Shown here: positions 1-64,000 of the stretch, one piece after another | How the letters are laid out: each line of letters begins with the position of its first letter | How positions within the stretch are numbered: position 1 is the first letter of the stretch | IMG/VR virus record: IMGVR_UViG_3300049846_000628 | Location: 62,001 to 126,000 of that record | Direction: 5' to 3' (one strand) | Length of the DNA: 64,000 nt | The notes under the pieces: generated by a model | Databases searched by the model: none | The model's input: the letters and a program-made list of their open reading frames with translations, nothing else | What the model was told of the DNA's origin: nothing | Translations under genes and position numbers: made by a program

Positions 1-722
1 CCGACAACTTCCTTTCCATCTTTTTCTTTTGACTTACTAAGATATATGATAGTAGAAGCGGCGTACTTAAGACCGCTACCACCACCCATCTCCTTTGTAG
101 GAACATAAGCACCGATAACATCATAAGTATGGTTGGTAACAATCATAGGAATGTTTGCCTGCCCCAACTTCAAAGTGAGCATACGGAAAGCACCTTTCAC
201 AAGTTGCGATTTAGTCATATCACGAACTTGCTTGTCGTTGAGTGCGTCAGTAATTTCTTTCTCAGTTGAAAGCATACCCAAAGAATCCAACACAAACATA
301 CAAGGTTTGCGTTCACCTTCAGGTTTCTTAAGGTAAATATCCACCGCTTTGAGTGCCTTACCACGGAACTCTTCTACGGTGACAACATTAACCACGACAA
401 GACGAGATGTGTCGATGCCGCGTGACTCCAAGAGTGATTTGGTAATAGCGGCTTCAGTATCAAAGTAGAGACAATACCCATCGGGGTTATTATCAAGAAA
501 ATTCTTAACCACGGCGAGAGAGAAAAAAGTTTTTCCAGTAGAAGACTCTCCAGCAATAGCAGTAATCTTATTCCCAGATACGCCGCCAAATATGCTACCT
601 GAAACCAGTGCATTAAAAATGTATGAACCCGTATCAACATAAGTCTCAGTCTCATCAATATCAGATGCTAGTTTGGTGTACTCTCCACCAACTTCTTTTA
701 CAATTTCTTTAAGAAAATCCAT
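1..722 (-). CDS. uvsX: RecA-like recombinase UvsX, 5' part (runs off the left edge)
   Basis: Hand translation from ATG at 722 gives [47 protein letters not shown]..., with Walker [16 protein letters not shown] and VLDSL. It overlaps the gp43 stop (TAATG). The ORF track misses it because it is truncated. Confidence 0.95.
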
Positions 723-3223
723 TAGGCAAAAAATAAATCAAGGTTTACAGTTTTTTCTACGTTCCATCCAATTGAATCAAGAATTGATTTCAATGGATCC
801 ACAAAACTCTTTTCAAATTGTAGTTCATAGTCAATGTATTTGTCAAGACCAAGTTCTTTTGGAAAATCTTGGATGAAAGAAATTACATTCTCCTGAATTA
901 TATTTGGTTTTTTCAAGAAAATGAACTTGACTTTCTCGCCATTATTAATAAGTGAATATTTATTAGTCAGTTTTTTCTCCTTTATATAATGATTAAAGAG
1001 AAGTGCTCCACGAATATGAATGGGAGTTTTGGGGGCATAAATTGTTGATGATGCTTGATACTTCCTAACATCAGAAGCAGTTCTTGGAAAAGCAATTTGT
1101 TCTGGAGGAAGTGCTTTAAATTCTTTACGACATTTTTCAATAAAGTCAATTACATCTTCTTCAGTTCCACTCATCATAAGTTTTAACCCATCCTTAATCA
1201 TTTGGCGACAAGGAGCTGGGGTTGATGATTTGACTGCCTCAATACCCATCATCTTCAGTTTGGGTTCTTCATACCGAACACCTTCACTATCCCACACGTT
1301 CAGAATGTAACGCTTTTTAGCAGTCCAGATTCCACGCTCAGCAATATTCTCACGCTTCATCTGCATCTTCTGATCGTATGCATTCACATACTCAGCCAGT
1401 TCTTGGTAGCAACTCTCAATATACTTCTCAAGTTCCACCTGACAGATCTTATCAAGGAACGAAACAACGCCTTCAGTAGTTTTCTCTCTTCCTTCGTATA
1501 CACGGTCAACCAAAGGACCCATATTGAGGTAGATAGAATCAGTATCTGAAGCAATAACATAATCAACTCCATCAGTTTTGAGAATCTTGTTTAGATAGGC
1601 ATTCATCTTGTTCTCAATCCAACGAATAGAAACCTGACCAGACAAGGTGATTGCCTCAGCATTTGCTAGTTTGTAATAACGGAAATACTGATTGCCGATA
1701 GCACCATAAGCAGAGTTAAGTTGAATCTTCCTCGCCATTTGGATGTTGTTGCACCGAGCAATCTCTTTTTCCAATTCCTTTGTCTTTTTCTTTTCATACT
1801 CTTGCTTTGCTACAAGCATTTTCTTTTTGTAGATGGTGCGATCTTCATAAATTTTTTGCATTAGTTCTGGAAGGAATCCACGAACATCCTTTCGGAACAT
1901 TGCACCATTCGCACAAACTGCCTTATCCTTATACAGTTCAAATGTAATTTCTTGATTAAGAATCTTATCAACAGTTACATTTGGATGCCTTTCCTCCAGA
2001 AGAGTTTCTGGTGAAATATTGTACTGCATAATGAGATGAGGATATAGGGAGTTAAGATCAAAAGAGACAACCCAATCATACTTCCCTGGAATCGGTTCTT
2101 TAACGTAGGCACCTGCATACTTAGAATCTTTGTCCGAACGTTCTTTTGGAGGAATCACAATATTCCTCTTTTTCAAATAATTGTAAATGATAGTATCCCA
2201 CATCCTAACCTGCGAAAACACATCAGCATAGTTTGCTTTAGCGTCGTAAGCCATTGTGATTGCAAGTTCAATCAGTTTCATCTTGTCTTCCAAACGGTCA
2301 ACAAGTTCCACGTCAACGATGTTGTACTCTACAAACTTCTGCCATCCTTTAGTATAGAAATCTTTGAATGTATCAAACTCAGAGTGATCTAGTTTCTTTT
2401 GCCCAAGTTCTACACTAGCAATGTAATCCAAACGATAAGATTCCTGCGCCTTATAAGTAAACTTCTTATAAAGATTCAGATAATCAAGCTGAGTAATCCC
2501 ACCAACATCGTAGGAAATATGCTTTCGCCCTGCAATATAAATCTCACTCTCAGTCACAAGACCCCAAGGAGACATACGCTTCATCAGTTTTTCACCCAGA
2601 ACACGATCCAGGCGACGAACCAAATACGGGATATCGTACAGTTCACTATTCCATCCAGTTACAACTTCTGGAGTATTTTCTTCAATCATCCACCAGTTGA
2701 TAAAATCATTCAGTAGATCATATTCTGTGGAAAAGGAACGGTACTCAACATTCTTTTGTTTATTTTGAAAAGGACCTTTTCCCCAAGTGCGAATCTTTTT
2801 AGAAGAATAATCTTGAATGGTAATCAAAAGAACTTCCTCTGCAGCAGATTCCACATCAGGGAATCCATTCTCAGAAGCAACCTCAATATCAAGAGTTGTA
2901 ACCTTGATCTTATTGATATCAAATCTCAGTTCTTCTTCAGGATACATCTCAGAAATATATTGATAGATGTATCCTGTATTACCATAGATTTTAAAGTTTT
3001 CTACGCCCTCATACTTTTTAATAAATTCACGACAGTCACGAACAGAACCAGGTTGAACTGATTCAACATAATCCCCACTTAGAGTCTGATATTTAGTTTT
3101 CTTATTAGAAGGAACAAAAAGAGTCGGGTTAAACTTCTCACGGGTCATAAAGTGTTTACCATCTTCATAACCACGGACTAGGAAGTGATCCCCGACCATT
3201 TGGACGTTTGTATAAAATCGCAT
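722..3223 (-). CDS. gp43: Family B DNA polymerase (T4 gp43-like)
   Basis: 833 aa; exonuclease motif DIEV, polymerase motifs [19 protein letters not shown] and ASDTDSIY. Normal length, no intein. Confidence 0.98.
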
Positions 3224-3477
3224 TATGCAGTCAATTCAAGATACTTTTCAACAATGTCTTCTTTAGGATCAACGATAGTCAAAATACTATCGGAATGAAT
3301 CATCATTTCTCTTTGATCTGTTACATCAGGCCAAGGAGTGAGATTTCCCTCAGCATCAATTTTAAATGGATTCACAAGTTTACAATCTGGTTCTCCAAGT
3401 TCAGAACCAACTTCAATAATTTCAGTGATAATTACGTTATCAACTTTCAGTAAAAGACACTTGACTTTCTTGCCCAT
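3223..3477 (-). CDS. Small hypothetical protein, probable Sm-like beta fold; paralog of 3440-3772 and 19971-20378
   Basis: 84 aa; shares the K-x-L-L-L-K...NP...PW...I-x-x-D-x-I-x-T pattern with the two paralogs; translationally coupled to gp43. Confidence 0.75.
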   Translation of the reverse strand: MGKKVKCLLLKVDNVIITEIIEVGSELGEPDCKLVNPFKIDAEGNLTPWPDVTDQREMMIHSDSILTIVDPKEDIVEKYLELTA

Positions 3478-3772
3478 TTACTTTCTCCTCATACATTTCT
3501 TTAATAGTTTGGACTGGTTCCACAATAGTAACAACCCAATCTGGTGGAACTGGAATTTGAGTATCACTGGTTAAGACAATCCAGGGAGACAAAGAAACCT
3601 CAAGGTCTCCACTTGTACTCTCATTCTCCTCAACAAGAAGAACTGTTTTCCTAACCTCAACTTTATGTGGGTTTGTAAACAAGTACCCACATACTACATC
3701 ATCAGCAATGAGTTCTTTTGCATCAGAAATTACGGTTTCACCAGACTTTAATAGTGCTAATTTAATGGACAT
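3440..3772 (-). CDS. Small hypothetical protein, probable Sm-like beta fold
   Basis: 110 aa; IKLALLKSGE...TNP...LSPW...VPPDWVVTIVEP; a sigma70 promoter lies just upstream. Confidence 0.8.
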   Translation of the reverse strand: MSIKLALLKSGETVISDAKELIADDVVCGYLFTNPHKVEVRKTVLLVEENESTSGDLEVSLSPWIVLTSDTQIPVPPDWVVTIVEPVQTIKEMYEEKVNGQESQVSFTES

Positions 3773-3794
3773 TTTTCCGAATATTCCTCAAGTC

Positions 3795-3823
3795 ATTATA
3801 GCAATAAAAAGGGGAGGCGTCAA
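3795..3823 (-). promoter_or_regulatory. Sigma70-type promoter TTGACG-N17-TATAAT
   Basis: -35 at 3823-3818, exact 17-nt spacer, -10 at 3800-3795; 23 nt upstream of the 3772 start codon. Confidence 0.75.
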
Positions 3824-3846
3824 CTGGATTTTGCCAGTTGCCTCCC
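3806..3846 (-). terminator. Intrinsic terminator (long bulged stem plus U-tract)
   Basis: Minus strand GGGAGG-CAACTGG-caaaat-CCAGTTG-acg-CCTCCC followed by CTTTTTATT. Confidence 0.75.
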
Positions 3847-3870
3847 TGCGCCGACGATATTCAAATCTAT

Positions 3871-4032
3871 TTATTCCTCATCCCCTCCAGCACTAGAGGA
3901 AGATCTCTTAGCACAAGCCTTTCCCCCAGGAGCCATAGCATAAGGAATTACCTTATAGCATTTAACCTTTGTTTTTTGTGGTGGATTTCCAAAGTCACCC
4001 ACCTTTTCCATAAACTGCTGGAAGGTTTTCAT
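3871..4032 (-). CDS. 53-aa ORF with a capsid-targeting-sequence-like N-terminus (not in ORF track)
   Basis: Hand translation MKTFQQFMEKVGDFGNPPQKTKVKCYKVIPYAMAPGGKACAKRSSSSAGGDEE*; late-promoter-like CTAAATA 13 nt upstream; fills the gap between hsp20 and the terminator. Confidence 0.75.
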   Translation of the reverse strand: MKTFQQFMEKVGDFGNPPQKTKVKCYKVIPYAMAPGGKACAKRSSSSAGGDEE

Positions 4033-4045
4033 TTGTTTTTTATTT

Positions 4046-4052
4046 TATTTAG
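4046..4052 (-). promoter_or_regulatory. Late promoter variant CTAAATA
   Basis: Overlaps the hsp20 stop codon, upstream of the 53-aa ORF. Confidence 0.55.
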
Positions 4053-4483
4053 AGATAGTCCTTTCTAGCGTGATGTTCTGGAACTACTTTCCCAAGTACG
4101 ATCCGTAGAAGTCCGTCTTCAAATGTGACTTCGCGGACTTCTGTGTCGTCGGATAAAGTCCACGCTCGTTTAAAACTTCTGCTAGCCACTCCCTTGTGGA
4201 TAAACGTCCTATCCTTTTCGGAATCTGTTTTTTGTCCTTCGACAAAAAGCTTTCCATATTCTGTGAAAACATTTACATCTCCTTTCTTAAAACCTGCGAG
4301 TGCAATTTCTAAGTGTGACTCAACATTATTTACCTGAACAAGATTATAAGGTGGGTAATTTGTTGTAGTTTCGTGAAGATTGAATAAGCGATCGAAATAT
4401 TCATCCATTCCAATGCTATTACGTGTGATCCTCTCCATTAGAGATGGAAGATCTGCAGCAGTATACCTTGTGAGGTTAGTCAT
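4049..4483 (-). CDS. hsp20: Small heat-shock protein (Hsp20/alpha-crystallin family)
   Basis: NYPPYN, LEIALAGF, FKRAWTLSD and FEDGLLRI motifs. Start moved to MTNLTRY (4483) because AAGGAG lies at 4497-4492. Confidence 0.95.
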   Translation of the reverse strand: MTNLTRYTAADLPSLMERITRNSIGMDEYFDRLFNLHETTTNYPPYNLVQVNNVESHLEIALAGFKKGDVNVFTEYGKLFVEGQKTDSEKDRTFIHKGVASRSFKRAWTLSDDTEVREVTFEDGLLRIVLGKVVPEHHARKDYL

Positions 4484-4559
4484 TATGGTAGCTCCTTTAA
4501 AAGCGAGTTTGTGTTTTGTGGACCCTTTCGGCATCCATTATTAATTATACAACAAACAT

Positions 4560-4585
4560 AAAAAAAGCGGGTGTTGAAACCCGCT
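4560..4585 (-). terminator. Intrinsic terminator after regA
   Basis: AGCGGGT-6nt-ACCCGCT stem followed by a T-tract on the minus strand; TATAAT (4549-4544) follows and could drive hsp20. Confidence 0.75.
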
Positions 4586-4590
4586 CTTTA

Positions 4591-5031
4591 TTATTCGGCA
4601 TCCTCTACCTTTTTCTTCTTCGCACCAATGTTATACTTGGTCTCTAGAATCCAATCTCCTTTGTCCTTGTAAGCAAGAACTTTAATTTGATTCAAAGGAG
4701 CAATATCTTGAATCTTAGTAACATCTACAATCTCAATCAGACCCCAATCAGCAAGAAGTTGGGCGATACGATTGCGACGCTGAACATCATTCACAGTCAG
4801 GTTTGCGTGCTTACCGTCCAGGGCAAACAGTTCCTTAAAGTGAACGAGATAATATCTACCTTGCTTGTGCAGAATATGACAAGATTGATAGATTTTCTTT
4901 TCCTTTCTTGAAGCAACTCCGATACGAGTCAAAGTTTCACGCACTTTCAAAAAGTCATCAGGTTCATTAAGAACCACTTCCACCATTTGATCGGGTGCCC
5001 ACTTCACTTCGGGTTCTTGAACGACACTCAT
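4591..5031 (-). CDS. regA: Translational repressor RegA
   Basis: DDFLKVRETLTRIGVA, QSCHILHKQGRYYLVHFKELFALDG and RRNRIAQLLADWGL are RegA motifs; usual position after gp62. Confidence 0.95.
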   Translation of the reverse strand: MSVVQEPEVKWAPDQMVEVVLNEPDDFLKVRETLTRIGVASRKEKKIYQSCHILHKQGRYYLVHFKELFALDGKHANLTVNDVQRRNRIAQLLADWGLIEIVDVTKIQDIAPLNQIKVLAYKDKGDWILETKYNIGAKKKKVEDAE

Positions 5032-5408
5032 TTTGTTCCTCCAGTTTCAAATTTCGATTTAATAAAAGTAAGTTGTTCTTTAGTAAGAATCCTCAAAGCT
5101 TGTTTTGCCTTTTCATTACTATAACCATAATAACGTTTGACATAATCAAGGTCTTTGATTGTATCTTTTCGGAGCCAAGGAGAAAACCTCTTCTTGATCC
5201 TCAGACTATTTATAAAAAAGTCATACTGCAGTTTCTTTGGGAGGAAATGATATCTATTCATTTCATTGGCGTACATAATACAATCAATGTGACCAGAAAG
5301 GCACCGATTGATGATATACGGAGCGTATTCTTTTTCAAGTGAAGGGTCTTCATCAATCAGATGTTTTTTCGTCTGATTGATCGAGTTTAACCAGTCCTTT
5401 AATTCCAT
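5028..5408 (-). CDS. gp62: Clamp loader small subunit
   Basis: 126 aa; YAPYIINRCLS, ANEMN and YYGYSNEKAKQAL; directly upstream of regA. Confidence 0.9.
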   Translation of the reverse strand: MELKDWLNSINQTKKHLIDEDPSLEKEYAPYIINRCLSGHIDCIMYANEMNRYHFLPKKLQYDFFINSLRIKKRFSPWLRKDTIKDLDYVKRYYGYSNEKAKQALRILTKEQLTFIKSKFETGGTK

Positions 5409-6228
5409 AATTAAAAAGCAGTAATTCTTTACGGTGTTTTTGGTCTCTCATATACTCACCAACGGAACGCATCGTATAAGTCAAATCAAACTCTGCAGCG
5501 TTCCAGTTCTTAAAACGATCCTTTACAAGTTGATCTGAGTTATAACTAATCAATTGATGCATAGGATAACGAAAATCACAATCAGCAGCAAACTTATCGT
5601 GATCAAATCTTTTATGCATTGATCCCTTGTGCCCATAGAGATTATCCTTAATATCATAAGGAGGATCGAGATACACAAAAGCACTAGTGTCTCCATCCAG
5701 AAGATAATCGTATGAGTAATTAGTTATACGCCACTTTGAAATCAACGAAGAATACGCAGGCAGTTTTTCGATCCCTCGCAGACTGAAGTTGGCGTTGGAT
5801 GCTTGTGGTGAAAATGATGAACTCTCCGTGAGACCGCTGAAACTACACTTATTAACAACATAGAAAGCCACAGCACGATCAAGATTTGATAGAGTTTGAT
5901 CATTGACGTGCTCCTTTGACTTTAGAAAAAGTTCTTTAGCAAGTTCAGGAGTATTGTATGCAAGTTTGAGGTCAACTAGTTCATTTTTTAGATCATTACC
6001 AAATATCTGGAGTTGCTGCCAGAAGTTTACAAGCGGTTCATAAAGATCATTCACCCAAATATCTAGGCTAGGGTACTTCTTTGTGATATGAATCGCAACA
6101 CTTCCACCACCAAGAAAAGGTTCACGAAACTCATTATAGTTGCGGAGATCTGGAAAGTAAGGTCCCATCTTTTCACAAGCACGGGACTTACCACCAGGAT
6201 AACGAAGAGGGGTTTTCAAAGATTTCAT
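5353..6228 (-). CDS. dam: DNA N6-adenine methyltransferase (Dam/D12 class)
   Basis: PLRYPGGKS, EPFLGGGSV (motif I) and VYLDPPY (motif IV). Confidence 0.93.
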   Translation of the reverse strand: MKSLKTPLRYPGGKSRACEKMGPYFPDLRNYNEFREPFLGGGSVAIHITKKYPSLDIWVNDLYEPLVNFWQQLQIFGNDLKNELVDLKLAYNTPELAKELFLKSKEHVNDQTLSNLDRAVAFYVVNKCSFSGLTESSSFSPQASNANFSLRGIEKLPAYSSLISKWRITNYSYDYLLDGDTSAFVYLDPPYDIKDNLYGHKGSMHKRFDHDKFAADCDFRYPMHQLISYNSDQLVKDRFKNWNAAEFDLTYTMRSVGEYMRDQKHRKELLLFNYGIKGLVKLDQSDEKTSD

Positions 6229-6743
6229 ACCGATTCCTCAATCAATTGATAAAGTTTAGCAGCAAAATCACCTTTATTCACTGGCGATACATTTTTTGCC
6301 AGAAAAGTAATATCACTATGGTTTACAGTAAATGCAACATTTGCATCTTTAAGTTTTGCATTTTTAATACAATCATCCCAAGAACAAATGCCAACACTAT
6401 AGTTTTTAGTATCCCAGAGAAGCATATAGTCAAATGTTTTTTCTGGAAGACCTAGATTTTTTCCTTGAAAATTTTTTAATGTAATTTCTTTTGTATATGG
6501 AACTTCTTTTTGGAAGATTCCATCCATACCTTTAGATTCATATGAAAGATTATCTAAAATTCCAATAAAATCCTTACCATTCTCACTATCACCAACATAT
6601 CGAAGTTGTCCACCACTATACTTAGCAATAGCGATTTCTTGAACTTCTGCCCTCAAAGGGCGTGTTTGATTTCGTTTAAGTCCATTAGTAGACTCAATAA
6701 CACCAAAAATTTCAGGAAAATTAAAAAGTTCAGGATTGATCAT
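6225..6743 (-). CDS. Hypothetical protein, possible PD-(D/E)xK nuclease
   Basis: 172 aa; E36 on a predicted helix, then D58 (GKDF) and E69-S-K71; coupled to dam by a 4-nt overlap. Confidence 0.5.
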   Translation of the reverse strand: MINPELFNFPEIFGVIESTNGLKRNQTRPLRAEVQEIAIAKYSGGQLRYVGDSENGKDFIGILDNLSYESKGMDGIFQKEVPYTKEITLKNFQGKNLGLPEKTFDYMLLWDTKNYSVGICSWDDCIKNAKLKDANVAFTVNHSDITFLAKNVSPVNKGDFAAKLYQLIEESV

Positions 6744-6939
6744 AATCAGGTTGGTTATACTTCAAGTATTCAAAAAATGTAAGTTTCATTTCTTTCTGAG
6801 TCATACCACAATGCTTTGCAGCAGCAGGAAGAGTCATCTTTGCGCGAAACAATGCTTCATTTGCTTCCCTAACGTTCTCTGGAGTAGTCTTGACTTTATC
6901 TTCCTTTAGAGACTTATAATCAATTTTATAAGGATTCAT
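6730..6939 (-). CDS. Small hypothetical protein, possible helix-turn-helix
   Basis: 69 aa; MTLPAAAKHCGMTQKEMK is HTH-like; ATGA overlap with the gp44 stop. Confidence 0.65.
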   Translation of the reverse strand: MNPYKIDYKSLKEDKVKTTPENVREANEALFRAKMTLPAAAKHCGMTQKEMKLTFFEYLKYNQPDYDQS

Positions 6940-7895
6940 ACAAATTCACACTCCACCATTATTTCAGTCAGACAAGCAAGAAGATTTATTTCCTGGTCAG
7001 CAACGAAACAACACTGGTATTGGTACTTAGCAATAATAAGAACGGCAGCAGGGATAGACTGGGGTGAAAGGCAATCATAAGCGGTGTCATAAATCCTGCG
7101 AAGTAGACTAGAAGCATCGTTATCCAAGTTGGAGACCACCCACTTTCTGACTTCAGAAAAGTTTTTATCTTTGAGATTTTTAATAAGTTCATTTACACTA
7201 ACATCAGAAAAAGTTGCAAGAATTCCACTATCAATCTTTCCTCCTGCAGAGTACCTCTGAAGAGTATTGAGAAGTTGCCTTGTATCTGGAAAATAGTTTT
7301 TAATGAGTTCTGCTACAACTTTTTTATCATACCCAACTTTTTCCTCATCAAGAATATGAGACATTCTATTAAAAATAGAAAGCATCAACTCAGGTTTTTC
7401 ATTCTTTGGAATGGGGGTGTATTTAAGAACAACACACCTTGATTGAATTGGTTCAATAATCTTGTTTAGATTATTACAAGTAAAAATAAAACAAACATTA
7501 TTGTGAAGTTGTTCAATTACGCCACGAAGACAGAGCATCACATCATTAGTTGTTCCATCAAACTCGTCAAAAAATACGACCTTTTTCTTATCATTAAACA
7601 TAGAAACAGTTGTTCCAAAGTTAATGACTTGATTGCGAATAGTATCCAAATACCTCCCTTCAGATGAACCATTCAAAAACAAAACATCTTGTTTAGTAAT
7701 CTTACAGAGAGTTTTGATTGTTTGAGTTTTTCCACACCCTTGGGAACCTTGAAGAATAAGATTTTGATTTAGTTGTCCTTCATCTACTACATTAGTAAAA
7801 AACTCTTTTACGCTTTTAGTAAGAATCAAATCTTCAACAGATTCTGGTGCCCAACGCTCAACCCAGAGAAATGGTTTTTTATCAGTCAGTTCCAT
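6936..7895 (-). CDS. gp44: Clamp loader large subunit (AAA+)
   Basis: Walker A GSQGCGKT, Walker B FFDEFD, SRC motif, C-terminal KYQYQ...VADQEINLLACLTEIM. Confidence 0.95.
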   Translation of the reverse strand: MELTDKKPFLWVERWAPESVEDLILTKSVKEFFTNVVDEGQLNQNLILQGSQGCGKTQTIKTLCKITKQDVLFLNGSSEGRYLDTIRNQVINFGTTVSMFNDKKKVVFFDEFDGTTNDVMLCLRGVIEQLHNNVCFIFTCNNLNKIIEPIQSRCVVLKYTPIPKNEKPELMLSIFNRMSHILDEEKVGYDKKVVAELIKNYFPDTRQLLNTLQRYSAGGKIDSGILATFSDVSVNELIKNLKDKNFSEVRKWVVSNLDNDASSLLRRIYDTAYDCLSPQSIPAAVLIIAKYQYQCCFVADQEINLLACLTEIMVECEFV

Positions 7896-7911
7896 ATCAA
7901 AAAAATAAAAA

Positions 7912-8445
7912 TCAAATGTAATAATAATTTGGGAACGATTTACTTCTCATTCTCCAACTTGCAGTATCCCGATGGATATCAAGTATTTTAGCACACTCTT
8001 TCACAGATTCATAAATGACTCCATCAACACAACATTTTTTACCCATAGATTTTGAAAGATTTTTTCTATGCTCTTCAGTAAAAGGAACTCCTTTTCTTGG
8101 ATGAGAATTTTTAGACCAATATTCTCTTTGCGATTCACGCATTTTATCAATAGAATCTTTAGTATGTTTGGTTCCCCATAAAGAATTCAATGAAGGTTTT
8201 AACCACTCACAATATTGTTGTTCTACTGATTTAATTTCTTCATCTTCGTGAATCCACTTGACTACTTCAATAGTAAAATTATGATACCCATACTTTAAAA
8301 AATTTTCATAAAGTTTAGGACAATCCATTTTATTAGAAGCACACATAGTTATATGTTTAGCAAATCTAAGCATATAATTTTTTTCAGTAGAACCTATGTA
8401 ATTTTCTCCCGTTATTTTGTTTCGTATTTGATAAACACAGTTCAT
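7912..8445 (-). mobile_element. Free-standing GIY-YIG homing endonuclease-like gene with NUMOD3-like and C-terminal HTH-like DNA-binding modules
   Basis: CVYQIRNKITGENYIGST; repeats KHTKDSIDKMRES and PFTEEHRKNLSKS; C-terminal IYESVKECAKILDIHRDTASWR; AT-rich; inserted among core genes. Confidence 0.88.
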
Positions 8446-8483
8446 TTACTAAACCTCGTAGTATAATACTATTTAGTAAATGA
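8442..8483 (-). promoter_or_regulatory. Start-codon-sequestering hairpin containing late promoter CTAAATA (8476-8470)
   Basis: 12-bp inverted repeat TCATTTACTAAA / TTTAGTAAATGA including the ATG, with an inner TAGTA/TACTA stem. Confidence 0.75.
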
Positions 8484-8488
8484 GTTAT

Positions 8489-9001
8489 TTACACCCAAGA
8501 TGGTCGTCTTTCGGGCAGTCGAAGGTAGTTGTCCTTCACCCAAGGTTTTGAAGCAATGTACCTTTTATATGCAGTAAAGGTATCAATACTCTCATCAAAT
8601 TTCCATTCTTCAGGCATTGCCCTTGCGAACGGAGTTACTTCTGGAATCTTTCCTTTTGGAAACAAATAGAAAGCATCTACAAGAGTCTTGTAGCAGGAGT
8701 GAGTTTTATTATACCGCAAAGTGTACTCATCGCACAAGTTGAGACCCCACTTAATCAACCAATAGGCATTATGGATGTTTTCCATTGCCCATTTGGTGCA
8801 GGGATGATTGCGGAATGCACCTTTTTCAGTTTTGTAAGGGGTATGGTCAGTTTTGTACAAGTAACCATACCCGTACCCCCATTTTTCCGATGCAACGATA
8901 GAAAGCATTTGGCAGCATTCTAAGGGCATCTTGACGATGTGCTTATCGGGGAGACAAATAGCACTTTCTGCAGGCCAAGGGGAGGTAACGAAGATATTCA
9001 T
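8489..9001 (-). CDS. Pyrimidine-dimer DNA glycosylase-like protein (DenV/Pyr_excise-like)
   Basis: MNIF...LPDKHIVKMPLECCQMLS...NHPCTKWA...EYTLRYNKTH matches the recalled family pattern; start taken at MNIF (9001). Confidence 0.7.
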   Translation of the reverse strand: MNIFVTSPWPAESAICLPDKHIVKMPLECCQMLSIVASEKWGYGYGYLYKTDHTPYKTEKGAFRNHPCTKWAMENIHNAYWLIKWGLNLCDEYTLRYNKTHSCYKTLVDAFYLFPKGKIPEVTPFARAMPEEWKFDESIDTFTAYKRYIASKPWVKDNYLRLPERRPSWV

Positions 9002-9426
9002 CAGAGACAATACTTTTGAACAACATACTTCACTTTTTCTGGTTTATCTTCCATCCAATATGCTTCGTGCTCCATCTTAGCAGATGCAACAGATACCTTT
9101 GTAGAATTTTTAATATCTTGATATTTTGCATCTGGTATTTGCATTTGTTTTTGAGAAATACCAAAAGGTTTATATCCATTGCACATATGACCCACATGAA
9201 CTGCTTCATGATATAGAGTTTCATTTATATAAAACTGTTTATCATACCCACTGTTTTTTATGTTATTGGTGCATATTATAAACTTTTTACCAAAGTCTAC
9301 ATAACCAAATATATCTTTATTACTCCTACAAAATCCAACATTTTCTCTGACTGAATATTTTGCTTTATAAATTTGATTGAGAATGTCTTTGGCTTGAGGG
9401 GTGAGATAAAGAAGAAATTCCATCAT
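9001..9426 (-). CDS. Hypothetical protein with zincin HExxH motif
   Basis: 141 aa; TLYHEAVHVGH and a downstream EHEAY. Confidence 0.6.
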   Translation of the reverse strand: MMEFLLYLTPQAKDILNQIYKAKYSVRENVGFCRSNKDIFGYVDFGKKFIICTNNIKNSGYDKQFYINETLYHEAVHVGHMCNGYKPFGISQKQMQIPDAKYQDIKNSTKVSVASAKMEHEAYWMEDKPEKVKYVVQKYCL

Positions 9427-10115
9427 TCAAAAGTAGAATCAGGTTCCAGAGCAATATAATACTTCAGGTTGTACTTAGTGTTCGTGAACTGAGACAAAAG
9501 TTTAGAAGACACAACTACATCATAGGCACCAGGAATAATCTTGATGTTTTCTACCTTGAAGTTGAAAGTGAATTCAGCATCAGTCTCACCAACCACGATA
9601 GCGTATTCGTTAGAAGTATCGTTCTTCTTATCACGAACCACCAGTTTGATCACACCCGCTTCACCAACAGCAGATAGGTCGGGAAGTTGATATACTGCAG
9701 CTGCCTTAACCAGTTTTTCCAAAGAAGTGCTATCTAGTTGGAAACAAACATCTTGAGAAGGGAGTTGAATTTCTTTATCGGGAGGAGAAATAATCACGTT
9801 AGGATCAGCATAGAAATACTTCACCCGACGCTTACCTTCTTTGATACTAAGATAAGATTCTTCAGTAAAGTCTAGGTCAGGATCTTGGTGCAGACTCAGA
9901 CCATTCAGAAACTGATTTAGATCGTAGATAGCAAAGTCACGAGGAAACTCTTCAGTGATGTCTGCCTCAGCAAGAATGTTCTTCGCAACAGAAATAGTAC
10001 GAAGTTGAGTACCCTTCTTTACAAGAATGGAGTTGTTGATACCCGCAAAGTTCTTGAGCAGAGCAAGGGTATTATCAGAGAGTTTCATAGTTTTGTCTTG
10101 GAGTTTCATAATCAA
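9423..10115 (-). CDS. gp45: Sliding clamp
   Basis: MKLSDNTLALLKNFAGINNSIL, FAIYDLNQFL and YYIALEPDS; near gp44 and gp62. Confidence 0.95.
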   Translation of the reverse strand: MIMKLQDKTMKLSDNTLALLKNFAGINNSILVKKGTQLRTISVAKNILAEADITEEFPRDFAIYDLNQFLNGLSLHQDPDLDFTEESYLSIKEGKRRVKYFYADPNVIISPPDKEIQLPSQDVCFQLDSTSLEKLVKAAAVYQLPDLSAVGEAGVIKLVVRDKKNDTSNEYAIVVGETDAEFTFNFKVENIKIIPGAYDVVVSSKLLSQFTNTKYNLKYYIALEPDSTFE

Positions 10116-10465
10116 CGGAATTCAGTCAGACCATTATCTTTGCGAGAATAGTGACCATCAAAGTGAAGCAGAAGCATAGCATAATGAATCACTTTGAGAA
10201 GATCACGCTTATTGCGACCATCTTTATCACCATAGCGACTTCCATACTTCAGGATGTTTGCTTGGCAGAATCCAGGAGCAAGATCTTTAGCAGCCATCAA
10301 GTCAATCGTTTGAATATCTTGATACTGATGATTGTGCCCACAATAGTGACTTCCGTAGGTGCTAGTCACATAGTCTTCAATATCTTTAAGAATTTTATCT
10401 TCGTTGTATTTCCAGAGATGATTAGTGTTTTCAGGCATAGTAATAGTAAAGGTTGAATCACTCAT
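10112..10465 (-). CDS. DUF3310-like small protein
   Basis: YGSHY...GFCQANILKYGSRYGDKDG..DLLKVIHY pattern. Confidence 0.65.
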   Translation of the reverse strand: MSDSTFTITMPENTNHLWKYNEDKILKDIEDYVTSTYGSHYCGHNHQYQDIQTIDLMAAKDLAPGFCQANILKYGSRYGDKDGRNKRDLLKVIHYAMLLLHFDGHYSRKDNGLTEFR

Positions 10466-10501
10466 AAAAGGGAAGGCACATTTTTACCTTCCCCAATTAT
10501 A

Positions 10502-11605
10502 TCAGGATTGTGCTTCCTGGTCAACAGGCATTTGGAAGTCAGCATCCACTTTATCATACAGTTCAAGGAAGGACTGCTTGGTTTCGTCATCAAATCGGTT
10601 GACGCACACTTGAATTGCCTTTGCCTTGTCTTGGAAGATGCTGTAGGCACGGATAATGTGGGTCAGGCGGCGGGTGCTGATGATTTCCTCAATACCACCA
10701 TCATAGAAGGTCTTACGGATGATGTCTGCCCAGTCCACAAGACGCTTACAGAAGTCACGGTCTTCCACGCCAAGGTCCAGAGCGATGCCTTCCAGGATCT
10801 TCTGTTCAGTAGCAGGGGCAGGATAGGACTGCTCAAAGGTCACGGGGAAACGCTCAAGGAATGCTTCGTTGAGAACATTGGTGCCGATAAAGCGTCCATC
10901 ATCAGAACCCTTACCTTTGGTGTTAGCGGTGGCGACCACATTAAAACCAGCAGCAGGTTTCACGAAGCGACCGATCTTCTTGAGGAACACACCCTTACCT
11001 TCGAGAATGGATTGCAGGCACAGGATCTTATTAGATGCAAGGTCAATTTCATCCAGCAGCAGGATAGCGCCACGCTCAAGTGCTTCCACCACAGGACCGT
11101 TGTGCCAGACAGTTTCACCGTTCACAAGGCGGAAACCACCAATCAGGTCATCCTCGTCAGTCTCAATAGTGATATTCACACGAATCATTTCACGCTTGAG
11201 TTGAGCACACGCTTGCTCCACCGAGAACGTTTTACCGTTACCCGACAGACCCGTGATAAACGCAGGGTAAAAGATACGGGACTGAATAATTTTTTTAATA
11301 TCACCAAAGTTACCAAACTTGACGAAGGTATCATCTTTATCAGGAATGAGGTTTTGTTCAACAGCAGGCAGAGCAGCGGGTGCTTGATATGCCTGCTCCA
11401 TTTTACCAACAACGCTAGGGGTCACTTCCAGGTTCCAACGACCACGAGCAGTCTTATAACCTTCAAGGCGACGAGTCACGGTCTGATAGTTGAGACTACG
11501 AGAAGCACAGAAACCTTTGAGGTCGCCAGAAGTAATTTCAGAACCATAGAGTTCTTTGATGCTTTCAATGAGTTGCTGGTCGTTCACAGAAGACTTGCGA
11601 GACAT
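10502..11605 (-). CDS. cobS: CobS/MoxR-like AAA+ ATPase
   Basis: Walker A GLSGNGKT, DEDDLIGG, Walker B LLLDEID, ATANTKG, NEAFLERF and ISTRRL. Confidence 0.9.
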   Translation of the reverse strand: MSRKSSVNDQQLIESIKELYGSEITSGDLKGFCASRSLNYQTVTRRLEGYKTARGRWNLEVTPSVVGKMEQAYQAPAALPAVEQNLIPDKDDTFVKFGNFGDIKKIIQSRIFYPAFITGLSGNGKTFSVEQACAQLKREMIRVNITIETDEDDLIGGFRLVNGETVWHNGPVVEALERGAILLLDEIDLASNKILCLQSILEGKGVFLKKIGRFVKPAAGFNVVATANTKGKGSDDGRFIGTNVLNEAFLERFPVTFEQSYPAPATEQKILEGIALDLGVEDRDFCKRLVDWADIIRKTFYDGGIEEIISTRRLTHIIRAYSIFQDKAKAIQVCVNRFDDETKQSFLELYDKVDADFQMPVDQEAQS

Positions 11606-11648
11606 AATGTAGTTAGGTGGTTTTGTTAACTGAAGATATTATAGCAAT

Positions 11649-11673
11649 AAAAAAGGGGCAACCAAGTGCCCCT
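11649..11673 (-). terminator. Intrinsic terminator immediately followed by TATAAT (11643-11638)
   Basis: AGGGGCA-6nt-TGCCCCT then TTTTTATTGC-TATAAT on the minus strand. Confidence 0.7.
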
Positions 11674-11676
11674 TAT

Positions 11677-11693
11677 GACAGTTTGGAAAGTGG
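11677..11693. repeat. Conserved 17-bp dyad-like motif, copy 1
   Basis: GACAGTTTGGAAAGTGG, 16/17 identical to 14093-14109; both copies sit just upstream of a hairpin plus TATAAT. Confidence 0.7.
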
Positions 11694-11858
11694 TTACCTA
11701 GTTTTTTTCTTTGAAAATTTAACCGATACTGGTCTCTCAAATGGAGTGCCCTCTTGAACAATTCCATCACCATCACGATCTCTTGCGTCCTCATTATAAC
11801 CATCCAACGTTTCAAGATCTGGTGTTTTTTCTGTGTACAAGTCTGAGAATCTGCTCAT
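11694..11858 (-). CDS. 54-aa ORF with a DxDxDG motif (not in ORF track)
   Basis: Hand translation MSRFSDLYTEKTPDLETLDGYNEDARDRDGDGIVQEGTPFERPVSVKFSKKKTR*; ATAAATA at 11890-11884 upstream. Confidence 0.7.
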   Translation of the reverse strand: MSRFSDLYTEKTPDLETLDGYNEDARDRDGDGIVQEGTPFERPVSVKFSKKKTR

Positions 11859-11883
11859 TAGACCTAATAGAATTCCTTAAAAT

Positions 11884-11890
11884 TATTTAT
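11884..11890 (-). promoter_or_regulatory. Late promoter ATAAATA
   Basis: Overlaps the stop of the vWA gene, upstream of the 54-aa ORF. Confidence 0.55.
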
Positions 11891-14034
11891 CAGGCAACAA
11901 GTTCCACAAACTCACCAAGAATCTTCTTGTTCATCTTTTTAGATTTCAGACTCTTCACAAAAGCAGATTTGATTTGAGACTTGGTAGCATCTTCTGCAAC
12001 TTCAAACTCACTGTTCTGGGCAAGGGCATTAGCAGAGAGACCAAAGTAAGAATGATAACCAGACTTCTTGATGGTAAATGCCTTTTCTTTTTTCCAAGCA
12101 GACATCACTTTTTCATAATCAGGTCCATAAAACCCACAATAGCGGCGAATAAAACTACCAGCATCACGCGATTCAAGAACACGAATACCAATGAAGTTGA
12201 TATCGGTAAACCTATCCCGAAGATTGCGAAGCATAACATCAGTGAACTCGTGATAATCACAATCACAAGAATAGGTCATACCAGTCTTACGGTCACGGAT
12301 GAAAGCATTAGGACCGATATGTGAGGTGCCCATAAAAGCATCTTCCTCCCAGCGACGTTGAATTTCACGGTGATACTTGAGCATCGCACCCTCACCATCA
12401 GTCAGAATCACACACTGAACTTTCTGGAGTTTGTTTTCCTTCTGGAACTTAGGAAGAATCTGGTGAAGAGAAATCAGTGCCTCATTCAGGGGGGTGCCCG
12501 AAAGACTCATACCCATAGGAGGCTGATAGGAAACGTGAGAATGATAACGGAAGGAAGCAGCAAGACGGAAGATATTCTTCATCTGCTCATCCAGAGTCTT
12601 ACTGTTCACTTTACTGGTGAGAAGATTCATCATAGAGAACCATTCGCCAACCTGAACAAGACCATCCTTTTTCTTATAGGCAAGTTCGCGGATATTTGCC
12701 TTACCGTCCTCATCATACTTCACCAGAGGATAATCAGTAGTGAAAGCATAAACCTCAAATGGAATTGCAACTTTTTTACAGAACCAAACAAGGTTGAACA
12801 GTTGCTTGACCGTATCCATCATCACTTCACACATAGAACCAGACCAGTCCAGTACAAACACCAGACCGTGATTCTTACCATCAGAAAGAGTGGTGACTTT
12901 TTTGAAAAGGTCTTCGTTGTATTTGTAGGTATGAAGTTTGGTGCAGTCCAGAACACCAGTGCGAGCAGTTGTAGCACGGGCATAGGAATCTGCTGCCTTG
13001 CGGCACTCAAACTCTTTCACCAGATAGTTGACTTCCTTCTGAGCAGAACGCTTGAATTCTACAAAATCCCTATCAACTCCACCAAATACATCCTCAGATT
13101 TCCATTCACGGTCTACAAGGAAAGAATCCCAAGATTCTTTACACCTATCGTGAATCTCTGCATTGGAGACAATAATTTTATTCAGGTCAAGTTTAGGCAG
13201 TTCCAGATAGACATTCTCATACCCATCATTATTAATAAGTTCCTTGAGTGCTTCCTCAAGATTTTCCATCGTCTTGACTTCAGGTTCCTCACCAACATCA
13301 GGACTCTGAGCAGTAGGTTGCTTCTCTTGCCCAGTTTCACTAGAGGTAGGAGATTCGGAAGTTTCATCCTGAGGTTGGTCATTCTCACCTTCCTGCTGGT
13401 CTGTAAAATCAGAAGCAAGTTGTTGACTCGCACCAGAATCCTGCGATTCCAGATTATCCATCGGAGTCTTGGTTTCTTCCTCTTGCTTGTGCTTGCAATA
13501 CTTATAAAGTGCCTCTGCAGCAATCAGAACATCGGCAAAGGTCTCAGTATCAGCAATCAGATTGATAATCTCAGTCTCTTCGCCACGCTCAATCGGCACA
13601 TCAACATAGTTACCAACCTTGAACCACAGGTTTGCACGGTCGGCAAGATTGTAAGTATCCAGATTATCATCCTTGATTTGGAAGAAATCTTCATCGGCAA
13701 GTTCTTTATATCCGTTATAAAAACTTTTAGGGGAACCTGGATATTTTCTTTTACAAAGTTTTTCTACCCGCACATCCTCACAAATATTTACAAAAGTCGC
13801 TGGGACTTTACATTCTTTAGTCCAATCATAATTTGGGGTCCAAAGGGCGTGGCTAATTTCGTGCAAAACAAGCATAGTGTAAATATTATCACTTGCTTTT
13901 TCCCACATAGGTAAGGTCAATACCCTTGTATGGACATTAAAACAAGCAGTCTCTACCTTCTTGTGCTCAACCACAAGGTCTTCAGTAGCAAGCAGTTTAG
14001 CAAGTTGGGACTTGATTTCGTGGCGGACGGTCAT
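11890..14034 (-). CDS. CobT-like vWA-domain protein with an N-terminal HExxH metallopeptidase-like region
   Basis: HEISH near the N-terminus, an acidic linker, then MIDAS elements DWSGS, SGTP and LTDGE; adjacent to cobS. Start taken at MTVRHEIK (14034). Confidence 0.85.
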   Translation of the reverse strand: MTVRHEIKSQLAKLLATEDLVVEHKKVETACFNVHTRVLTLPMWEKASDNIYTMLVLHEISHALWTPNYDWTKECKVPATFVNICEDVRVEKLCKRKYPGSPKSFYNGYKELADEDFFQIKDDNLDTYNLADRANLWFKVGNYVDVPIERGEETEIINLIADTETFADVLIAAEALYKYCKHKQEEETKTPMDNLESQDSGASQQLASDFTDQQEGENDQPQDETSESPTSSETGQEKQPTAQSPDVGEEPEVKTMENLEEALKELINNDGYENVYLELPKLDLNKIIVSNAEIHDRCKESWDSFLVDREWKSEDVFGGVDRDFVEFKRSAQKEVNYLVKEFECRKAADSYARATTARTGVLDCTKLHTYKYNEDLFKKVTTLSDGKNHGLVFVLDWSGSMCEVMMDTVKQLFNLVWFCKKVAIPFEVYAFTTDYPLVKYDEDGKANIRELAYKKKDGLVQVGEWFSMMNLLTSKVNSKTLDEQMKNIFRLAASFRYHSHVSYQPPMGMSLSGTPLNEALISLHQILPKFQKENKLQKVQCVILTDGEGAMLKYHREIQRRWEEDAFMGTSHIGPNAFIRDRKTGMTYSCDCDYHEFTDVMLRNLRDRFTDINFIGIRVLESRDAGSFIRRYCGFYGPDYEKVMSAWKKEKAFTIKKSGYHSYFGLSANALAQNSEFEVAEDATKSQIKSAFVKSLKSKKMNKKILGEFVELVA

Positions 14035-14062
14035 AGGTCTGATTCGTATAAGACTATTATAC

Positions 14063-14087
14063 AAAAAAAGGAGATCCGAAGACCTCC
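14063..14087 (-). terminator. Intrinsic terminator with a cUUCGg loop, followed by TATAAT (14061-14056)
   Basis: GGAGGTC-TTCG-GATCTCC-TTTTTTT on the minus strand. Confidence 0.85.
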
Positions 14088-14092
14088 GTGTG

Positions 14093-14109
14093 GACAGTTT
14101 GGGAAGTGG
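14093..14109. repeat. Conserved 17-bp dyad-like motif, copy 2
   Basis: GACAGTTTGGGAAGTGG; see copy 1. Confidence 0.7.
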
Positions 14110-14111
14110 AT

Positions 14112-14678
14112 TCAGACTCCACGCATTTGCATTGCCGAGGTATTAGCTCTATCTAATGCAGCACCAGGATTCTGCTTACCTGGAGTATACTTATGGGCAG
14201 ATCCAGGTTCTCTTTTATTCATCTCACCAACTTTACCCACTAAGTATTTTTGTCTGGCAGTTAAATCTTGCTCAACAATGCTCTTCTTCCACTCTTCACT
14301 CATATTCGCCATAATAGCAAGTGCTGCTTGATTAGTATCAGCGTAACCTTCTGCGACCAGGTGCTCAAGAATAACATCAAAAAAATCAAAGGATTCTTTT
14401 TGATCTTCCTTTTTAGGCATTCTAGCGCCAGTTTTATGTCTTTCTACACCAGCAGAATCTCTATAAGTTTCTCTTTCGGGTCTTGGGGAAACATAACCTA
14501 CACCAGGAACATTTCCAGTTTTTCCTTGCTTTCTAGCTTCGTTTCTTGCTGCTGCTCTTTGTGCTGCTCTTTGACGATTTCTATCGTAAGAAGACATAGC
14601 TTCATCAAGTTGCTCTTGATTTTCATATACAGCATTAAATGCTTCCATCAAACCTGCATATTCTTTTTGAATGTCCAT
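14112..14678 (-). CDS. Hypothetical late protein; paralog of 14710-15585
   Basis: 188 aa; N-terminal LMEAFNAVYE and internal FDFFDVILEHLVAEGY; TATAAATA upstream. Confidence 0.8.
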   Translation of the reverse strand: MDIQKEYAGLMEAFNAVYENQEQLDEAMSSYDRNRQRAAQRAAARNEARKQGKTGNVPGVGYVSPRPERETYRDSAGVERHKTGARMPKKEDQKESFDFFDVILEHLVAEGYADTNQAALAIMANMSEEWKKSIVEQDLTARQKYLVGKVGEMNKREPGSAHKYTPGKQNPGAALDRANTSAMQMRGV

Positions 14679-14698
14679 TTCTGCTAATACTTTTTAGT

Positions 14699-14706
14699 TA
14701 TTTATA
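14699..14706 (-). promoter_or_regulatory. T4-type late promoter TATAAATA
   Basis: Exact consensus, followed by N3-AAAAAGTAT. Confidence 0.75.
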
Positions 14707-14709
14707 AGA

Positions 14710-15585
14710 TCAATATACTTTGTAATTCTTTCCACTCCAACTAAATGTAGATCCCATTCCACCTTTTGCCTTTGCAGCACCATATGCTTTATCAAAGGAT
14801 TGAGCTCTTGTTAATCCCTGATCAGGATTTTTTGGACCTTGCTTTGGTTTATAATCACCTCTCTTTAAAGCACCGGAGAGAGTTGCATCTCCAGTAGGTC
14901 TAGGAGCCATTACTGAAGCAGCAACACCTGCGGGAGTAATGTTCCTTACTGCTGCAGCTGCGCCTAAAGTTTTAGCAGCTGGTTCAGCAACTTTTCTTCC
15001 CTGATCAGCAAATCTTCTTAGTTCGGGAAACTTATCCATATTTGGACCAGTAGCACGAACAGTTGCTCCAGGTCTATATGGATTTGGCTTTGAAGTTGTT
15101 GGTTTTGCAGTTGCCTTTACAGGTGGTTTAGGTGCTTTTACTTGAACTGGTTTGTTTGGGTAAAGCATTTTTTTCAAACCACGAGCAAATACTTCTGTTG
15201 GATGTGGTTTATCAAATCCAAGAAGATTTGCAATCCCTCTACCAATAACTTCTTGTGGATGCATACCTTGCTCCACAACATAAGTCATAATGTACTTAGA
15301 TTCTTCTACTGTACATCCTTCACTAACAAGATATTCAAATACCTCATCATAGATATCAAAATCCTCATCAATTAATTCACCTTCTAGTTCATAATGTGCG
15401 TTTTGTACATTTGCACTCTTAGATGGTGTTAAAGGAACAACTTTTCCCCCACCATATTTTGGATTTTTATCTATTATTTTCTGAAGAGTTGCATCAGGAT
15501 TATCGGTAGGAACACCAATCTTTTGCTCATAAACTTTTTGATATGCTTCCACCAAATCTTGATATTTTTTACCGTACATTTTCAA
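14710..15585 (-). CDS. Hypothetical late protein; paralog of 14112-14678
   Basis: 291 aa; LVEAYQKVYE and DFDIYDEVFEYLVSEG; Lys/Pro/Gly-rich C-terminus; TATAAATA upstream. Confidence 0.8.
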   Translation of the reverse strand: MKMYGKKYQDLVEAYQKVYEQKIGVPTDNPDATLQKIIDKNPKYGGGKVVPLTPSKSANVQNAHYELEGELIDEDFDIYDEVFEYLVSEGCTVEESKYIMTYVVEQGMHPQEVIGRGIANLLGFDKPHPTEVFARGLKKMLYPNKPVQVKAPKPPVKATAKPTTSKPNPYRPGATVRATGPNMDKFPELRRFADQGRKVAEPAAKTLGAAAAVRNITPAGVAASVMAPRPTGDATLSGALKRGDYKPKQGPKNPDQGLTRAQSFDKAYGAAKAKGGMGSTFSWSGKNYKVY

Positions 15586-15595
15586 AAGATACTTT

Positions 15596-15739
15596 TTAGA
15601 TATTTATAAAAAAAACACCCCTTTCGGAGTGCTTTTTCTTGAAGGCTTTGAGTCGTGCCTTTGCTTGTCGAAGTGCTTGCGGTTTCAGTTTCCGTTTCTG
15701 CTCCTTCTTGGAATGGTGCTGCCAGTTTGGGACTTTCAT
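15596..15739 (-). CDS. 47-aa basic peptide (not in ORF track)
   Basis: Hand translation MKVPNWQHHSKKEQKRKLKPQALRQAKARLKAFKKKHSERGVFFINI*; begins 11 nt after the gp46 stop. Confidence 0.65.
   Translation of the reverse strand: MKVPNWQHHSKKEQKRKLKPQALRQAKARLKAFKKKHSERGVFFINI
15601..15608 (-). promoter_or_regulatory. T4-type late promoter TATAAATA
   Basis: Exact consensus, followed by N3-AAAAAGTAT as at 14699. Confidence 0.75.
15608..15633 (-). terminator. Intrinsic terminator with a GAAA loop after the gp47/gp46 unit
   Basis: AGCACTCC-GAAA-GGGGTGTT-TTTTT on the minus strand. Confidence 0.7.
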
Positions 15740-15750
15740 CGGTCTTGTGC

Positions 15751-17466
15751 TTATGGGGATATCATACGGGAGAAACCCTTGACCTTCTCAAAGCGTAGGA
15801 CACTTTCAAATTTGTCATGCAAGTCTGCCTTATGAGAAATCACGAAGATATTAGCATCCTTGATGACGTAACGAATGATTTTCAGAAACTCATCAGTTCC
15901 AAAACCATCAAGTGAAGAATCAAATACCTCATCCATAATCAGCAGATTAGTATTGACGGAGTTTTTGACTCTGGCGACTTCTCTCCAAGTAAAGAGAAGG
16001 GAAAGGTCAATTCTCATTTTTTCACCCTCACTGAAGGAGCTATAAGAAAAGTCTTCGTGAATGGGTGATTTTACCGTTTCGTTGAATTCTTCATCCAGAT
16101 GGAAATTAATATAAAAGTCCATCATCTGAAGATAACGATTCACCTGCTGATTTATGAACGGAAGATACTTCTTAATGATCTTCGTTTTTACACCATCGTC
16201 CTTGAGTAAGGAATAGGCAAAATCGTAATAAACGATTTCTTCTTTTTTCTTTGAAAGGTCTTCGAATGTTTTTTGGAGATTATCCCGAAATTCTTCTAGC
16301 TTTTCATGTTCAGTATTTCGGTTTTCAAGTTGATTGGTAATTGTTTGAATTTCAGTTTCAAGATCTCGGATTTGTCGCTGGTTAAGTGATATCCGAGTAT
16401 TGTTTTGAGAAATCTCATGGTTGAGTTTCGTAATCTCCTTGGAAAGAACGGTAAATTGACGCTCTCGTTCTTGTTCTAACTTTATAGTCTCCTCAAGTTC
16501 TTGAAAACCTTTCTGGAGTTCCTTTGCTTTATTTTGAGCGTCCGTAATTCTATTTAACCGAAATTCTTCCTCAATAGTCTGAGTACAAGTAGGGCATACC
16601 GTATTTTCAGTGAAAAACTTATGTTCTTTGGTAATAGCAGATACTTTCTGAGAAATTTTACCTTTAAGATTGTTAAGCTTTACTAACTTATCTCCAGCAC
16701 CAACAACCTCTTCTTGCTCTTTGGTGTACTTGAAAACATTTTCCCCAATCTTGGCATTCTCAGTCAGATAAATGCCAACTTCATTGTCCAAGTTGGTAAT
16801 TTTTTCTTTGTTGGCGTTTATATTGGCATTTCCACGATTCTCAAGTTCTTCAATGAAGTTTTGCTGCATCTTCATTTTTTCTTTCAGGTTCTCTTTACGC
16901 AACTCAAGAGACTTGACCTGATCTTTTTGAGTACGAATCTTATCTTTAATGAGATTATTCATTGCAGAAAAGATACGAATATCCAGAAGATCTTCAATCA
17001 CTTCACGACGATGTGCTGTCGGTAGTTGCATAAAAGGAACAAAAGTACTGCTACCCAGAATTACAATCTGAGTAAAAGACTTGTAGTTTACTTTGAGAAT
17101 ATTCTCCTCTAAAATTCTCTGATTTGCACGATCATCTGCTTCCTTGTGAAGTGATTGTCCGTTTACTTCAATATCAAATACGTTTGGTTTGATTCCGCGA
17201 CGAACAAGATAATCACGACTATTTACAGAAAACTCAATCTCAACCAAACAGTCTCTCTCATTGGTGGTATTCACCAATTGAGGTTTATTGATCTTACGAA
17301 ATGGCTTATTGAATAAAACAAATGTGAGAGCATCCAACATCGTGCTCTTACCTGCACCATTTGTTCCAATAATCAAATTTGTATGATGTTTTTCAAAGTC
17401 AATCTCTGTGAATTGATTCCCAGATGAAAGAAAGTTCTTGTATCTAATCTTGTGAAATAGCAACAT
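15751..17466 (-). CDS. gp46: Recombination endonuclease subunit (SbcC/Rad50-like)
   Basis: Walker A GTNGAGKS, CPTC zinc hook, signature FSEGEK and Walker B LLIMDEVFD. Confidence 0.97.
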   Translation of the reverse strand: MLLFHKIRYKNFLSSGNQFTEIDFEKHHTNLIIGTNGAGKSTMLDALTFVLFNKPFRKINKPQLVNTTNERDCLVEIEFSVNSRDYLVRRGIKPNVFDIEVNGQSLHKEADDRANQRILEENILKVNYKSFTQIVILGSSTFVPFMQLPTAHRREVIEDLLDIRIFSAMNNLIKDKIRTQKDQVKSLELRKENLKEKMKMQQNFIEELENRGNANINANKEKITNLDNEVGIYLTENAKIGENVFKYTKEQEEVVGAGDKLVKLNNLKGKISQKVSAITKEHKFFTENTVCPTCTQTIEEEFRLNRITDAQNKAKELQKGFQELEETIKLEQERERQFTVLSKEITKLNHEISQNNTRISLNQRQIRDLETEIQTITNQLENRNTEHEKLEEFRDNLQKTFEDLSKKKEEIVYYDFAYSLLKDDGVKTKIIKKYLPFINQQVNRYLQMMDFYINFHLDEEFNETVKSPIHEDFSYSSFSEGEKMRIDLSLLFTWREVARVKNSVNTNLLIMDEVFDSSLDGFGTDEFLKIIRYVIKDANIFVISHKADLHDKFESVLRFEKVKGFSRMISP

Positions 17467-17719
17467 TTTTAGGAGGAATTACGATATCGTCAGGAGTGAT
17501 CACAGCATACTTGTAATTATACAGCTTACAAGTCTTTATAGCAAGGTCGTCGTCAACTTCAACAACATCCATTTCTTGATCTTCTTGATCTTCTAACATC
17601 AAAGCATAACGGGTGGCGTCATCCTCATCCTCAAACAGAAATAAAACTTTATGCCCATATTGATCTTGAACGGCATATGCACCATCGTCTTTTCTATCTT
17701 TGAGAGTAAGGAGAAACAT
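17444..17719 (-). CDS. Hypothetical protein between gp47 and gp46
   Basis: 91 aa acidic ORF coupled to both neighbours. Confidence 0.75.
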   Translation of the reverse strand: MFLLTLKDRKDDGAYAVQDQYGHKVLFLFEDEDDATRYALMLEDQEDQEMDVVEVDDDLAIKTCKLYNYKYAVITPDDIVIPPKNVAISQD

Positions 17720-17720
17720 T

Positions 17721-18755
17721 TTATTCTACCTCGCAAGCTTGTCGATAAAGATCTTGAAAAATGCCTTTGATAATATTTTTATCAAATTCAAATTCTGCTT
17801 CGTCAATGTAACGATTTAGAATAGACATTGTATTTTCTTCTTCATCAACCTCAAAATCTTCGTTCTCTTGAATATCAAAGTTCTCTACGATTTTGAGATC
17901 TTGGATTCCTGCCGTATAAAGTTTATCAATAAACTTTTCAAAATCTTTTGGTTTAGACTTTTTACGGACAATGACTTTCACAATCTTGTTTTCATACTCC
18001 GTCGTATCAAACAATTGATAGGGAGTATCCTCATAGTAAACGTTATAGAATAATTTATAAGGATTATTGATTGGAGTGTGCTCTAATGTTTCGGTATCAA
18101 AAATATGAAATCCCCGAGTATCATTTACATCAGTCCAATACATCTCATAAGGATTGCCTAGATAGAAGACTTTTCCGTTGTTCGATCGAGTGTGATAGTG
18201 TCCCGAGTAGACTCGTTCGAACTTCTCAAATAGTTTGCTTTCCAAACCGTGCTCCATAATGAGTTGTCGATTAACTCTAAATCCTTGGAGTTCAAGGTGC
18301 CCCATCGCACACTTGCTAGTAGTCTTTTCAATAAGTTTGAGAGTTTTTGCTTCATTTTCTTGATTAATCCAAGGTAAAAATAAAATTTTCAATCCACCAA
18401 TATTAACTTCTGTCGGATCACTATAAGTGCTTATATTAGAATAAGTTTGAAGAATAAGTTCTGGTGAGTTTACACTATTGGTATTCTTGTAATAAGTATC
18501 GTGATTTCCAATAATCATATGGACATCATACTTTTTGAGTGGATCAAATACAACTCTTTTTGACCACTCAAGACTTTGATAATCAATTGACTTGCGACTA
18601 TCAAAAGCATCACCCATATGAATGACTGCCTCTACATTGTTCTCTTCAAGGGCAGGAAAAAATACATTCTTGTAAAAGAGTTCAAAATAATCGTGAAGAT
18701 GCTTAGAACCTTTTTTCGCGCCAAAATGGGTGTCCGTGATTAAGCCGATACGCAT
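17721..18755 (-). CDS. gp47: Recombination endonuclease subunit (SbcD/Mre11-like)
   Basis: Metallophosphoesterase motifs TDTHFG, HMGDAFD, IGNHD and SGHYH. Confidence 0.97.
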   Translation of the reverse strand: MRIGLITDTHFGAKKGSKHLHDYFELFYKNVFFPALEENNVEAVIHMGDAFDSRKSIDYQSLEWSKRVVFDPLKKYDVHMIIGNHDTYYKNTNSVNSPELILQTYSNISTYSDPTEVNIGGLKILFLPWINQENEAKTLKLIEKTTSKCAMGHLELQGFRVNRQLIMEHGLESKLFEKFERVYSGHYHTRSNNGKVFYLGNPYEMYWTDVNDTRGFHIFDTETLEHTPINNPYKLFYNVYYEDTPYQLFDTTEYENKIVKVIVRKKSKPKDFEKFIDKLYTAGIQDLKIVENFDIQENEDFEVDEEENTMSILNRYIDEAEFEFDKNIIKGIFQDLYRQACEVE

Positions 18756-18763
18756 AATAAGTC

Positions 18764-19345
18764 TTAACTAGATTTCAAGTATAGCACGGCAGACTCAAGA
18801 AAGTCAATGTTATCAAAAAACATTCCCAAACCAATATTACAATTTTTACACAATAATCCTCTAACTTTTCCAGTTTCGTGGTTATGGTCTACTGCTAGAC
18901 TTTTTCCAGTAGAGCATTCACTATTACATATTTTACATTTTTTATTTTGGTCTTCTAATAAAAAATTATAATCTTCTAAAGTGATACCATAATTTGTTTG
19001 TAGATAAGTATCTTTTACATTTTCCTTATTGTTATGATAGTATTCTTTACATTTTTGTCTGGCAATATCATTTTTATATTGGTTTTGATATTTTTCAGGA
19101 TTTTCTTCTCTCCATATATCCAATCTTTTTTTGGATTTCTCTTTTGTCCTATAAGGTTTCATCAACTCTTCATTATTGAGTTTTTCTAGACCTTTCTTTT
19201 TTAAACAGGGGGCACAACTGGAAATAGAAACATACTTTTCATAACTACCACAATGTTTACAAGCAGTAGAACCAATATAAGTTTTTTTACCCTCTTCTAT
19301 TGCTTTTAATCTATTTTCCCTACCCTTACTATATTGGTTAGGCAT
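18764..19345 (-). mobile_element. Endonuclease VII-family His-Me nuclease, probably a free-standing homing endonuclease
   Basis: N-terminal CKHC...CAPC zinc finger; YGITLEDY...CKIC...LAVDHNHETGKVRGLLCKNCNIGLG; AT-rich; inserted between gp55 and gp47. Confidence 0.82.
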
Positions 19346-19390
19346 AGTGCTCCGTAATGTTATAATTATTTATACACTATGGAGCATTAC
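19343..19390 (-). promoter_or_regulatory. RBS-sequestering hairpin with TATAAATA (19374-19367) at its apex
   Basis: Minus strand GTAATGCTCC-atagtg-TATAAATA-attataacattac-GGAGCACT-ATG; TGCTCC pairs with GGAGCA. Confidence 0.8.
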
Positions 19391-19860
19391 TTATTACGAT
19401 ACTGAATAGCGTCTTTGATACTATTATACTCCGAACTGTGCCCAGAAAGCAAGCTATCGTCAACCATCATCACCTCATCAAATCCAGTGCGTTCGATAAT
19501 CTTTGTCTTAATATCCAATTGTTTCTTTTCCTTTTGGATTCTCCTCAGAAATGCGTAGTGAATAATCTGAGTAAAATAAGCAAAAGGATTCTTGGATTTC
19601 TCTGGATCAAAGTTATGAATATATTGAACACAATTTTCAATTCCGTCAGAGATCATATCCTCACGGAACATATAGTTCACAAAGTTTGGTTTATATGATA
19701 AATGAGTCGCAATCTTTAGAAAACACTCACCCAAGTAATTTGTAATACGGGGTTTAGGAAGACCTGCCTCTTTAGCAGCAGCAACCTTAGTTCTGTATAC
19801 TATAAGTGCTTCTAATAATTCTTTGTTGTTTACATAATGTTCTGTTTTCTTCTTGGGCAT
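19387..19860 (-). CDS. gp55: Late-transcription sigma factor
   Basis: HYVNNKELL, YKPNFVNYMFREDMISDGIENC and NPFAYFTQIIHYAFLRRIQKEKKQ. Confidence 0.97.
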   Translation of the reverse strand: MPKKKTEHYVNNKELLEALIVYRTKVAAAKEAGLPKPRITNYLGECFLKIATHLSYKPNFVNYMFREDMISDGIENCVQYIHNFDPEKSKNPFAYFTQIIHYAFLRRIQKEKKQLDIKTKIIERTGFDEVMMVDDSLLSGHSSEYNSIKDAIQYRNK

Positions 19861-19892
19861 AACATTGGACTCATTTAATATAACGTATGGTT

Positions 19893-19921
19893 ATTATACC
19901 ATACTATAGGGGGCTTGACAA
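19893..19921 (-). promoter_or_regulatory. Sigma70-type promoter for gp55, TTGTCA-N17-TATAAT
   Basis: -35 at 19921-19916, 17-nt spacer, -10 at 19898-19893. Confidence 0.75.
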
Positions 19922-19943
19922 GATATAAAAATGTGTGTAGACT
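19915..19943 (+). promoter_or_regulatory. Divergent (antisense) sigma70-type promoter, TTGACA-N17-TAGACT
   Basis: -35 at 19915-19920, exact 17-nt spacer, -10 at 19938-19943; points into minus-strand genes. Confidence 0.55.
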
Positions 19944-19970
19944 AGGTTTGTCTCCATTGAAGATGAGAAT

Positions 19971-20378
19971 CTATCTTTCTTTAAGACCTTTAAAGATCCT
20001 TTCAAGTTTCTTGCGAGCATCTTCCACAGAAGAGATGTAACCCATCTTTTGAGATAGTTTAATCTTACCAGAAGAATTGTAAACATCAATTCCATCATCT
20101 TCTGAGATGTAATCATCATAGATTTGAATTAACTTCTTATCTTTAGTTTCAGTCATAGTGATTACTTTATCAAGACGAATCATAAAGAAATCATCAGAAG
20201 ACATTTCTATCCAAGGTTTAACCTTAATATGCATTCCTTGTTGATTATGAAAAGCTTTCATAGTTACAGGATTTTGGAGAACAATGATTGGATCTCCATC
20301 ATTCTCATCAATCATTACAAGAGAGAGTATTTCTTCTCCTGATATAAGTTTTATAATAGCGTAAAACTCTTCTCCCAT
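19971..20378 (-). CDS. Hypothetical protein, probable Sm-like fold
   Basis: YAIIKLISGEEI...LQNP...VKPW...IRLDKVITMTE, the same pattern as 3223-3477 and 3440-3772. Confidence 0.8.
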   Translation of the reverse strand: MGEEFYAIIKLISGEEILSLVMIDENDGDPIIVLQNPVTMKAFHNQQGMHIKVKPWIEMSSDDFFMIRLDKVITMTETKDKKLIQIYDDYISEDDGIDVYNSSGKIKLSQKMGYISSVEDARKKLERIFKGLKER

Positions 20379-21841
20379 TAGTTTTTAAAAGGTATATTTA
20401 CAATATCATAATTAAAGTTTTCTTCGTTATAAACTTTGATTCTTTCGATTAAGTGATTAAGTGTATAATTTTTTCTTGACTTATAACTGATATCATCGGC
20501 AATATCATATAAAGTTGCTTTAGTTTTATTATCTCCTTTTCTCAGAACTCTTCCGATTGATTGTAGATTTCGGATTCTTGATTTACTAGGAGAAGCAAAG
20601 ATAACATTGTGTAAGTTTTTAATATTGATTCCAGTAGAAAAAGTTCCGTAAGAAGCAACGATGATTGCGTTATTTTCTTTTTCAGTAATTTCTCTGACTT
20701 TTTCTCTATCTTCTGTATCGATACCACCGTGAACAAAGAAGATGTGACGATCTTCATTGGTACTCTTATTTATGAGATCATACAAAGGTTGACCGTGACC
20801 TTCTACTCTAGAAAATAGAATTAGAGTATTACCTTTAAGATCTAAGGCAAGGTTCTTAATGAACTTGTTTCTTTTTTCGTGATTGATAATATATTGAACT
20901 TCATCTTCAAAAGTCTCAAACTTATTCGGTGGGTGTTTCAATAGAAGTATATTGATGTCCAGTTTAGCTACGTGACCTTTTTTCATCAATTCTTCAGTTT
21001 TAATAATCTTATAAGAAGGACCAAATAAACCTTCTAGAACCCACTTATGTGTTTGTGTACCGTCTAATGTTCCTGTAAAACCGTAACGATATTTTGCATC
21101 AGAAAGTTTAGTCATTATAGATACTAATGACTTTGATTTAAACTGGTGTGCTTCATCTCCAACGACCACATTAAATCTTGAAAAGTATTGACGGGGAAGT
21201 TTGTAGATGGACTGCCAGGTTGTAATGATCACCTGAGAGTCTGTTTCTCTTTCTTTACCTGCGTATATCTTGTGGCAATATGAACCCACATCCCACCCAT
21301 AATCTGCAAAGTCTTTATACATCTGCTCTACAAGGGATGTCGTCGGAACGACTATCAGAGTATTTTGTCCTTTCTCAACGTAATATCTCACAATCGAATA
21401 TATCATCAACGACTTTCCAGAAGCAGTTGGAGATATCAACAACTTTCGATTATGTCGTAAAGCGTCGTATACTCCCTCAACTTGGTACTCGCGGGGAGCA
21501 TACTTGCAAATAGAAGTCATATAATCTTTGACTCCCTCTTTTGAAATCATTTCGTTGATTTCAAAGGGAAGACCATAGAATTTATTATTTGTAAACTCAT
21601 AAGTATACTCGTGATTTTCACAGAAACGAGTAATCTTATCTAACAAACCAACGTAGATCTCACCAGTTTGTGTATTAAATAGACGAATTTTTCCGTCCCA
21701 GTGTCTGTTGCGAAACTGGGGCATAAATTTTGCGCCAGGAACGTCAAATGTGAACTGATCCGCAAGTTCATAATAGACGTGAGGCTCTGCCTTTACCTGC
21801 AAATATACTTCATTCTTTTTTGATATCACCAGATGAGACAT
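20378..21841 (-). CDS. uvsW: SF2 RNA-DNA/DNA-DNA helicase UvsW
   Basis: SPTASGKS, GDEAH, FTGT and QSIGRVLR. Confidence 0.97.
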   Translation of the reverse strand: MSHLVISKKNEVYLQVKAEPHVYYELADQFTFDVPGAKFMPQFRNRHWDGKIRLFNTQTGEIYVGLLDKITRFCENHEYTYEFTNNKFYGLPFEINEMISKEGVKDYMTSICKYAPREYQVEGVYDALRHNRKLLISPTASGKSLMIYSIVRYYVEKGQNTLIVVPTTSLVEQMYKDFADYGWDVGSYCHKIYAGKERETDSQVIITTWQSIYKLPRQYFSRFNVVVGDEAHQFKSKSLVSIMTKLSDAKYRYGFTGTLDGTQTHKWVLEGLFGPSYKIIKTEELMKKGHVAKLDINILLLKHPPNKFETFEDEVQYIINHEKRNKFIKNLALDLKGNTLILFSRVEGHGQPLYDLINKSTNEDRHIFFVHGGIDTEDREKVREITEKENNAIIVASYGTFSTGINIKNLHNVIFASPSKSRIRNLQSIGRVLRKGDNKTKATLYDIADDISYKSRKNYTLNHLIERIKVYNEENFNYDIVNIPFKN

Positions 21842-21870
21842 ATACCCATAATGTATCTATGGGTATTTAT
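21842..21870 (-). promoter_or_regulatory. Late promoter ATAAATA overlapping a 9-bp hairpin abutting the uvsW start codon
   Basis: ATACCCATA (21842-21850) / TATGGGTAT (21858-21866) is a perfect inverted repeat; ATAAATA at 21870-21864. Confidence 0.65.
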
Positions 21871-21874
21871 TCTC

Positions 21875-22306
21875 TTAATTAAATCCTGCCTGGAAACGAT
21901 GCCACTCAATAGCATTCTTGATTTGGTAGGTTCTATTGGAGATAGTCTTAATAACTTCTTCAAGGAACTTAAGCATAATGTCGTAGTAGCGAATCTTGAG
22001 ATCAAGTTTATTCAACCTCTCATCAGCGTCCATATGCCTCTGTAACGCTTCTTTGTCTCTAACTTTATACGGAAATGGTTCTTCTTCGTAGACCTCTATT
22101 GGTGCCTTTCCTGTGTAGTAGTTGTGGCGCTCTAATTTTGTTTTGTTGTATGCTTCTCTAGCCTTTTCTCTCAGTAGCGTAATAGTATTGTAGATTGTAT
22201 AATACTTTGCGTGAAGTTGAGGAATTTTTAAAGATTCATCGTGTAAATTATCAGGATCTATAACAGAATCTCTCTGCCACATCTCCTGGATTTCATCAAG
22301 ATTCAT
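21875..22306 (-). CDS. uvsY: Recombination mediator UvsY
   Basis: IPQLHAKY, YYTGKA and RTYQIKNAIEW; directly upstream of uvsW. Confidence 0.92.
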   Translation of the reverse strand: MNLDEIQEMWQRDSVIDPDNLHDESLKIPQLHAKYYTIYNTITLLREKAREAYNKTKLERHNYYTGKAPIEVYEEEPFPYKVRDKEALQRHMDADERLNKLDLKIRYYDIMLKFLEEVIKTISNRTYQIKNAIEWHRFQAGFN

Positions 22307-22848
22307 AAGGGTTTGTTGTTCGTGTCTAAGACATTATAGACAGTATACTTGAAAGCAACGTCTGCTGTAAAGTATTGAACGTCAGTTTGTGTGGAATCAA
22401 ATTCCAATGACGACAGTGATACTGGAAATAAGTCTTTAAATTTTACAATCGCACTGGTATTGTAACTGCTGTTGAGAACATATAGACTTCCATCACTAAA
22501 TGCTTCTTTCGGATCAAGAATACCATCCCTGTCTGTGATCAGATCTTTATATTGCTGTGTTGTTTCTGGAAACCCAAGACCAGTCAACCAATTATGAATC
22601 GCCATATAATTTTCCATATTCTCATCAACAATGAATCTGAGAATTAAATCCCCATATTGCAACTTACCACCAGGAACATCAAGATCCTTGAGATAGGTTG
22701 GTTGTTGCAAAATGGAAAGAGTAATTTCTGGGATTCTTGCTGAATTACAAAAAAATGGAACAGTTGGTTCTTTTGCTAAGGTAAACTTAAATCCAACTGG
22801 AGATAAAAAATTTCTATTCGTAATTTGATTTGGAAAATTACAAGCCAT
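22303..22848 (-). CDS. gp3: Tail tube terminator / tail completion protein
   Basis: NFLSPVGFKF, YGDLILRFIVDENMENY and FKDLFPVSLS (gp19-like fold); position after gp23. Confidence 0.85.
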   Translation of the reverse strand: MACNFPNQITNRNFLSPVGFKFTLAKEPTVPFFCNSARIPEITLSILQQPTYLKDLDVPGGKLQYGDLILRFIVDENMENYMAIHNWLTGLGFPETTQQYKDLITDRDGILDPKEAFSDGSLYVLNSSYNTSAIVKFKDLFPVSLSSLEFDSTQTDVQYFTADVAFKYTVYNVLDTNNKPL

Positions 22849-22858
22849 TTTTTATTTG

Positions 22859-22865
22859 TATTTAG
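22859..22865 (-). promoter_or_regulatory. Late promoter variant CTAAATA
   Basis: Between the gp23 terminator and the gp3 start. Confidence 0.55.
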
Positions 22866-22867
22866 AT

Positions 22868-22894
22868 AAAAAAAGAGGGTCCGAAGACCCTCTT
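22868..22894 (-). terminator. Intrinsic terminator of the gp23 transcript (cUUCGg loop)
   Basis: AAGAGGGTC-TTCG-GACCCTCTT-TTTTT on the minus strand. Confidence 0.9.
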
Positions 22895-22913
22895 GAAGAA
22901 GTTGTGAATTAAA

Positions 22914-24317
22914 TCACATCAGGTTAGCAACCTTAACTCTTCTGTAGTAGTTGTTTGCGTTGGTGGTCAGAGCACCAGCGCCAACATCAAGACCCTGTGC
23001 GAATGGGTTTGCAACCATTCCATAACGGGTCTTAAAGCCGATCTTAGGCTGGAAGGTATTCTCGCCAACGGCACGTACCATCTGCAGAGGTACATATGGG
23101 CAATAGAACAGACCAGCATCATATGGGCTAGAACCCTTATAACCGACAACGTAGAACTGGTTAGCAGATACGTTTGCCGAATATGGGTCAATGTATACGC
23201 GATACTTACCTTGGAGAACACCAGCGAAGGTGTTGCCGGTATCATCAACGTTCAGGTTAGCATTGAGTGCAGGGGTGTAATCGAGAACACCAGCCATTGC
23301 AAGTGCCGAAGCAACGTCAGCAGAGCAAAGGATAGTGTTACCCTTTCCTCTACGAGTTTGCTGAGCGATTGCGTTTGCATCACGCTCGATCTGGAAGATC
23401 AGACCCTTGAACTTCTCAACCGACCAACGACCGTTGGAGTCAACGTCGAGGTCAAAAGTACCAGCGGTAGCGGTGTTAACTTGAGCACCAGGCTTAGCAA
23501 CCTTGTAGATGGTGCGGATAACTTCGCGGTTGATTTCAGCAAGAATCTCAGTGCTGAGGATGTTAGCAAGCTCAGCTTCTGCATTCAGACCGTGAATTGC
23601 CTTCAGGTCTTGTGCGAGTTCTAAGCTGTACTCAGCCTTGAGTGCGCGTGACTTAGCAGTTACGGTGACCTTCTCGATCGAGAAAGCCATCTGGTTGAAC
23701 TGCTCCGATTCGCCAAGTGATTCAGCTTCATCGGTTCTCATTCCCTGACCAACGTTGTACTGGTTAACACCAGGAGCAGCGTTGTTTGCTTGGTTAGAAC
23801 CATCAAGGATTGCTGGGTTGAGTCCCTGTTGGGAGGTAGTACCCATACCAACGTTACCACCGGTCCAACCGTTGGTATTGTTGAATCCGCTGTCCTGACC
23901 AGAGAATGCAGAATCTGCTTCGTTGTAGAAGGCTTCGTTTCCAGCCTGGCTGGTGTAGCGTGAACGCATTGCGAAGATCAGTCCAGTAGGACCGTTCATT
24001 GGCTGAACGCCACAGAGATCGTAAGCGATCAGGTTAGGCATCGAACGACGGATCAGTGAGATCAGTACGGGATCGAAACCTTGCATAGCGCCAGTGCTTG
24101 CAGCACTGAAACCAGTACCAGTACCAGTGCTGGTGCCGGTGCTATTGGTTGGAGATTCGTAAAGGAACTCACGCTCTTCACGAATGGTTCTTTCTTGGTT
24201 TTCGAGCAGGATTGCGGTTACAGCTCTACGATGTGAATCTTTGATTGGATCAAGACCTTCGTAGTCGAGGAGCGGTGCCCACTTCTCCTGCAATTGCTCG
24301 GTATTGAACATTTGCAT
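22914..24317 (-). CDS. gp23: Major capsid protein
   Basis: KWAPLLD, CGVQPMNGPTGLIFAMRS, KSRALKAEYSLELAQDL and FQPKIGFKTRYG. Confidence 0.99.
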   Translation of the reverse strand: MQMFNTEQLQEKWAPLLDYEGLDPIKDSHRRAVTAILLENQERTIREEREFLYESPTNSTGTSTGTGTGFSAASTGAMQGFDPVLISLIRRSMPNLIAYDLCGVQPMNGPTGLIFAMRSRYTSQAGNEAFYNEADSAFSGQDSGFNNTNGWTGGNVGMGTTSQQGLNPAILDGSNQANNAAPGVNQYNVGQGMRTDEAESLGESEQFNQMAFSIEKVTVTAKSRALKAEYSLELAQDLKAIHGLNAEAELANILSTEILAEINREVIRTIYKVAKPGAQVNTATAGTFDLDVDSNGRWSVEKFKGLIFQIERDANAIAQQTRRGKGNTILCSADVASALAMAGVLDYTPALNANLNVDDTGNTFAGVLQGKYRVYIDPYSANVSANQFYVVGYKGSSPYDAGLFYCPYVPLQMVRAVGENTFQPKIGFKTRYGMVANPFAQGLDVGAGALTTNANNYYRRVKVANLM

Positions 24318-24373
24318 TTGATTTTTACCTCTTTACTTTAGAAGTGTAAGTTTGATGTTTTATGATTTAAAAA

Positions 24374-25534
24374 TCACTTTTTAGAAACTCTTTGGAGAGT
24401 CTGAAGATAGGCACCCATTGTGCCTCCAACTTCCTGAGCATTGCTCAGATCGGTTGACTCAGACAGATTTTCACTAGCGTTTCTTTGAGTACCAGCAGTT
24501 CTAGTTGAGAAATAAGATTCTCTTAGAGTTACCAGTTTCTCACGATAGCTCTCTTCACTATCAAACTCAACATTTTCGGCAAGAGAAGCGAGTTTGTCCT
24601 TCTGAGAAAGTGCGAGACCCTCAGCGACTTCTGCAAAGATTACATCAGCAACCGACTCTGCTAATCTTCTATTCAGAGCAACATTTCTTTGAATTTGCTC
24701 GTTGAGTTTTTCTTCCATTTCATCAAGTTTATCTACCATACTCTCGATAACATCATATCTATCTTCAGGGATTGTTACATAATGATCTTCAAAAAGACTC
24801 TTCATTCCTTGGAGGAATGATTCGGTCATTTCAGTCTTAAGACCGTGCTCAACTGCAAGTGCATTCTCTTGAATCCACTCGTCAGCAACATACTCAAGGT
24901 ATGCATCAACACGATCGGTAAGATTTTCTTTAATTGCTTCGATCTCTTCTACGAGAGCAGCAGCATACGACTCTTCGAGTTGCTCTTTAATTTCACCAAC
25001 TCTAGACTTGATTGCTGCTTCGAAGATAGTGCGTGCTTTCTCTTGGAATTCCTCAGAAAGCTCTTCACCAGCGAGAAGAGCATTAACATCTTCATCGATG
25101 TTGAACTCTTCTTCCATTTTCTTCTTACCTTTTTTCTTACCACCCTCTTCCTCTTCCTCTTCAGCAGCCTCAGCGACTACTTCCTCATCTTCATCAAGTT
25201 CTTCCTCATCGACAAGATCCTCATCCTCTTCAGTCTCTTCCTTAACACCTTGTCCAGGAAGTGAAACTGGAGTTGCTGATGAGTGTGGTGCTTCTGCAGC
25301 AGCTGCTTTAGCATTAACCACGTTTCTTACTTGAGCAAGAGTAGCTCCAGGAGTTTTGAGAGCAGCCGAATCGTCGTCTGGACGATAGTTTTCTGGAGTA
25401 GGACCACCTAAATCTTCCCAACCACCGGTTTGACCTGGAGTAATAGCTCCAGTACCAGAATGCATTGGTTCGGCAGGTGCTGCCCCTTTGGTTACTACGT
25501 TTTCCATTTCTTGTAAATTTCTACCAACGGACAT
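24374..25534 (-). CDS. gp22: Prohead core scaffold protein
   Basis: Glu-rich; FQEKARTIFEAA and YLEYVADEW; between gp21 and gp23. Confidence 0.93.
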   Translation of the reverse strand: MSVGRNLQEMENVVTKGAAPAEPMHSGTGAITPGQTGGWEDLGGPTPENYRPDDDSAALKTPGATLAQVRNVVNAKAAAAEAPHSSATPVSLPGQGVKEETEEDEDLVDEEELDEDEEVVAEAAEEEEEEGGKKKGKKKMEEEFNIDEDVNALLAGEELSEEFQEKARTIFEAAIKSRVGEIKEQLEESYAAALVEEIEAIKENLTDRVDAYLEYVADEWIQENALAVEHGLKTEMTESFLQGMKSLFEDHYVTIPEDRYDVIESMVDKLDEMEEKLNEQIQRNVALNRRLAESVADVIFAEVAEGLALSQKDKLASLAENVEFDSEESYREKLVTLRESYFSTRTAGTQRNASENLSESTDLSNAQEVGGTMGAYLQTLQRVSKK

Positions 25535-25564
25535 TTGTTTAGATCTTTGTTTATAATCTATATT

Positions 25565-25572
25565 TATTTATA
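25565..25572 (-). promoter_or_regulatory. T4-type late promoter TATAAATA
   Basis: Exact consensus upstream of gp22. Confidence 0.75.
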
Positions 25573-25574
25573 AA

Positions 25575-26225
25575 TTATAGATTTGAAAGAAACTCTTGGA
25601 ACAATTGAATTTTATGTTCCTGAAGTCTTTTTTCATCTACTAGAGTGTTAATTCTACGTTTTGCAGATTCTGCAAGTTTCTCACGAAGGATTCCACCTTC
25701 CCAAACCCACTCTTTTCCTTCCATAATTCCCTGAACAAAAGCGTCAGGAGCAGAAGGATCGGCAACGATATCTGCAGCAGTTGCTAGCATAAAATCTTCG
25801 CCAACAATTTTATGACCTTCATTGGTCATTTTGAGTGAACCAACACCACGAGAAGAAACACCAAGACAAACACCTTCACCAATAAGTGATTTTGCAATCT
25901 TACCCATTGGAGTTTCTAGAAGTTGTGCCTTACCTCTAAAATTTGTTCCATCTTGCTCAAGAGAAACAATTTTATGAGAAACACGGTCAAGGTTTACGGT
26001 TGGACCATCTGGGTGCCCAAGTTCTCCAAGAGCACGACCTTTGCAAACAAAAGTTTCGTTATATCTTTTTACTTCGCGTGAAAGAGTTTCCATTGGATAC
26101 ATTCTTCCATTGCGATTGCAAATATCACCCTGAAGGAATACTCCTTCAATGTACATTTTCCTTTGAGGTCCTTTTCCTTCGGTAACAAATTCTACCTTTT
26201 GAATTTCTTCTGTGATGAGTTTCAT
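25575..26225 (-). CDS. gp21: Prohead core protease
   Basis: NRNGRMY, GELGHP, GVSSRGVGS and DIVADPSAPDA. Confidence 0.97.
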   Translation of the reverse strand: MKLITEEIQKVEFVTEGKGPQRKMYIEGVFLQGDICNRNGRMYPMETLSREVKRYNETFVCKGRALGELGHPDGPTVNLDRVSHKIVSLEQDGTNFRGKAQLLETPMGKIAKSLIGEGVCLGVSSRGVGSLKMTNEGHKIVGEDFMLATAADIVADPSAPDAFVQGIMEGKEWVWEGGILREKLAESAKRRINTLVDEKRLQEHKIQLFQEFLSNL

Positions 26226-26229
26226 TTTT

Positions 26230-26760
26230 TTATTCGGAAACTAGTTGAACTACTTCTGTAACACTAACTCCAAGATTAGTATCTGGTGTATATGCAGAAA
26301 CTTTTACGCTTCTAACTAAATCAGCACCAGTTATATTTGGTGAAACAATTGAAGAACTATTGAAATTAATTGTAACTGATGAATCAGTTAACGACACAAT
26401 TGACTTATGTGTAGTATTAATTCCAGCAGTTGGAGCTCCTTCAATAGAAACATAATCAGTGCTTAAAAATGGATTACCTGCATTATTCTCAAAAATGAGA
26501 GTTGTAGTTGTTCCTGTAGTAATACCAGCTATTTTTTGCCTAGCAAGCCTTTCCTTTAAAACTTCAGCGGTGTATGTACCAACATGAAAATCATTTGTTG
26601 TCGCTACTGGATCATTTCCAACGACAACATAACAACCTACTCCAGAAGATGCAATAGAAACTCTAAGATAACCGCTTTTTAATGCAATAGGATTGCTAGT
26701 AGCAGCAACTCCAGGATTTGCAGATATTTTGTTTACATTTTGGATAATTTTTACAGCCAT
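26230..26760 (-). CDS. Hypothetical protein in the head cluster, probably structural
   Basis: 176 aa, beta-rich and Thr/Ser-rich; coupled to neighbours. Confidence 0.7.
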   Translation of the reverse strand: MAVKIIQNVNKISANPGVAATSNPIALKSGYLRVSIASSGVGCYVVVGNDPVATTNDFHVGTYTAEVLKERLARQKIAGITTGTTTTLIFENNAGNPFLSTDYVSIEGAPTAGINTTHKSIVSLTDSSVTINFNSSSIVSPNITGADLVRSVKVSAYTPDTNLGVSVTEVVQLVSE

Positions 26761-26927
26761 TATTCTTCATCTCCGGGGGTTTCAGCATCACCAAACATTA
26801 ATGCTGCAATCTCTGGACGAGCAGAATCTACTCTCTCAGCAGCTTTAGCATATAGTAATTCTTTAATTCTGTCGGAAACGTCCGAAGGAGCTCCGTCAGT
26901 TGCAATCAAATCGATAAGTTCTTCCAT
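26760..26927 (-). CDS. Small acidic prohead core protein (gp67-like by position)
   Basis: Directly after gp20; start taken at MEELIDL; TATAAATA upstream. Confidence 0.6.
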   Translation of the reverse strand: MEELIDLIATDGAPSDVSDRIKELLYAKAAERVDSARPEIAALMFGDAETPGDEE

Positions 26928-26951
26928 AAAATTGGTTTGCATTTATAAGAT

Positions 26952-26959
26952 TATTTATA
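26952..26959 (-). promoter_or_regulatory. T4-type late promoter TATAAATA
   Basis: Exact consensus overlapping the gp20 stop codon. Confidence 0.7.
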
Positions 26960-28649
26960 TCTTCCCACCTTTGGGTTCTTTTATTTCCATTTCTGGAGCA
27001 CTAACTGTGGGTTCAATTGGAACTTCTCCACCTGCACCTTGTTCTATTGCTTGACCTGCAGTTTCACCACCTGGGGGTAATGGATTGCCCATTTCATCAA
27101 CGGGTGCATTAGGATCTGGAAGAATTCCTTTTTCAATTTCATCTTCAATTTGTTCATCAATCTCAATGATCTCCGAGTCAGTCTGTCGTAGTATTTTTCT
27201 ACGGACATACTCGGTCGAGTAATACTTCCCAATGTATGGCTCTACTGTGGTCAGTAGTGTTAGACGATTAGTGAGAAGTTCTGCTTCTTTTAACTCTGAG
27301 AAATGATTATCATACAGGAAGTCATATTGAATATGATCCTCCATTCTTTCCCAATCTTCTGGAGAAACAACGTTCTTAAGAAGAAGTTGAGTGCGGAGAA
27401 TATCATTAAATAACTGAGCAAAACGCTTTCTCAGACGACCAACAAACTTAGAAAACTGAAGTTCATCACGAAGAATTTCTGATGAACGACCTAAATTGAA
27501 TCCATCGCCAGATCCGGTAATTCTTGATTCAGGAACTCCAAGTGCTCTATAAAGTTTTCTTTGGAAATACTTAATATCTTCAATCTCTCCTAAGTTCTGC
27601 CCACCAGGTAGAGTTGTGATTTCTGTACCTCTACCACCTTCTCTTCTAGGAAGCCAGAAGTCCTCAAGCATACTCATAAACTTACGATCATCTCTGATCT
27701 CACCAGTATTAGCGTCATAAACCAGTTTATTACGATAGCGAGACATAACTTCTTTAAGGTATTGCTCTGCTTTTACCTTAGGTAAGTTACCTACATCAAT
27801 ATAGAAAATACGACGCTCTGGTGCTCTTGATAATCTATAGATAACAAGAGAATCCTCAATCATTCGAAGTTGATTGAGAGCTTTGATTGCTTTATGAAGA
27901 TATGAAAGAACAGTTCCTTTATTTCTATCTACAAGACCAGACGTGCAATAAGTAATTGAATCTTTTGCAATCTTAACTGATCCCTTAGAAGCACCGCTCA
28001 ATGATCCCATTGGATAATTGGGCATTGGGCTATAGATGAAATACTCTTCAATATCAGAATATGATGCTTCAGAATCAGTTGATAAGGCGTTTGATGTTAG
28101 TCTGCTAACCAATGGTTCATTTTTAACGCCCGTCATTTTCTTTTCTTGACGAACGTGCTTCATTTTCATTGGGTCGATATACCTCAGCTCTTTAATTCCT
28201 TCGTGAGGTTTTTTAATATCGATAACTTTTAGATAATAAAGTCTTCCATCAACGTACCAATTTCTAAAAATTTCGTGAGATTTTCTATCAAAGTCCATCA
28301 TTTCCTTGATAGACTTGAATTCTTCTCTGATAACCTTTTTTAATTTATCGCTAGCATTTAAATTAGAAAGCTCAATCTCAACTGGGGAGTCATAGAGATC
28401 ACTTACGATTGCTTCATTTACAATATCTTCAATCGCGCTATCACACTCAGGATGCAAAGCCATCTCACGATAGCGACGCATCAAGTCAAATTCTGTTCTA
28501 TAGACTCCTTCAATATCTACATATTGACCATAAAATCCAGATTGAATATAATAATCAACCCCGTCCTCATCGGTAGGAGGGACGGGGGATACTATAGATT
28601 TAGATTTTTCTTCGTTATCCTCAATCGAAAAACCAAAAAGTTTCGCCAT
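26955..28649 (-). CDS. gp20: Portal vertex protein
   Basis: WYVDGRLYY, IYRLSRAPERRIFYIDVGNLPK and EDFWLPRREGGRGTEITTLPGGQNLG. Confidence 0.99.
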   Translation of the reverse strand: MAKLFGFSIEDNEEKSKSIVSPVPPTDEDGVDYYIQSGFYGQYVDIEGVYRTEFDLMRRYREMALHPECDSAIEDIVNEAIVSDLYDSPVEIELSNLNASDKLKKVIREEFKSIKEMMDFDRKSHEIFRNWYVDGRLYYLKVIDIKKPHEGIKELRYIDPMKMKHVRQEKKMTGVKNEPLVSRLTSNALSTDSEASYSDIEEYFIYSPMPNYPMGSLSGASKGSVKIAKDSITYCTSGLVDRNKGTVLSYLHKAIKALNQLRMIEDSLVIYRLSRAPERRIFYIDVGNLPKVKAEQYLKEVMSRYRNKLVYDANTGEIRDDRKFMSMLEDFWLPRREGGRGTEITTLPGGQNLGEIEDIKYFQRKLYRALGVPESRITGSGDGFNLGRSSEILRDELQFSKFVGRLRKRFAQLFNDILRTQLLLKNVVSPEDWERMEDHIQYDFLYDNHFSELKEAELLTNRLTLLTTVEPYIGKYYSTEYVRRKILRQTDSEIIEIDEQIEDEIEKGILPDPNAPVDEMGNPLPPGGETAGQAIEQGAGGEVPIEPTVSAPEMEIKEPKGGKI

Positions 28650-28676
28650 TTTATAAACTTAGATCCTTGTATGTAC

Positions 28677-28683
28677 TATTTAG
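28677..28683 (-). promoter_or_regulatory. Late promoter variant CTAAATA
   Basis: Overlaps the gp19 stop, upstream of gp20. Confidence 0.55.
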
Positions 28684-29270
28684 TTGATATCAGAACCGCC
28701 TGCTGAAGAGGAGGTTCCTTTGATTGCTTCCCACCAGTGGACTTGCATTTCAACAGTGAACTCTTGAATAGAGTCTGTTCCATAATCAAGAGGCATTGAA
28801 CTGATGCTTGTTGGGAATAGATCATACATATGATAAGATCTTAAGATAGATCCATCACGGTTTAACTGGTGAACATAAGCATCTGCCTGATAAAGTGCTG
28901 GGTTTGTTTGTCCAGTGTTATCAGATAGTCTGTTGATATAGTTCATCCACTTTTCAAATGCCGATCTGATTGCGAAATCAGTGTCGTTGATAACGGTGAT
29001 AGTCCAAGATTCGAATGAACGGTCTCCTGCTACCTTTAAAGTTCTTCCTCTGAAAGATACTTCAAGAGAAGTAACGTTAGATGATGGGATAGCAGCTGCT
29101 TTTACAAGAAATCTTGATTTATCAAGAATTGCATTATCAACGCTAACTGCTGAAGGGAATGCTAATTCAACCTCAAAAAGGTTACTTCTAGCACCACCAC
29201 CGGTTAACTTGCTCTTGAAGTCAGTAATCTTCCTTAAAGGAATGTTGTTGATTTGTTCTCTGGTTGCCAT
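28680..29270 (-). CDS. gp19: Tail tube protein
   Basis: GGARSNLFEV, FRGRTLKVAGDRSFESWTITVIND; directly after gp18. Confidence 0.96.
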   Translation of the reverse strand: MATREQINNIPLRKITDFKSKLTGGGARSNLFEVELAFPSAVSVDNAILDKSRFLVKAAAIPSSNVTSLEVSFRGRTLKVAGDRSFESWTITVINDTDFAIRSAFEKWMNYINRLSDNTGQTNPALYQADAYVHQLNRDGSILRSYHMYDLFPTSISSMPLDYGTDSIQEFTVEMQVHWWEAIKGTSSSAGGSDIN

Positions 29271-29292
29271 AGTTTCTAAACCTCTAGGTTAA

Positions 29293-31446
29293 TTAGAATG
29301 TTCCGATTACTTCTTCAAAATCTACACCAGTTTTGGTGGCTATGAAGGTTAGACCGATGAAGTTAATCGATCTGGAGGGTTTAATGTAGATATCAGCAAC
29401 AAACTCATTATTATCTATAATAGCGGCAGTGTTATTTGTTTCATCACAAATAACGACGTAATCAAAGATTCCTCTCTTTGCCTGAACGTCACGGAGGAAT
29501 GGTTCAATAGTGTTCACGAAGTTTGTTCTAGTAATCTCATCATTGAATTCAAAGAGTTGATCTTTTGCTGCTTGTGAGATAGCATCTTCAAGATAAACAA
29601 AGAGACGACGAACGTTGATTCTATCAAAAGCAGAAGCCTTTGCTAGTCCAGTCTTATCACCAAACAGAATGATTCCAGCTCCAGGTGAGAAGATAACTGG
29701 GTTGATTCTGCCGCTGTAAAGACGATCTCTTTGTGATTTTGAAGGATTGTATGCTAGTTTTACTGCATTTAAGATTGCTCCTCTAGCAGTACCTGCTGGG
29801 GAATACCAAGGGAAATTGTTGATATCATTGCGGGCACATAGTCCAGCAATATCTCCATTTAGAGGTACATACCTGAAAGTATTGGAGAATCTATCGTACA
29901 TATACTTGTATCCGCTATCAAAGATCGCATAAGATGAAGATGAGATTGGCGAATAGAAGGATAGAACGTTTCTTGTGATATCTTCTGCCGAGTAGATAGT
30001 TTCTGCAGTTTGTACAGAAGTATCAGTGATTGCTGCCCCTCTGTATGGTGAAATGAATGCAATCGCATCCTTTCTAAGTTCTGCAACTGAAATAATTTTG
30101 TTTGCTAATGCTTGAGCAGTTTCTTTAACATAACCAGCAGATCCCATTAAGAGGAAATCGACTTTAAAATTCTCTGTATTTTCGAAAAGATCATAACCAT
30201 CAGACAGACTTGCTAAAGTGACGGTTAAGGATCCGGCAGTTGATAGGTCTGATGCTCCACCGTAATCTCTACCACCAGTTAATGTGTTGGTTGATGCTCC
30301 AGATGCAGCGAAGATAACTCCTTCTGCAGGTTGATCCCAAGCAACATCAGAGGCAAGATTGAAACCTGAACTGAAACCAGTGGTTACAATTCCTGTAGGT
30401 GCTCCGCCAGCAAAAATATACTGCGAATTAGGTGCAATATATTTTCTCCAATAGGATGGAGATCCTGCAGAGAATTCGGCATCAGATGCCTTAGAAAGAC
30501 TCAGGTGCTTCTCAAGAATAGTTCCAGCGTTTCCAGTTACTTCTCCTAAAGAGTCAATAACTACAACGTGAACTTCGTCAAATCTTGAGTTTCTAGCTGC
30601 AGCAAATGCAGTTGTTGATGGTCTTGGAGCAACACTATTCCAATTGATTGTTGATGTGGTTGTTAAACCGATAGTTTGCTGATCAAACCAGTCAAGTTCT
30701 GAAGTGTATGATGTTGTTGCAAATGATGTTGATTGTCCGTTAGTGTGAATTGCGACAGATCCAGATCCAGAGAATGCATAAACACCATCTGGTTGATAAT
30801 CTACAGCAGTTTCTGTTCCTGAAGCAACATAAGAAAGAACTTTAACACCAATTGTGCCTGCACCAATTTCTGTAACAACACCTTTTAAGTGACCATTAAG
30901 CACTGATGTTGTTCCAGCGCCAGGAAGAATGGAATTAATTGCCTGAGTAACACCATATCCTACAGATATTGCTGCAGTGGTAATTCCACTCAGAATTTGG
31001 TCTGCTTTTGCATCAATAATAGCAACTTTAAGACCATTTGCCCAAGATCCTGGGTTCTTAGCAGCAACTATAACACCGCTAATGGTATTTTCATCATAAT
31101 TTAGTTGCTCATAGTGGTCTAAGCTCTTGATTTTTACACTAGAAGCAGTTCCAACAAAAGCATTTTTTATATCAGCATCATCAGCTCTTACAACTCTGAG
31201 AGATCCACCATACGCCAGATAAGAAGAAGCACTTAACCAATGTTCGTAATGCTTATCTACACTATATGGTTCTCCAAATGTATTCAATAAATCATTTTCA
31301 TTTTGTACTAAAGTTGGAGAATCTACAGGTCCTTTCGCAAAAGGTGCTACAATTGCACCGATTTTGTCTGACGAAGGAGTAGCTCTTCCAATGGTTAAAT
31401 CAACTTCCCTTACTACAATCCCAGGAGATGCTAAATTTAGCGGCAT
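29293..31446 (-). CDS. gp18: Tail sheath protein
   Basis: SPGIVVREVDLT, WYSPAGTARG, FDRINVRRLF and DIYIKPSRSINFI. Confidence 0.98.
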   Translation of the reverse strand: MPLNLASPGIVVREVDLTIGRATPSSDKIGAIVAPFAKGPVDSPTLVQNENDLLNTFGEPYSVDKHYEHWLSASSYLAYGGSLRVVRADDADIKNAFVGTASSVKIKSLDHYEQLNYDENTISGVIVAAKNPGSWANGLKVAIIDAKADQILSGITTAAISVGYGVTQAINSILPGAGTTSVLNGHLKGVVTEIGAGTIGVKVLSYVASGTETAVDYQPDGVYAFSGSGSVAIHTNGQSTSFATTSYTSELDWFDQQTIGLTTTSTINWNSVAPRPSTTAFAAARNSRFDEVHVVVIDSLGEVTGNAGTILEKHLSLSKASDAEFSAGSPSYWRKYIAPNSQYIFAGGAPTGIVTTGFSSGFNLASDVAWDQPAEGVIFAASGASTNTLTGGRDYGGASDLSTAGSLTVTLASLSDGYDLFENTENFKVDFLLMGSAGYVKETAQALANKIISVAELRKDAIAFISPYRGAAITDTSVQTAETIYSAEDITRNVLSFYSPISSSSYAIFDSGYKYMYDRFSNTFRYVPLNGDIAGLCARNDINNFPWYSPAGTARGAILNAVKLAYNPSKSQRDRLYSGRINPVIFSPGAGIILFGDKTGLAKASAFDRINVRRLFVYLEDAISQAAKDQLFEFNDEITRTNFVNTIEPFLRDVQAKRGIFDYVVICDETNNTAAIIDNNEFVADIYIKPSRSINFIGLTFIATKTGVDFEEVIGTF

Positions 31447-31482
31447 CTTTATTCTCCTACAAGTCCAGAATTATTCTAAAAG

Positions 31483-31490
31483 TATTTATA
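31483..31490 (-). promoter_or_regulatory. T4-type late promoter TATAAATA
   Basis: Exact consensus upstream of gp18. Confidence 0.75.
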
Positions 31491-31506
31491 AATTCCTACC
31501 CTTTAA

Positions 31507-33204
31507 TTACCTGTAATCCCACATATACGACCTATCACCGTATTCGTCTAAATTCCAAACTTCCATTGGTTTGTTTTCTGATGTAGCAGTTGCAAACATC
31601 CAACGATCTCCAGTACCATCCTCTATCAACATATCCATATCATCTAACCCATCAGAAATAAATCCAAATGGAGACATATCTTGTTCTATTTGATTTTTTT
31701 GCTCTTCATAAATTCTCTTACGGACATCATTATCCGTCATTTCTTTGAAATAATCCTGAGCAACTAACCAGGAGAAGATTACAAGACACATTGCTAGGTC
31801 ATCATTACAACCTTCTTCTGCCTCAAATGAATTATGTTTTTGTGCAAACGTTGTTAACTCTGAGATGATATCGTAATCAACAGTCAACAACTTATCATCC
31901 TCCAACAAAGTTTTAAGGTTAGAGCATCCTAACTTTTTAACAGCGGCGGTCATACGAACACCAAGCTGCGACTTTTTACCACTAAATCCAGATCCAACAA
32001 TCTGTCCAGCACGACCACGCATCGCACACATTAAAACATTATCATATTCAAGATCAAAATGTAGAATATTAGCAACCTGATCTCCAATATCATTAACTTC
32101 AACTAATAACCAAGCATCATTATATCCTTTTGCTACTTCGTGAATAATGCTTGGGAATAGCATTGGTTTGATTTCGTTGTTACGATATTTTGCTACTACT
32201 TTGTATGGAAAGTTAGTTATATCAAAAACAATAAATGCAGAGTAGTCATTTCCTAATCCACGAGCAACGTCAACGGTCATCAAATAGTTGTGCTCTTCTT
32301 TTGGATTTTCATAAACATCTAATCCGGCATTTCTCTTGATCGGATCTTCATATACAAGATTCCTCAGTTTTGATGGGTTGATGAGTGTATTAACCGATCC
32401 TAAAAATTCACATTCAAACTCAACTTTGAATTGTTGTTCGGAGGTGTTCGCAATCGTTTGTTCCTTCCACGCAGCGTCCCTTCCGGGCACTTCAGACCAA
32501 TGAACGTCTGTAGGTACATATTCGTTCTTGCCCCGTTCAGCGTCATGCCACATACGGTAGAAGTGATTCATACCGCGTGGTGTGGATACGATAATTACCT
32601 TCGTGCTCTGTCCAGAAGAAATAGTAGGATAAACAGAGGCAAAGAAGTCATCAGCAATGTGATTTGGGATGAAAGCGAACTCGTCAAGAAAGATGACATT
32701 ATAGGATCCGCCTCGGACAGCAGATGACGAAGTAGAGTTAGATGAAATTTTGGAGCCATTTTCTAGTTCTAGAGATCCTTTATTCCAAGATATAATACCC
32801 TGCTGCATCCATTTTGGTAAGTTTTCATAAGCAAGTTGTAATCTTCCAAGAAGATCTCTTGCCGTAGATGCTTTGTTTGCAAGAATAGCAATATTCACAT
32901 TATCATTGAATACTGCATAATGTAATAGATATGAAACACAAGTCGTAGACTTACCCGTCTGACGGGGCATCTTGCAAATATTAAATCTATTCTTATGGAA
33001 ATTATGAATCAGTTTCTCTTGAAACGGATACATCTCAAAAGGAACTAGACCGTGATCAAGAGACACGATCTTAATGTAGTTTCTTGCAAAATATACAGGA
33101 TCCTCTTTACACTTTAAGAACTCAATAATTTGCTCTTCAGTAAACTCTATAGGGGTATTTGCCTTTTTAAGTAAAGGATTGCCCAAATATACATCATTAG
33201 ACAT
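31507..33204 (-). CDS. gp17: Terminase large subunit
   Basis: PRQTGKST, IFLDEFAF, STPRG, VDVARG and NDDLAM. Confidence 0.98.
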   Translation of the reverse strand: MSNDVYLGNPLLKKANTPIEFTEEQIIEFLKCKEDPVYFARNYIKIVSLDHGLVPFEMYPFQEKLIHNFHKNRFNICKMPRQTGKSTTCVSYLLHYAVFNDNVNIAILANKASTARDLLGRLQLAYENLPKWMQQGIISWNKGSLELENGSKISSNSTSSSAVRGGSYNVIFLDEFAFIPNHIADDFFASVYPTISSGQSTKVIIVSTPRGMNHFYRMWHDAERGKNEYVPTDVHWSEVPGRDAAWKEQTIANTSEQQFKVEFECEFLGSVNTLINPSKLRNLVYEDPIKRNAGLDVYENPKEEHNYLMTVDVARGLGNDYSAFIVFDITNFPYKVVAKYRNNEIKPMLFPSIIHEVAKGYNDAWLLVEVNDIGDQVANILHFDLEYDNVLMCAMRGRAGQIVGSGFSGKKSQLGVRMTAAVKKLGCSNLKTLLEDDKLLTVDYDIISELTTFAQKHNSFEAEEGCNDDLAMCLVIFSWLVAQDYFKEMTDNDVRKRIYEEQKNQIEQDMSPFGFISDGLDDMDMLIEDGTGDRWMFATATSENKPMEVWNLDEYGDRSYMWDYR

Positions 33205-33210
33205 AATAAT

Positions 33211-34485
33211 TTACCTCTGTTCCAACCAGTTCATAATTGCAAGTGCTGCTTTGTTAGCGTTAGGTGAGGCACATACAAGAGTGTAAATATCACTAATTGT
33301 TCCAATACCACTTCTACCAACTTGTAGTTGTGCTTTATCGTCAATGACTACCTGACTTCCACCACCACCAACAACAAATCCACTTAAAAGAACTCTTCCA
33401 CCAGTGAAAGAAGTTGCAGTGGTATCATATTGAGTAATTGCATCTGAGTTTGCGTGATCAGTAAATGCTGCACCGACTAGAGTTGGATTTTCAATCAATC
33501 TCCAGAATACATTGGTGTTATCATTAGTAGATACTTGTAGTGATCTTGGTAGAACAACGCCAGATAATGAATTTGATTTAAGACGAATACTGAGAACTGG
33601 ATAATAAGTATTTGCAACAGTCATCGTAGTTCCACTAAGAGCATTACCTTGACTGACGAGAGTTCCAAGTTTTTCTGGTTCTCCTTCCTGAATAAGAGAA
33701 TTGGAACCCTGATATAAGTAATGAGTTCCTGCAACACCAGTTACATTTTCAATTTCACAACGAATTGGTAGGAACGGAGTAGAACACCAAACATATGGAT
33801 TGGTATTTGCATTATCAAAAGTATGACTATGAATAGTCTCATTCTTCATCAACCAATTGAACTGAACAATTCCAGCACCATACCATTCATAGTTAATTGA
33901 AATCATTTGTTGTTTTGTTGGATCTGCAACAACTCCTGTATATCCATCACCACCAAACTTTTCACCATTCCAATTATCTCTGGTTACTCTAGTTTCTGTA
34001 GTAATTCCAGATGTGCTACTGCGAATTACATATGAATATGTTCCACCATCGTCCTCAAAGTAAGCACCATTATACTCATCAAATATTCCAAATCTTCTGC
34101 AAATACCTACTTTTGGTGCTTCAAGACGAATTGCAAATGCAAGAGTTGCACCTCTACCAGGAATATATCTCATTACAGTCCTAGTTTGACGAATGACTTT
34201 ACTTCCTGCAGTAGAACCAACTTGCATCACAACATTACTAGATGCTGGATCGTGGGTTGCAGTTCCTACTCCAACTACTCTCTCATCCCATACATCAGTC
34301 TCTTTTCCATACTGGAAAGTGTTGAAGAATACTGTTTGGAATGGAGCAACTTTGAGTCTGTTGTTATTAGAAAACTGAGGTCTCCAGTCCGTCTGGTTTC
34401 CCCAGTGATCTGCAATATTATAAACTTCAAATAAAGTTCTTTCTTGATTTAAATAATCTTGTTCATTCTTATTCCACTGTGCCAT
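33211..34485 (-). CDS. Hypothetical beta-rich protein in the gp16-gp17 interval
   Basis: 424 aa, rich in aromatic residues, Gly and Thr; carries the GVGT/GITT motif seen in virion proteins here. Confidence 0.7.
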   Translation of the reverse strand: MAQWNKNEQDYLNQERTLFEVYNIADHWGNQTDWRPQFSNNNRLKVAPFQTVFFNTFQYGKETDVWDERVVGVGTATHDPASSNVVMQVGSTAGSKVIRQTRTVMRYIPGRGATLAFAIRLEAPKVGICRRFGIFDEYNGAYFEDDGGTYSYVIRSSTSGITTETRVTRDNWNGEKFGGDGYTGVVADPTKQQMISINYEWYGAGIVQFNWLMKNETIHSHTFDNANTNPYVWCSTPFLPIRCEIENVTGVAGTHYLYQGSNSLIQEGEPEKLGTLVSQGNALSGTTMTVANTYYPVLSIRLKSNSLSGVVLPRSLQVSTNDNTNVFWRLIENPTLVGAAFTDHANSDAITQYDTTATSFTGGRVLLSGFVVGGGGSQVVIDDKAQLQVGRSGIGTISDIYTLVCASPNANKAALAIMNWLEQR

Positions 34486-34488
34486 AAA

Positions 34489-34803
34489 TCAATCACTCCA
34501 AGTTAGGCTTTCTGGTCTGTATCTTTGTGCGTTTTTAATTTTGATAGAATCTGATGATAATGGATAAACATTATGAACAATTGCTCCAGGATATTCACCC
34601 TGAAGTTGTTCGGCAAGTGCATTTTTATCAATCATTTTACCTTCAACTTCCAATCGATATAGTTTTCCTTGCCAAACTACATCAGCAAGAAAAGATTCAC
34701 CGACTGGTTGCGATTGTGGTTCAGATCCATTGATATAAAGATTTCCGTTAAAGTCGCCAGCAATGTTGACGCTTTCTGATAGGAATTGTTTGAATGATTT
34801 CAT
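34489..34803 (-). CDS. Hypothetical protein with a capsid-targeting-sequence-like N-terminus
   Basis: Starts MKSFKQFLSE-S; 104 aa. Confidence 0.8.
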   Translation of the reverse strand: MKSFKQFLSESVNIAGDFNGNLYINGSEPQSQPVGESFLADVVWQGKLYRLEVEGKMIDKNALAEQLQGEYPGAIVHNVYPLSSDSIKIKNAQRYRPESLTWSD

Positions 34804-34804
34804 T

Positions 34805-36409
34805 TTAGTTACAGTTCCAACGACGAAGGGCTTTGTTGATTCTGGAATCAGGGTCTCTTGCAGTTTCTGTAGATGTAAGTCTCTTTTTCATTCCAGACAT
34901 ACGTGAGCAAAATGATTTACGTCTTGATGCTCTTTTACCCGTTGGATTTTTTTCAGTCACTGCTGTTTGAAGTTTTGAACCAGGATTCTCGCGGCGATAA
35001 GCATTAACTGCTTTTTGACTCAAACCATCGGTCTTATCTTGACGATTGACCTTCTGCCAATCTTCATTCAAACCCATTTCTGCTCGCCAATTAGAAAATC
35101 CTTCCTTCTTAACGCAATTTGGAACCATTCTTTTTCCTTTCTTTTTCATTCCAATCTGCTCATATCCATCCCAGCAGTCCTCACTTACTTTCATTTCTCC
35201 ACTATCAACATAATCTGCTGCAGAATCTAAATAATCTGCTGCTTTAGTAATTTTGGATTGAACCCACGCCTCAATATTACCCTCACCTTTCATTTTTTTC
35301 TTTAATCTCTTCGCAGCAGCAATAATGGTTGAAATCTCAGAACGAGCCATTGAGTGTTCGTGATCATATGACTCTGGGAAATTTCCAGGATGCACAGTGG
35401 CGATATTATACTTTAGTTGATTTGTAGTTAGTGCAGGAGGCATTGAGAACATATCCCAATACTTTGCTCCATATTTGCACTCATCTCTCGTCTCGTCTTT
35501 TTTGCACTTTGGACAATATCTGATCATTTGAGTCTCCTCTGACTTAGTTCCCCAATTATCAGCACCAACCTTACGACACTTGACCAGTGCTCCAGATGCA
35601 TATGCACTTGGCCAAACGTCATATCTTGATTTTACTTTATTATAGCAGGCATCTTTTTTACCACTACCTTTGCCTGGTTTATCTTTTTGTGCCTCGTTAA
35701 TTTCCATTGCTTCCTTGATTCCTGGTTCTGCCTTTACATAATTAGGATCTTCTTTACCTTTAGCAAAAGTGGAAACCATTGTTGGTTTGGATCCACCCGT
35801 TTTTGCTTGTTGACCTGGATCTTTTTCTCTTTTCCTACGAACTGCTGATCTAATTAAAGATTCACCTTTTTTACCCTTTGCCTTTAGAGATGCTAATCTT
35901 GCACTACTAAAACATTTTGGTGTTTTAGTTTCTCCTGGTTCATTTGCACAAGGAGATCCATCTGCTTGAACCCATCCAGGTTTGCCTTCTTTAGAACGAG
36001 AACCCTTAAACCAATGATGGAGAGTTCCTTCACTTACATCTTTGAATTTTTTATGATGCTTTTTAGCATCCGCTTCCATTTTTTTCAAACGAGTGTAATA
36101 ATCTGGAATTTCATCAAGATGTTGTAACGCAATATCAGTTGCAAGATCTTTATCTTTAGTGTGTTCACGTTCAATGGGAATACCCATCTCAAGTTGTCTT
36201 TTTATGAAAGAAACTTCAAGACGATGCTTCTTTGCAATTTGTTCAACTGTTTTATGAGGTTTGACTTCGTGCATTTCTCTAAATGGAGACTTTGATTTAG
36301 TCTCTTCACCCCCTTGTCTTTTTTTACGAGCAGCACAATGAGCTTTCTGTGAGAATCCACTTGGACTATCACAGTTTATTGATCTTTTATACTTATCAGA
36401 CCAACTCAT
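34805..36409 (-). CDS. Basic multi-module protein (candidate polyprotein)
   Basis: 534 aa; about eight short Lys/Arg-rich modules, most with Cys pairs, separated by Glu-containing linkers. Confidence 0.8.
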   Translation of the reverse strand: MSWSDKYKRSINCDSPSGFSQKAHCAARKKRQGGEETKSKSPFREMHEVKPHKTVEQIAKKHRLEVSFIKRQLEMGIPIEREHTKDKDLATDIALQHLDEIPDYYTRLKKMEADAKKHHKKFKDVSEGTLHHWFKGSRSKEGKPGWVQADGSPCANEPGETKTPKCFSSARLASLKAKGKKGESLIRSAVRRKREKDPGQQAKTGGSKPTMVSTFAKGKEDPNYVKAEPGIKEAMEINEAQKDKPGKGSGKKDACYNKVKSRYDVWPSAYASGALVKCRKVGADNWGTKSEETQMIRYCPKCKKDETRDECKYGAKYWDMFSMPPALTTNQLKYNIATVHPGNFPESYDHEHSMARSEISTIIAAAKRLKKKMKGEGNIEAWVQSKITKAADYLDSAADYVDSGEMKVSEDCWDGYEQIGMKKKGKRMVPNCVKKEGFSNWRAEMGLNEDWQKVNRQDKTDGLSQKAVNAYRRENPGSKLQTAVTEKNPTGKRASRRKSFCSRMSGMKKRLTSTETARDPDSRINKALRRWNCN

Positions 36410-36421
36410 TGAAAAATTAAA

Positions 36422-36844
36422 TTACTCTTTATTATTTAGAAAACCTTGTTTGAGTAGTTTTGAAAGTTCTGAAGTAGATCCAACAAATACTGCATTATTA
36501 GTAACATTATTGGTGGTTTTGACCGTATCTTCTTCAACGTCTTTAAGTTTCTTTTGAAGATCAATTAACTTATCCGTAACATCACCAACACTTTTAATGA
36601 GTTGTCCCGCTACTTCATATGCTCTTGGAGATCCACCCTCTCCTGCAAGCTCCATAATTCCATTAATTGCTTCTTGCCCTTTCTCTATTAAAGAATATAG
36701 ATTTGCTCTAGTATATTCATAATCTTTCTTTATATCATCATTCTGTATTGGAACAATGTCCAATTTATCAGCAGGTTTTTCTACCTCAACAATACTACTT
36801 TCAATATTGAAAGTATCATCTAATCCTTCATAATTTTTAGTCAT
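36422..36844 (-). CDS. gp16: Terminase small subunit
   Basis: DYEYTRANLYSLIEKGQEAI, PRAYEVAGQLIK and NNAVFVGSTSEL. Confidence 0.95.
   Translation of the reverse strand: MTKNYEGLDDTFNIESSIVEVEKPADKLDIVPIQNDDIKKDYEYTRANLYSLIEKGQEAINGIMELAGEGGSPRAYEVAGQLIKSVGDVTDKLIDLQKKLKDVEEDTVKTTNNVTNNAVFVGSTSELSKLLKQGFLNNKE
36433..36439 (-). promoter_or_regulatory. Late promoter variant CTAAATA inside the end of gp16
   Basis: About 24 nt upstream of the 534-aa ORF start. Confidence 0.45.
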
Positions 36845-36858
36845 AATTTTAAAGTTAA

Positions 36859-37656
36859 TTAAATATCAGTTTGTTGAGTTGGGCTATAAGTTCTTGAATC
36901 TCCAAAAGACATCCAATCTTCATCATATGTATAATTATCACCTGGATCTGCATCATATGGATTCGGTTGAACTGTATATCTCATTTCACGTTTAGCAGTT
37001 TGTCTATTTGTATCTGCATAAAGATCAACTTGAACCTTACGAATAAGACCTTCAGTTGTCTCTGCAATAGGACCAAACAGATAAGTCTTAGCAGTAAAGT
37101 TAAAAGTATATATCAAAATTCTTCTAGTGGAAAAATCTCCCTCATAATCATCAGTAAATGATACATTATCTAAAACAACAGGAACGTCTCTCTTTTCACC
37201 TATTGAATCAATAAGATCAATACTTATATTGAATGATGGTTGGAAATATGGTAAGATCTGTTCAACAACCTGTAATGCATCATCTTGAAGTTTAGACATT
37301 AAACTCAATTGAAATCCAATATTGTACGGAACTGGAAGAAAAACTTTTTTCAAATTAGAACCATCACATGCTCTAAAAGTTTGAGTAATATTTGCTTTTC
37401 TTGTTGGATCATATTGAATTGAATTCATTTCAAATGATAATCTAGGTAAAGTCATAGCAATTGGTTTATTTAACTCCGGTTGCTGCTCAATTCTAGCCAG
37501 AAATTTTTGAATAGGACCGTATGCTAGGGGAACTTTCATTTCACTAATACTATCACCAGAAGAATCTTTATGTCTGATGTAAATATCATTAAATAAAGTT
37601 CCAAAGGCAATAGTGGTCCTTCGGATAATTTCGTGATAGTGATAAGTTCCTAGCAT
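36859..37656 (-). CDS. gp15: Tail sheath stabilizer and completion protein
   Basis: AFGTLFNDI, VPLAYGPIQKFLAR, LPRLSFE and EQILPYFQP. Confidence 0.95.
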   Translation of the reverse strand: MLGTYHYHEIIRRTTIAFGTLFNDIYIRHKDSSGDSISEMKVPLAYGPIQKFLARIEQQPELNKPIAMTLPRLSFEMNSIQYDPTRKANITQTFRACDGSNLKKVFLPVPYNIGFQLSLMSKLQDDALQVVEQILPYFQPSFNISIDLIDSIGEKRDVPVVLDNVSFTDDYEGDFSTRRILIYTFNFTAKTYLFGPIAETTEGLIRKVQVDLYADTNRQTAKREMRYTVQPNPYDADPGDNYTYDEDWMSFGDSRTYSPTQQTDI

Positions 37657-39047
37657 TAAAATATACCGAATGGATTGGACTCTGAGAAATCGATGATGCC
37701 GTCTGCTTCATTTTCGATTTCTATGTTTTCACTGTATTTATCATATTGGTCCCACTTATCATAAGATTGAACAGAATATGTTGCACTCGATGCAGTTCCA
37801 ACAATAAGTTCTCCAGGATAGAATCCGCGTCTAGCAACATCATCTACTAGAGAAACCTTAAGGACTTTAGTATCTTTATCCCAGGATTTAACACGACCTC
37901 TAATTCCTGAAGATGATCCAACAACTTCTTCATTAAATTTATATGTGCCTATACCACTAATGGTAGGTGGTGCCGCAATCGTAATTGTTGGTGCAACAGT
38001 ATATCCAGCGCCTGGATTTGTAATTCTAATCGAGCTAATTGTTTGTCCAGATCCAACAATAGCGATTCCAGTTGCAGTTTGACCTGTTCCAACAGATCCT
38101 ACAATACTTACAATTGGTGAATTAACATATCCAGATCCTCCTCCCGTTACATTAAATCTCACAATACCATTCAGTGCTGTTTCTATTGAACAAGTTGCAA
38201 TCGCACCCGTTCCACCACCACCAACTATTGAAATCGTAGGTACAACTGTGTATCCAACTCCTGCATTTGTTAAAAGGATAGATTGAATTGAATATACACC
38301 AGATTTAGATGTTGTAATAGCTACAGCAGAGGCATTTTGACCGCCTACAGGAGCTGAAGAAATTGCTACGGTGGGTGTTGATTTATAACCAGATCCATCG
38401 TTAGTTAAAAATATTTGACGGATGTATCCACTGCCTATGACCGCATTTGCTGTAGATGTTGATCCAGTCCCAATAAGTTGTAAAGTTGTTATATAACCCT
38501 GATCTTCAATTTGAGTATCAATTTCATCAATTGTCGTATCAATAACTTCATCTTCATATTCAAAAAGTTCGCATCTCAATTCATAAACATATAACTTACC
38601 CAATTGATAAAAATTAACTTCATGTTCAACAAATTTAACTTCAAAAAGTCTTTGTCCAAGTGGGAAATAAACTAAATCACCCTCTCTAGGTCTTGATGAC
38701 AGAACAATCTCATTATCATCATCATTTTCCAAAAAGGGAGATATAAAATCTTCAAATCTCTCTTTTGATAAAATGATACTAAGTTCATCTTTTAAACTAA
38801 CACCAAACTTAGTAAGAAGATCGCCTTGTCCAGTATAACCATCAAAATTATTAACGTATGCTTCAATAGCAAAGTTGTCGTCAAATTTTGATGACTGTAT
38901 TTCTTTAATTATAGTTTGTTTTCTTACAAATTTTCTTGGGATATAAATTACCTCAACTCCATAAATACGAAGTTGTTCATTTATCAACTCTTGAATGAGT
39001 CTCTGTTCATTAGGTGATCCTTGTAAGAAGAAGGGATTGAGAGCCAT
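37656..39047 (-). CDS. gp14: Neck protein with an inserted repeat region
   Basis: NPFFLQGS..EQRL, YIPR, PREGDLVYFP, FEVKFVE; four GxGY...P repeats inserted centrally. Confidence 0.92.
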   Translation of the reverse strand: MALNPFFLQGSPNEQRLIQELINEQLRIYGVEVIYIPRKFVRKQTIIKEIQSSKFDDNFAIEAYVNNFDGYTGQGDLLTKFGVSLKDELSIILSKERFEDFISPFLENDDDNEIVLSSRPREGDLVYFPLGQRLFEVKFVEHEVNFYQLGKLYVYELRCELFEYEDEVIDTTIDEIDTQIEDQGYITTLQLIGTGSTSTANAVIGSGYIRQIFLTNDGSGYKSTPTVAISSAPVGGQNASAVAITTSKSGVYSIQSILLTNAGVGYTVVPTISIVGGGGTGAIATCSIETALNGIVRFNVTGGGSGYVNSPIVSIVGSVGTGQTATGIAIVGSGQTISSIRITNPGAGYTVAPTITIAAPPTISGIGTYKFNEEVVGSSSGIRGRVKSWDKDTKVLKVSLVDDVARRGFYPGELIVGTASSATYSVQSYDKWDQYDKYSENIEIENEADGIIDFSESNPFGIF

Positions 39048-39889
39048 TATCCAATAAAATCGTAAGGTGGAAGTTCATAATCCATAGACATTCTTTGTCT
39101 AATGTTTTCTAATTCTCTTTCAGCATCCTCATAAATTTCTCTACCATTCAATTCAATACCGCCTGGTAGTTTAACGCCTCTAAATTTAATTAGATTTTGA
39201 CCCCATTGCCTCTTCATTAAGGCAGTCAAATATCTCTTAACAAAACTATCATTATAAACTTTTGTAAAATCATTTGGATCTAAAATCCTATAGCAATCTA
39301 TTACTAAAAATGTATCTTTTGCTTTTGATTGCCAGTCAATATCTAAGTATAGTCTATTCTGTCTTTTATTAAATCTAATTTGCTTATCTGTTGAGAGTAA
39401 AAAATCAATATCTTCAAGATATGTTTTTACCATTGAATATTGCAAAAGTTCTACAGAATTAAAATAATACAGATCATTTAAAAATAACTGATATTTAATA
39501 CTAAACATACCAGCAGATATAGAACTGGTGTCGAACTTAAATACTTTTTCTACACCAATAATTGAGTCTGGAACTTGAATGAAATTAGAGTTCTCATAAA
39601 AATTAAAAGACGTAGATCCAACACCACTGATATTAGTGGTTCCGGTCGTTGTTACAATTCCAACTCCATTAGTTCCTTTAGCACTTGCTCTGTTTAAATC
39701 AGATTCTGTAATTTTATATTTCAAATACATTCTTTCTACACCATCATAATGCCTCTCTTGAAAGAATTGTAGTGCATCATCAACTAGATCATCAATTTGG
39801 TCATCCGCCAAGTTAATTTCTAAAACTGGAGCACCTAGTCTTCTTAGACAATAATCTATCAATTCTTGTCTACTTGCTGGTTTAGACAT
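39047..39889 (-). CDS. gp13: Neck protein
   Basis: CLRRLGAPVLEIN, KRQWGQNLIKF and LPGGIELNG; start MSKP at 39889 (TGATG coupling). Confidence 0.95.
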   Translation of the reverse strand: MSKPASRQELIDYCLRRLGAPVLEINLADDQIDDLVDDALQFFQERHYDGVERMYLKYKITESDLNRASAKGTNGVGIVTTTGTTNISGVGSTSFNFYENSNFIQVPDSIIGVEKVFKFDTSSISAGMFSIKYQLFLNDLYYFNSVELLQYSMVKTYLEDIDFLLSTDKQIRFNKRQNRLYLDIDWQSKAKDTFLVIDCYRILDPNDFTKVYNDSFVKRYLTALMKRQWGQNLIKFRGVKLPGGIELNGREIYEDAERELENIRQRMSMDYELPPYDFIG

Positions 39890-40257
39890 CAGTAAAATCC
39901 TCCGTCGATGGCGTCTGACCAAGTTGGAACGCCTGAACTATTTGTTGAAATTATATAGTTAGTTTCTGATATAGATACTGCAGTAGTTCCAGTTGAAACT
40001 AGTTGATCATTTGAATCAAAATATGCAACACCATAAGATTGTGCAGATGGAATATATAATCCACCATCAATGTAAATATTACTTTTGAAAGTACTTACAC
40101 CTACAAAAGTAGATATTCCACTTACATTAAGTTGAGTTACTGATGCTATACCGCCTATTACATTTGTGGCATTTGCGGCAAATGCTGATCCACCTGAAAT
40201 TGCTGAAATTACCTTAACAGAATTCTGTTGCCCAACTCTTACTTTAATGTCGGACAT
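39889..40257 (-). CDS. Hypothetical structural protein
   Basis: 122 aa; fibre-like VSGISTFVGVSTF; coupled to gp13. Confidence 0.7.
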   Translation of the reverse strand: MSDIKVRVGQQNSVKVISAISGGSAFAANATNVIGGIASVTQLNVSGISTFVGVSTFKSNIYIDGGLYIPSAQSYGVAYFDSNDQLVSTGTTAVSISETNYIISTNSSGVPTWSDAIDGGFY

Positions 40258-40598
40258 TATCGGGTGACCCCTTCTCTTACAAGAACCATTCCTTCGATTA
40301 CTCTTGTTTTTTCACCACCCAAGTCAATGACTATATCATATACATATCTTCCTGGTTTTAAATTAGATGTTTGTGATGAAGACAATGATATAGTAATTTT
40401 TCCTAATGTTTCTGGAGGTATGATGTTAGAAGTAAAAGTAGTTCCAGTAGAACTTCCTGCATATTTTCTCATCTGAGCAGAAACTGTATATCCAGTTAAA
40501 TCAAGGGCTGAATTACTATCACTAGATTCTAAGTTAAAAGTTTGTGCAAAGTTTGCTCCAGCATTAATTACAATGTTATTAACATATACAGCTGCCAT
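40257..40598 (-). CDS. Hypothetical Ig-like/BppU-like structural protein
   Basis: 113 aa; DLTGYTVSAQMRK...PGRYVYDIV; late promoter upstream. Confidence 0.7.
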   Translation of the reverse strand: MAAVYVNNIVINAGANFAQTFNLESSDSNSALDLTGYTVSAQMRKYAGSSTGTTFTSNIIPPETLGKITISLSSSQTSNLKPGRYVYDIVIDLGGEKTRVIEGMVLVREGVTR

Positions 40599-40620
40599 TT
40601 ATTTTATGAGATCTACTTCT

Positions 40621-40628
40621 TATTTATA
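40621..40628 (-). promoter_or_regulatory. T4-type late promoter TATAAATA
   Basis: Exact consensus upstream of the 113-aa ORF and neck genes. Confidence 0.75.
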
Positions 40629-40800
40629 TTTCAATTGAACCTAGAGAATTAATAACCTCTTGCTGCTTTAAATATAATTTACAATATAATTTTGAAAACT
40701 CTTTGAGTTCATCATGACTTAGTTCATCAATAACCCTTGAATGTTTTTCAAATTCAAACATTTTATCAATAGACTCAAGTTCAATTTCATTTGGATTCAT
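40624..40800 (-). CDS. 58-aa NblA-like protein (not in ORF track)
   Basis: Hand translation MNPNEIELESIDKMFEFEKHSRVIDELSHDELKEFSKLYCKLYLKQQEVINSLGSIEI*. The F-x12-SHD-x2-K-[DE]-F spacing matches the recalled Nostoc NblA sequence. The ORF is likely real; the NblA call is less certain. Confidence 0.55.
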   Translation of the reverse strand: MNPNEIELESIDKMFEFEKHSRVIDELSHDELKEFSKLYCKLYLKQQEVINSLGSIEI

Positions 40801-40987
40801 TAATTAACTCCCTAAGTAAAAATTTAATTTCATCAATATCTTTTTTCATTTGATCTAATTCTCTTTTTTGAGAATCTCTATGATGTAAACTATTTACATA
40901 TTGATTATAAGAGTGAACATCGCAATTTACAATTGCACCTGTAGTTTCATCCCGATATAAATTGGGGTGTCCTTTAACTGGAATCAT
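40787..40987 (-). CDS. Small hypothetical protein with a C-terminal coiled coil
   Basis: 66 aa; ATGA overlap with the 2398-aa gene. Confidence 0.75.
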   Translation of the reverse strand: MIPVKGHPNLYRDETTGAIVNCDVHSYNQYVNSLHHRDSQKRELDQMKKDIDEIKFLLRELINESK

Positions 40988-43900
40988 CTGATAGCAATAC
41001 TCCTTAAATCTTTGAATCTTGGTGCGTATGCTTGATTAGTTCCAGACATTACGATTTTGATCGTGTATCCAGTAAACTCTCCAAGATTATTAGCAGTAAA
41101 GTCATACTCTAAGAATTGATTTTCCAAACTTGCAGGTACGAATGTATCTGGTAATCCACTATTATTAGCAGGATTGATCACATCAGGGTAACCATCTTGA
41201 TTTGCATCAATGGTGAGATTGTTATAACCAGGGAATAGTTCAAATGCTTGCTCAACTTCACTAGAGTCTGGTCTAATGAGACTGTAAAGAACTCTAAAGT
41301 CTGCTGATGCGTGTCTGTATGCACCTATGATCACTTTAAGAGTGGTTGCAGGTTGAGACAGTCTCACAGTGTTAGAGACGTATACTGCAGCGTGTGGATC
41401 GTCAATAAGTGAGTTAACTCTGTTATCTAAAATGTAATTTGAAACAGGGCTATTTAGTCTGCTGCTAAGAAGTTGTGCTGAACAATTCTTCCAGAAAATC
41501 ATTGGAGACAGATTGTTATCTGTCGTTGATAGATTTATCTTTGCAGTGAATGATTTATTTCTAAGCAGACCTCCAAGATAAGTTTGCTCATTAATGTTTG
41601 AACAAATAATTCTAGTTGAAGAAAGTTTATTTTCAACTCCAATCTCAACATCTTCATATCCTTGATCTTGGAAAGATACTTCCGAACCATCTACACTTGT
41701 TCCACTTACTGAGCGAATTTGTGCAGAAATTTCAGTCGCTGCTCCAGGGACTAGGGAAAGAATTTCTGGAATAATGTTATCATATTGAATATTTTCAGTA
41801 GATTGAACATTATTTCCACCACCAGCATATTCTGCATTAAATGATAGTTGTGGAGATGAAGCAAGACTTCCATCTGAACTTCTATTTATTGAATTTGAAT
41901 CAAAGTTTGATCTATCAAATTCAATATAGTAACTATCAATATCATTACCAGTATCACTAATATCGTGAGTCTTATTGATTCTTCTTAGAGAAACGCCACT
42001 TAATTCGTACTTATAAACAGTAGAACCTGATGGATGATCTAAGATGAGAGTAGAATCAACTCCTCTTGTAATTGTTGTTAACTGACCAACTCCAATGCTC
42101 TCATACTTTATGATTTCATTTTCAATCTTAATATAACCAGGATTAGAAGCACTAACTGCTACACCCTCAAAAGTTGTAAAGTTTGAAGTTGAAGCTACGC
42201 TAACTGAAGTTCCTGATGGTGAAAGTAATGCAGATAATGATGTTGGTGGAACATTAGATTCTACATCATATAAGGTTACCTTATTATTCGCGGCATACAT
42301 TCCGTGATCAAAATGATTTACCTTCATAAAGTTTCCATCATAAATTCCACCCACAGCAGTTGAGGACAGGATAGAAGTGCCTGCAACAGATATTGCAGTA
42401 CCATTATCATAATAAACTAATGTAGAAACTCCTACTGTAGTGAATGATGCTGCTTGAACATTTGAAAGATATAAAGTATCTACGCCGGTAATTCCTGTAA
42501 TGGTTATTCTAGCGTCATTTCCAGATGCTGGTGAAATATCAGATGTCTTAATTCCAACAACATCACCTACTGCATATCCATTACCACGAATGGTTGGTGT
42601 TACAGCAGTTATCACTCCATTGGTTGCAGTTACATTAAGTTTCAGTCCAGAACCACTACCAGAGATAGCATAAGTTCCTACATTTGAAGTTGTAGTGTAG
42701 TTTGTTCCACCAGTTGTAATCCCAACAGTAGCAACTGAACTTCCAGTTCCAACAATGTAACCATAATTATATGGTTTGATGACTTCTCCAACTTTTCTTC
42801 CAGTTGTGAGAATCCCAATCATATTACTATCAGTTGTAGTTGTTATACCAACAGCAAATCTTCTAGGTAATGTTGTGATTGGATTATTTGGAAGAGTTGG
42901 AACATATCCATTGCTCTGATTAAGAGTTGGATTGTGGAAAAGAACGCTTCCAGATGATGCTGTGAAGTCTGCTTTATACAGTTTGAATTTGAGATCTTGA
43001 TACTGATTTGCTGTCCAGATAGAACCGTTTTGTGACTTGAATAGACTTCCTATAGCAAATTGTCTTGTATAACGAACACTTTCGGCATCAGGTAGTGTTG
43101 CAGTATTTACAGTTCTTTCACCCATTTCTGCAATCCAAACTTCATATTTGTCGGATTGTGGTGCTAGAAGCACAATAGCATATTCTAATCCTGGAGCAAG
43201 ATAGATTGGATAATCAAATGTTACTTTAGTTGCTACAGTTGCATCTCTAGAAGTTTGAATTTGCTCTGGTTTTAAAGTAACTGGATTTCCAATAACAGTT
43301 CTAGTTGGAGTGCCTAGTTCAACAGTTCTAACTTCAACCGTTAATGGTGCATTGTTTGGATCCTTGCTAGCAAAATAGATATCAACAGCAGTCAAATATG
43401 CACCATTGGAATCATCATTTGGTGAATTTCCATTTGTATCTTCCAGACTACCACCCACTGAGAATGATTGTGCTAAAGGATCAACAAAGTAAATGTTAGT
43501 TGATGATGTAACTATTCTTTGTCTGGTTTCCCACCTTCCTTCTGCCTTATAAACTGTTTCTGCAGATGAAATTAAATTACTACCTGGTAGAGGAATTTGA
43601 TTAGTTGCACTTGAAGTTAGTTTATAAACTTTAGAACCAGTTGCAATTCTTACTGGAGGTGCTGGATTTGTATTAGGATCTCTTAAGAAGAATGCACCCT
43701 GAAGATCACCATAATTATCAGAAATCAATCTTACATCTTTTACATAAGCAATAGCTCCACTTGTGGAACCAACTAACTTCATACCAGTAACAACGTATCC
43801 AGAGTATAGACCTTGTGCTTCCTCACACAATGAATCAATATCAACGTTTAAAACCTTGGAGGTTGCACTATATGATGCTGGAATACTTTCACTCTTAACA

Positions 43901-46900
43901 TATGGGTTGATGTTATATGTTGATGATGGAGCACTAAATGGACCTTGCTTGTGATTTGGTGCAGCAACTCTGAACTGTATAAGTGGGGTGAATAAACCAG
44001 ACGCTGATGAAATCCATCCAGTAACTGTTTCACCTACAGAGAATGCTTTTGATGCTCCATAATTCTGTAGAGATGAATCGGTAGCAATTTCAATTAATTT
44101 TGGAACGAAATCAACTTGACTATTTCCATCCAAGAATTGATATATTCTTGTGAGTGGTTTTAAGTTAACTGCATTAAATGCGGTATTACGAGATCTCATA
44201 AAGAGTTCTGTGCCGCTAGCTAACAGTCTATCTTCAACACTAGTTCTGGTTTCAGATCCAACAATTGCCCAACGTCCAGTTGCTCTTAACCATACCCAGT
44301 TGGTTTGGTTGATATTTACATCATTAAGTCTGATGGTTCTTACCCAACTATCACTTGCTGGATTGAGTTTAACAGTTCCACTATAAGAAACAACGTGGAA
44401 TGGGTTAACATTTTCTACTTTGGTTGCTAGTGGTTGTTCAATCCATCCAATTGAATCATATTTTAATGTGATTACATCATTTGTTTTTTGTACATTAGGG
44501 TCATACAGTGCAAAGTTAGTGCTTAAATCTAATGTCTCATTTGTAAATGCTTGTGCAGATACAGGTAACAAATTAATACTATTTCTACTAATCTGAGGTC
44601 TTAATTCTGAATTTTCAGTATCTACCTCTACAGAAGAAGCTAAAACATTAATCAGATCAGTATTTTTAAAGTCATCAACGAAAAATCCTGTCTTAAATCT
44701 ATTAAATCCTTGAGCGTCTTGAACTTGAAGAGTTTGTGTATTAAGTTCAAGAAGAGATAGTGAAGTAACTCTTTCTAGATTTTCTACTCTATCTTCAATT
44801 AATCCAATATCACGCATCGTGTATCTTCTGTTATCTGCAAGAGAAACAGAAGCATCTTTTGGATTGTAAAGATATGGTGGAAGAGTGATAGTAGCAATCT
44901 CCATCACATCATCTGGTTTTGATGGTGCTTTTGGATCTATTGATGGAGTTCCTTGTAAAACTATAAAGTTACCTAACTTGTTAAGATATAGTTTATCAAT
45001 TCTTCCTAGATAATAACTATATCCGACCAGAGCACCTTCATTTGGTGAAAGAATTAGTTTTGGTTCTGTTCCAAAAGTTCTTGATGCAAAATCAAATGGT
45101 GAAGAAGTTGTTGATGTAAATGGTGCTACTCTTGGTCTGAAATCTAATGTGTCTGATGCTCTTTGATTATTTGCACCGATATTTGGAATATCCGACCCGT
45201 ATCTTTCAGCAGAATAACTATTAACGGTGAAGACATCTCCAGTATCACCAGAAGGTACTTCATAGTAATCAAATACTACCAACATTCTTCTTGTTGGTGC
45301 AGATTCTCCTGCGTTTCTTACAAGTCTTGAGTAATCGTAATATTGGTCCTTCTGACCCTTCTCAAGTCTAAACTTGCTTGTGATATTTTGATAGCTACCT
45401 GCGGTTATTGACTGTAACTGTGTAGTAATGTTAGATTCTTCAAATTTAATATTTTCTCCAGCAGTAAATCTGTTAGTGTTAAGATATACTATACCTAAAG
45501 TATTTGCTGATGGTTTTGATACAACTCTAGCAATCGCTTTGCTGGTTTCACCTAAAATATTCTCACCAATAATTGCGTTCGTATCAACATTAGAGATAGA
45601 ACTAAAAGTTAGAGTATCTAAAGATGGATTTGAGGTACTTAAAGATTCATAAACTGCTATGACGTTAGCAACGTCTGGATAGTTTAGAGAAATTTCTTCA
45701 TCTTGAACTCTCAGTCCGTAGAATTGATTATAGGATAATCCGTCATTAATTGACGTGCTTATTCCAGTTCCAGACTCTGGATATTTTGAATATACTACAC
45801 TAACAGTCTTGCTGCGGTTATATTGCTTTAGTTTGCTTTGAACATCACTCTTAACGAATGTTGCATTAATTGCTGCAATATTTTTATTTTGAATGTTTGA
45901 GAATATTACTTGATTATTTGAGATAGTTACTTTATCAGAAGTTAAATTCTCAGTAGTTCCATCAAAGTAATGGATAGAATATCTCTCTTCATCAAAAGGT
46001 TGGAATCTAGCTAAGGATGAAGTTATTCCAAGATCAAAGTTTCCTGTATTGACTGTAAGTGTGTTACTAGATGGAGTTAATACAGAATTAGACTGTGCGG
46101 TAAATGTTAATAAGGAATCGCTTAAATCTGTTGTAGAGATATTTGAATTTGGTAGTTGAGCATAAAGATATCCTTTATCCTCATTCCTAATCTTTGGTAC
46201 ACCAATTGAGAATGTAGTTGTTGTTTGTGATGTTGGAAGACCACCATGACATATTCCAGTTACGGAACTTACTCCAACAAGAGTCATTCTTGTTCCATCA
46301 GCAGATACTGATGCAACTCTGTTGTAGGTTTCCGTATTAAATCCTACTCTCTGGTATCTAATAATTGTATCTGAAGAAATACCTGAGAATGCTTTACCAG
46401 ATGCAGAAACTGAACCATTAGATTCAATTGTTATTATATCAGTTGGTGAAAATCCAAAGGCAGTTGCTTTATCTAATTGAGTATCTGCAACAAAAGCTGT
46501 TGAGAATCCAGAAACTGAGGTTGGTTGAAAAACAGACTTAATATCACTAGATGAGTATGTTCTAATTGACTTAATGGATCTTGGATATAGTTCCAAACCA
46601 TTAATTAAAATTTGCTCACCAACAATAAAAGTTCCAGAAGTTTGACGGATAGAAATAGTATCCGATCCAGAACCTGCAGAAGTTACATATCCACTTGCAC
46701 CGGTGCTTTTTCCTTTTACAAGGGAAGTTGCTGGAAGTTGTGCTGCAGAAACTCCTTGATTTAAAACTAATTCTGTGTATGTCTGGATATCATAAAGGTA
46801 TAAATCCCAGTTTGTAGATCCTCCAGTATACGCTGCATCAGTTACATTGAAAGAATATACTCTTGCATCTCCAATTTTTGTACCAGTTGTTGAGGTTGCA

Positions 46901-48180
46901 GATGCTTTTCTCTGATTGTAGAATTCAACAGATGCTTTTAATTTTGGTGCGCCAGAAATGTTGTTAATTCTAACCAGATTACCCATCTCAAATGGGATAT
47001 TTACATCAGATACAGATTGTGTAGTTCTTGGCTTGGGAACATCTACAATTTCTATACCTGTCTTTTCAATATCATAACCTCTAACATAAGCTTTTCCTGG
47101 TGAAAACTTAATGCACATTAAGTCATCTGATGGTGTATTTCCCTGCTCTGTTTTTTCATTGCTAAAATAAACACCATCATTTCCAAGTCTATTATTCAGA
47201 GAATTATTTAAAGAGAACTCAAATGGATCTACTACATAATCTCCAGACTCATCATAAGTTCTCTGAGCCAGATAATCTCTTATAACGGAATATTGTGACT
47301 TGTTTTCAACTTTCTTTATGCTTCCATCTTGAACTCTTAAAAGTTCTATGAAATTAGTATCAGTGGCGATATCAGTTAAAAGTTTTTTCTCTAAAACTAG
47401 AGAAATTTTAAATCTATCAGCACCAGGTGCAGCATAGTTTGTAAATCCTTTTGCATTATCATACAGTGATGGATCATCTTTCGCTGTAATAATTTGCTCA
47501 TCAACTCTCAAACCAACTCTGTATGATGGAGTATTGGTATAATAGTCTAATACGATTGTTTGCTTTGGAACTCTTACAAAGGTTCCTCTTACAAAATATA
47601 CTCCTTCCCCAATTGATGCAGCAGATCCTGTTGCTGTTGCACCATTTGTAATAGCCGTTGCAAAAGTAGTTCCTGCAGTTATAACATTTCCATTGTACTC
47701 TACGTTTTCACTAGCACTCAGTGCTTCTCCATCTTGGAACTCACTAAAAGTAAAGTCATTGTTAGAGTCTTGATACTTTACATATATTGTTGTATACTCT
47801 ACGTCCGAATTTGGGAGTTGAACTAATTGGATAGTGGCGGTTACCCCAGAAATGCTCCCTGTAATTTTTTTACCAACAAAATTATTAATATAATCAGAAA
47901 TATTAACACCAAATGCCGTTGGGTTTAACTTAACTGCATAAAATTGACCATCATAAACAATATTTCCGGGGATCACCATTGACCCCTCTTTGAATATATG
48001 ACTACCGAAGGATTCAACTTGATCCTGGAGTATTGACTGTAAAGTGTTTAGTTCCCTTGCTTGTACAGGTCTTCCAGGATTGAATAATACTTTATAATAG
48101 TTTTTATCTTTTGCGCCAATACCAGGCTCATTAAAATCATCATAATAAGGACTTACATTAAGATTAGTTTTCTGAGCCAT
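40984..48180 (-). CDS. Large virion structural protein (VrlC/DUF4815-like)
   Basis: N-terminus NLNVSPYYDDF...YKVLFNPGRPVQARELNTLQSILQ; RFKTGFFVDDF; DPLAQSF; follows gp8. Confidence 0.85.
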   Translation of the reverse strand: MAQKTNLNVSPYYDDFNEPGIGAKDKNYYKVLFNPGRPVQARELNTLQSILQDQVESFGSHIFKEGSMVIPGNIVYDGQFYAVKLNPTAFGVNISDYINNFVGKKITGSISGVTATIQLVQLPNSDVEYTTIYVKYQDSNNDFTFSEFQDGEALSASENVEYNGNVITAGTTFATAITNGATATGSAASIGEGVYFVRGTFVRVPKQTIVLDYYTNTPSYRVGLRVDEQIITAKDDPSLYDNAKGFTNYAAPGADRFKISLVLEKKLLTDIATDTNFIELLRVQDGSIKKVENKSQYSVIRDYLAQRTYDESGDYVVDPFEFSLNNSLNNRLGNDGVYFSNEKTEQGNTPSDDLMCIKFSPGKAYVRGYDIEKTGIEIVDVPKPRTTQSVSDVNIPFEMGNLVRINNISGAPKLKASVEFYNQRKASATSTTGTKIGDARVYSFNVTDAAYTGGSTNWDLYLYDIQTYTELVLNQGVSAAQLPATSLVKGKSTGASGYVTSAGSGSDTISIRQTSGTFIVGEQILINGLELYPRSIKSIRTYSSSDIKSVFQPTSVSGFSTAFVADTQLDKATAFGFSPTDIITIESNGSVSASGKAFSGISSDTIIRYQRVGFNTETYNRVASVSADGTRMTLVGVSSVTGICHGGLPTSQTTTTFSIGVPKIRNEDKGYLYAQLPNSNISTTDLSDSLLTFTAQSNSVLTPSSNTLTVNTGNFDLGITSSLARFQPFDEERYSIHYFDGTTENLTSDKVTISNNQVIFSNIQNKNIAAINATFVKSDVQSKLKQYNRSKTVSVVYSKYPESGTGISTSINDGLSYNQFYGLRVQDEEISLNYPDVANVIAVYESLSTSNPSLDTLTFSSISNVDTNAIIGENILGETSKAIARVVSKPSANTLGIVYLNTNRFTAGENIKFEESNITTQLQSITAGSYQNITSKFRLEKGQKDQYYDYSRLVRNAGESAPTRRMLVVFDYYEVPSGDTGDVFTVNSYSAERYGSDIPNIGANNQRASDTLDFRPRVAPFTSTTSSPFDFASRTFGTEPKLILSPNEGALVGYSYYLGRIDKLYLNKLGNFIVLQGTPSIDPKAPSKPDDVMEIATITLPPYLYNPKDASVSLADNRRYTMRDIGLIEDRVENLERVTSLSLLELNTQTLQVQDAQGFNRFKTGFFVDDFKNTDLINVLASSVEVDTENSELRPQISRNSINLLPVSAQAFTNETLDLSTNFALYDPNVQKTNDVITLKYDSIGWIEQPLATKVENVNPFHVVSYSGTVKLNPASDSWVRTIRLNDVNINQTNWVWLRATGRWAIVGSETRTSVEDRLLASGTELFMRSRNTAFNAVNLKPLTRIYQFLDGNSQVDFVPKLIEIATDSSLQNYGASKAFSVGETVTGWISSASGLFTPLIQFRVAAPNHKQGPFSAPSSTYNINPYVKSESIPASYSATSKVLNVDIDSLCEEAQGLYSGYVVTGMKLVGSTSGAIAYVKDVRLISDNYGDLQGAFFLRDPNTNPAPPVRIATGSKVYKLTSSATNQIPLPGSNLISSAETVYKAEGRWETRQRIVTSSTNIYFVDPLAQSFSVGGSLEDTNGNSPNDDSNGAYLTAVDIYFASKDPNNAPLTVEVRTVELGTPTRTVIGNPVTLKPEQIQTSRDATVATKVTFDYPIYLAPGLEYAIVLLAPQSDKYEVWIAEMGERTVNTATLPDAESVRYTRQFAIGSLFKSQNGSIWTANQYQDLKFKLYKADFTASSGSVLFHNPTLNQSNGYVPTLPNNPITTLPRRFAVGITTTTDSNMIGILTTGRKVGEVIKPYNYGYIVGTGSSVATVGITTGGTNYTTTSNVGTYAISGSGSGLKLNVTATNGVITAVTPTIRGNGYAVGDVVGIKTSDISPASGNDARITITGITGVDTLYLSNVQAASFTTVGVSTLVYYDNGTAISVAGTSILSSTAVGGIYDGNFMKVNHFDHGMYAANNKVTLYDVESNVPPTSLSALLSPSGTSVSVASTSNFTTFEGVAVSASNPGYIKIENEIIKYESIGVGQLTTITRGVDSTLILDHPSGSTVYKYELSGVSLRRINKTHDISDTGNDIDSYYIEFDRSNFDSNSINRSSDGSLASSPQLSFNAEYAGGGNNVQSTENIQYDNIIPEILSLVPGAATEISAQIRSVSGTSVDGSEVSFQDQGYEDVEIGVENKLSSTRIICSNINEQTYLGGLLRNKSFTAKINLSTTDNNLSPMIFWKNCSAQLLSSRLNSPVSNYILDNRVNSLIDDPHAAVYVSNTVRLSQPATTLKVIIGAYRHASADFRVLYSLIRPDSSEVEQAFELFPGYNNLTIDANQDGYPDVINPANNSGLPDTFVPASLENQFLEYDFTANNLGEFTGYTIKIVMSGTNQAYAPRFKDLRSIAIR

Positions 48181-48183
48181 TTT

Positions 48184-49743
48184 TTAAAATTCCAGGATAA
48201 TTTTAACGTCTTCTTTTTGTCTAGAACTTCTTGTTACCGTGGGTCTATTATCAATATAAATTATATCCCCTGACTTATTATTTATCTCAGGATTGGAAAG
48301 TCCATTTGTAAATTCAACTCCAAGGTTTATAATTTTATTTGAAATTGTTGTAGTAATTCCTGAGAAAGAACTATCAACGGATGCATTGAATCCACCACCA
48401 ACTTTAACAATCTGATTTACATTATTAAAATCTAAAACCTTTCCTGTGGTCGTCAAACCAATGTAGTCTGTTTGATCGTATGAGTTTGGATTAAAATATA
48501 ATGATCTGTCTCTATAATATTTCAGAACTTTTGTTTCAGAATCATATGATGCTACATATCCAACTGCTATTCCAGTAGGTAATGTTTGTTGAATTTTGTC
48601 CCCTACAGAAATTGTTCCTGAAGGAGTTCCACTAAGTTTTAATGCATAAGTCGCTGAGAATTCACTAGATGTAAAGTTTGTTGTGTTTATTCCAGTGGAG
48701 TCAAAAACTTTTGGATTCTTTAAAATTCCAACTTGAGCAAACTTACTATCAATTGGGAAATCCTTAGTTGAATCATCAAACCTAGCATAAATTAAAATTT
48801 TATCAGCGCCTAATTCTTTGTAAATATCAAATCCGTGACCCTTTGATGGGGGAATAATTGGGATAAGTTTTGCATACTGTCCAGGAGTCGTTGTGGTTCC
48901 TAGATCAACCATAGCATAAGTATAATTTTTTCCACCAGAAGTGACTGTAGCATCAGTAATACTACCTGAGGAATTAACTTCAATAGAAACGGTAGCGTCA
49001 GAACCATCCCCAATAATATTGCAAGATTGTCCAGACTGTAGAGTATATCCAGAACCTCTGGACTGAATATAAACTTTCTTTATCTGGTTATCATTTAAGG
49101 TAGAGTCTCCATTTTCCCTAACTGCTACAATTTGGGAATCCGCAGATGTACTCCAATTATTAGGAACTGTAATATATTCAATAGAATCAAATTTTATAAT
49201 ATCGCTTGGGGAAATGGTGTATAAGTATTTCCAGATATATCCATCTCCACTCTCTCCAGCAGGTGCTGGTTCTAAATCAGTAAAAGTTGGCTCATCTTGC
49301 GATGCATTTCCAGTTGTATTGATTCCAGACGATCCATTATCAATACAAATATAGACTCTATAGTCTGAGTTTACAACATAATAATTTGCATCATATAGTC
49401 TCATAGAACCAGTTATAGGCGATGGATTTACCACGCTATAATCTGGTCTATACATTTCATATTTTGTTCCTTTAACCCAGTCAATTCTTTTAACTACTCT
49501 TCTAATATTTGCACTTGTAATTTTTTTACCAAAAAGAACCGTGGATTCGTAGTGATTCAAATAATCAATGTTATCGGTTGGATTTGGTGGAGTAATATTC
49601 CAATTAGAATCTCTACCGAATCCAACAGCGGTTGGGTTTGATAATCCAACAAAAACATAATATGAATTTGAAGAATCCTGAACAGAGTCTACAAAATTAG
49701 ACGCATTTAAAATTCTAAACTGATCTGTTACAAGTGCAGACAT
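48184..49743 (-). CDS. gp8: Baseplate wedge subunit
   Basis: KKITSANIRRVVKRIDW, RVYICIDNG, DGYIWKYLYTI and PSKGHGFDIYKELGA. Confidence 0.92.
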   Translation of the reverse strand: MSALVTDQFRILNASNFVDSVQDSSNSYYVFVGLSNPTAVGFGRDSNWNITPPNPTDNIDYLNHYESTVLFGKKITSANIRRVVKRIDWVKGTKYEMYRPDYSVVNPSPITGSMRLYDANYYVVNSDYRVYICIDNGSSGINTTGNASQDEPTFTDLEPAPAGESGDGYIWKYLYTISPSDIIKFDSIEYITVPNNWSTSADSQIVAVRENGDSTLNDNQIKKVYIQSRGSGYTLQSGQSCNIIGDGSDATVSIEVNSSGSITDATVTSGGKNYTYAMVDLGTTTTPGQYAKLIPIIPPSKGHGFDIYKELGADKILIYARFDDSTKDFPIDSKFAQVGILKNPKVFDSTGINTTNFTSSEFSATYALKLSGTPSGTISVGDKIQQTLPTGIAVGYVASYDSETKVLKYYRDRSLYFNPNSYDQTDYIGLTTTGKVLDFNNVNQIVKVGGGFNASVDSSFSGITTTISNKIINLGVEFTNGLSNPEINNKSGDIIYIDNRPTVTRSSRQKEDVKIILEF

Positions 49744-49762
49744 TTGAATATAGTTTTTTCTA

Positions 49763-49770
49763 TATTTATA
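49763..49770 (-). promoter_or_regulatory. T4-type late promoter TATAAATA
   Basis: Exact consensus upstream of gp8. Confidence 0.75.
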
Positions 49771-49775
49771 TTAGG

Positions 49776-52700
49776 TCACAAAGTCTTTTTAATCGGTCCA
49801 ATATCTCTCAATCCATATCCTCTTCTCTGTACCGTTGGGAACGTTGATAGTCCAGCGTCAACGTTGTAAGCAGACACTGCTATGGATATTGGGGAGGATG
49901 ATCTAGAGAATCCAGATAATTTACCCCAAGAGAATTTACCAACAGATGAACCTGTTGTGGCGATTCCGACTATGGATGTTGTAGATTGTACATTACAAGT
50001 AATAATACCAACCGATGCGTTAAATGCATTAATATAGTAAATGTTATCTAAGAATGTTGTTCCTACACCCACCTTAGCGGAATCTGTATTAACAATTGAA
50101 GTAACTCCATTTCCAACAAATGTATCAAAAACATAAATTGGTTGATTGACCGAAAGATTTGTAAATGGTGATAGAGATGGATCTAGAGTGAATTTAATAG
50201 CCAGATTAGTTCCGATTCCAACCGTAGTTGCAATTCCAACAACGTTTCCAGAGAATCCTTGTACAGTAGTTACATTAGAAATGTTTTCGTATGTTGGATC
50301 TGGTAATGGAACTAAAACTTGTGGTACTATACCTGCAGTGTATCCAAAACCAGGATTTGTAATTGATACTGTTGATAGTGATCCATTTACGATACTTATG
50401 GTTGCAGTTGCCGTTGTCCCAATTCCAACACCAATTGATGGTGGTGCTGAAATACTTACGGTTACGGCAGATCCTATATATCCACTACCAGGATTATTAA
50501 TTGTTAGTGATGAAATTGTTCCAGCAACAGAAACTGTTGCAGTTACAGCGGCAGATACTGGATCTGGTGCTCCAGATATTATAATCGCATTGAAATTAAT
50601 GCTTCCTGGGGATACATTTTCATAGTTAAAGAATTCTGCATTATCAACATAAATTGAACTATCTGAAGAAGTAATATTACCAATAATTTTTGCAGTGGGA
50701 TAGATCTGTGGTTCTATAGAATCTCTTGCTTTGGAAACTATTCCACCGTCAATTATCTTATCAACTTTTTGCTTAGTCCAACTTAATGGTTTTTCATTTA
50801 CAGTATCAATTCCTTGTAATATATAAAGATTTGTTTGAATCTTATCAGACGAAGGAATGTTACTAATTACTCTTGAATTTTGAGTAGTTGTAGATTGTAA
50901 GAGAGCGTTATTGCTATAGACCTGAACATCATCTCCAATCTTTAAAGTCTCATTTACATCTCTAAAAGAACTATCTAAAGAACTTCCTCTATAGAAGAAG
51001 ATTGCAACATCATCTTCTGGTTTTGGAGCTTCAGTAAATGTAAATGATGTTCCACCAGTGAACTGGTAGGCAACTTTTGGTTCTTGGATGACTCCATTGA
51101 CGAAAATGATCAGTAGAGCATCAAAATCAATTAATTGTGAATCTGGATCTGATGAATTTTTCTCAAAACTGAGAAGTTGAGAATTGTAGAATAGTGGGAA
51201 TCTTGTTCTAGAACCATCTTGATAGTCCTTAACAGAGTCAATATAGTCTAATTCCCCAAACTGCCATGCAGCAAATGAATCTGTAAATGTATCTAAAACT
51301 GTTAACTGGAATTGTGATACTGGAGATGGTAATCCAAAATCAGTAACGAGTCCAACTGGAGTGATTACATCACCTTTCTTAAATCCATATCCAGACCTTG
51401 TTACACTGAATCCAGTGACTTCAAATAATGTAGATCCAACACCAACTGTAGAACTTGCACCAACTTCAACATTGAGGAGTAAACCAACACCAGTATCAGT
51501 TGTTGCACCAACACCCAGTCTTGAAACTCCAATTACAGGAAGATTTTCATAATTTGGAGAAGAAATATTGATAGTTGGATTTACATATCCAGAACCACCG
51601 CCAACAATATTAAATGCTAGGGTTCCGCCAGCACCAACTATAGCACTAATAGTAGCTGCTGTTCCAGTGTGACCAGATTCAGTAATGGCGATTGAAACTG
51701 GATTTCTATATCCAGATCCATAATTTCCAGTAGAACCTATACCAATGGAAACAATACTTCCACCAGCACCAACAATTGCAGTAACTGACGCTCCAACTAG
51801 GGGAGCATATCCAACACCTGTGGTAGAACCTAGGGATATAATAACTCCACCTCTTGGGAGTTGGTTCATATTTACATCAGATTGTGAAATAATTACAGAT
51901 CCATTAGTAGATGTAATTCCTGAGAAAACAATACTACTGATTCCCAAATTAGTATTTTCAACAATACTATAATTGTTACTTAGATTGTTCTGTGTAGTTG
52001 GAGTTTGGAATACTCCATTTATAAACACTATACCGTTTCCACCAGTTGTTCCAAATCCAACAGTGCTTATGCCCTGAGAGGATAATGTATATGTTTGACC
52101 TATACCTGTAAATCTTTCGGAAATATCGTCAAATATTTGATTAGTAGTATAGTCTTTTCTTAGGAAAACTCTTCCGTTGAAAGATGATCTTGCTTCAGAA
52201 AGATTGTCAACATCAGGACCCAATTGATCTTCAATAATCCCCTGTGGTGGATTTGTAAAGAATATTTGATTCCCTGCAATGTTGAAAGAACCACGGTAAA
52301 CATTTACCGCCGATGCATCTGTGTGAGAAGTTGCAGATGATCCTACAAAACCTCTCTGTACTTGAACAAGAGGAACTGATCCACTGAATGAAATTGGTCC
52401 TAATGTGGTTGTTCCCAATCCAACATTATTTACTTTCATATACTCATTATCAATTTTAATAAGATCATTAACATTAATTGAACTTATTCCACTTAAAGCA
52501 AAGATAGTAGTTGCTGCTCCGATAGGAGCTTTATTATTCAATGTTGTGTTAATTAATGAATATGAGATTGGATATTGAACAACATTATCAAGTGTGATTA
52601 TTGATTTTTCATTTTTCTTAACCATCTCCAGTTGATGTGCATTACCTTCACCTAGGCTAGTGAAAGTTACGCATATTCCAGCAGTAGCATATTCTTTTCT

Positions 52701-55700
52701 AGTGGATAACTTGAATACATCATTATTAACTTTATATGCAAAAACTGTAGTTGGTAGTCTATCAGTAACAACACCAACCGAATTCAAGGTGGATCCAATT
52801 CCAACAGAAGTTGCACCAACACCTAAGAATGTAGATGTTGGTCTATAGATTAATTCCTCCCCAGTATTAAAGAAGTGATTTTCAATAGAGAACTCACCAG
52901 TTGCTGGATTTAGGACAGTAGAGTCTGTTGGATCAAACTCTTTCATAAAAATTGGATACCCTTGATATCTCAAATCAAAATTAAGTCTGTTTAGATTATC
53001 ACTATTCAAACCATAGTAATTTGCAGTGTGAACTGAATTTATTATGCTTGCATACTCTAAATCATTAGGTTGATTGATTTCATCGGTAACTGTATAGAAT
53101 TTTTCATTGAAGGAAAGAATTTCAAAAGATCCAGAAATATTTGTGTCTGGATAGAATATTAAACTTGCGGTTGAACCAGAAATACTTCCACCAAATGATC
53201 CAATTCCTGATGTGCTTCCAATGGATAAGAAAGGATATTGTACAGTATAAGTGTCTATATCATCGACAATCATCATTACCTGATGTAAAGCACTTGTTTG
53301 TCCAATACTCACTCTTACAACAGATTTCACTGATGCAAATAAAGTTGTATCTAATGAAACTACAGTTGACGCTGAAGATACTGTTGAGAAGTTGGATAAG
53401 TAATTAACAGTTCCCTCAAATCCATCAATTTGTCCAGTTTTCTTAAATCTATAAGTTCCTATTCCAGATCCTGTAGTGTTAAATCCAATATTCTTACTTC
53501 TAACAATAATATCATTAGAGGATGTATTGGTATAATTCAGAGTTAGTATTCCTCCGGAGATTGAAGCTCCGAAAGAACCTATAAAGGTTCCACTATATTC
53601 ACTATTAGAATCAAAATAAAATTCACTTATGTTAGTGTCTGTTCCATTATGGTCAACATACAACTCAACATAATTCATTTCATTGGTTGTGTTATTTAAA
53701 ATATGAACCTGAGAATGTAATGTTTCAAACTTCGAAACACTTTTTGAAATCAATGATGTTGTTATTCCTGGAGAAACAATCGCATTAGATCCAATAAGAT
53801 CAACAAATCCTACAGAGTAAGTTCCAATTCCAGAGAAGAAAGTTGAGAAATTATCAGATAATATTTTAATTTTATAATCTGTGTTATATGGATCATAAGG
53901 AGTAAATTTCAGATTAAATTCGCCATAGGAATCAACGTAACCTTCAACATCTCCTATCTTAGTATCTAAGTTACTTATGCTTCCTTTTTCTAACGTATAA
54001 ACATCATCCTCATCATTAATAACTACCAATTCAGTCAATTGAATCTGACTATAATCAGAACTGGTAATTTGTACAATAAAGAGGTTATATCTATCTGATT
54101 TGTCTATAGATAAAACATTAGCAAATGTTTCAACATTTCCTTCAGAACTAGAAAACTCAGCACTAATATCATCAATAGCAAGAACACGATTTGTTCTACA
54201 CTCAATATAATCTGCTAGTTTTTTATTTTTAAGTTTTAAGAACCGTGATGTTGATCCAACAGTATCAATATCAACAACTAAATCAAAATTGTTAATAGTA
54301 TCTACTCTATTTTCATCTATAATATCATATAAAATTGTAGTAGACTCTGAAGCAGCAGTAGATCCAACACCAACACTTTGGGTAATTGTTGTGTCTGCAA
54401 AATTCTTAAGTCCAATTGGGTGTAAAATGCTGTTAACTGGGCTAACAATATCAACCCACTCTTGATTGCTTCTTACAGAGTAAGAAAGGTTTTGATAATA
54501 ATCATTGTCTGGAATTACTTGACTATCCTCATCCAGTTTTCCTATATCATCTGACCAACCAATATCTTGTCTTGATCCATAATCAATTCCAAAGTTACCA
54601 GTATTTGTTTGTACACTGTTAATAGTAGCAATGTTTCCAGATTGAACTCCACGAACAACTTGTCCTGCAGAAATCTTATAATCTCCAGAAACTTTAATAT
54701 AATTCTCATTATCTTGTACTACTTTGAGATCTTGGATCTCAAATCCAGTTTCATTTCTAACCGATAACGTTTCTCCAACAATGAAAGGAGAGTATGTTTG
54801 AGTAACTTCAAATTGAGGATAATCTTTATAGTTAACTATGAAGCTGGAAGCGTCTTGAACTGTTTTAGCAATACCAATGTTTGTGGAAAGACCAGAAAGA
54901 CTGTACTCTAGTTTTCTTGGAAGCAGAGTTCCTCCGTTCTCATAAGTAATAACAGTAAAGAATCTATATCCATAGTTGTCGGAATTAAATCCATCACCAT
55001 CATTACTATACTTCTGAACACCCTCTACATAAATTCTGTCTCCAACTGAAAATGGTTCTGTTCCGAATCCACTTAGAGGAGTTACAAGATAGCAAGTAAC
55101 TATTCCAGAAGATGAAGATGTTATGGTATTAATACCAACCCCATTTGTATTATTGATAGCTCTAATTGTAACTGGAGTTGATGGGAGACCTTTTGGTTCC
55201 TGATCAATATCTACCGAAATGATAGAAGTTCCAGAAAGATTTGCAACTAGTAAACCAGAATCAATTCTGGATCCAGTCTCACTATCTACAACAATTAAAT
55301 TAGGAGCACTAACATAATTTTTTCCATTATTAGTTACTTCAATTTCTGAAATAGTATTAGAATTCTTTATAGTAAGTAGAGATGCTATTGAAGCAGCTGG
55401 TCTCAAAGTTTTATCTGATGGATACTCAAATCCCTCATTTACGATTCTTATTTGATTTATTTTTCCAATAGATTCTGACTTCGCAACTACATAAGCGCCT
55501 CTTCCATTGATGGAATCTGTTCCCACAAATGATGGAATTTTTTTGAAATTCACACCAGGTGATATAGTCCTGATCTTAGAAATTCCTCCAGAAGCAGTGC
55601 GAGAGGTAGTCTTATATTTGAGAATATCACAATCTGAGTAATTATAAGTTAAGTTCTCTGGTAATTGTTGTAGAGAAATTACAAATGTGGTTGTTCCTAC

Positions 55701-58700
55701 TCCTGAAATGTTATAAGATCCATTATAAACACTGTTCACAAATGAAATTTGCGAGTAGTTTGTAACTTCAGTATCGGCAGTGCTAATATATCCAGATTTT
55801 TCTAAATTATAGAATAACTTAGATGGGAATCCAGAACTATAATTTATAGTCAATGATGCTGTAGTAGATACACCTACAGTTCCTACTCCAGAAACTGAGA
55901 AAGTATTTGTAGATCCAGTAGAAACAAATTCATCCTTAAAGGTGTTATCATAGAATATTTTAAAGTTGTATCCAGATAGAGAAGAATCTGATAAATCAAA
56001 TACTACATTATTATTAGCAACTACATTTAGTGATGGGTTGATAGGAGATATCTGATGTGTAGCAGATGGAGCACTTGTTATACCAACAACAAGTGGTGGA
56101 GTGCTAGTAGAATCAATTAAAGTATCACATAATTTAATGTTATCATTATCAACCTTATAGATGTAGTAGAAACCTGTCGTTAATCCAGATGCAGGTACAG
56201 TGCTTGAATATAAAATCTTATCACCAGTAGTAAAGGTGTGATTTTGTATTGTAATCTGATTCGTTACCGTATTGATTCCAGATGAGTCGAATGATACGGG
56301 ATTAATGATTAATCTTTCTCTGATAGAATCATACTTAACTTTAATCGCTAATGATGTTCCAATACCAACAGATAGATTTGGTTTTACCTCTAAATCAACT
56401 TTATCTCCAGATAGAAGTCCGTGAGATGTTGAAATTGAAACGGTAGATTTAATACTATCAACATCACCCTTTATCTGTGGGTAATTTGATTGAATTGAAT
56501 ACTGATAACTATCTGTACCATTATTTCTAAAGAACAGTCCACTAGTGGAGGTAGTTAATCCAATTTGAGTAACAATTCCAATATGATCAACAGATTTCTT
56601 AATTACATATACTATCTGCTGATCCCCAGAGAATGGTAAATCAAATGCAGTGCTTGTAGATGTATCAGATACTGAAATAGGTGAAGAAGATGGTAACTTT
56701 CTAAGAACTACTTGCTGATTGGTTGTAAAAGGATGATTTGGTAAGTAAATGGACCGTGTTGGAATTGATGTTGGGATATTACGAGTTCCAATTACAAAAG
56801 TGGTTGAAACTCCAACTCCAGAGGTAGTACCAACACCAACAGACTGTTTAGGATTGAAGTAATAGGTATCGTTTACCTTTGAATCAAAATAAGAAACCGA
56901 CTTATCAATCGTAAAAGTATTGGGGATGTAATTTACTACAGTTGTTGCAGTATGAGCAGCTCCAGTAGTTTCTCTTACAACTCTAAGAACACTATCTTCA
57001 TTAAAGATATTGATGACTGATAGGGTTTCTTGTTCAATTTTTATAGAACTTCCTATAGAAATGTTGTCTGGAATTCTATTTACATAGATGTCTGTAACTA
57101 CACCAGCAACAGAGTATGCTGGAATATCTTTTGATAGTGAAGAAGTGTAAGATGTAACTCCAATCTGACTAAATCCATTAAGTGGAGATAGTTCTGTAGA
57201 GAATCCAGAAATTGTTACATAATCTAAGTTGTTTAGAGTGTGATATGGATCAATAGTTACTTTTACCTGATCGCCACCATTCCAAGTGAATACTACATCA
57301 TCATAAGAAGTTACATTAGTATTAATATTATCAATTTGCTTGCCTGTTACTTCAGAAATTTGAGCGGAAAGACCAGATCCACCAGTGTTACTTTGATCAA
57401 ATTGAACTGAGTCGCCAATTTTATATCCATCACCTTCATCAATTATTTCATAAGAAACAACAGGTCCAGAAGTTACAGAATCTACTACGGTTATTTGATT
57501 GATAATATCATTAGACTCAATGATAAAATCATTCCCAGCAAATTCTTCGTTTACCTTGTATGGTAGTGTGTTTCTGATTAGATTAGATTCGTTAAAATCA
57601 AAAGTTTGATCTAAACTACTATTTTCAGAAATAAACTTAGATCTATACTTATTACCGATAAAGTATGGGAACTGTCCTATAACATTTCCAAAAATGTCTT
57701 GGGTTGATGTTGCAAAGTATGCATATACACCATTAGGAAATTCTGGTGTTACACAATATCTTCCATTATACTCATCAAGATCTCCAGTATTAGTAAATTT
57801 ATAGTCATCTACAAAGAATCCAGGATCAAATCCAGATGGTCTATTTTGGATATTTGAGGTGTTTAAAGTATAACCAGAAACTAGACTCTTGATATCTGAG
57901 TTTTCGTCATCTGGATCAGAGTATCCATATGATCCATAAATTGGATTTCCATCATACGCCCATCCAATAATTGGGGAGTGTTGAGTTCCATCATCAGAGA
58001 ATTGATCTTGAATATCTTGAGAATATCCAGATATTGTATATTGTAAATTATTAAGAGATGAAATAAGAATATCATCAGCAGTTTCTCTTATAGAGTTTTC
58101 TTTTCCATATAAGAGATTTTTATTAATAGTTAAAGCTCTTACTTGAGGATTGAAAATTTGATTCTTACCAGATGCTTCAACAACGATCGTTGTAGTAGAA
58201 GCAGTATATCCTACACCTGGATTTATTACAACTGCATCTGTAAGTTTATTATTTACAATAACGGGCTTGATAAGAGCACCAGTTCCACTACCATAAACTT
58301 TGATCTCAGGTGTTGAATAATATTCAGAACCACTGTATTGGACAGTAACGTCTTCAATACGTCCATTTATAATTACTGGTTTTAGTTGAGCATTCTTACC
58401 ATTCTTAACAAGGATCTTTGGTTTCTTATGTAAGTTTAGGATGTTTGATCCATAATCAGATCCCTTTTCATAGACATATACATCAACAATACTACCTCTC
58501 ACAATTGGTGTAGTTTCAATTTGACCAACAGGTTGAGTGCTTCCAACACCTGCGATACTATACTGTACTGATAATGAAATATCTGGATAACTGAAAACTT
58601 GATATCCTGAACCAGTGCTTCCAAACTTTACATAATTTTTTCTCAAATAATTTGAAGTATTTGTTCCTGCTACTCCAGCATTTGTAATTCTGAAGGTATC

Positions 58701-61691
58701 ATTATCTACTTTAAGAACGTAGTATTGATTTGATGTTGAAACTCCAGAGATAGAAACTGGGACTGTTGTACCAACACCAACTGCAGTAGAATAAGTAATT
58801 AAATCACCATCAGAAAATCCGTGGTTTTTAAATTCTACTGTGCTGTTAACAGTTGAAATACCTAATGGATTTACTCTGAGTTTTCTGTTCTCATATCCAC
58901 TTCCGGGATTAATAACTTTAATCTGAGTCAAAGTCTTTTTAAGGTCTGTTTCAAATTTATGAATACCAGAATTACCTATTGTAGTAAATCCTACAGTATT
59001 AATTCCAGATCTATAATCTGATAAAGTCTGATAAATTTGAATTGTATTATTACTAATATATTTGGTAAAATATGTTGCACCCTTTCTAAGAGTCAGACCA
59101 CTATCAACGTCAAGTCCACCAAATGTTCCTATACCAATCAATGAATTATTTTCAGGATTGTATGTAATTTCCTGACCATCAATTAGTCCGTGAGGATTTA
59201 AAAATGTAATAGTTTCATTAGTAATGTCTAGACCACCACCAAATCCAATTTGTCTAGCATCAAATTCAATTCCTCTTTTTCTTGTCTCAATTACGGGTTC
59301 AAATGTTGCTCCTTTTCCATTTCCTCCAGTAACTGCAATAGACACGATTGCATTAATATCAAAGTCTTGTGGATTTACATAAATCTTTTCAAATGATCCT
59401 CTAACAACTGGCTGAAGAAGCGCCCCACCCGAGGACGGGGTGAGTAAAGGTGGATTTATTACATCAAATCCTGTTCCACCATTTAAAACTTGAACTGATT
59501 CAAGTGGACCATAATAAACTTTTTCATTTGTTTTATATCCACTAATTTCAACACCATTAACCAGCATTCCAACAAATGATACTGGCGTTAAATCTGAATC
59601 ACCATCAGCAATATTAACATTTAGTGGAAACTTTCTTAGAATCTTTTGTGGTGAGATGATAGATTCTTTTTGACTATTCAGGGTAAAATTATGAGTTCCT
59701 GAAGTTAAACTTCCAAATTGAACGTAACTATCAGATCCTATGAAAGATCTTGAACGATATAGTCTAATTTGACGCTCATCATTAATTACTTCAACGTAGT
59801 ATACCCCTTCAGATAACCCAAACATTGCGGTTCCTGATGGTTTGTAGTATACTTCAGATCCAGTATAGAATGAAACTTTATCAATGAAGTTTATGATGGA
59901 GTAGTAACCAGTGGTTACATCTTGACCTGAAACTGATGAAGCATTATAACTAAAGATTTCTGTAGAAATTTCATAGGAAGGCAATGAGTTTGATGCAACA
60001 TACATATACTCATTGTTCTCATTATATACATTTTGAACATCACCAGTTATGTTTGAATACTCAAGTGGTATTTGAGAAGATGTAGCAACTAGTAATTTTC
60101 TTCTGATATCATATTCAAAAGACTGATTAAGGGTAAAAGTTCCATCAGTTGTAACCTGTCTATCATTAATTTGGGTTACTGTTAGGTCGGAAGCTATTAC
60201 AACTTCACTATCCCTACTTAAAATTTCAATAATATCTCCAACTTTTAGACTTGATTTATCAATATTACTCTTTAAAGTGACCTGAGATATTGTTCCAGAT
60301 GCAAAAGTATCAATCTGGTATCTTGAACTGGTGTTATATGTCCAACTATTTGCAAAAATTTCTTTGTATGTTGAATCTTCTACTGGGTTTTCAATGATTT
60401 CACCCAGATTTTTAACAGAAATTTCTTCACCAACATCAATTGAAGATGATTGTGTGATTGAATTGAATCCAGATAAGACACCGGTGATTCTTAGTTCAAC
60501 AAGTTTATTTGGATCTCCGTTTTCAAATCCATAATAAGTTTCATCTGATCTTACATTATCAGTAGGATTTATCTCTTCATCAATACCTGAGCATCCAAAG
60601 AATTGATTTATACTCTTACTGGTATATGTGATTACATTATTACCTGAATATAATGTACCAGACTCTGGGAATCCAATAGTAGAATCTACAGTAATAACCT
60701 CACCTTCTACGGGAACAGTTTCAATTACCTTTGTGCTAGCAGTAATTCCAAATGTTCCAGTAATTGTTGGGGAAGCATCGTCATACCCAACAAATAAAAA
60801 TAGTTTGTAATAGACTTTCTGCCCTCTTCTAATAATTTCTACTTCAGATACAGATGCAGTTGTAGAATCATCTGTAGTCTTTTTAATTGTTTGTCCAGAT
60901 AGTAGCAGAGGATTTCCAGAAATTCTTTCAGCAACGATAACCAATCTTCTTACATAATTTGCAGAAGATGGCTTAAGGAGTGAATTTTCTAAGTTAATAA
61001 CCTTTGGAGTTTCTCCAAACAGGACATTAAAAAGGATTCTAAAAGATTCTTCAGTTCCTTTTGCTTGATATAAAGTTCTTGATTCTTTTATGAAGTTTCC
61101 TACGTTTAGATCAGGAACAAAATTTAGATTTTCTAGACCAGGTGTAAAGGAATACTTTAATTTTTTATAGAATTCTTTTAAGAATAGGGAACTTAAATTG
61201 GTTACAGTGTTATTTGCACTGTGTGCCGAAGCCTGTGAAGTTTTAAAGATTAAATCACCAACATAATTTGTTGTGTTGGTGGTTGTAATTCCTGCATTAT
61301 ATGTGGTAATTCCGCTGAATCCACGAACACATCCAGTAAATGTGTTTGTTGTGATTCCGGTGTAAGTGATTATCTCATCATCAATCTTAAATAGACCATA
61401 GGATTGTGGGAATCCCTTGGTGCTAGACACTTGAATTGTGCTAGCAGTTGAAGAAATACCAGTAGTAAGTTTTGTAGATCCAACTACGACTTCTGGTATT
61501 AAGTTATCAATTTTTAAATATTGATCAAGGTTATCCGAAATATCAATCGGACCACCTTGATACTCTTGAGAAATATAGTATTGTTTTAAGAACTCTGACG
61601 CCTTTGGGTTTTCATCTAATATAAATTCTGGAAGTTGGCTATCAATAATTTGCTGTATCTTAACCCTAGATTCAAAACCAGTTTGTATCAT
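49776..61691 (-). CDS. gp7: Very large baseplate wedge initiator (gp7-like)
   Basis: 3971 aa uninterrupted; FIKESRTLYQAKGTEESFRILFNVLFG, HSPIIGWAYDGNPIYG, LDEYNGRYCVTPEFPNGVYAYF and DNDYYQNLSYSVRS; between gp6 and gp8. Confidence 0.85.
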   Translation of the reverse strand: MIQTGFESRVKIQQIIDSQLPEFILDENPKASEFLKQYYISQEYQGGPIDISDNLDQYLKIDNLIPEVVVGSTKLTTGISSTASTIQVSSTKGFPQSYGLFKIDDEIITYTGITTNTFTGCVRGFSGITTYNAGITTTNTTNYVGDLIFKTSQASAHSANNTVTNLSSLFLKEFYKKLKYSFTPGLENLNFVPDLNVGNFIKESRTLYQAKGTEESFRILFNVLFGETPKVINLENSLLKPSSANYVRRLVIVAERISGNPLLLSGQTIKKTTDDSTTASVSEVEIIRRGQKVYYKLFLFVGYDDASPTITGTFGITASTKVIETVPVEGEVITVDSTIGFPESGTLYSGNNVITYTSKSINQFFGCSGIDEEINPTDNVRSDETYYGFENGDPNKLVELRITGVLSGFNSITQSSSIDVGEEISVKNLGEIIENPVEDSTYKEIFANSWTYNTSSRYQIDTFASGTISQVTLKSNIDKSSLKVGDIIEILSRDSEVVIASDLTVTQINDRQVTTDGTFTLNQSFEYDIRRKLLVATSSQIPLEYSNITGDVQNVYNENNEYMYVASNSLPSYEISTEIFSYNASSVSGQDVTTGYYSIINFIDKVSFYTGSEVYYKPSGTAMFGLSEGVYYVEVINDERQIRLYRSRSFIGSDSYVQFGSLTSGTHNFTLNSQKESIISPQKILRKFPLNVNIADGDSDLTPVSFVGMLVNGVEISGYKTNEKVYYGPLESVQVLNGGTGFDVINPPLLTPSSGGALLQPVVRGSFEKIYVNPQDFDINAIVSIAVTGGNGKGATFEPVIETRKRGIEFDARQIGFGGGLDITNETITFLNPHGLIDGQEITYNPENNSLIGIGTFGGLDVDSGLTLRKGATYFTKYISNNTIQIYQTLSDYRSGINTVGFTTIGNSGIHKFETDLKKTLTQIKVINPGSGYENRKLRVNPLGISTVNSTVEFKNHGFSDGDLITYSTAVGVGTTVPVSISGVSTSNQYYVLKVDNDTFRITNAGVAGTNTSNYLRKNYVKFGSTGSGYQVFSYPDISLSVQYSIAGVGSTQPVGQIETTPIVRGSIVDVYVYEKGSDYGSNILNLHKKPKILVKNGKNAQLKPVIINGRIEDVTVQYSGSEYYSTPEIKVYGSGTGALIKPVIVNNKLTDAVVINPGVGYTASTTTIVVEASGKNQIFNPQVRALTINKNLLYGKENSIRETADDILISSLNNLQYTISGYSQDIQDQFSDDGTQHSPIIGWAYDGNPIYGSYGYSDPDDENSDIKSLVSGYTLNTSNIQNRPSGFDPGFFVDDYKFTNTGDLDEYNGRYCVTPEFPNGVYAYFATSTQDIFGNVIGQFPYFIGNKYRSKFISENSSLDQTFDFNESNLIRNTLPYKVNEEFAGNDFIIESNDIINQITVVDSVTSGPVVSYEIIDEGDGYKIGDSVQFDQSNTGGSGLSAQISEVTGKQIDNINTNVTSYDDVVFTWNGGDQVKVTIDPYHTLNNLDYVTISGFSTELSPLNGFSQIGVTSYTSSLSKDIPAYSVAGVVTDIYVNRIPDNISIGSSIKIEQETLSVINIFNEDSVLRVVRETTGAAHTATTVVNYIPNTFTIDKSVSYFDSKVNDTYYFNPKQSVGVGTTSGVGVSTTFVIGTRNIPTSIPTRSIYLPNHPFTTNQQVVLRKLPSSSPISVSDTSTSTAFDLPFSGDQQIVYVIKKSVDHIGIVTQIGLTTSTSGLFFRNNGTDSYQYSIQSNYPQIKGDVDSIKSTVSISTSHGLLSGDKVDLEVKPNLSVGIGTSLAIKVKYDSIRERLIINPVSFDSSGINTVTNQITIQNHTFTTGDKILYSSTVPASGLTTGFYYIYKVDNDNIKLCDTLIDSTSTPPLVVGITSAPSATHQISPINPSLNVVANNNVVFDLSDSSLSGYNFKIFYDNTFKDEFVSTGSTNTFSVSGVGTVGVSTTASLTINYSSGFPSKLFYNLEKSGYISTADTEVTNYSQISFVNSVYNGSYNISGVGTTTFVISLQQLPENLTYNYSDCDILKYKTTSRTASGGISKIRTISPGVNFKKIPSFVGTDSINGRGAYVVAKSESIGKINQIRIVNEGFEYPSDKTLRPAASIASLLTIKNSNTISEIEVTNNGKNYVSAPNLIVVDSETGSRIDSGLLVANLSGTSIISVDIDQEPKGLPSTPVTIRAINNTNGVGINTITSSSSGIVTCYLVTPLSGFGTEPFSVGDRIYVEGVQKYSNDGDGFNSDNYGYRFFTVITYENGGTLLPRKLEYSLSGLSTNIGIAKTVQDASSFIVNYKDYPQFEVTQTYSPFIVGETLSVRNETGFEIQDLKVVQDNENYIKVSGDYKISAGQVVRGVQSGNIATINSVQTNTGNFGIDYGSRQDIGWSDDIGKLDEDSQVIPDNDYYQNLSYSVRSNQEWVDIVSPVNSILHPIGLKNFADTTITQSVGVGSTAASESTTILYDIIDENRVDTINNFDLVVDIDTVGSTSRFLKLKNKKLADYIECRTNRVLAIDDISAEFSSSEGNVETFANVLSIDKSDRYNLFIVQITSSDYSQIQLTELVVINDEDDVYTLEKGSISNLDTKIGDVEGYVDSYGEFNLKFTPYDPYNTDYKIKILSDNFSTFFSGIGTYSVGFVDLIGSNAIVSPGITTSLISKSVSKFETLHSQVHILNNTTNEMNYVELYVDHNGTDTNISEFYFDSNSEYSGTFIGSFGASISGGILTLNYTNTSSNDIIVRSKNIGFNTTGSGIGTYRFKKTGQIDGFEGTVNYLSNFSTVSSASTVVSLDTTLFASVKSVVRVSIGQTSALHQVMMIVDDIDTYTVQYPFLSIGSTSGIGSFGGSISGSTASLIFYPDTNISGSFEILSFNEKFYTVTDEINQPNDLEYASIINSVHTANYYGLNSDNLNRLNFDLRYQGYPIFMKEFDPTDSTVLNPATGEFSIENHFFNTGEELIYRPTSTFLGVGATSVGIGSTLNSVGVVTDRLPTTVFAYKVNNDVFKLSTRKEYATAGICVTFTSLGEGNAHQLEMVKKNEKSIITLDNVVQYPISYSLINTTLNNKAPIGAATTIFALSGISSINVNDLIKIDNEYMKVNNVGLGTTTLGPISFSGSVPLVQVQRGFVGSSATSHTDASAVNVYRGSFNIAGNQIFFTNPPQGIIEDQLGPDVDNLSEARSSFNGRVFLRKDYTTNQIFDDISERFTGIGQTYTLSSQGISTVGFGTTGGNGIVFINGVFQTPTTQNNLSNNYSIVENTNLGISSIVFSGITSTNGSVIISQSDVNMNQLPRGGVIISLGSTTGVGYAPLVGASVTAIVGAGGSIVSIGIGSTGNYGSGYRNPVSIAITESGHTGTAATISAIVGAGGTLAFNIVGGGSGYVNPTINISSPNYENLPVIGVSRLGVGATTDTGVGLLLNVEVGASSTVGVGSTLFEVTGFSVTRSGYGFKKGDVITPVGLVTDFGLPSPVSQFQLTVLDTFTDSFAAWQFGELDYIDSVKDYQDGSRTRFPLFYNSQLLSFEKNSSDPDSQLIDFDALLIIFVNGVIQEPKVAYQFTGGTSFTFTEAPKPEDDVAIFFYRGSSLDSSFRDVNETLKIGDDVQVYSNNALLQSTTTQNSRVISNIPSSDKIQTNLYILQGIDTVNEKPLSWTKQKVDKIIDGGIVSKARDSIEPQIYPTAKIIGNITSSDSSIYVDNAEFFNYENVSPGSINFNAIIISGAPDPVSAAVTATVSVAGTISSLTINNPGSGYIGSAVTVSISAPPSIGVGIGTTATATISIVNGSLSTVSITNPGFGYTAGIVPQVLVPLPDPTYENISNVTTVQGFSGNVVGIATTVGIGTNLAIKFTLDPSLSPFTNLSVNQPIYVFDTFVGNGVTSIVNTDSAKVGVGTTFLDNIYYINAFNASVGIITCNVQSTTSIVGIATTGSSVGKFSWGKLSGFSRSSSPISIAVSAYNVDAGLSTFPTVQRRGYGLRDIGPIKKTL

Positions 61692-61692
61692 A

Positions 61693-63615
61693 TTACGACC
61701 TCGTTAGTTCTCCGTTTGAATAGCTTGATCTATAAGAATCTTTAGTAAATACAACTCCAGATATATCATCACCAGAAGCAATTACGTCTTTAACCATATT
61801 TATTGTGCTTTTTGAAACATCAAATGAGACATAAAGATTCTTAAGTCCAATCACATCATTTGATTCTGGATATGCTTGAATTTCAATAATATCCCCAGAA
61901 AGGTCCGTTGATGTTATGTTAATTGATCCGATAAGGATCTCACCAGTCTCATAGTTAACAGTTCCTGCAGATTGAACAACTACTGATGTTTTTATCACAG
62001 ATGTTGTTCCATCTTCTGCAGTAACAGAGTATGGTTTTACGATTGAAATGATACCAGTCTTGAGATCTGAGTTGGGAGTATCTGTGAAGAAAACGGTATC
62101 TGATACTCCAAACAGATTAAATCCAGTTGATTTGATGTTATATCCAGATTCCTTTACGTGGAACTGATTACCAAAGCAAATTTCATATTGGGTTAGTCTA
62201 TTAATTTGTGCCTTTAAGTCTCTTCTGATTCTAACCTTTGTGATATTAGATGTGATTGCAGAATCAGTGTTATCAATAACTTGAAGTACTTTACTATACT
62301 TGAATCTACCACCAAACGCATTCAAGTTAGGTGATGCTGCATAAGTATTCAGAGAGTTGATTACTCTATTTCTGAGATCATCGACGGTTGATACTTGTGA
62401 GTAGTTATAGTAGATTGAAGAATCTACTTCCACATATAGCGTCTGTAGGTCAACAATTTGAGGTTCTATACCAGCGATTGTGTACTGTCTTAACTTATTT
62501 TGAATTTGCTGTTTATTAAACTCAGATACGTATGAACCATTTTTTGGTTTGATGCTGATTATAACTTTACCAAATTGAGGTGGATCTAATTCTTCTCCAC
62601 CAACAACGGAAACAGATTCAGTATCTGGATATATTTTTGTCTTTATAATCGCCTCATAATCTCTTCCAGTAACAGCTCTGTACTGAGAAGAATATATTCT
62701 TGGTGCAAAGTATCTAATCGAATCAATGTTCTCAATGTTAGATCCATTTTGAGATCTTTGATTTGTAGAAACTACAATAGTATTTGTTGGAATAATTGTA
62801 TTTCCTGAGGAAGCTTTCAGAGTTCCTGCGAAGGAGAATGAATTGACTCCATTACCATCCTCACCATCAGTCACAATGTATGTGACTGTGATTACAGATC
62901 CATTTTCTAATTTCTTACCAAACTTTCCATCACCAAATAAAATTTGATATTTTTCATCCTTGATTTCTTGAATCAGATAGATTTCAGAAGTACCGTCTAT
63001 ATCAAAAATATTATCAGCAACTGAATATTCTCTACCTAATCCAGTATCACTTAATCCTTTTACATATACAACAATTGTTGAAGTATCAATAAAAGAGTTA
63101 TCTAAGATAAATTTCTGATCTAATGATCCATCAACTACAAATTGTTTTCTTAAAAACGTTCCTTGCTTGATTCTAACGTTATTAAATGCTGCGATCCCGT
63201 TTACAACACTTGCAGAAACATTCTCTGGAGAAGAGAACACATAAGATGTATTTTCTGTGTTACCAGTGCATACTAGACCCGCCTGTAAGGTCAGTGTAGA
63301 AGTACTTACTGTAGTACTCACGTCAAATGAAACAACCGCCTCAGAGGCAATCCTGGAGCGTGGTACGTACCCAATATTTCTTGCTAGAGAAACAACATTC
63401 TCTCTCAGAGTTGCAGAATCTAAGAAAGATTCGTTTACAACTAAGTTAGAGTTAAATGCTGTAATATAAGTGTTATATGCTAGAGTGTCGATTAAAACTG
63501 AGAAGTTAGATCCTTCAAAATCAAAGTCGGTGAATGTAGAATTCGCACGTAAATAATCTTTAATTGAAGCTTTAATCTGATCAAAGTCTAGATTGGAAAA
63601 CTTAGTAAAAGGCAT
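61693..63615 (-). CDS. gp6: Baseplate wedge subunit
   Basis: LDFDQIKASIKDYLR, DFEGSNFSVLIDTLAYNT, NESFLDSATLRENVVSLARNIGY and QYRAVTGRDY. Confidence 0.96.
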   Translation of the reverse strand: MPFTKFSNLDFDQIKASIKDYLRANSTFTDFDFEGSNFSVLIDTLAYNTYITAFNSNLVVNESFLDSATLRENVVSLARNIGYVPRSRIASEAVVSFDVSTTVSTSTLTLQAGLVCTGNTENTSYVFSSPENVSASVVNGIAAFNNVRIKQGTFLRKQFVVDGSLDQKFILDNSFIDTSTIVVYVKGLSDTGLGREYSVADNIFDIDGTSEIYLIQEIKDEKYQILFGDGKFGKKLENGSVITVTYIVTDGEDGNGVNSFSFAGTLKASSGNTIIPTNTIVVSTNQRSQNGSNIENIDSIRYFAPRIYSSQYRAVTGRDYEAIIKTKIYPDTESVSVVGGEELDPPQFGKVIISIKPKNGSYVSEFNKQQIQNKLRQYTIAGIEPQIVDLQTLYVEVDSSIYYNYSQVSTVDDLRNRVINSLNTYAASPNLNAFGGRFKYSKVLQVIDNTDSAITSNITKVRIRRDLKAQINRLTQYEICFGNQFHVKESGYNIKSTGFNLFGVSDTVFFTDTPNSDLKTGIISIVKPYSVTAEDGTTSVIKTSVVVQSAGTVNYETGEILIGSINITSTDLSGDIIEIQAYPESNDVIGLKNLYVSFDVSKSTINMVKDVIASGDDISGVVFTKDSYRSSYSNGELTRS

Positions 63616-63616
63616 T

Positions 63617-64000
63617 TTATCTTGTTGCCTCTAGAATGAATGAATATTGCTGTGATGGAATTTCTTGTCCGATGATGTTATAGAATATTGTAACTTCAAA
63701 CGCATTTTCATCAGGATTTGGATCAACATTCACTCGAACACTATTCACTCTTGGTTCAAAATTTTGAATAGTATTGATAATTTGATCTCTTATGACGCCA
63801 GCAGTACCATAATCAACAAAATCAAATAAACTTGAACGAACTTTTGACCCAAGAACAGAGTTAAAAAACCTTTCTGTAGGAATAGTTTCTACTAAATTGC
63901 GTATTGAACGCATAATAGCACGTTCATTATTCAAAACAGGCAGATCCTTTGTAACGGGATGTGGTTCAAAGGATAAACTAATATCTTTAAATGATCTAGA
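63617..64000 (-). CDS. gp25: Baseplate wedge subunit gp25, 5'-truncated at the window edge
   Basis: The frame stays open to the edge (SRSFKDISLSFEPHPVTKDLPVLNNERAI...); ERFFNSVLGS and IQNFEPRV. Confidence 0.9.
   Translation of the reverse strand, partial: SRSFKDISLSFEPHPVTKDLPVLNNERAIMRSIRNLVETIPTERFFNSVLGSKVRSSLFDFVDYGTAGVIRDQIINTIQNFEPRVNSVRVNVDPNPDENAFEVTIFYNIIGQEIPSQQYSFILEATR

What the first reader, a model, noticed from the sequence alone, without database searches (positions are those of the whole stretch)
3871..36409. Candidate system: a dispersed, late-expressed, prohead-protease-processed cargo set
Seen: six non-core ORFs (3871-4032, 11694-11858, 14112-14678, 14710-15585, 34489-34803, 34805-36409) lie behind late-promoter motifs or in late operons, four of them inside the replication region. 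Two have CTS-like leaders, two share an LxEAYxxVYE-type leader, and several have hydrophobic-x-Glu sites at module boundaries followed by basic segments. Established: T4 gp21 cleaves after (I/L)-x-E. Inference: together they may be a mix-and-match repertoire of head-packaged peptides delivered with the DNA, for DNA condensation, host takeover or anti-defence, larger than the T4 IPI-III set.
Basis: inference. Interest (0 to 1): 0.7.

Follow-up and report, generated by a model that had tools for sequence, protein, structure and literature searches.

The report
T4-style capsid-targeting leaders in a cyanophage
This freshwater T4-like cyanophage carries a family of late genes whose first ten residues closely match the phage T4 signal that loads proteins into the head and is then cut off, so they are probably injected with the DNA; this would explain why a nucleotidyltransferase keeps turning up in cyanophage particles.

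Summary
All six ORFs exist. Five have their own late-promoter-like [A/C]TAAATA motif 20-32 nt upstream, and the sixth is coupled to one of them. Two begin MK[TS]F.QF, as do T4 IPII and IPIII (MKTYQEFIAE). Two share an LxEA[YF]xxVYE N-terminus.

Genome-wide, five ORFs carry the strict leader (0.15 expected by chance). These are the two reported ORFs plus a 434-aa cytidylyltransferase/NMNAT-like enzyme, a 137-aa ORF and a 56-aa ORF, all three outside the window. The same DNA pattern picks out only ipI, ipII, ipIII and 61.1 in T4.

Of 100 distinct MKTFQQF ORFs from viral metagenomes, 96 have Glu at position 9 or 10, and they carry at least 39 unrelated cargoes. The phage has gp21 (catalytic motifs kept), gp22, and a gp23 with L-x-E at the T4 cleavage position.

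Published virion proteomes of related cyanophages contain orthologues or family members of the enzyme, of the LxEAY family and of the 534-aa modular protein. They do not contain the orthologue of the 104-aa ORF.

[LI]-x-E density is not above background, and no cleavage or head location is shown for this phage. I read this as a new member of a known kind (T4 CTS/internal proteins). Interest is moderate to high.

The parts
3871..4032 (-). 53-aa ORF (P0001). Leader MKTFQQFMEK (F4, F7, Glu at 9). Basic (pI 9.3), Cys-containing, with a Ser/Gly/acidic tail. It lies between the DNA polymerase gene and hsp20.
   Evidence: Orthologues in S-SRM01 and DSL-LC02. At least 17 distinct members in the IMG/VR sample. 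pI.
4046..4052 (-). Late-promoter-like CTAAATA motif, 20 nt upstream of the P0001 start.
   Evidence: CTAAATA: 21 on the coding strand, 5 on the other.
11694..11858 (-). 54-aa ORF (P0002). Begins MSRFSDLYTE, a weaker CTS-like register (F4, L7, Y8, E10, but no Lys at 2). The mature part has a DxDxDG-type loop and a basic tail.
   Evidence: 17 metagenomic clusters with M1, S2, F4, L7 and E10 invariant while positions 5, 6, 8 and 9 vary. No homologue in isolate phage genomes. Sub-threshold Excalibur hit.
11884..11890 (-). Late-promoter-like ATAAATA (GATAAATA), 32 nt upstream of the P0002 start.
14112..14678 (-). 188-aa ORF (P0003). N-terminus ...KEYAGLME|AFNAVYE. A second L-D-E|AMSSY site sits at a conserved module boundary. 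It also has the FDFFDVILEHLVAEG module.
   Evidence: Family member S-SCSM1 ORF89 is a virion protein by mass spectrometry (PMC9602691). ACG-2014a ORF158 has VLGE|AMSSY at the same boundary.
14699..14705 (-). Late-promoter-like TATAAATA core, 27 nt upstream of the P0003 start.
14710..15585 (-). 291-aa ORF (P0004), or 289 aa if it starts at the ATG at 15579. Tandem paralogue of P0003: ...KKYQDLVE|AYQKVYE plus the FDIYDEVFEYLVSEG module, followed by a Pro/Ala/Lys-rich basic tail (pI 9.4).
   Evidence: No tblastn hit in isolate phages. BLASTP to S-SCSM1 ORF89 gives 1.6e-7.
15601..15607 (-). Late-promoter-like TATAAATA core, 28 nt upstream of the ATG at 15579.
34489..34803 (-). 104-aa ORF (P0005). 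Leader MKSFKQFLSE|S in the exact T4 register (F4, F7, L8, E10). Residues 1-34 are predicted disordered and residues 36-81 form a small beta-beta-alpha-beta core.
   Evidence: 2206 homologue clusters. The leader is invariant at K2 (119 of 120), F4 (119 of 120, one Tyr), F7 and E10 in the 120 sequences read. Structure. The S-SCSM1 orthologue ORF30 is not flagged as a virion protein.
34805..36409 (-). 534-aa modular basic protein (P0006) with DUF5661, several small Cys-containing modules and DUF6321. It has no N-terminal leader. L447-N-E449|DW precedes DUF6321.
   Evidence: The family is flagged structural in Sullivan 2010 file S1 (T4-GC119), and S-SCSM1 ORF29 is a virion protein. Leader-plus-DUF6321 or leader-bearing family members exist elsewhere (L128; P-SSM7 PSSM7_194).
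36433..36439 (-). Late-promoter-like CTAAATA, 30 nt upstream of P0006. It heads the tightly packed run P0006, P0005, 424-aa virion protein, gp17.
25575..26225 (-). gp21 prohead protease orthologue, the presumed processing enzyme.
   Evidence: 40% identity to T4 gp21, with the GELxHP and GVSSRG blocks invariant. Synteny with S-SRM01.
24374..25534 (-). gp22 scaffolding core protein orthologue, the presumed docking partner of the leader (as in T4).
   Evidence: Synteny and annotation in S-SRM01. Sequence. The docking role is inferred from T4 (PMC9026906).
22914..24317 (-). gp23 major capsid protein. F-L-Y-E|S aligns with the T4 F-L-T-E|A maturation site.
26760..26942 (-). 60-aa ORF in the position of T4 gene 67, with ..NFMEE.. 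near its N-terminus and its own TATAAATA motif.

Best explanation
The phage uses the T4 mechanism for loading non-structural proteins into the head.

Proposed mechanism. A roughly 10-residue N-terminal capsid-targeting sequence docks the protein onto the gp22 scaffolding core during prohead assembly. Its form is M-K-[T/S]-F-x-Q-F-hydrophobic-x-E, or a one-residue-shorter form F-x-E. The gp21 protease then cuts after the Glu. The mature protein stays inside the head with the DNA and is ejected into the host at infection.

Likely cargoes, best supported first:
- The cytidylyltransferase/NMNAT-like enzyme (genome 56315-57619, outside the window).
- The 104-aa ORF at 34489-34803.
- The small basic ORFs at 3871-4032 and, outside the window, genome 46835-47248 and 137627-137797.
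- More weakly, the 54-aa ORF at 11694-11858.

The LxEA[YF]xxVY family is a paralogous family of basic, partly low-complexity virion proteins. Its members are 14112-14678, 14710-15585 and a 748-aa paralogue outside the window. Its conserved L-x-E|A near the N-terminus is a plausible gp21 site.

The 534-aa protein (34805-36409) belongs to a virion-associated family built from shuffled small modules. It may be cut at L-x-E before DUF6321.

All are driven by late promoters, so they are made together with the head proteins.

Shown here: the motifs, their statistics, their modularity, the conservation of the machinery, and virion presence of orthologues in other phages. Inferred: docking, cleavage, head location and ejection in this phage, and every downstream function.
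For: 1. Five strict leaders against 0.15 expected, all on the coding strand. The codons differ at synonymous positions (ACC/ACG/AGT/TCA, TTT/TTC, CAA/CAG), so it is the peptide that is conserved.
2. The same pattern with T/A allowed at the second base of codon 4, so that Tyr as well as Phe is admitted there, finds only ipI, ipII, ipIII and 61.1 in T4, with no hits on the other strand or in the reversed control. In T4, residues 4 and 7 determine targeting and residues 8 and 10 determine processing (PMC9026906).
3. In IMG/VR, 114 of 118 MKTFQQF matches start ORFs of 30 aa or more, with no more than 33 open codons upstream. Of 100 distinct ones, 96 have Glu at position 9 or 10, and position 11 is mostly A, V or I. 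They carry at least 39 cargo clusters.
4. gp21 is 40% identical to T4 gp21 with its conserved blocks kept. gp23 keeps L-x-E at the T4 cleavage position.
5. S-SCSM1 ORF91 (NMNAT) begins MKSFLQFLKE|A and was found in virions by mass spectrometry. That paper notes NMNAT-like proteins recur in cyanophage virions without explaining why. The S-SM1 virion contains the cytidylyltransferase T4-GC190.
6. The enzyme begins MKKFSAFLxE|AE in Syn9, P-SSM7, Syn19 and ACG-2014a. 65 of 150 representatives of the family match the leader motif.
7. S-SCSM1 ORF89 (MDSKTFNSLSE|AYAAVY, same family as P0003 and P0004) and ORF29 (P0006 family) are virion proteins. T4-GC119 is flagged structural.
8. Each gene has a late-promoter-like motif.
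9. Six of the nine candidates have pI above 9, against 21% of the proteome.
Against: - There are no proteomic, N-terminal or expression-timing data for this phage.
- Three strict leaders (P0001, P0008, P0009) have Glu at 9 rather than 10, with Phe rather than Leu or Ile at P3. That is outside the published L/I-x-E rule.
- The S-SCSM1 orthologue of P0005 (ORF30) was not among the 45 proteins detected in that virion.
- P0006 has no leader.
- [LI]-x-E density is at background.
- In S-SCSM1 only 2 of 3 good motif-bearing ORFs are virion proteins, too few for statistics.
- The mass-spectrometry studies do not say where in the virion the proteins sit.
- In many short cytidylyltransferase homologues the leader directly abuts the first strand of the enzyme fold. 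It could therefore be part of that fold in that family.
- The complex prediction of gp21 with the leader gave no answer.
Confidence: 0.6

Rival explanations
1. The leader is a conserved 5' expression cassette, or a general N-terminal helix, with no targeting role. The late promoter, ribosome-binding site and first codons would be spread by recombination, as the T-even ip loci exchange. The proteins would be ordinary late cytoplasmic proteins.
For: - Lys at position 2 and A-rich early codons are common in highly expressed genes.
- The leaders sit directly behind similar late-promoter motifs.
- T-even ip genes are known to swap through their conserved 5' ends (Repoila 1994, cited in PMC9026906).
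- The P0005 orthologue was not detected in S-SCSM1 virions.
Against: - Conservation is at the peptide level, with synonymous codon variation.
- Glu at position 9 or 10 is kept in 96 of 100 distinct leaders even though it was not part of the search pattern.
- The two leader-bearing proteins that have proteomic data (NMNAT and ORF89) are in virions.
- The positions conserved (4, 7, 8, 10) are the ones shown in T4 to matter for targeting and processing.
Confidence: 0.13
2. The proteins are virion components but not T4-style internal head cargo. The basic modular proteins (P0003, P0004, P0006 and the 586-aa and 748-aa relatives) would be neck, tail, baseplate or DNA-end-associated proteins. The LxEAY motif and the module-boundary L-x-E sites would be structural features of the domains, not cleavage sites.
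For: - The mass-spectrometry studies give no location in the virion.
- P0006 lies among neck, terminase and tail genes.
- In S-SCSM1 the relatives sit beside genes annotated as tail fibre.
- The LxEAY motif always co-occurs with one internal module, as paralogues would.
- DUF6321 and DUF5661 also occur in podoviruses and pelagiphages, which I did not check for a gp21-type protease.
Against: - Standalone DUF6321 and P0006-family proteins carry the strict leader in other phages.
- In 44 P0006-family tails the position before DUF6321 is hydrophobic in all, the next is variable, and the third is Glu in 38, which is the pattern expected of a gp21 site.
- The high basic content resembles the T4 internal proteins.
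Confidence: 0.17
3. The small ORFs (P0001, P0002, P0009) are not functional proteins, or are late regulatory peptides unrelated to the virion.
For: - They are 53-56 aa with no known domain.
- P0002 has no homologue in isolate phage genomes.
Against: - All three have conserved metagenomic homologues with conserved leaders.
- Each has its own late-promoter-like motif.
Confidence: 0.1

Closest known systems
[quoted passage not shown]
   Same: - N-terminal leader M-K-T-[Y/F]-x-[E/Q]-F-hydrophobic-x-E. The T4 sequences were read from NC_000866.
- Late genes.
- The gp21, gp22 and gp23 machinery is present, with an L-x-E site in gp23.
- Cargoes are mostly small and basic, and unrelated to each other.
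- One cargo is an enzyme, as Alt is in T4.
- The genes are dispersed, as in T4, where ipI lies apart from ipII and ipIII.
   Different: - The host is a cyanobacterium, and no cargo is homologous to a T4 IP.
- The repertoire is larger: 5 strict-leader ORFs here and 8 in S-SRM01, against 3 IPs plus 61.1 in T4.
- Most leaders in the metagenomic sample have Glu at position 9, with Phe at P3 (64 of 100 distinct MKTFQQF ORFs, as against 42 with Glu at position 10), as do three of the five strict leaders here.
- There is no experimental proof of packaging or cleavage.
- The universal cargo is a cytidylyltransferase/NMNAT-like enzyme, not an ADP-ribosyltransferase.
Ejection (E) proteins and inner-body proteins of giant phages (phiKZ, 201phi2-1, SPN3US), processed by gp21-like proteases after x-x-Glu
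   Same: Many head-internal proteins are cleaved after Glu by a gp21 homologue. They include paralogous families and proteins delivered to the host (PMC9026906).
   Different: Those phages use S/A-x-E and long propeptides, not the short T4-type leader. The present genome is a conventional T4-like one of 211 kb.
Virion-associated NMNAT/cytidylyltransferase of cyanomyoviruses (T4-GC190; S-SCSM1 ORF91)
   Same: The 434-aa ORF at genome 56315-57619 is its orthologue (PF01467, phrog_395).
   Different: The published reports note its presence in virions but, in the papers I could search, give no loading mechanism. The leader offers one.

Membership tests
T4-type CTS-targeted internal head proteins | N-terminal leader of about 10 residues with an aromatic residue at 4 and a hydrophobic or aromatic residue at 7 (the targeting determinants in T4) | tested here: met
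   P0001, P0005 and the three ORFs outside the window have K2, F4 and F7. P0002 has F4 and L7 but S2-R3. P0003 and P0004 fit only a relaxed, offset version. P0006 does not fit.
T4-type CTS-targeted internal head proteins | Processing determinants: a hydrophobic residue at 8 and Glu at 10, giving L/I-x-E followed by a small residue | tested here: inconclusive
   The exact register is met in P0005 (L8-S-E10|S), the enzyme P0007 (I8-A-E10|A) and P0002 (Y8-T-E10). P0001, P0008 and P0009 have F7-x-E9 instead. P0008 also has L-T-E at residue 16. In the metagenomic sample 64 of 100 leaders have E9 and 42 have E10.
T4-type CTS-targeted internal head proteins | A gp21-type prohead protease and a gp22 scaffolding core encoded by the phage | tested here: met
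   gp21 at 25575-26225 is 40% identical to T4 gp21 with its conserved blocks kept. gp22 is at 24374-25534.
T4-type CTS-targeted internal head proteins | Protease specificity for cleavage after L/I-x-E is retained | tested here: inconclusive
   gp23 aligns F-L-Y-E|S with T4 F-L-T-E|A. This is consistent with retained specificity, but no cleavage was measured.
T4-type CTS-targeted internal head proteins | Late expression together with the head genes | tested here: inconclusive
   [A/C]TAAATA motifs with strong strand bias lie 20-49 nt upstream. There are no time-resolved transcript data. A metatranscriptome holds the region but says nothing about timing.
T4-type CTS-targeted internal head proteins | Physical presence in mature heads with the leader removed | not testable with these tools
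   Indirect evidence only. The enzyme orthologues (S-SCSM1 ORF91 and S-SM1 T4-GC190) and the family members ORF89 and ORF29 are in virion proteomes. ORF30, the P0005 orthologue, is not.
T4-type CTS-targeted internal head proteins | Ejection into the host with the DNA | not testable with these tools
   None.
Cytidylyltransferase-like / NMNAT-like nucleotidyltransferases (PF01467), for the cargo outside the window | Rossmann-fold nucleotidyltransferase with the (H/T)xGH motif | tested here: met
   PF01467 E = 3.4e-5, above its cut-off. phrog_395 E = 5e-102. The sequence contains FGRFNPPTIGH. The substrate is not determined.

The most novel reading that the evidence does not exclude
The T4 capsid-targeting leader may be a general protein-delivery address across aquatic T4-like phages. 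On this reading:
- Every cyanomyovirus injects a leader-tagged nucleotidyltransferase at the moment of infection.
- Freshwater and estuarine lineages (this genome, S-SRM01) have expanded the address onto 5-8 or more cargoes. These include a small protein with a weak T7 Gp2-like fold and modular basic proteins cut like polyproteins at L-x-E.

That would be an injected host-takeover or anti-defence arsenal larger than that of T4. It would also offer a ready-made tag for delivering proteins into cyanobacteria.
Probability: 0.3. Interest if true: 0.8.

Novelty: new member of a known kind. Interest (0 to 1): 0.6.

Why it matters
- It gives a specific, testable reason why NMNAT/cytidylyltransferase-like enzymes and several proteins of unknown function are repeatedly found in cyanophage particles.
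- It extends a mechanism known from coliphage T4 to the most abundant myoviruses of aquatic systems.
- It yields a simple sequence rule (M-K-x-F-x-x-F, then Glu at 9 or 10) for predicting injected proteins in thousands of metagenomic phage genomes. These are candidates for immediate host takeover or anti-defence.
- If the leader works as in T4, it could be used to load chosen proteins into cyanophage heads for delivery into laboratory cyanobacteria.

Tried and rejected
- Complex prediction of gp21 with residues 1-30 of the leader-bearing enzyme gave no answer (score 0.00, controls not run). It is neither for nor against binding.
- BLASTP of P0001 against T4 gp61.1 found no alignment. The resemblance is limited to the leader, size and genomic setting.
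- Fold search with the P0005 model (mean pLDDT 65). The best PDB match is T7 Gp2: Foldseek E = 0.08, VIA Z = 4.7. It is not clearly above unrelated small alpha/beta proteins (phi29 p6 at 4.0, ribosomal proteins at 3.7). I keep it as a lead only.
- The density of [LI]-x-E or [LIVMF]-x-E sites is not enriched as a signal of processing.
- Pfam and PHROGs give no function for P0001-P0005, P0008 or P0009.
- tblastn of P0004 and P0002 against isolate phage genomes found nothing.
- The metatranscriptome lay-on gave flat contig depth with no information on timing. A contig break at 15585-15630 is near the predicted late start of P0004 but proves nothing.
They were dropped and not resent.
- Literature searches for a capsid targeting sequence or internal proteins in cyanophages found no description. 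Subscription papers (the Syn9 and S-PM2 genome and proteome papers) could not be searched.

Full report
**Context**

The window is bases 62001-126000 of a 211,201-bp T4-like cyanomyovirus genome. All genes in the region are on the - strand. The nearest isolate is the freshwater Synechococcus phage S-SRM01 (Kyanoviridae), at about 80% nucleotide identity and with the same gene order.

The region runs from the replication module to the head and neck genes:
- Replication module: gp43 at 722-3223, hsp20, regA, clamp loader, a UvsX-like gene at 10502-11605, gp46 and gp47, gp55, uvsW, uvsY.
- Head and neck genes: gp3; gp23 at 22914-24317; gp22 at 24374-25534; gp21 at 25575-26225; two small core-region ORFs; gp20, gp19, gp18 and gp17; a 424-aa virion protein; then the two reported ORFs; gp16, gp15 and the neck proteins.

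An identical copy of window 11-16 kb is present in a freshwater metatranscriptome.

**Checking the observation**

The six ORFs translate as stated.

The late-promoter claim holds. Cyanomyovirus late promoters are reported as NATAAATA (PMC2984593).
- Strand bias: in this genome ATAAATA occurs 68 times on the coding strand and 6 times on the other. CTAAATA occurs 21 and 5 times. GTAAATA and TTAAATA are unbiased.
- Position: five of the six ORFs have such a motif whose 5' end lies 20-32 nt before the start codon.
- The sixth ORF: 34489-34803 begins 2 nt after the stop of 34805-36409, in a tightly packed run that continues into the 424-aa virion protein and gp17.
- Replication module: among the 30 ORF starts I listed, the only other one with a motif this close is uvsW. 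One further motif lies 102 nt upstream of the 110-aa ORF at 3440-3772.

**The CTS-like leader**

T4 IPII and IPIII begin MKTYQEFIAE and IPI begins MKTFKEFTS...ITE, read directly from NC_000866. ORFs 3871-4032 and 34489-34803 begin MKTFQQFMEK and MKSFKQFLSES.

Scanning every candidate start in the genome for MK[ST][FYW].[EQDK][FYW] gives five ORFs against 0.15 expected, all on the coding strand.
- A 434-aa cytidylyltransferase-like protein (genome 56315-57619) that begins MKSFFQFIAE|A. Its residues 7-11 are identical to the T4 leader.
- A 137-aa ORF (genome 46835-47248) that begins MKTFQQFCED.
- A 56-aa ORF (genome 137627-137797) that begins MKTFQQFMEQ.

The equivalent DNA pattern gives these counts:

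| Genome | Coding strand | Other strand | Reversed control |
|---|---|---|---|
| This genome | 5 | 0 | 0 |
| S-SRM01 | 8 | 0 | 0 |
| S-SCSM1 | 2 | 0 | 0 |

With Tyr as well as Phe allowed at residue 4, the pattern finds exactly four ORFs in T4: ipI, ipII, ipIII and the 54-aa gene 61.1. The leader codons differ at synonymous sites between paralogues, so selection acts on the peptide.

**Is the leader a modular signal?**

Of these, 114 open ORFs of 30 aa or more, and none has more than 33 open codons upstream, so they are true N-termini.

Among the 100 distinct sequences:
- Glu is at position 9 in 64 and at position 10 in 42. Ninety-six have one or the other.
- Position 11 is mostly Ala, Val or Ile.
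- The parts after residue 12 fall into at least 39 unrelated clusters.

Glu was not part of the search pattern, so its near-invariance is independent evidence for a functional Glu. This matches T4, where gp21 cuts after L/I-x-E and leader residues 8 and 10 govern processing (PMC9026906). The cargoes in the sample include homologues of P0001, P0005, P0008 and P0009, a standalone DUF6321 domain, and an RlpA-like domain.

**The machinery**

gp21 is 40% identical to T4 gp21, with the GELxHP and GVSSRG blocks invariant. I take these to contain the catalytic His and Ser from my own knowledge of the family.

gp23 aligns F-L-Y-E|S (S-SRM01 has F-L-S-E|A) with T4 F-L-T-E|A. From my own knowledge, that is the T4 gp23 maturation site. 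So the primary substrate keeps L-x-E at the same place.

**Experimental evidence from relatives**

The S-SCSM1 paper found 45 proteins in virions by mass spectrometry (PMC9602691). These include an NMNAT (ORF91). The paper remarks that NMNAT-like or cytidylyltransferase-like proteins recur in cyanophage virion proteomes, and it offers no mechanism.

- ORF91 begins MKSFLQFLKE|A.
- The S-SM1 virion proteome contains the cyanophage-core cytidylyltransferase T4-GC190 (PMC3037559).
- The orthologues in Syn9, P-SSM7, Syn19 and ACG-2014a all begin MKKFSAFLxE|AE.
- Among 150 representatives of the enzyme family (clusters at 50% identity), 65 begin with the leader motif. Many of the rest have it offset by a few residues.

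The enzyme is therefore the most general leader-bearing cargo, and it is the one with direct virion evidence.

**The LxEA[YF]xxVY pair**

ORFs 14112-14678 and 14710-15585 are tandem paralogues sharing this N-terminal motif and an FDxxDxxxExLVxEG module. A third paralogue of 748 aa lies outside the window at genome 44555-46801. It begins ...IRDLYEAYNSVY and has the same module.

S-SRM01 gp231 (..IRLMYEAVYN..) and S-SCSM1 ORF89 (MDSKTFNSLSE|AYAAVY) belong to the same family. ORF89 is a virion protein by mass spectrometry.

P0003, P0004 and ORF89 fit a relaxed, offset version of the leader, K-x-[FY]-x-x-L-x-E|A. The 748-aa paralogue and gp231 do not fit it cleanly. I therefore treat the motif as a family signature with a plausible L-x-E|A cleavage site, not as a proven second address.

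In other cyanophages the homologues of P0003 lie immediately downstream of the cytidylyltransferase gene. In S-SCSM1 that gene is surrounded by a cluster of virion proteins (ORF89-93, 95, 97). In the present genome two copies have moved into the replication module, each with its own late promoter.

**The 534-aa protein**

This protein has DUF5661, DUF6321 and several small Cys-containing modules. Its family is T4-GC119, flagged structural in Sullivan 2010, and S-SCSM1 ORF29 is a virion protein. Alignment with the S-SRM01 and S-SCSM1 members shows modules gained, lost and moved.

It has no leader. Other members of the family do: P-SSM7 PSSM7_194 begins MKTYSQFIEE, and an IMG/VR ORF is leader plus DUF6321.

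In 44 distinct family tails, the three residues before the Asp-Trp that opens DUF6321 are hydrophobic (44 of 44), variable, and Glu (38 of 44). That is the conservation pattern expected of a gp21 site, but it could equally be part of the domain.

A second conserved boundary is L-D-E|AMSSY in P0003 and V-L-G-E|AMSSY inside ACG-2014a ORF158.

The overall density of such sites is at background.

**The 54-aa ORF**

P0002 has no relative in isolate phages but has 17 metagenomic clusters. M1, S2, F4, L7 and E10 are invariant in these while positions 5, 6, 8 and 9 vary (MSRFSDLYTE, MSRFSNLFQE). This is the T4 register without Lys-2, so P0002 is a weaker candidate.

**Cargo properties**

Six of the nine candidates have pI above 9, against 21% of the proteome. 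P0005 has a disordered N-terminal third and a small beta-beta-alpha-beta core. The best, but weak, structural match of that core is the RNA-polymerase inhibitor Gp2 of T7. This is a lead only.

**Assessment**

The simplest account is that this phage, like T4, addresses late-made proteins to the prohead core through an N-terminal leader that gp21 removes. The repertoire is larger than in T4, is dispersed through the genome, and is built on shuffled cargo modules.

Its list of members needs correcting, and the decisive steps (head location, cleavage, ejection) remain inferred.

The main objections are:
- The Glu-9 register with Phe at P3.
- The non-detection of the P0005 orthologue in S-SCSM1 virions.
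- The lack of any location data within the virion.

I found no description of this leader in cyanophages in the searchable literature, but subscription papers on Syn9 and S-PM2 could not be searched. I rate it a new member of a known kind, with moderately high interest.

Noticed in passing
T4 NC_000866 18966-19130 (locus L027:967-1131, - strand): T4 gene 61.1 (54 aa, hypothetical) begins MKTFKEFIKE, a CTS-like leader. It sits next to the primase gene in the replication cluster. It is the only T4 ORF besides ipI, ipII and ipIII to match the leader pattern. Its size and setting resemble window ORF 3871-4032, but BLASTP finds no alignment between the two.
   Followed up: partly
genome 56315-57619 (L002:12315-13619, - strand; outside the window): A 434-aa cytidylyltransferase/NMNAT-like protein has a near-perfect T4 leader (MKSFFQFIAE|A) and a linker of about 100 residues before the enzyme domain. 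Across 150 family representatives, 65 start with the leader motif. These include proteins of 500-1100 aa in which the leader directly precedes the FGRFNPPTxGH strand.
   Followed up: yes
genome 44555-46801 (L002:555-2801, - strand; outside the window): A 748-aa Pro/Ala/Gly-rich basic protein has the same LYEAYNSVY N-terminus and FDLVLEYL module as window ORFs 14112-14678 and 14710-15585. It lies directly downstream of the leader-bearing 137-aa ORF.
   Followed up: partly
window 34489-34803: The predicted core of the 104-aa protein (residues 36-81) has its best PDB match in T7 Gp2 and the related YkzG, both RNA-polymerase-binding proteins. The scores are weak (Foldseek E = 0.08, Z = 4.7) and close to those of unrelated small folds.
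   Followed up: partly
L001:1841-1999 (S-SRM01 gp246, NC_070963.1 157627-157785): The deposited annotation starts this orthologue of window ORF 3871-4032 at an internal Met (MEKVGDF...). The leader MKTFQQF lies 21 nt upstream in frame, so the annotated protein lacks its leader.
   Followed up: yes
IMG/VR loci L038 and L062: These ORFs have the MKTFQQF leader fused to what looks like an RlpA-like double-psi beta-barrel domain (..GPGLYGNKTASGQVL..IDRGPY..). That would be a possible cell-wall-active cargo. The domain was recognised by eye only.
   Followed up: no
window 26230-26942: Two ORFs lie between gp20 and gp21, in the place of T4 genes 67 and 68. One is a 60-aa acidic protein with ..NFMEE.. 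near its N-terminus and its own TATAAATA motif. The other is a 176-aa DUF7243 protein. The equivalent S-SCSM1 ORFs 38 and 39 are virion proteins.
   Followed up: partly
window 15585-15630: In a freshwater metatranscriptome that holds this region at 100% identity, one contig ends exactly at 15585. This is just downstream of the TATAAATA motif of ORF 14710-15585. The next contig starts at 15630 with about five-fold higher word depth. This could reflect a transcript boundary, or it could be an assembly break.
   Followed up: no
window 11890-14064: A 724-aa protein (phrog_459, labelled 'peptidase', with a weak link to cobalamin-chelatase-like families, and called 'midasin' in S-SCSM1) sits between the 54-aa and 188-aa late ORFs. 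I found no late-promoter motif in the 150 nt upstream of it.
   Followed up: no
Syn9, P-SSM7, Syn19 and ACG-2014a records (loci L236-L243): Oceanic cyanomyoviruses have only one or two ORFs matching M-K-x-[FY]-x-x-F: the cytidylyltransferase, plus the T4-GC119 protein in P-SSM7. The freshwater or estuarine genomes (this one and S-SRM01) have 5 and 8 strict-leader ORFs. The repertoire therefore seems to have expanded in that lineage.
   Followed up: partly

Follow-up and report, generated by a model that had tools for sequence, protein, structure and literature searches.

The window analysed here, a 64,000-nt stretch, corresponds to bases 62001-126000 of the 211,201-bp genome of a freshwater T4-like cyanomyovirus, whose closest relatives are S-SRM01 and DSL-LC03 (freshwater and estuarine T4-like cyanomyoviruses of the Kyanoviridae). 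A small open reading frame, referred to as ORF A, lies on the minus strand at positions 3871-4032; it starts with ATG, encodes 53 amino acids followed by a stop codon, and has the N-terminus MKTFQQFMEK. ORF A is located within the replication module, between hsp20 and the gp43 DNA polymerase gene, and all of the surrounding genes are on the minus strand. Upstream of it are gp44, a homing-endonuclease-like ORF, dam, gp62, regA, and, directly adjacent, hsp20 (4049-4534; TAA stop codon at 4049-4051). Downstream are two DUF6561 ORFs (3440-3772 and 3223-3477), which are tandem overlapping paralogues between ORF A and the polymerase gene, and then gp43 itself (722-3223). The position and N-terminus of ORF A, the CTAAATA motif preceding it, and its location in the replication region had been described in a first-pass annotation of this DNA, and all were found as described.

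The first nine codons (4006-4032), MKTFQQFME, were assigned to a putative capsid-targeting propeptide, which ends in F-M-E and is predicted to form an amphipathic helix. The following 44 codons (3874-4005) would encode the mature peptide, made up of a conserved core and a short acidic tail, if the predicted cleavage point is correct. The body after Glu9 contains 8 Lys and Arg vs 4 Asp and Glu and has a pI of 9.35; the basic character pointed out at first reading thus holds, as do the two cysteines, Cys25 and Cys40. These two residues are not features of the whole family: they are retained in close relatives and are replaced by Met, Tyr, or Phe or absent in distant ones. In the relatives, the gene is annotated as hypothetical, from the internal Met8 in S-SRM01 (gp246) and from Met1 in DSL-LC02 (WJZ48372). 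The codons upstream of the annotated Met8 of gp246 encode an identical leader, and the existence of family members without Met8 indicates that Met1 is the true start.

The late-promoter-like CTAAATA was mapped to 4046-4052 on the minus strand, where it includes the hsp20 TAA stop codon and ends 13 nt ahead of the ATG. Genome-wide, the coding strand carries 21 copies of CTAAATA vs 5 on the other strand, and 68 vs 6 copies of NATAAATA, the published late promoter of cyanomyoviruses (PMC2984593). CTAAATA stands ahead of the portal gene, and NATAAATA ahead of the scaffold and sheath genes. The equivalent site upstream of the family gene carries the canonical TATAAATA in a 45%-identity member and CTAAATA in S-SRM01; since CTAAATA overlaps the hsp20 stop codon, part of this conservation may be due to coding. 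The distribution of the motif makes it likely that ORF A is transcribed late from CTAAATA, and it is possible that read-through from hsp20 also transcribes it. No Shine-Dalgarno sequence precedes the ATG. The unit is closed by an intrinsic terminator (3806-3846, minus strand) consisting of a bulged 13-bp GC-rich hairpin (3812-3846) and a T run. The hairpin, with a fold energy of -21.9 kcal/mol (z -2.0), is conserved in S-SRM01 and was missed by a simple consensus scan because of its bulge. Overlapping the terminator is a sigma-70-type promoter for the DUF6561 genes and the polymerase gene (TTGACG-17-TATAAT, 3795-3823, minus strand; 11/12 matches, extended -10). ORF A is therefore an insulated cassette of late-type promoter, ORF, and terminator inside an early-type replication module.

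In three low-depth riverine RNA libraries, sparse contigs were found on the polymerase gene, the DUF6561 genes, and hsp20, and none covered 3893-4260. A freshwater RNA library, X4, gave even cover of the whole 5.5-kb stretch, and this evenness suggests that the library may simply contain phage DNA. When window 3851-4150 was compared with an X4 contig, the flanks 3851-3876 and 4110-4150 matched, and 248 differing letters replaced the intervening 233. The contig may come from a co-occurring relative in which this locus holds a diverged allele or an exchanged cassette; with a flank as short as 26 nt, the evidence is weak.

Homologues of ORF A (family A) were collected by a word-indexed protein search, which gave 24 clusters of 42-69 aa at 90% identity, and by a profile search of 1.84 billion representatives, which gave 19 representatives at 50% identity that were 35-59 aa long with one exception of 130 aa. 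The alignment consists, in order, of the leader, a variable stretch, an invariant core, and a short acidic or Gly-rich tail. The leader, MKTFxxF with Glu at 9 or 10, is common to all members; the Glu is at position 9 where the leader has F-x-E, as in many members, at position 10 where it has I/L/M/V-x-E, and at about position 13 in a few longer leaders. The core is approximately …KVIxYxMA…PxGKAxAKRSSSSAGG, in which I29, Y31, M33, P35, A39, A41, K42, R43, S44, and S47 are invariant. The dN/dS values of ORF A against three relatives were 0.15-0.28, and its first 18 codons differ from those of S-SRM01 by synonymous changes only. The location directly after hsp20 is kept even in distant members that are only 45% identical. 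ORF A is a real gene; the first-pass annotation had named lack of conservation in related phages as evidence against its proposal, and the ORF was found to be conserved, with synteny and purifying selection. In a tblastn search of 50,697 phage records, family A was found only in S-SRM01, its only cultured carrier, and in the metagenome-assembled DSL-LC02. The phage or near-identical relatives are present in freshwater, drinking-water, estuary, and river metagenomes of 12 studies. Family A is conserved and, so far, restricted to freshwater and estuarine lineages.

In the T4 record (NC_000866), the internal proteins IPII and IPIII begin with MKTYQEFIAE|A, in agreement with the leader quoted at first reading, and IPI begins with MKTFKEF…ITE|A. 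The N-terminal 10 residues of IPIII suffice for packaging. Residues 4 and 7 contribute most to targeting, and processing is governed by residues 8 and 10; with Asp at position 10, the protein is still targeted but no longer cleaved (PMC9026906). The prohead protease gp21 cuts after Glu (PMC5694885). The leader of ORF A retains M1, K2, T3, the aromatic residue at 4, Q5, and F7 of the T4 leaders and is closed by Glu, so that a T4-type tag with both targeting residues is present in MKTFQQFME. ORF A further resembles IPII and IPIII as a small, basic, non-essential-looking and apparently late gene product with its own late-type promoter outside the head gene cluster, in a genome that has gp21 and gp22 homologues. 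On the other hand, the mature parts are unrelated (a predicted 44 aa vs about 90 and 184), Glu is at 9 instead of 10, and Phe instead of Ile is at P3; moreover, the T-even IP loci are highly variable (PMC9026906), unlike family A with its fixed position and invariant core. The packaging of IPII and IPIII in T4 is established, and that of the ORF A product is predicted. No homology of the mature part to IPI, IPII, or IPIII was found in Pfam, PHROG, or PDB or by tblastn against the 50,697 phage records.

IPI shares MKTF and Phe7 with ORF A, and differs in its propeptide of 19 residues and its dissimilar body. IPI is small and injected, and IPI* blocks a host restriction enzyme; IPI is therefore the model for an anti-defence role. 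A closer parallel in size is T4 gp61.1, a 54-aa hypothetical protein encoded beside the primase gene (NC_000866, 18966-19130, minus strand) with the leader MKTFKEFIKE|D. It is like the 53-aa product of ORF A in its length, CTS-like leader, Gly/Ser-rich middle, charged tail, and location in the replication module. Homology between the two bodies was undetectable, and gp61.1, itself a hypothetical protein, is a parallel and not an explanation.

The machinery on which such a leader would act is encoded in the window on the minus strand. A gp21-type prohead protease (25575-26225; Peptidase_S77, E 6.8e-37) is the enzyme expected to trim the leader, and an acidic scaffold/prohead core protein of the gp22 type (24374-25534), recognised by its composition and its position between gp21 and gp23, is presumed by analogy to be the docking partner. 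In the major capsid protein gp23 (22914-24317), alignment with T4 gp23 placed F-L-Y-E54|S at the T4 L-T-E|A cut, and this sequence holds the only Glu near the aligned site. The protease therefore probably retains hydrophobic-x-Glu specificity, as far as the aligned site can be taken as the actual one. The putative site of ORF A, F7-M8-E9|K10, departs from the T4 rule of I or L at 8 and Glu at 10, having Glu at 9 and Phe at P3. Cleavage after Glu9 is plausible from the sequence, provided that Phe is tolerated at P3; otherwise, packaging could take place without cleavage, as in the T4 Asp10 mutant.

The leader is not confined to ORF A. Over the 211-kb genome, a degenerate leader pattern was matched five times on the coding strand, 5/5 at ORF starts, compared with a mean of 0.2 and a maximum of 2 in 200 shuffles, which places its occurrence beyond chance. 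Besides ORF A, the matches, all on the minus strand, were a very basic ORF of 56 aa (genome 137627-137797; pI 11.6; MKTFQQFMEQ), a basic ORF of 137 aa (genome 46835-47248; pI 10.3; MKTFQQFCED), an acidic 104-aa ORF of the phrog_1742 or D family between the terminase small and large subunit genes (window 34489-34803; MKSFKQFLSE|S), and a 434-aa cytidylyltransferase-like enzyme (genome 56315-57619; MKSFFQFIAEA). The bodies of the five are unrelated, and their leader codons differ at synonymous sites, indicating that conservation acts at the peptide level. In S-SRM01, the pattern was matched eight times on the coding strand and never on the opposite one, which with its cytidylyltransferase makes at least nine, and DSL-LC02 has three leader-bearing ORFs. 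Most leader-bearing ORFs have NATAAATA or CTAAATA just upstream, and in several of those of S-SRM01 a terminator is followed by CTAAATA or TATAAATA 10-13 nt before the ATG. Together, the four ORFs found besides ORF A are a predicted head-cargo set of this genome.

Two neighbours of these ORFs were also noted. The ORF after the cytidylyltransferase gene begins with MKKHIAE|E, and a virion protein of S-SZBM1 (_139) is its homologue. The gene of a very basic 534-aa protein with DUF5661 and DUF6321 (window 34805-36409, minus strand) follows a CTAAATA promoter and is flanked by the 104-aa leader ORF and the gene for the small terminase subunit; in S-SCSM1, the homologous ORF29 carries a virion-protein annotation.

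The leader was then compared with published virion proteomes of cyanophages. A scan of S-CREM2 for F..F(NTN codon).E, done without reference to its proteome, gave nine matches, five of which were at the N-termini of annotated ORFs: gp6, a SAM hydrolase (MKDFDSFLEE; 19 virion peptides); gp12, a Cas9-like nuclease (…RFASFMAEA at residues 17-26; 28 peptides); gp14, a kinase (KRFDAFLTEE; 21 peptides); gp136 (MQTFSMFFSED; 8 peptides); and gp154, a cytidylyltransferase (MKNFSSFLTEA; 3 peptides). All five are in the virion table (PMC10665884), against a background of 52/221 (p about 7e-4). Two further small proteins detected in this virion, gp13 (78 aa, MKDLHSFLTEQ) and gp15 (MNFSEFNES), have leader variants that were noticed after the proteome had been inspected; their neighbours gp5, gp7, and gp16, which were not detected, lack a leader of this kind. 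At 3837-13331 of S-CREM2 (OR473000), the genes of the SAM hydrolase, the Cas9-like nuclease, gp13, the APH-like kinase, and gp15 are clustered behind TATAAATA or GATAAATA; the virion-detected non-structural proteins of this cluster are all leader-bearing, and their common tag is unmentioned in PMC10665884.

A leader-bearing orthologue of the cytidylyltransferase/NMNAT is present in this genome, S-SRM01, DSL-LC02, Syn9, S-SZBM1, S-CREM2, and S-SCSM1, and has been detected in the virions of S-SZBM1 (PMC9146016) and S-SCSM1 (PMC9602691), the latter paper citing S-CBWM1 as well. The cytidyltransferase of S-PM2 has a different N-terminus without the leader, which means that the tag is not universal in the family. 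The D-family homologues of the 104-aa ORF, S-SCSM1 ORF30 and S-SZBM1 _191, as well as S-SZBM1_192, are absent from the virion lists; for these three small leader ORFs, either the tag does not suffice or cargo goes undetected when it is small or degraded. Across the three published proteomes, leader-bearing ORFs were detected in virions in 7/10 cases vs about 1.9 expected (P about 5e-4). The leader of ORF A is of the same type, M-K-x-F-x-x-F-hydrophobic-x-E, as those of the non-structural virion proteins of S-CREM2 (gp6, gp13, gp14, gp15, gp136, and gp154) and of the virion NMNAT/cytidylyltransferase of S-SCSM1 and S-SZBM1, and these proteins are encoded behind late promoters (NATAAATA). Unlike ORF A, the leader proteins of the three phages are mostly large enzymes with unrelated bodies; they were found by experiment in CsCl-purified virions. 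Within the literature that was searchable, no paper linked the capsid targeting sequence and cyanophages, and the cited proteome papers are silent on a common leader.

Searches for a function of the body gave no match in Pfam, PHROG, PADLOC, or PDB by profile search, and nothing usable in the ESM Atlas. An AF2 model based on an alignment of 25 sequences (pLDDT 64, pTM 0.26) contained only the leader helix (residues 4-10) and a weak hairpin, with low confidence. Three other readings of the sequence were rejected. The tail tube protein (window 28680-29270) has the C-terminal end …SSSAGGSDIN, which resembles SSSSAGGDEE of ORF A, but this end is not conserved in five relatives, and the resemblance was dismissed as a low-complexity coincidence. 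A RiPP or double-glycine precursor would have a GG at the end of its leader, a core rich in Cys, Ser, or Thr behind it, and genes for modification or export nearby; in ORF A, the GG is 3-4 residues before the C-terminus with only the acidic tail after it, and the neighbours are hsp20 and the DUF6561 genes. A signal peptide or membrane anchor does not fit the leader, which is polar and amphipathic and has no hydrophobic stretch.

Based on the leader, its T4 counterparts, and the proteomes of related phages, it is fairly probable that the product of ORF A is packaged into the head as a capsid-targeted internal protein. The best explanation of the whole gene, which we regard as somewhat probable, is that it encodes the 53-aa precursor of a small internal head peptide. 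The precursor would be produced late from CTAAATA, perhaps also through read-through from hsp20. Its first nine residues may fold into an amphipathic helix with Phe4 and Phe7 exposed, the positions that carry the targeting information in T4; by analogy with T4 and with the proteomes of relatives, this helix would dock the precursor on the gp22/gp21 assembly core, around which the shell would close. The gp21-type protease would then probably cut after Glu9 (F-M-E|K), a non-canonical site, and thereby release the basic 44-aa peptide, which may stay with the packaged DNA and enter the cell alongside it. The invariant core (…Y.MA…GKA.AKRSSSSAGG) with its acidic tail speaks for a single, specific partner that is itself conserved and to which the peptide binds, more than for mere neutralisation of charge. 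ORF A is probably a further member of the T4-type capsid-targeted internal proteins.

The first-pass annotation had proposed an injected internal protein, possibly active against host defence. Loading of the product into the head gained weight from the T4-type capsid-targeting leader, given the shared tag, the gp21 and gp22 homologues, and the virion detection of seven out of ten leader-bearing ORFs; injection is a supposition. The anti-defence part gained none: PADLOC, Pfam, and the Atlas provided no lead, with neither similarity to a known anti-defence protein nor linkage to a defence target, and the family is conserved rather than hypervariable. Its conserved position and invariant core argue against a fast arms race, unlike the hypervariable IP loci of T4. 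An anti-defence function is only one possible role of the peptide and is pure speculation.

The same position and core would suit a phage-internal partner better than an arms-race target, and could be explained if the leader brought the peptide into the prohead core as an accessory that aids core or scaffold assembly or DNA condensation. The peptide would then be degraded or expelled at maturation, like T4 gp67, gp68, and the internal peptides derived from them, instead of being an injected effector. The T4 proteins are also small, enter the core, and are cut by gp21 behind Glu, and cyanomyoviruses lack gp67 and gp68 homologues (PMC2984593), so small leader proteins could fill their role; the D family, encoded in the head/packaging module and unseen in two virion proteomes, is in keeping with this. 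However, the genes of gp67 and gp68 belong to the head gene cluster, and the two proteins are required for head shape and are for the most part degraded, whereas ORF A lies in the replication module away from the head genes and, apart from the leader, contains no further hydrophobic-x-Glu site that would permit degradation. Since family A is missing from most Kyanoviridae isolates, with only S-SRM01 and DSL-LC02 as carriers among the 50,697 phage records, it cannot be an essential core part, and we consider an assembly role unlikely. It is still less likely that ORF A encodes a small late protein that acts within the cytoplasm of the infected cell, with an N-terminal motif that serves something other than packaging, e.g., efficient translation without a Shine-Dalgarno sequence from a very short A-rich 5' UTR, or that represents a recombination cassette. 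The ATG is 13 nt past the promoter motif, and other small leader ORFs likewise lack a Shine-Dalgarno sequence and start at 10-13 nt; AAA as second codon is frequent in well-expressed genes, and three leader-bearing ORFs are absent from virion proteomes. Nevertheless, the leader is conserved as amino acids with synonymous variation, its conserved positions (aromatic 4, Phe7, and Glu 9/10) are the targeting and processing positions of T4 (PMC9026906), and leader-bearing proteins are strongly enriched in virions.

Gene order in other lineages raises the question of whether the Ser run of KRSSSSAGG is modified, e.g., nucleotidylylated, by an NTP_transf_2 protein as its substrate or partner, which would be compatible with packaging. 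In DSL-LC02 (L007:2671-3423) and in metagenomic members around P0019 (e.g., L078:4162-4875), the small gene is translationally coupled, through an ATGA overlap of its stop with the next start, to a gene for an NTP_transf_2 protein of 237-250 aa, and DSL-LC03 has such a gene at the equivalent site (L002:1713-2426). This adjacency is the sole evidence, however; the nucleotidyltransferase gene is absent from the locus here and in S-SRM01, where the small gene is kept, and the small gene is undetectable in DSL-LC03, where the nucleotidyltransferase gene is present. We therefore regard such a partnership as highly doubtful. In the window, the place of the NTP_transf_2 gene is taken by the terminator and the sigma-70-type promoter (3795-3846). 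As for a chance ORF, its short length, the missing Shine-Dalgarno sequence, and the missing matches in Pfam, PHROG, PADLOC, and PDB could be cited in favour, but dozens of homologues, the invariant core, synteny, purifying selection, and a promoter-like motif and terminator of its own refute this reading, which retains next to no probability.

Returning to the internal head peptide, a wider reading can be put forward tentatively, as a possibility that we do not hold to be probable: M-K-x-F-x-x-F-(hydrophobic)-(x)-E would be a general capsid-loading tag of the Kyanoviridae that can be read from the sequence and that defines the injected cargo of each phage, and family A would be a conserved injected peptide with one conserved host or phage target bound via KRSSSSAGG. 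If this is true, the DNA would be accompanied into the cell by a SAM hydrolase, an NMNAT-like cytidylyltransferase, a kinase, a Cas9-like nuclease, and several tiny peptides, which would act before the expression of any phage gene; the 53-aa family A would be the smallest such cargo. The papers that reported virion enzymes of cyanophages (cytidylyltransferase/NMNAT, SAM hydrolase, and kinase) could only guess at their encapsidation, and a common T4-like targeting leader would explain how these enzymes enter the head. It would also allow the injected cargo of uncultured cyanophages to be predicted from sequence. Foreign proteins have already been loaded into T4 heads by means of the tag, and a working tag would provide a handle for loading them into cyanophage heads.

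A second common N-terminal motif, roughly Y/I..L.EA[YF]..VY.[ED], was found at the head of basic low-complexity late ORFs behind NATAAATA promoters. Its carriers are the ORFs at window 14112-14678 and 14710-15579 (minus strand), a 748-aa ORF downstream of genome 46835, and DSL-LC02 L007:1942-2499, and the motif may be another assembly or targeting signal. In addition, many GIY-YIG-type homing-endonuclease-like paralogues are distributed over the genome, e.g., at window 7912-8445 and at genome positions of about 164959, 142711, 48474, 35515, and 8679, and NATAAATA late-promoter motifs stand ahead of most of them.

What the first reader, a model, noticed from the sequence alone, without database searches (positions are those of the whole stretch)
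34805..36409. 534-aa string of basic Cys-paired mini-domains separated by protease-like sites: a candidate polyprotein
Seen: distinct modules with Cys sets (C13/C25, C154/C166, C255/C278, C299/C302/C311, C412/C432, C501/C533) plus Cys-free modules (HTKDKDLA...DYYTRL; AWVQSKITKAADYL). Boundaries coincide with VSE127, IKE233/INE239, EE291-292, VSE410 and LNE449. I recall these modules occurring separately in other phage proteins. Inference: gp21 cuts this into about eight peptides that bind DNA or act in the host; polyprotein cargo is not a described T4 feature to my knowledge.
Basis: partly seen in the sequence, partly recalled or inferred. Interest (0 to 1): 0.65.

Follow-up and report, generated by a model that had tools for sequence, protein, structure and literature searches.

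The report
Cyanophage head-cargo polyprotein with protease sites
A 534-residue protein of a T4-like cyanophage looks like a string of small basic modules joined by prohead-protease cutting sites, so one gene probably loads several internal-protein-like cargoes into the capsid, though cutting has not been shown directly.

Summary
The ORF is real: 534 aa on the minus strand, in a T4-like cyanomyovirus, between the small and large terminase genes.

One sequence alone is not significant (7 sites against 4.4±1.9 in shuffles). Comparison is decisive:
- In 55 homologues, extra modules are inserted exactly at the named boundaries.
- 41 of 85 upstream and 61 of 85 downstream insertion junctions lie within 2 residues of a [LIVM]xE site (7.2±2.5 by chance).
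- Sites are enriched in linkers and nearly absent from most module cores.
- 130 relatives show 53 module orders.

The last module (DUF6321) also exists as thousands of separate small genes. In myovirus-like contigs 89 of 120 carry a 10-residue leader like the T4 capsid targeting sequence. None of 120 podovirus copies do. Hydrophobic-x-Glu precedes this module in 118 of 118 polyproteins.

The phage encodes gp21 (Peptidase_S77). Homologues were detected in S-SM1 and S-SCSM1 virions by mass spectrometry.

Best reading: a gp21-processed multi-cargo precursor, analogous to T4 internal proteins. Cleavage, targeting and module function remain inferred. I expect about six or seven products, not eight; EE291-292 is a module boundary but not a canonical site.

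The parts
34805..36409 (-). Whole ORF, 534 aa (P0001). Member of cyanophage cluster T4-GC119, a 'structural protein' of unknown function.
36266..36409 (-). Module A, residues 1-48, with Cys13/Cys25. Ends in MHE48 (LKE in other members). Absent from about a third of homologues.
36029..36265 (-). Module B, residues 49-127, Pfam DUF5661, Cys-free and helical. Ends in VSE127. This site, or one within 8 residues, is present in essentially all 120 homologues.
35711..36028 (-). Module C, residues 128-233 (phrog_12753-like), with Cys154/Cys166 and a basic helical tail. Ends in IKE233.
35693..35710 (-). Six-residue spacer, residues 234-239, between the twin sites IKE233 and INE239.
35534..35692 (-). 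Module D, residues 240-292 (phrog_38880-like), with Cys255/Cys278. Its end at residue 292 is an insertion hot spot but has no canonical site in this protein.
35375..35533 (-). Module Z, residues 293-345. CxxC...C knuckle with Cys299/302/311; the best-modelled island of the whole-protein model (pLDDT about 80). It sits at other places in S-SM1, RN05-S and S-SCSM1 relatives.
35180..35374 (-). Module E, residues 346-410, Cys-free two-helix unit. Ends in VSE410. The stretch after it is the hypervariable insertion zone (inserts up to 239 aa).
35063..35179 (-). Module W, residues 411-436 (CW..GY...NC hairpin, Cys412/Cys432), plus linker 437-449 (FSNWR...LNE449).
34808..35062 (-). Module F, residues 450-534, Pfam DUF6321, pI 11, Cys501/Cys533. 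Preceded by hydrophobic-x-Glu in 118 of 118 polyproteins. Exists as a stand-alone gene with a CTS leader in myoviruses and without one in podoviruses.
34489..34803 (-). Next gene downstream, 104 aa (phrog_1742). Its first ten residues, MKSFKQFLSE, fit the T4 capsid targeting sequence.
33211..34485 (-). 424-aa virion structural protein (phrog_1645), third gene of the insert between terS and terL.
36422..36844 (-). Terminase small subunit (gp16-like), 12 bp upstream of the polyprotein gene.
31507..33204 (-). Terminase large subunit (gp17-like).
25575..26225 (-). gp21 prohead protease (Peptidase_S77, E 8e-36), the proposed processing enzyme.
24374..25534 (-). gp22 scaffold, with more than 30 [LIVM]xE motifs, as expected of a gp21 substrate.
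40621..40628 (-). Nearest upstream TATAAATA (T4 late-promoter-like box) on the coding strand. The polyprotein gene has none of its own.

Best explanation
The gene encodes a precursor made of seven to nine small, mostly basic modules. Six of them are braced by two or three conserved Cys. It is probably made late, together with the neck and terminase genes, and enters the prohead core. There the phage's gp21-type serine protease cuts it after Glu in hydrophobic-x-Glu sites that lie in the disordered linkers. For this protein the predicted cuts are after E48, E127, E233, E239, E410 and E449. The products would be about 5.5, 9.4, 11.4, 19.2, 4.6 and 9.8 kDa plus a 6-residue spacer. These stay with the packed DNA as internal-protein-like cargo and probably leave with it at infection. 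The gene evolves by gain, loss and reordering of modules.

Shown here: the modular build, site placement and conservation, shuffling, stand-alone versions with a T4-type capsid targeting leader, and gp21 in the same genome. From the literature: virion presence of homologues. Inferred: cleavage itself, the route into the prohead, ejection, and what each module does (DNA binding or anti-defence is a guess).
For: 1. The context is a T4-like cyanomyovirus head, neck and terminase block. gp20, gp21 (Peptidase_S77), gp22 and gp23 lie in the same window.

2. In 55 homologues, extra modules are inserted after residues 125, 292, 409 and 435-445. The inserted modules are themselves flanked by [LIVM]xE.

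3. Junction test on 85 inserted segments: 41 upstream and 61 downstream junctions lie within 2 aa of a site, against 7.2 +/- 2.5 at random positions.

4. Four of the six linker zones hold 1.4-3 times more sites than their own shuffles (A|B, B|C and C|D about threefold). Cores A, C, D, Z and E are depleted.

5. There are 53 module orders among 130 proteins, and modules W and Z change place.

6. Of 120 small DUF6321 proteins, 89 start with a 10-residue leader that has an aromatic or Leu at position 4, Phe/Tyr at 7, an aliphatic residue at 8 and Glu at 10. In 50 of them the leader abuts the module start. None of 120 podovirus-type copies has such a leader. These are the positions that decide targeting (4, 7) and processing (8, 10) in the T4 CTS MKTYQEFIAE (PMC9026906).

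7. The triplet before the DUF6321 start is [LIVM]xE in 91 polyproteins and aromatic-x-E in 27, out of 118. The predicted mature N-terminus is therefore the same whatever precedes it.

8. Two other proteins of this phage carry the leader: the downstream 104-aa gene, and a cytidylyltransferase. Cytidylyltransferase homologues are found in cyanophage virions (PMC3037559; PMC10665884).

9. Homologues were detected in virions by mass spectrometry: S-SM1 T4-GC119 with 13 peptide counts and S-SCSM1 ORF29.

10. The whole protein models with pTM 0.22 and low-confidence linkers. DUF6321 alone reaches pLDDT 79.8 and pTM 0.62.
Against: - There is no direct evidence of cleavage for any family member.
- The polyprotein N-terminus has no CTS (0 of 120), so its route into the prohead is unknown.
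- The D|Z and Z|E boundaries lack canonical sites in this protein.
- B and F each contain a conserved internal [LIV]xE (LDE100, VTE486) that would have to be protected by folding.
- The Syn9 homologue gp114 was not detected in virions, and S-PM2 lacks the gene.
- The sequences compared are related, so the counts are not independent events.
- No module matches a fold or family of known function.
- The gp21-linker complex prediction gave no answer.
Confidence: 0.6

Rival explanations
1. It is an intact multi-domain virion protein, for example a DNA-organising internal protein or a neck or tail accessory, that is not cut. The hydrophobic-x-Glu motifs are leftovers of the leaders of once separate genes that became fused.
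For: There are no cleavage data. Some boundaries (D|Z, Z|E) lack sites. Internal CTS-like strings such as K[ST]F..F.E in 28 of 120 members look like fusion scars. Mass spectrometry detected the protein but reported no size.
Against: Scars would decay. Instead the site before DUF6321 is kept in 118 of 118 members, the P2 residue varies freely while P3 and P1 are held, and sites are depleted inside most module cores (A, C, D, Z, E). T4 gp21 needs only a short L/I-X-E motif (PMC9026906), so such linkers would probably be cut if the protein is in the core.
Confidence: 0.15
2. It is a prohead-core or scaffold accessory, comparable to T4 gp67/gp68 or gp22. It is cut into pieces that mostly leave the head before DNA packaging, so the modules serve assembly and are not delivered.
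For: It has many gp21-type sites, like gp22 of the same phage. The gene lies among head, neck and packaging genes. DUF5661 occurs inside a DUF2213 protein in Vibrio phage VPs20; reading that protein as a prohead protease/scaffold rests on my own knowledge.
Against: The protein is basic with Cys-braced folded modules, not an acidic coiled coil. Homologues persist in mature virions. Module content is hypervariable and the gene is missing from S-PM2, which is unlike an essential scaffold part. DUF6321 is also kept by podoviruses whose copies carry no leader.
Confidence: 0.15
3. It is a non-virion late protein that binds DNA and helps terminase or DNA condensation in the cell. Virion detection would then be carry-over.
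For: It lies between terS and terL, 12 bp after terS, and is very basic. Authors of cyanophage proteomes note possible carry-over of abundant proteins (PMC10665884).
Against: It was detected in two independent virion proteomes. Stand-alone modules carry capsid targeting leaders. In P-SSM7 and in contigs L015 and L016 the family is not next to terminase genes.
Confidence: 0.05

Closest known systems
T4 internal proteins IPI, IPII, IPIII (and Alt): CTS-led, gp21-processed head cargo
   Same: Small basic proteins held in the head with the DNA. A 10-residue N-terminal leader has targeting residues at positions 4 and 7 and processing residues at 8 and 10. Cleavage is after L/I-X-E. The gene content is highly variable between related phages (PMC9026906; PMC3012670). 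Stand-alone versions of the modules here have just such a leader.
   Different: Here several such units are joined in one ORF with internal sites, and the ORF's own N-terminus has no CTS. No T4 internal-protein family appeared among the Pfam or PHROG hits. Most modules are braced by Cys pairs. Ejection and function are untested.
T4 prohead core proteins gp22, gp67, gp68
   Same: One polypeptide is cut at several gp21 sites into small peptides, some of which stay in the head (PMC9026906, Table 1).
   Different: Those are assembly scaffolds and are conserved. gp22 of this phage is a separate gene. The present protein is basic, modular, shuffled and dispensable in some phages.
Inner-body and ejection proteins of giant phages phiKZ, 201phi2-1 and SPN3US
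   Same: Many head-internal proteins are cut after Glu at short motifs by a diverged gp21 homologue. Redundant sites occur in propeptides, and the cargo enters the host (PMC9026906).
   Different: Those are separate genes from which a propeptide is removed from a mature part. They are not strings of independent mature modules, and the motif is S/A-X-E.
Cyanophage cluster T4-GC119 and Pfam DUF5661 / DUF6321
   Same: This protein is a member. DUF5661 scores 54.9 bits and DUF6321 57 bits, both above the gathering cut-offs. It is homologous to S-SM1 SSM1_115, P-SSM2_123 and P-SSM7_194.
   Different: The literature records only 'structural protein' or 'hypothetical' (PMC3037559). I found no description of the polyprotein build, the sites or the CTS link.
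Polyproteins of RNA viruses and retroviruses (e.g. Gag)
   Same: One ORF, a virus-coded protease, cleavage during particle maturation, and products that stay inside the particle.
   Different: There is no homology. Here the modules are accessory cargo and vary combinatorially between close relatives.

Membership tests
T4-type CTS-targeted internal proteins | N-terminal ~10-residue capsid targeting sequence (aromatic at positions 4 and 7, aliphatic at 8, Glu at 10) | tested here: not met
   The polyprotein starts MSWSDKYK. None of 120 family members has a CTS-like N-terminus. The feature is met by stand-alone module genes (89 of 120) and by the downstream 104-aa gene.
T4-type CTS-targeted internal proteins | gp21 cleavage motif L/I-X-E at the leader or mature junction | tested here: met
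   Sites end at E127, E233, E239, E410 and E449 (plus MHE48). They are conserved and enriched at module junctions.
T4-type CTS-targeted internal proteins | gp21 (Peptidase_S77) prohead protease encoded by the same phage | tested here: met
   window:25575-26225(-) matches PF03420 at E 8.1e-36 and phrog_207 at E 9.8e-81.
T4-type CTS-targeted internal proteins | Presence in mature virions | not testable with these tools
   Literature on homologues only: S-SM1 T4-GC119 was detected with 13 counts (PMC3037559 Table S8) and S-SCSM1 ORF29 was detected (PMC9602691). Syn9 gp114 was not detected.
T4-type CTS-targeted internal proteins | Demonstrated cleavage by gp21 and ejection into the host | not testable with these tools
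   No peptide-level or gel data were found. The complex prediction gave no answer.
T4-type CTS-targeted internal proteins | Sequence homology to IPI, IPII or IPIII | tested here: not met
   Pfam (E up to 1) and PHROGs (E up to 0.1) returned only families of unknown function. PDB sequence searches found nothing.
Pfam DUF5661 / DUF6321 | Domain score above the Pfam gathering cut-off | tested here: met
   DUF5661 scores 54.9 bits (cut-off 27) at residues 56-112. DUF6321 scores 57 bits (cut-off 28.5) at residues 457-531.
Cyanophage T4-GC119 virion structural protein | Homology to S-SM1 SSM1_115, P-SSM2_123 or P-SSM7_194, usually next to gp16 | tested here: met
   tblastn matched 511 phage records, nearly all cyanophages. 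The locus sits beside terS here and in S-SRM01, S-SM1, Syn9, S-CAM1 and P-SSM2.
Prohead scaffold/core (gp22, gp67, gp68) | Homology to a scaffold family, or acidic coiled-coil character | tested here: not met
   There was no scaffold PHROG hit. The pI is 9.65, and gp22 is a separate gene.
Viral polyprotein (functional class) | Its parts also exist as independent proteins | tested here: met
   DUF6321 stands alone in 4086 small proteins. DUF5661 stands alone in Caulobacter phage Cr30. Z+F and W+F two-module genes exist. A split arrangement is seen in contig L016.
Viral polyprotein (functional class) | Proteolytic release of the parts | not testable with these tools
   Inferred from site placement only.

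The most novel reading that the evidence does not exclude
T4-like cyanophages and related marine myoviruses load their capsids with a combinatorial set of small Cys-braced basic proteins. These are made either as single genes with a T4-type capsid targeting leader or joined into one gp21-processed polyprotein. If so, this would be the first cargo polyprotein described for a tailed phage and the long-missing cyanophage counterpart of the T4 internal proteins. Module shuffling would be driven by the contest with host defences.
Probability: 0.45. Interest if true: 0.8.

Novelty: new variant of a known kind. Interest (0 to 1): 0.68.

Why it matters
T4-like cyanophages are among the most abundant viruses in the sea. 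It has been known only as a 'hypothetical' or 'structural' protein.

If the reading holds, it does three things:
- It identifies the internal-protein system of cyanomyoviruses.
- It explains how non-structural enzymes such as the cytidylyltransferase get into cyanophage virions, namely through a T4-type leader.
- It shows a new way for a tailed phage to package many cargo proteins in fixed ratio from one gene.

It also yields a simple sequence rule for predicting encapsidated proteins in marine phage genomes: the leader plus hydrophobic-x-Glu. The question becomes directly testable by semi-specific virion peptidomics.

Tried and rejected
- Single-sequence motif count: not significant. The case rests on comparison between homologues.
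- PDB sequence searches with the whole protein and with parts: nothing.
- Fold search with the DUF6321 model: Foldseek found no match, and the best VIA-align Z was 3.2, which is noise for a helical model.
- ESM Atlas look-ups: only DUF6321 clusters came back. Weak leads to DUF5872 and DUF192 were not confirmed by Pfam.
- Complex prediction of gp21 with linker residues 105-150: no answer, so it is evidence neither way.
- Literature searches for the two DUF names and for a cyanophage polyprotein or CTS: nothing relevant. The one 'polyprotein' phage paper concerns a replicase fusion.
- Supplements of the S-SCSM1 paper: no peptide-level data for ORF29.
- The P-SCSP1u cryo-EM paper does not mention the podovirus DUF6321 protein.
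- A late promoter for the gene itself: none. The nearest TATAAATA is about 4.2 kb upstream.
- Not used: the large representative search (not needed), the read tools, any other genetic code.

Full report
**What is there**

The coordinates hold one ORF on the minus strand, 534 aa, with an ATG at 36409 and its stop at 34805-34807. The protein is basic (pI 9.65).

The window is part of a complete 211-kb virus record. The neighbouring genes, all on the same strand, are those of a T4-like cyanomyovirus:
- gp13, gp14 and gp15
- terS (36422-36844)
- this gene
- a 104-aa gene and a 424-aa virion protein
- terL, sheath, tube and portal
- a DUF7243 gene
- gp21 protease (Peptidase_S77), gp22 scaffold and gp23 capsid protein

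The closest isolate is the freshwater Synechococcus phage S-SRM01, at 65% identity with the same gene order. Pfam finds only DUF5661 (residues 56-112) and DUF6321 (residues 457-531). PHROGs finds 15 families of unknown function, each covering a different part of the protein.

**Is it more than chance?**

In this one sequence, no. There are 7 [LIV]xE against 4.4 +/- 1.9 in shuffles. The comparison with relatives decides the question.

I aligned 55 members of 448-773 aa. Their length differences come from whole blocks inserted after query residues 125, 292, 409 and 435-445. Both the resident and the inserted blocks end in [LIVM]xE. The middle residue varies freely, for example vse, vke, vte, ite, iee, vne and mke at the B|C junction.

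The tests gave these results:
- Of 85 unique inserted segments, 41 upstream and 61 downstream junctions lie within two residues of such a site. Random positions in the same proteins give 7.2 +/- 2.5.
- Four of the six linker zones hold 1.4-3 times more sites than their own shuffles (A|B, B|C and C|D about threefold), while D|Z and Z|E show no excess.
- Module cores A, C, D, Z and E hold almost none. Core E has 0.02 sites against 1.0 expected.

These sequences are related, so the counts are not independent events. The pattern is nonetheless consistent across every variable junction.

**Modules and shuffling**

Simple signatures for the modules give 53 different orders among 130 proteins. Two modules change place:
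- The CW hairpin sits after module D in some members and after E in others.
- The CxxC...C module is first in S-SM1, central here, and near the C-terminus in RN05-S and S-SCSM1.

Single modules also occur elsewhere:
- DUF5661 is a 70-aa gene in the T4-like Caulobacter phage Cr30.
- DUF5661 forms part of a Flavobacterium phage protein.
- DUF5661 lies inside the DUF2213 protein of Vibrio phage VPs20.
- DUF6321 is a separate gene right after the capsid gene of T7-like cyanopodoviruses, and also in a Pelagibacter phage.

The whole-protein AlphaFold model has pTM 0.22. It shows only islands of confidence, and the linkers score below 50. DUF6321 modelled alone gives pLDDT 79.8 and pTM 0.62. The protein is therefore not predicted to fold as one unit.

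**The link to T4 head targeting**

T4 gp21 cuts after Glu in L/I-X-E. The T4 internal proteins enter the prohead through a 10-residue leader, MKTYQEFIAE. Residues 4 and 7 of that leader govern targeting, and residues 8 and 10 govern processing (PMC9026906; sequence in bioRxiv 10.1101/2021.01.19.427310).

A search with DUF6321 alone returned 4086 small proteins. Many are 94-95 aa, that is, the module plus ten residues. The counts are:
- 89 of the best 120 start with a leader that has M at position 1, K/I at 2, F/L/Y at 4, F/Y at 7, I/L/V at 8 and E at 10.
- In 50 of them the leader abuts the DWQ start of the module.
- Others are leader + CW module + DUF6321.
- None of 120 podovirus-type copies has such a leader.
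- In the polyproteins, the three residues before DWQ are [LIVM]xE in 91 and aromatic-x-E in 27, out of 118.

The predicted mature N-terminus is thus the same whether a leader or another module precedes it. About a quarter of the polyproteins even keep an internal leader-like string (K[ST]F..F.E) at that place. Most others have an FSNWR...hydrophobic-x-E linker.

The same leader heads two other proteins of this phage:
- The gene directly downstream starts MKSFKQFLSE.
- A cytidylyltransferase outside the window starts MKSFFQFIAE.

Cytidylyltransferases are repeatedly found in cyanophage virions (PMC3037559; PMC10665884). This is an independent sign that the leader marks packaged proteins in these phages.

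**Virion presence**

The family is cluster T4-GC119 of Sullivan et al. 2010. It is listed there as 'Structural protein' and was detected in S-SM1 particles with 13 peptide counts. It was not detected in Syn9 and is absent from S-PM2. Gene sizes in that table range from 519 to nearly 3000 nt. S-SCSM1 ORF29, a homologue, is among the 45 proteins found in that virion by mass spectrometry. Neither study reports the size of the detected species.

**Most likely mechanism**

The gene has no late-promoter box of its own. All nine TATAAATA boxes in the window lie on the coding strand, and the nearest upstream one is at 40621-40628. The gene starts 12 bp after terS. Late co-expression with the neck and terminase genes is therefore likely.

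I propose that the precursor joins the prohead core and is cut by gp21 at the linker sites. The predicted products are:

| Residues | Size | pI |
|---|---|---|
| 1-48 | 5.5 kDa | 9.6 |
| 49-127 | 9.4 kDa | 9.2 |
| 128-233 | 11.4 kDa | 10.0 |
| 234-239 | spacer | - |
| 240-410 | 19.2 kDa | 9.0 |
| 411-449 | 4.6 kDa | 8.7 |
| 450-534 | 9.8 kDa | 11.0 |

That makes six proteins and a spacer, not eight, unless non-canonical sites such as KSE291 are also used. The conserved Cys pairs could form disulfides or bind metal in the particle; this is inference.

What the modules do is open. No fold or family of known function matched. By analogy with the T4 internal proteins, DNA association and action against host defences are the leading guesses.

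The weakest step is entry into the prohead, because the precursor's own N-terminus is not a leader.

**Rivals**

- An uncut structural protein whose motifs are fusion scars. This fits the absence of cleavage data, but not the strict retention of the sites or their depletion inside most module cores (A, C, D, Z, E).
- A core or scaffold accessory whose pieces are expelled. This fits the many sites, but not the basic folded modules, their persistence in virions, or the gene's dispensability.
- A cytoplasmic DNA-binding helper of packaging. This fits the position and the charge, but not the proteomes or the leaders on stand-alone modules.

**Comparison and novelty**

Functionally the protein resembles the T4 internal proteins and, in being cut many times, gp22, gp67 and gp68. 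The giant-phage inner-body proteins are a further parallel (PMC9026906).

It is a member of T4-GC119, with DUF5661 and DUF6321 domains. It is not a sequence relative of the T4 internal proteins, and as a whole protein it lacks their defining N-terminal leader.

I found no paper that describes the polyprotein build, the sites or CTS-type leaders in cyanophages. I therefore rate it a new variant of a known kind.

**Limits**

The complex prediction of gp21 with a linker gave no answer.

Noticed in passing
window 34489-34803 (-): The 104-aa gene right after the polyprotein (phrog_1742) begins MKSFKQFLSE, a close fit to the T4 capsid targeting sequence. Its homologues in S-SCSM1 and RN05-S begin MKTFKQFMSE and MKSFQDFLQE. 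It is likely a single-module internal protein.
   Followed up: partly
outside the window: G000 C1 56315-57619 (-) = L019:1316-2620 (-): A 434-aa cytidylyltransferase (phrog_395, PF01467) begins MKSFFQFIAE. Such enzymes are found in cyanophage virions by mass spectrometry, and the leader would explain how they are packaged.
   Followed up: partly
L015:2791-5288 and L016:2837-5285 (metagenomic myovirus-like contigs): A 720-737-aa protein with cytidylyltransferase-like and Zeta_toxin/AAA_33 domains lies directly upstream of a stand-alone CTS-DUF6321 gene. The L015 copy itself starts with a leader-like MKFKDFLIKE. In L016 a 377-aa W-C-D-E polyprotein with its own leader-like start lies two genes downstream of the DUF6321 gene, so the polyprotein is split there.
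   Followed up: partly
window 26230-26760 (-): A 176-aa DUF7243 / phrog_682 gene lies between the portal and gp21, where T4 has the core genes 67 and 68. It ends in two [LIV]xE motifs.
   Followed up: no
window, nine sites: 5207, 14699, 15601, 19367, 25565, 26952, 31483, 40621, 49763: All nine TATAAATA boxes (T4 late-promoter-like) are on the minus, coding strand, several just upstream of late genes. The total count is not above chance (9 against 6.0 +/- 2.2), but the strand bias is complete.
   Followed up: no
window 40984-48180 (-): A 2398-aa ORF lies upstream of the neck genes. The syntenic S-SRM01 gene is annotated as a VriC (virulence-associated) protein. I did not examine it.
   Followed up: no
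window 22303-22848 (-): A second tail-tube-like gene (phrog_45, 181 aa) lies just after the major capsid gene, apart from the main tube gene at 28680-29270.
   Followed up: no
L004:3467-4735 (Vibrio phage vB_VpaM_VPs20): DUF5661 is embedded between the DUF2213 domain and a C-terminal helical tail of one head-assembly protein, flanked by [LIV]xE motifs. This may be another way of carrying the module into a capsid.
   Followed up: partly
homologues P0005, P0009, P0031, P0033, P0079, P0093 and S-SRM01 (insert after query residue ~409): Some inserted modules are Gly/Ala-rich hydrophobic stretches that look like membrane-spanning helices, which is unexpected for capsid-internal cargo.
   Followed up: no

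What the first reader, a model, noticed from the sequence alone, without database searches (positions are those of the whole stretch)
40624..40800. Hidden NblA-like gene inside the structural module
Seen: a 58-aa ORF below the track cutoff, overlapping the upstream ORF by 14 nt. Against Nostoc NblA as I recall it (IELSLEQQFSIRSFATQVQNMSHDQAKDFLVKLY), it aligns as IELESIDKMFEFEKHSRVIDELSHDELKEFSKLY, with identical F-x12-SHD-xx-K-[DE]-F spacing and a two-helix pattern. Established: NblA targets phycobilisomes for Clp degradation, and some cyanophages carry active nblA. Inference: a late-expressed antenna-dismantling factor that would also indicate a phycobilisome-bearing host; a position between baseplate and neck genes would be easy to overlook.
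Basis: partly seen in the sequence, partly recalled or inferred. Interest (0 to 1): 0.75.

Follow-up and report, generated by a model that had tools for sequence, protein, structure and literature searches.

The report
NblA-like gene in a freshwater cyanophage
A real, conserved 58-residue gene at the end of a baseplate operon of a freshwater T4-like cyanophage folds like NblA, the adaptor that marks the cyanobacterial light antenna for degradation, but its closest relatives in cultured phages were already predicted to be NblA in 2022.

Summary
The ORF exists exactly as described: window 40624-40800, minus strand, 58 aa, with a 14-nt overlap with the upstream ORF. It is a real gene. dN/dS is about 0.2, there is a GGAG Shine-Dalgarno 7 nt upstream, IMG/VR holds more than 459 relatives, and a 1.8-billion-protein library holds 127 clusters at 50% identity.

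The family is already in the literature. The syntenic S-SRM01 ortholog (78% identical) and the S-SM2 and Bellamy orthologs were reported as HHpred NblA homologs (96-97%) in 2022. S-SCSM1 and S-SCSM2R homologs are annotated NblA.

The gene is the last in a late unit (baseplate wedge, VrlC-like, 66-aa virion protein, then this ORF). A T4-type late promoter overlaps its stop codon. Late expression, phycobilisome targeting and Clp recruitment are inferred, not shown.

Verdict: a new member of a known, predicted kind, of modest interest.

The parts
40624..40800 (-). NblA-like ORF: 58 aa, ATG at 40800, TAA stop at 40626..40624; predicted helix 11-25, loop, helix 29-52
   Evidence: (phrog_27081, 2.4e-16)
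40808..40812 (-). Shine-Dalgarno GGGAG, 7 nt upstream of the ATG, lying inside the 3' end of the upstream ORF
   Evidence: a GGAG-type motif in 72 of 82 related loci
40621..40628 (-). T4-type late promoter TATAAATA overlapping the ORF's stop codon, 22 nt before the ATG of the next gene; marks the ORF as the last gene of its transcription unit
   Evidence: present at or just after the stop in 66 of 82 related loci
40787..40987 (-). 66-aa virion structural protein (phrog_473, 7.6e-20); its 3' end overlaps the NblA-like start by 14 nt
40984..48180 (-). 2398-aa VrlC-like giant structural protein (phrog_358); 4-nt overlap with the 66-aa ORF
48184..49743 (-). 519-aa baseplate wedge subunit (phrog_438, 8e-161), first gene of the unit
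49763..49770 (-). Nearest upstream exact TATAAATA late promoter, 20 nt before the baseplate wedge ATG; a GATAAATA also lies at 48279..48286
40257..40598 (-). Downstream 113-aa LtfC-like beta-sandwich protein (phrog_3304, 7e-34), served by the late promoter at 40621..40628
37656..39922 (-). Neck genes gp13 (39047..39922, phrog_211) and gp14 (37656..39047, Pfam T4_neck-protein, 1e-28)

Best explanation
The ORF encodes a diverged, phage-specific member of the NblA fold family: a roughly 6.8-kDa helix-loop-helix protein. By analogy with cyanobacterial and T7-like cyanophage NblA, it most likely dimerises, binds phycobiliproteins of the infected picocyanobacterium and hands them to the host ClpC-ClpP protease. 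That would strip the antenna and release amino acids while virion proteins are being made.

Shown here: it is a real gene under purifying selection; it has the NblA fold; it belongs to a large cyanomyovirus family whose members are annotated or predicted as NblA; and it sits as the last, translationally coupled gene of a baseplate operon bounded by T4-type late promoters.

Inferred: dimerisation, phycobilisome and ClpC binding, bleaching activity, and late timing.
For: Gene reality:
- dN/dS is about 0.2.
- The Shine-Dalgarno and the 14-nt overlap are conserved in about 90% of 82 related loci.
- There are 266 homologs at 90% clustering, more than 459 IMG/VR loci and 127 clusters at 50% identity.
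- The genome holds a single copy.

Fold:
- AlphaFold2 gives pLDDT 92.9 with two helices.
- In the ESM Atlas shape search, the first named full-length match is a cyanobacterial NblA/ycf18 cluster (TM 0.75/0.69, 53 residues, rmsd 2.0 Å).
- In the Atlas feature search, every named hit is NblA (22 of 100).

Sequence:
- hhalign of the family against 8 canonical NblAs gives P 0.0036. The score of 18.7 compares with 10.2 ± 2.4 for column shuffles (1 of 200 reach it) and 10.8 and 11.9 for reversed controls.
- phmmer lists 1OJH at E 0.33.
- With a canonical NblA HMM, the ORF ranks 3rd of 1946 ORFs in the genome.

Relatives and literature:
- tblastn gives 49% identity to S-SCSM2R 'NblA', 50% to the S-SCSM1 'phycobilisome degradation protein' and 78% to S-SRM01 QPX48163.1.
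- Published HHpred for QPX48163.1 against T. vulcanus NblA is 96.9%; S-SM2 gives 96.8% and Bellamy 97.3% (PMC9602691 Table S4).

Host:
- All 23 isolate records with a homolog are Synechococcus phages.
- The phage occurs in freshwater, river and estuary samples.
- It carries psbA and psbD.

Mechanism precedent:
- Deleting nblA in the T7-like phage S-TIP37 lengthens the latent period and lowers virion protein synthesis (PMC12695635).
Against: - No hit to Pfam PF04485 at E <= 10 for the ORF or for any of 63 diverse family members, nor in six-frame scans of this genome and of five related phages.
- Family profiles against PDB sequences do not retrieve NblA.
- Foldseek against PDB and AFDB clusters finds nothing.
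- hhalign probability is only 9%.
- No member of this cyanomyovirus family has been tested experimentally, and one marine phage NblA-like protein (G1b) failed to complement an nblA mutant (10.1101/494369).
- The genome carries no other phycobilisome gene: no cpeT and no bilin reductase.
- No cyanobacterial genome carries a close relative.
Confidence: 0.65

Rival explanations
1. It is an NblA-fold adaptor that has been retargeted. It still recruits the host Clp protease but directs it mainly to proteins other than phycobilisome subunits.
For: The phage family's most conserved surface (the K-L-Y-L-K-Q-Q-E stretch in helix 2 and F-E-Y-E-K in helix 1) differs from the canonical NblA consensus. The Pfam model does not recognise it. 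NblA of the T7-like phage S-TIP37 directs degradation of non-phycobilisome proteins too, and nblA occurs in phages of phycobilisome-less Prochlorococcus (PMC12695635).
Against: All cultured carriers of this family were isolated on phycobilisome-bearing Synechococcus, and none on Prochlorococcus. Phycobilisomes are by far the largest protein pool available.
Confidence: 0.15
2. It is a small helical-hairpin protein with a virion-related role, such as an assembly chaperone or a minor or internal virion protein for the neighbouring VrlC-like or tail-fibre-like proteins. Its resemblance to NblA would then be convergent.
For: It is translationally coupled to a 66-aa virion structural protein and sits between baseplate and neck genes in this phage and in S-SRM01, S-SM2 and Bellamy. 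HMM-level and Foldseek tests for NblA are negative. Helical hairpins are a common arrangement (note).
Against: In S-TIM5, S-SKS1, S-B43, DSL-LC03, S-SCSM1 and S-SCSM2R the homolog sits elsewhere, mostly among small non-structural genes, so it is not tied to these neighbours. All three NblA crystal structures fall in the top six of 48,161 chains with near-complete coverage. The family is confined to cyanophages.
Confidence: 0.12
3. It is not a gene but a chance open frame in AT-rich DNA between two real genes.
For: It is short (58 aa) and overlaps its neighbour. The window is 36% G+C.
Against: dN/dS is about 0.2 with synonymous divergence of 0.4-0.6. Hundreds of conserved homologs exist at several genomic positions. 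The Shine-Dalgarno is conserved. The fold prediction is confident.
Confidence: 0.01

Closest known systems
Cyanomyovirus NblA-like proteins: S-SRM01 QPX48163.1, S-SM2 YP_004322257.1, Bellamy YP_009791272.1, S-SCSM1 ORF237, S-SCSM2R ORF118, S-TIM5 gp189 (phrog_27081)
   Same: Clear sequence homologs: 78% identity to S-SRM01 and 38-50% to the others. Sizes are similar (54-67 aa; the S-SKS1 CDS is annotated longer, 137 aa). In S-SRM01, S-SM2 and Bellamy the gene order is the same (VrlC-like, small virion protein, this gene with a 14-nt overlap, LtfC-like, gp13, gp14). These proteins were predicted as NblA by HHpred at 96-97% (PMC9602691 Table S4).
   Different: This copy comes from an uncultured freshwater phage. 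None of the family has been tested experimentally.
Canonical cyanobacterial NblA/Ycf18 (Pfam PF04485; PDB 1OJH, 2Q8V, 3CS5)
   Same: About 60 aa with a helix-loop-helix fold that superposes at 1.5-1.6 Å over nearly the whole chain. The loop and the helix-2 N-cap sit at a similar position. There is weak profile-profile similarity.
   Different: About 20% identity, and no Pfam hit. The canonical L-S-L-E-Q-x-F and E-Q-A motifs are replaced by I-x-L-E-[ST]-x-x-K-x-F-E-Y-E-K and K-L-Y-L-K-Q-Q-E. The C-terminus is shorter. It is phage-encoded and placed in a structural operon instead of being induced by nutrient stress.
NblA of T7-like cyanophages (S-TIP37 type)
   Same: A phage-encoded small NblA that often overlaps the preceding gene. 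It has been shown to speed infection and drive phycobilisome degradation (PMC12695635).
   Different: tblastn with the ORF found homologs only in myovirus-type cyanophage records. The T7-like gene lies downstream of the exonuclease gene, outside the structural genes. The T7-like proteins are closer to canonical NblA.
NblA of freshwater Microcystis phages (Ma-LMM01, MaMV-DC)
   Same: A freshwater cyanophage NblA.
   Different: Those are recent host-derived copies that hit Pfam NblA strongly (1.1e-13) and sit next to nrdA. The present family is old and diverged, and no close relative was found in the cellular genome collection searched.

Membership tests
NblA/Ycf18 (Pfam PF04485) | Small protein of about 55-65 residues | tested here: met
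   58 aa; most family members are 54-70 aa
NblA/Ycf18 (Pfam PF04485) | Match to the Pfam NblA model at or above the gathering score (25 bits) | tested here: not met
   No hit at E <= 10 for the ORF or for 63 diverse relatives. No hit in six-frame scans of this genome or of five related phage genomes. Positive controls score 52-89 bits.
NblA/Ycf18 (Pfam PF04485) | Remote (profile-profile) homology to canonical NblA | tested here: inconclusive
   hhalign gives P 0.0036 and probability 9% with 38 aligned columns. The score is reached by 1 of 200 column shuffles and is above reversed controls. The template alignment was shallow (8 sequences). Published HHpred on the 78%-identical S-SRM01 ortholog gives 96.9%, E 0.025.
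NblA/Ycf18 (Pfam PF04485) | Helix-loop-helix fold superposable on NblA crystal structures | tested here: met
NblA/Ycf18 (Pfam PF04485) | Functional dimer forming an open four-helix bundle | tested here: inconclusive
   No multimer prediction was available. A natural tandem fusion of two units (P0127, 134 aa, on at least 4 contigs in phage context) exists. Its AF2 model shows four helices but only pLDDT 69 and pTM 0.57.
NblA/Ycf18 (Pfam PF04485) | Binds phycobiliproteins and ClpC; causes phycobilisome degradation (bleaching) | not testable with these tools
   Needs expression, complementation and pull-down experiments.
NblA/Ycf18 (Pfam PF04485) | Occurs in phycobilisome-bearing organisms or their viruses | tested here: met
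   All 23 isolate records with a homolog are Synechococcus phages. The phage carries psbA and psbD and is found in freshwater, river and estuary samples. This feature is not exclusive, because nblA also occurs in Prochlorococcus and its phages.
Cyanomyovirus NblA-like family (phrog_27081; S-SCSM1 ORF237 type) | Significant sequence similarity over the full length | tested here: met
   phrog_27081 at 2.4e-16; tblastn at 4e-23 to S-SRM01, 3e-9 to S-SCSM2R NblA and 3e-6 to S-SCSM1
Cyanomyovirus NblA-like family (phrog_27081; S-SCSM1 ORF237 type) | Shared gene order with the S-SRM01, S-SM2 and Bellamy subgroup | tested here: met
   a 14-nt overlap in 72 of 80 related loci

The most novel reading that the evidence does not exclude
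This phage-only NblA lineage may work differently from the nutrient-stress NblA. It is hard-wired to the end of a late baseplate operon and translationally coupled to a virion protein. It could therefore be made together with, or even packaged with, virion components. Its distinct conserved helix-2 surface may also direct host Clp to targets beyond the phycobilisome.
Probability: 0.12. Interest if true: 0.55.

Novelty: new member of a known kind. Interest (0 to 1): 0.27.

Why it matters
Viral NblA has recently been shown to speed infection and reduce light harvesting in marine Synechococcus, but only for T7-like phages. This ORF belongs to a separate family carried by T4-like cyanophages. The family is very common in freshwater and estuarine viromes: more than 459 IMG/VR contigs, and one DNA run where the contig covering this locus has depth of about 1,090. 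If the family is active, phage-driven antenna degradation extends to freshwater picocyanobacteria and to the other major cyanophage group. It would also have an unusual late-operon placement. The specific claim is not new, however. The orthologs were called NblA homologs in 2022, and what is missing is an experiment, not a prediction.

Tried and rejected
Searches that found no NblA:
- Pfam, NCBIfam and PDB sequence searches with the single protein and with family profiles gave no NblA hit beyond a phmmer E of 0.33.
- Six-frame PF04485 scans of this genome and of five related phages found nothing.
- Foldseek against PDB and AFDB clusters found nothing significant. The exhaustive VIA-align search was what found NblA.
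- A scan of 185,579 cellular genomes for the conserved KLYLKQQE stretch returned only four contigs, all in non-cyanobacterial MAGs and probably misbinned phage fragments. No cyanobacterial homolog turned up.

- Relatives of a virus record cannot be drawn, so I could not reach cyanobacterial genomes to build a deep NblA profile. I used eight NblAs from cyanobacterial plasmids and Ma-LMM01 instead, which limits hhalign sensitivity.

Inconclusive tests:
- Metatranscriptome contigs cover the locus (depth 47), but DNA carry-over cannot be excluded, so transcription is not shown.
- A sigma-70-like site at 40932..40904 inside the upstream ORF is not above chance for this AT-rich DNA and was not pursued.
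- Dines 2008, with the mutational data on NblA, was not held. Residue-level checks of binding positions were therefore not made.

Rejected reading:
- A chance ORF is rejected.

Full report
**Observation.** It overlaps the 3' end of a 66-aa ORF (40787..40987) by 14 nt. A GGGAG Shine-Dalgarno lies at 40812..40808, 7 nt before the ATG. The window is part of a 211,201-bp virus record with 37.7% G+C. It is a T4-like cyanomyovirus whose nearest cultured relative in this region is the freshwater Synechococcus phage S-SRM01.

On the minus strand the gene order is:
- a 3971-aa protein;
- an exact TATAAATA late promoter (49770..49763);
- the baseplate wedge gene (48184..49743, phrog_438);
- a 2398-aa VrlC-like protein (40984..48180);
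- the 66-aa virion protein (phrog_473);
- the 58-aa ORF;
- TATAAATA (40628..40621);
- an LtfC-like protein;
- a 122-aa protein;
- gp13 and gp14.

**It is a real gene.** A word-indexed search found 266 homologs, none of them with a Pfam domain. IMG/VR holds more than 459 encoding loci. An exhaustive HMM search of 1.8 billion representatives found 127 clusters at 50% identity. Against 23 relatives of equal length, median dN/dS is 0.20, with synonymous differences at 40-60% of sites. Across 82 related loci:
- the 14-nt overlap is kept in 72 of 80;
- a GGAG-type ribosome site is kept in 72 of 82;
- TATAAATA sits at or just after the stop codon in 66 of 82;
- no locus has TATAAATA within 160 nt upstream.

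The genome has one copy.

**NblA tests at sequence level.** These are mostly negative or weak.
- Pfam PF04485 gives no hit at E <= 10 for the ORF or for any of 63 diverse relatives.
- Six-frame scans of this genome and of S-SCSM2R, S-SCSM1, S-TIM5, S-SM2 and S-SKS1 find nothing.
- Genuine NblAs score 52-89 bits in the same test.
- Family profiles against PDB sequences do not retrieve NblA. The single sequence lists 1OJH at E 0.33.
- I built a canonical alignment from seven plasmid-borne NblAs of Nostoc and Acaryochloris plus Ma-LMM01 NblA.
- hhalign of the phage family against that alignment gives P 0.0036 and probability 9%, over 38 columns.
- The score of 18.7 compares with 10.2 ± 2.4 for 200 column-shuffled queries, of which one reaches it. 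Reversed profiles score 10.8 and 11.9.
- An HMM of the canonical set, run without filters over all 1946 ORFs of the genome, ranks this ORF third, at 6 bits.
- Family members score higher than their shuffles, but the effect is small and the members are not independent.

**NblA test at fold level.** This is positive. AlphaFold2 with a 63-sequence alignment gives pLDDT 92.9 and pTM 0.67, with helices 11-25 and 29-52. Foldseek finds nothing in PDB or AFDB clusters, which is common for short helical hairpins.

An exhaustive alignment of the model to 48,161 PDB representatives, independent of Foldseek, places the NblA structures at the top:

|---|---|---|---|---|---|
| 1 | 1ojh_A | Nostoc PCC 7120 | 6.5 | 1.5 Å | 51 of 52 (model 6-57 on chain 5-56) |
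| 2 | 2q8v_A | T. vulcanus | 5.9 | 3.3 Å | 52 of 53 |
| 6 | 3cs5_A | S. elongatus PCC 7942 | 5.0 | 1.6 Å | 47 of 48 |

**What is already known.** tblastn against 50,697 phage records finds homologs in 23 records, all of them Synechococcus phages. The S-SCSM2R copy is annotated NblA and the S-SCSM1 copy 'phycobilisome degradation protein'.

The S-SCSM1 paper (PMC9602691) predicted ORF237 as NblA by HHpred at 95.5%. Its Table S4 lists HHpred matches to T. vulcanus NblA for S-B43, S-B05, S-SM2 (96.8%), Bellamy (97.3%), S-SKS1, SynMITS9220M01 and S-SRM01 QPX48163.1 (96.9%, E 0.025).

QPX48163.1 is the 58-aa gene of S-SRM01 in the same position as here and is 78% identical. S-SM2 and Bellamy share the same gene order and overlap. 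In S-TIM5, S-SKS1, S-B43, DSL-LC03, S-SCSM1 and S-SCSM2R the homolog sits elsewhere, often among small non-structural genes. The family is therefore not tied to the structural module. According to that paper, S-TIM5 had been predicted to carry an nblA gene by Nadel et al. 2019. That study also notes that marine phage NblAs score poorly against the Pfam model. No member of this cyanomyovirus family has been tested experimentally in the papers I could read.

The recalled Nostoc string is exact and the F-x12-SHD-xx-K-[DE]-F spacing is real. hhalign uses the same register for helix 1: one extra residue in the phage protein after the I-x-L. The structural superposition and the flanking IEL and KLY identities use a register shifted by one.

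SHD is not conserved in the phage family, where those positions vary. Canonical NblAs mostly have S-x-E-Q-A there. The family's own conserved features are I-x-L at residues 6-8, F-E-[YF]-E-K at 15-19, and K-L-Y-L-K-Q-Q-E at 41-48.

**Expression and host.** All nine exact TATAAATA sites in the window are on the coding (minus) strand. One overlaps the ORF's stop codon and precedes the next gene by 22 nt. The nearest exact site upstream is at 49770..49763, before the baseplate wedge gene, and a GATAAATA lies at 48286..48279.

The ORF is thus the last gene of a tightly packed, overlapping late-type unit. That supports late co-expression with baseplate proteins but does not prove it. A sigma-70-like site inside the upstream ORF is not above chance. 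A freshwater metatranscriptome contains a 6.5-kb contig over the locus, but DNA carry-over cannot be excluded.

The phage occurs in freshwater, riverine and estuarine metagenomes. It carries psbA and psbD but no cpeT or bilin reductase. A phycobilisome-bearing picocyanobacterial host is therefore likely. NblA alone would not prove it, since nblA also occurs in Prochlorococcus and its phages (PMC12695635).

**Mechanism and verdict.** The best-supported reading is a diverged NblA-fold proteolysis adaptor. Its proposed role is to release amino acids from the antenna during virion protein synthesis. This fits the S-TIP37 result that loss of viral nblA cuts late protein production and lengthens the latent period.

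Confidence that it has the NblA fold and belongs to the predicted cyanomyovirus NblA family is about 0.85. Confidence that it actually drives phycobilisome degradation through Clp is about 0.65.

It is a new member of a known, already predicted kind. Interest is modest. The remaining value lies in the family's abundance in fresh water, its late-operon placement, and the lack of any experimental test.

Noticed in passing
P0127 (134 aa); locus L103:3001-3405: A natural tandem fusion of two NblA-like units in one ORF. It is seen on at least four contigs, in phage context (Peptidase_S74 tail fibre, HNH, peptide deformylase). This fits a protein that works as a dimer. Its AF2 model has four helices but low confidence (pLDDT 69).
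   Followed up: partly
P0177, P0161, P0167; S-SKS1 locus L006:2264-2677: Some relatives carry the NblA-like unit joined to an extra domain of about 70 aa, N- or C-terminal. The ESM Atlas labels a 137-aa cluster of this kind as T4 Y07B domain (PF27001). The local Pfam copy gives no hit.
   Followed up: partly
window, whole; e.g. 5207, 14699, 15601, 19367, 25565, 26952, 31483, 40621, 49763: All nine exact TATAAATA sites in the 64-kb window lie on the minus strand, the coding strand of the structural genes. The count itself (9 against 6.0 ± 2.2 expected) is not significant, but the strand bias is complete.
   Followed up: partly
loci L090-L093 (genome contigs): Four contigs binned into non-cyanobacterial MAGs (Lake Mendota Acetobacteraceae, Crocinitomicaceae and Pirellulaceae, and a Methanobacteriota MAG) encode this protein family. 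They are most likely misbinned cyanophage fragments.
   Followed up: no
window 49776-61691 and 40984-48180, minus strand: Two giant structural ORFs (3971 aa and 2398 aa, the latter VrlC-like, phrog_358) occupy nearly 19 kb of the window.
   Followed up: no
window 39889-40257, minus strand: A 122-aa ORF between the LtfC-like gene and gp13 matches short repeat segments of baseplate wedge proteins (phrog_13853, phrog_1469). In S-SRM01 the corresponding gene is longer (642 nt) and is annotated baseplate wedge subunit.
   Followed up: no
window 38000-43900 in run X1: In one freshwater DNA run the contig covering this locus has depth of about 1,090, so this phage was very abundant in that sample.
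   Followed up: no
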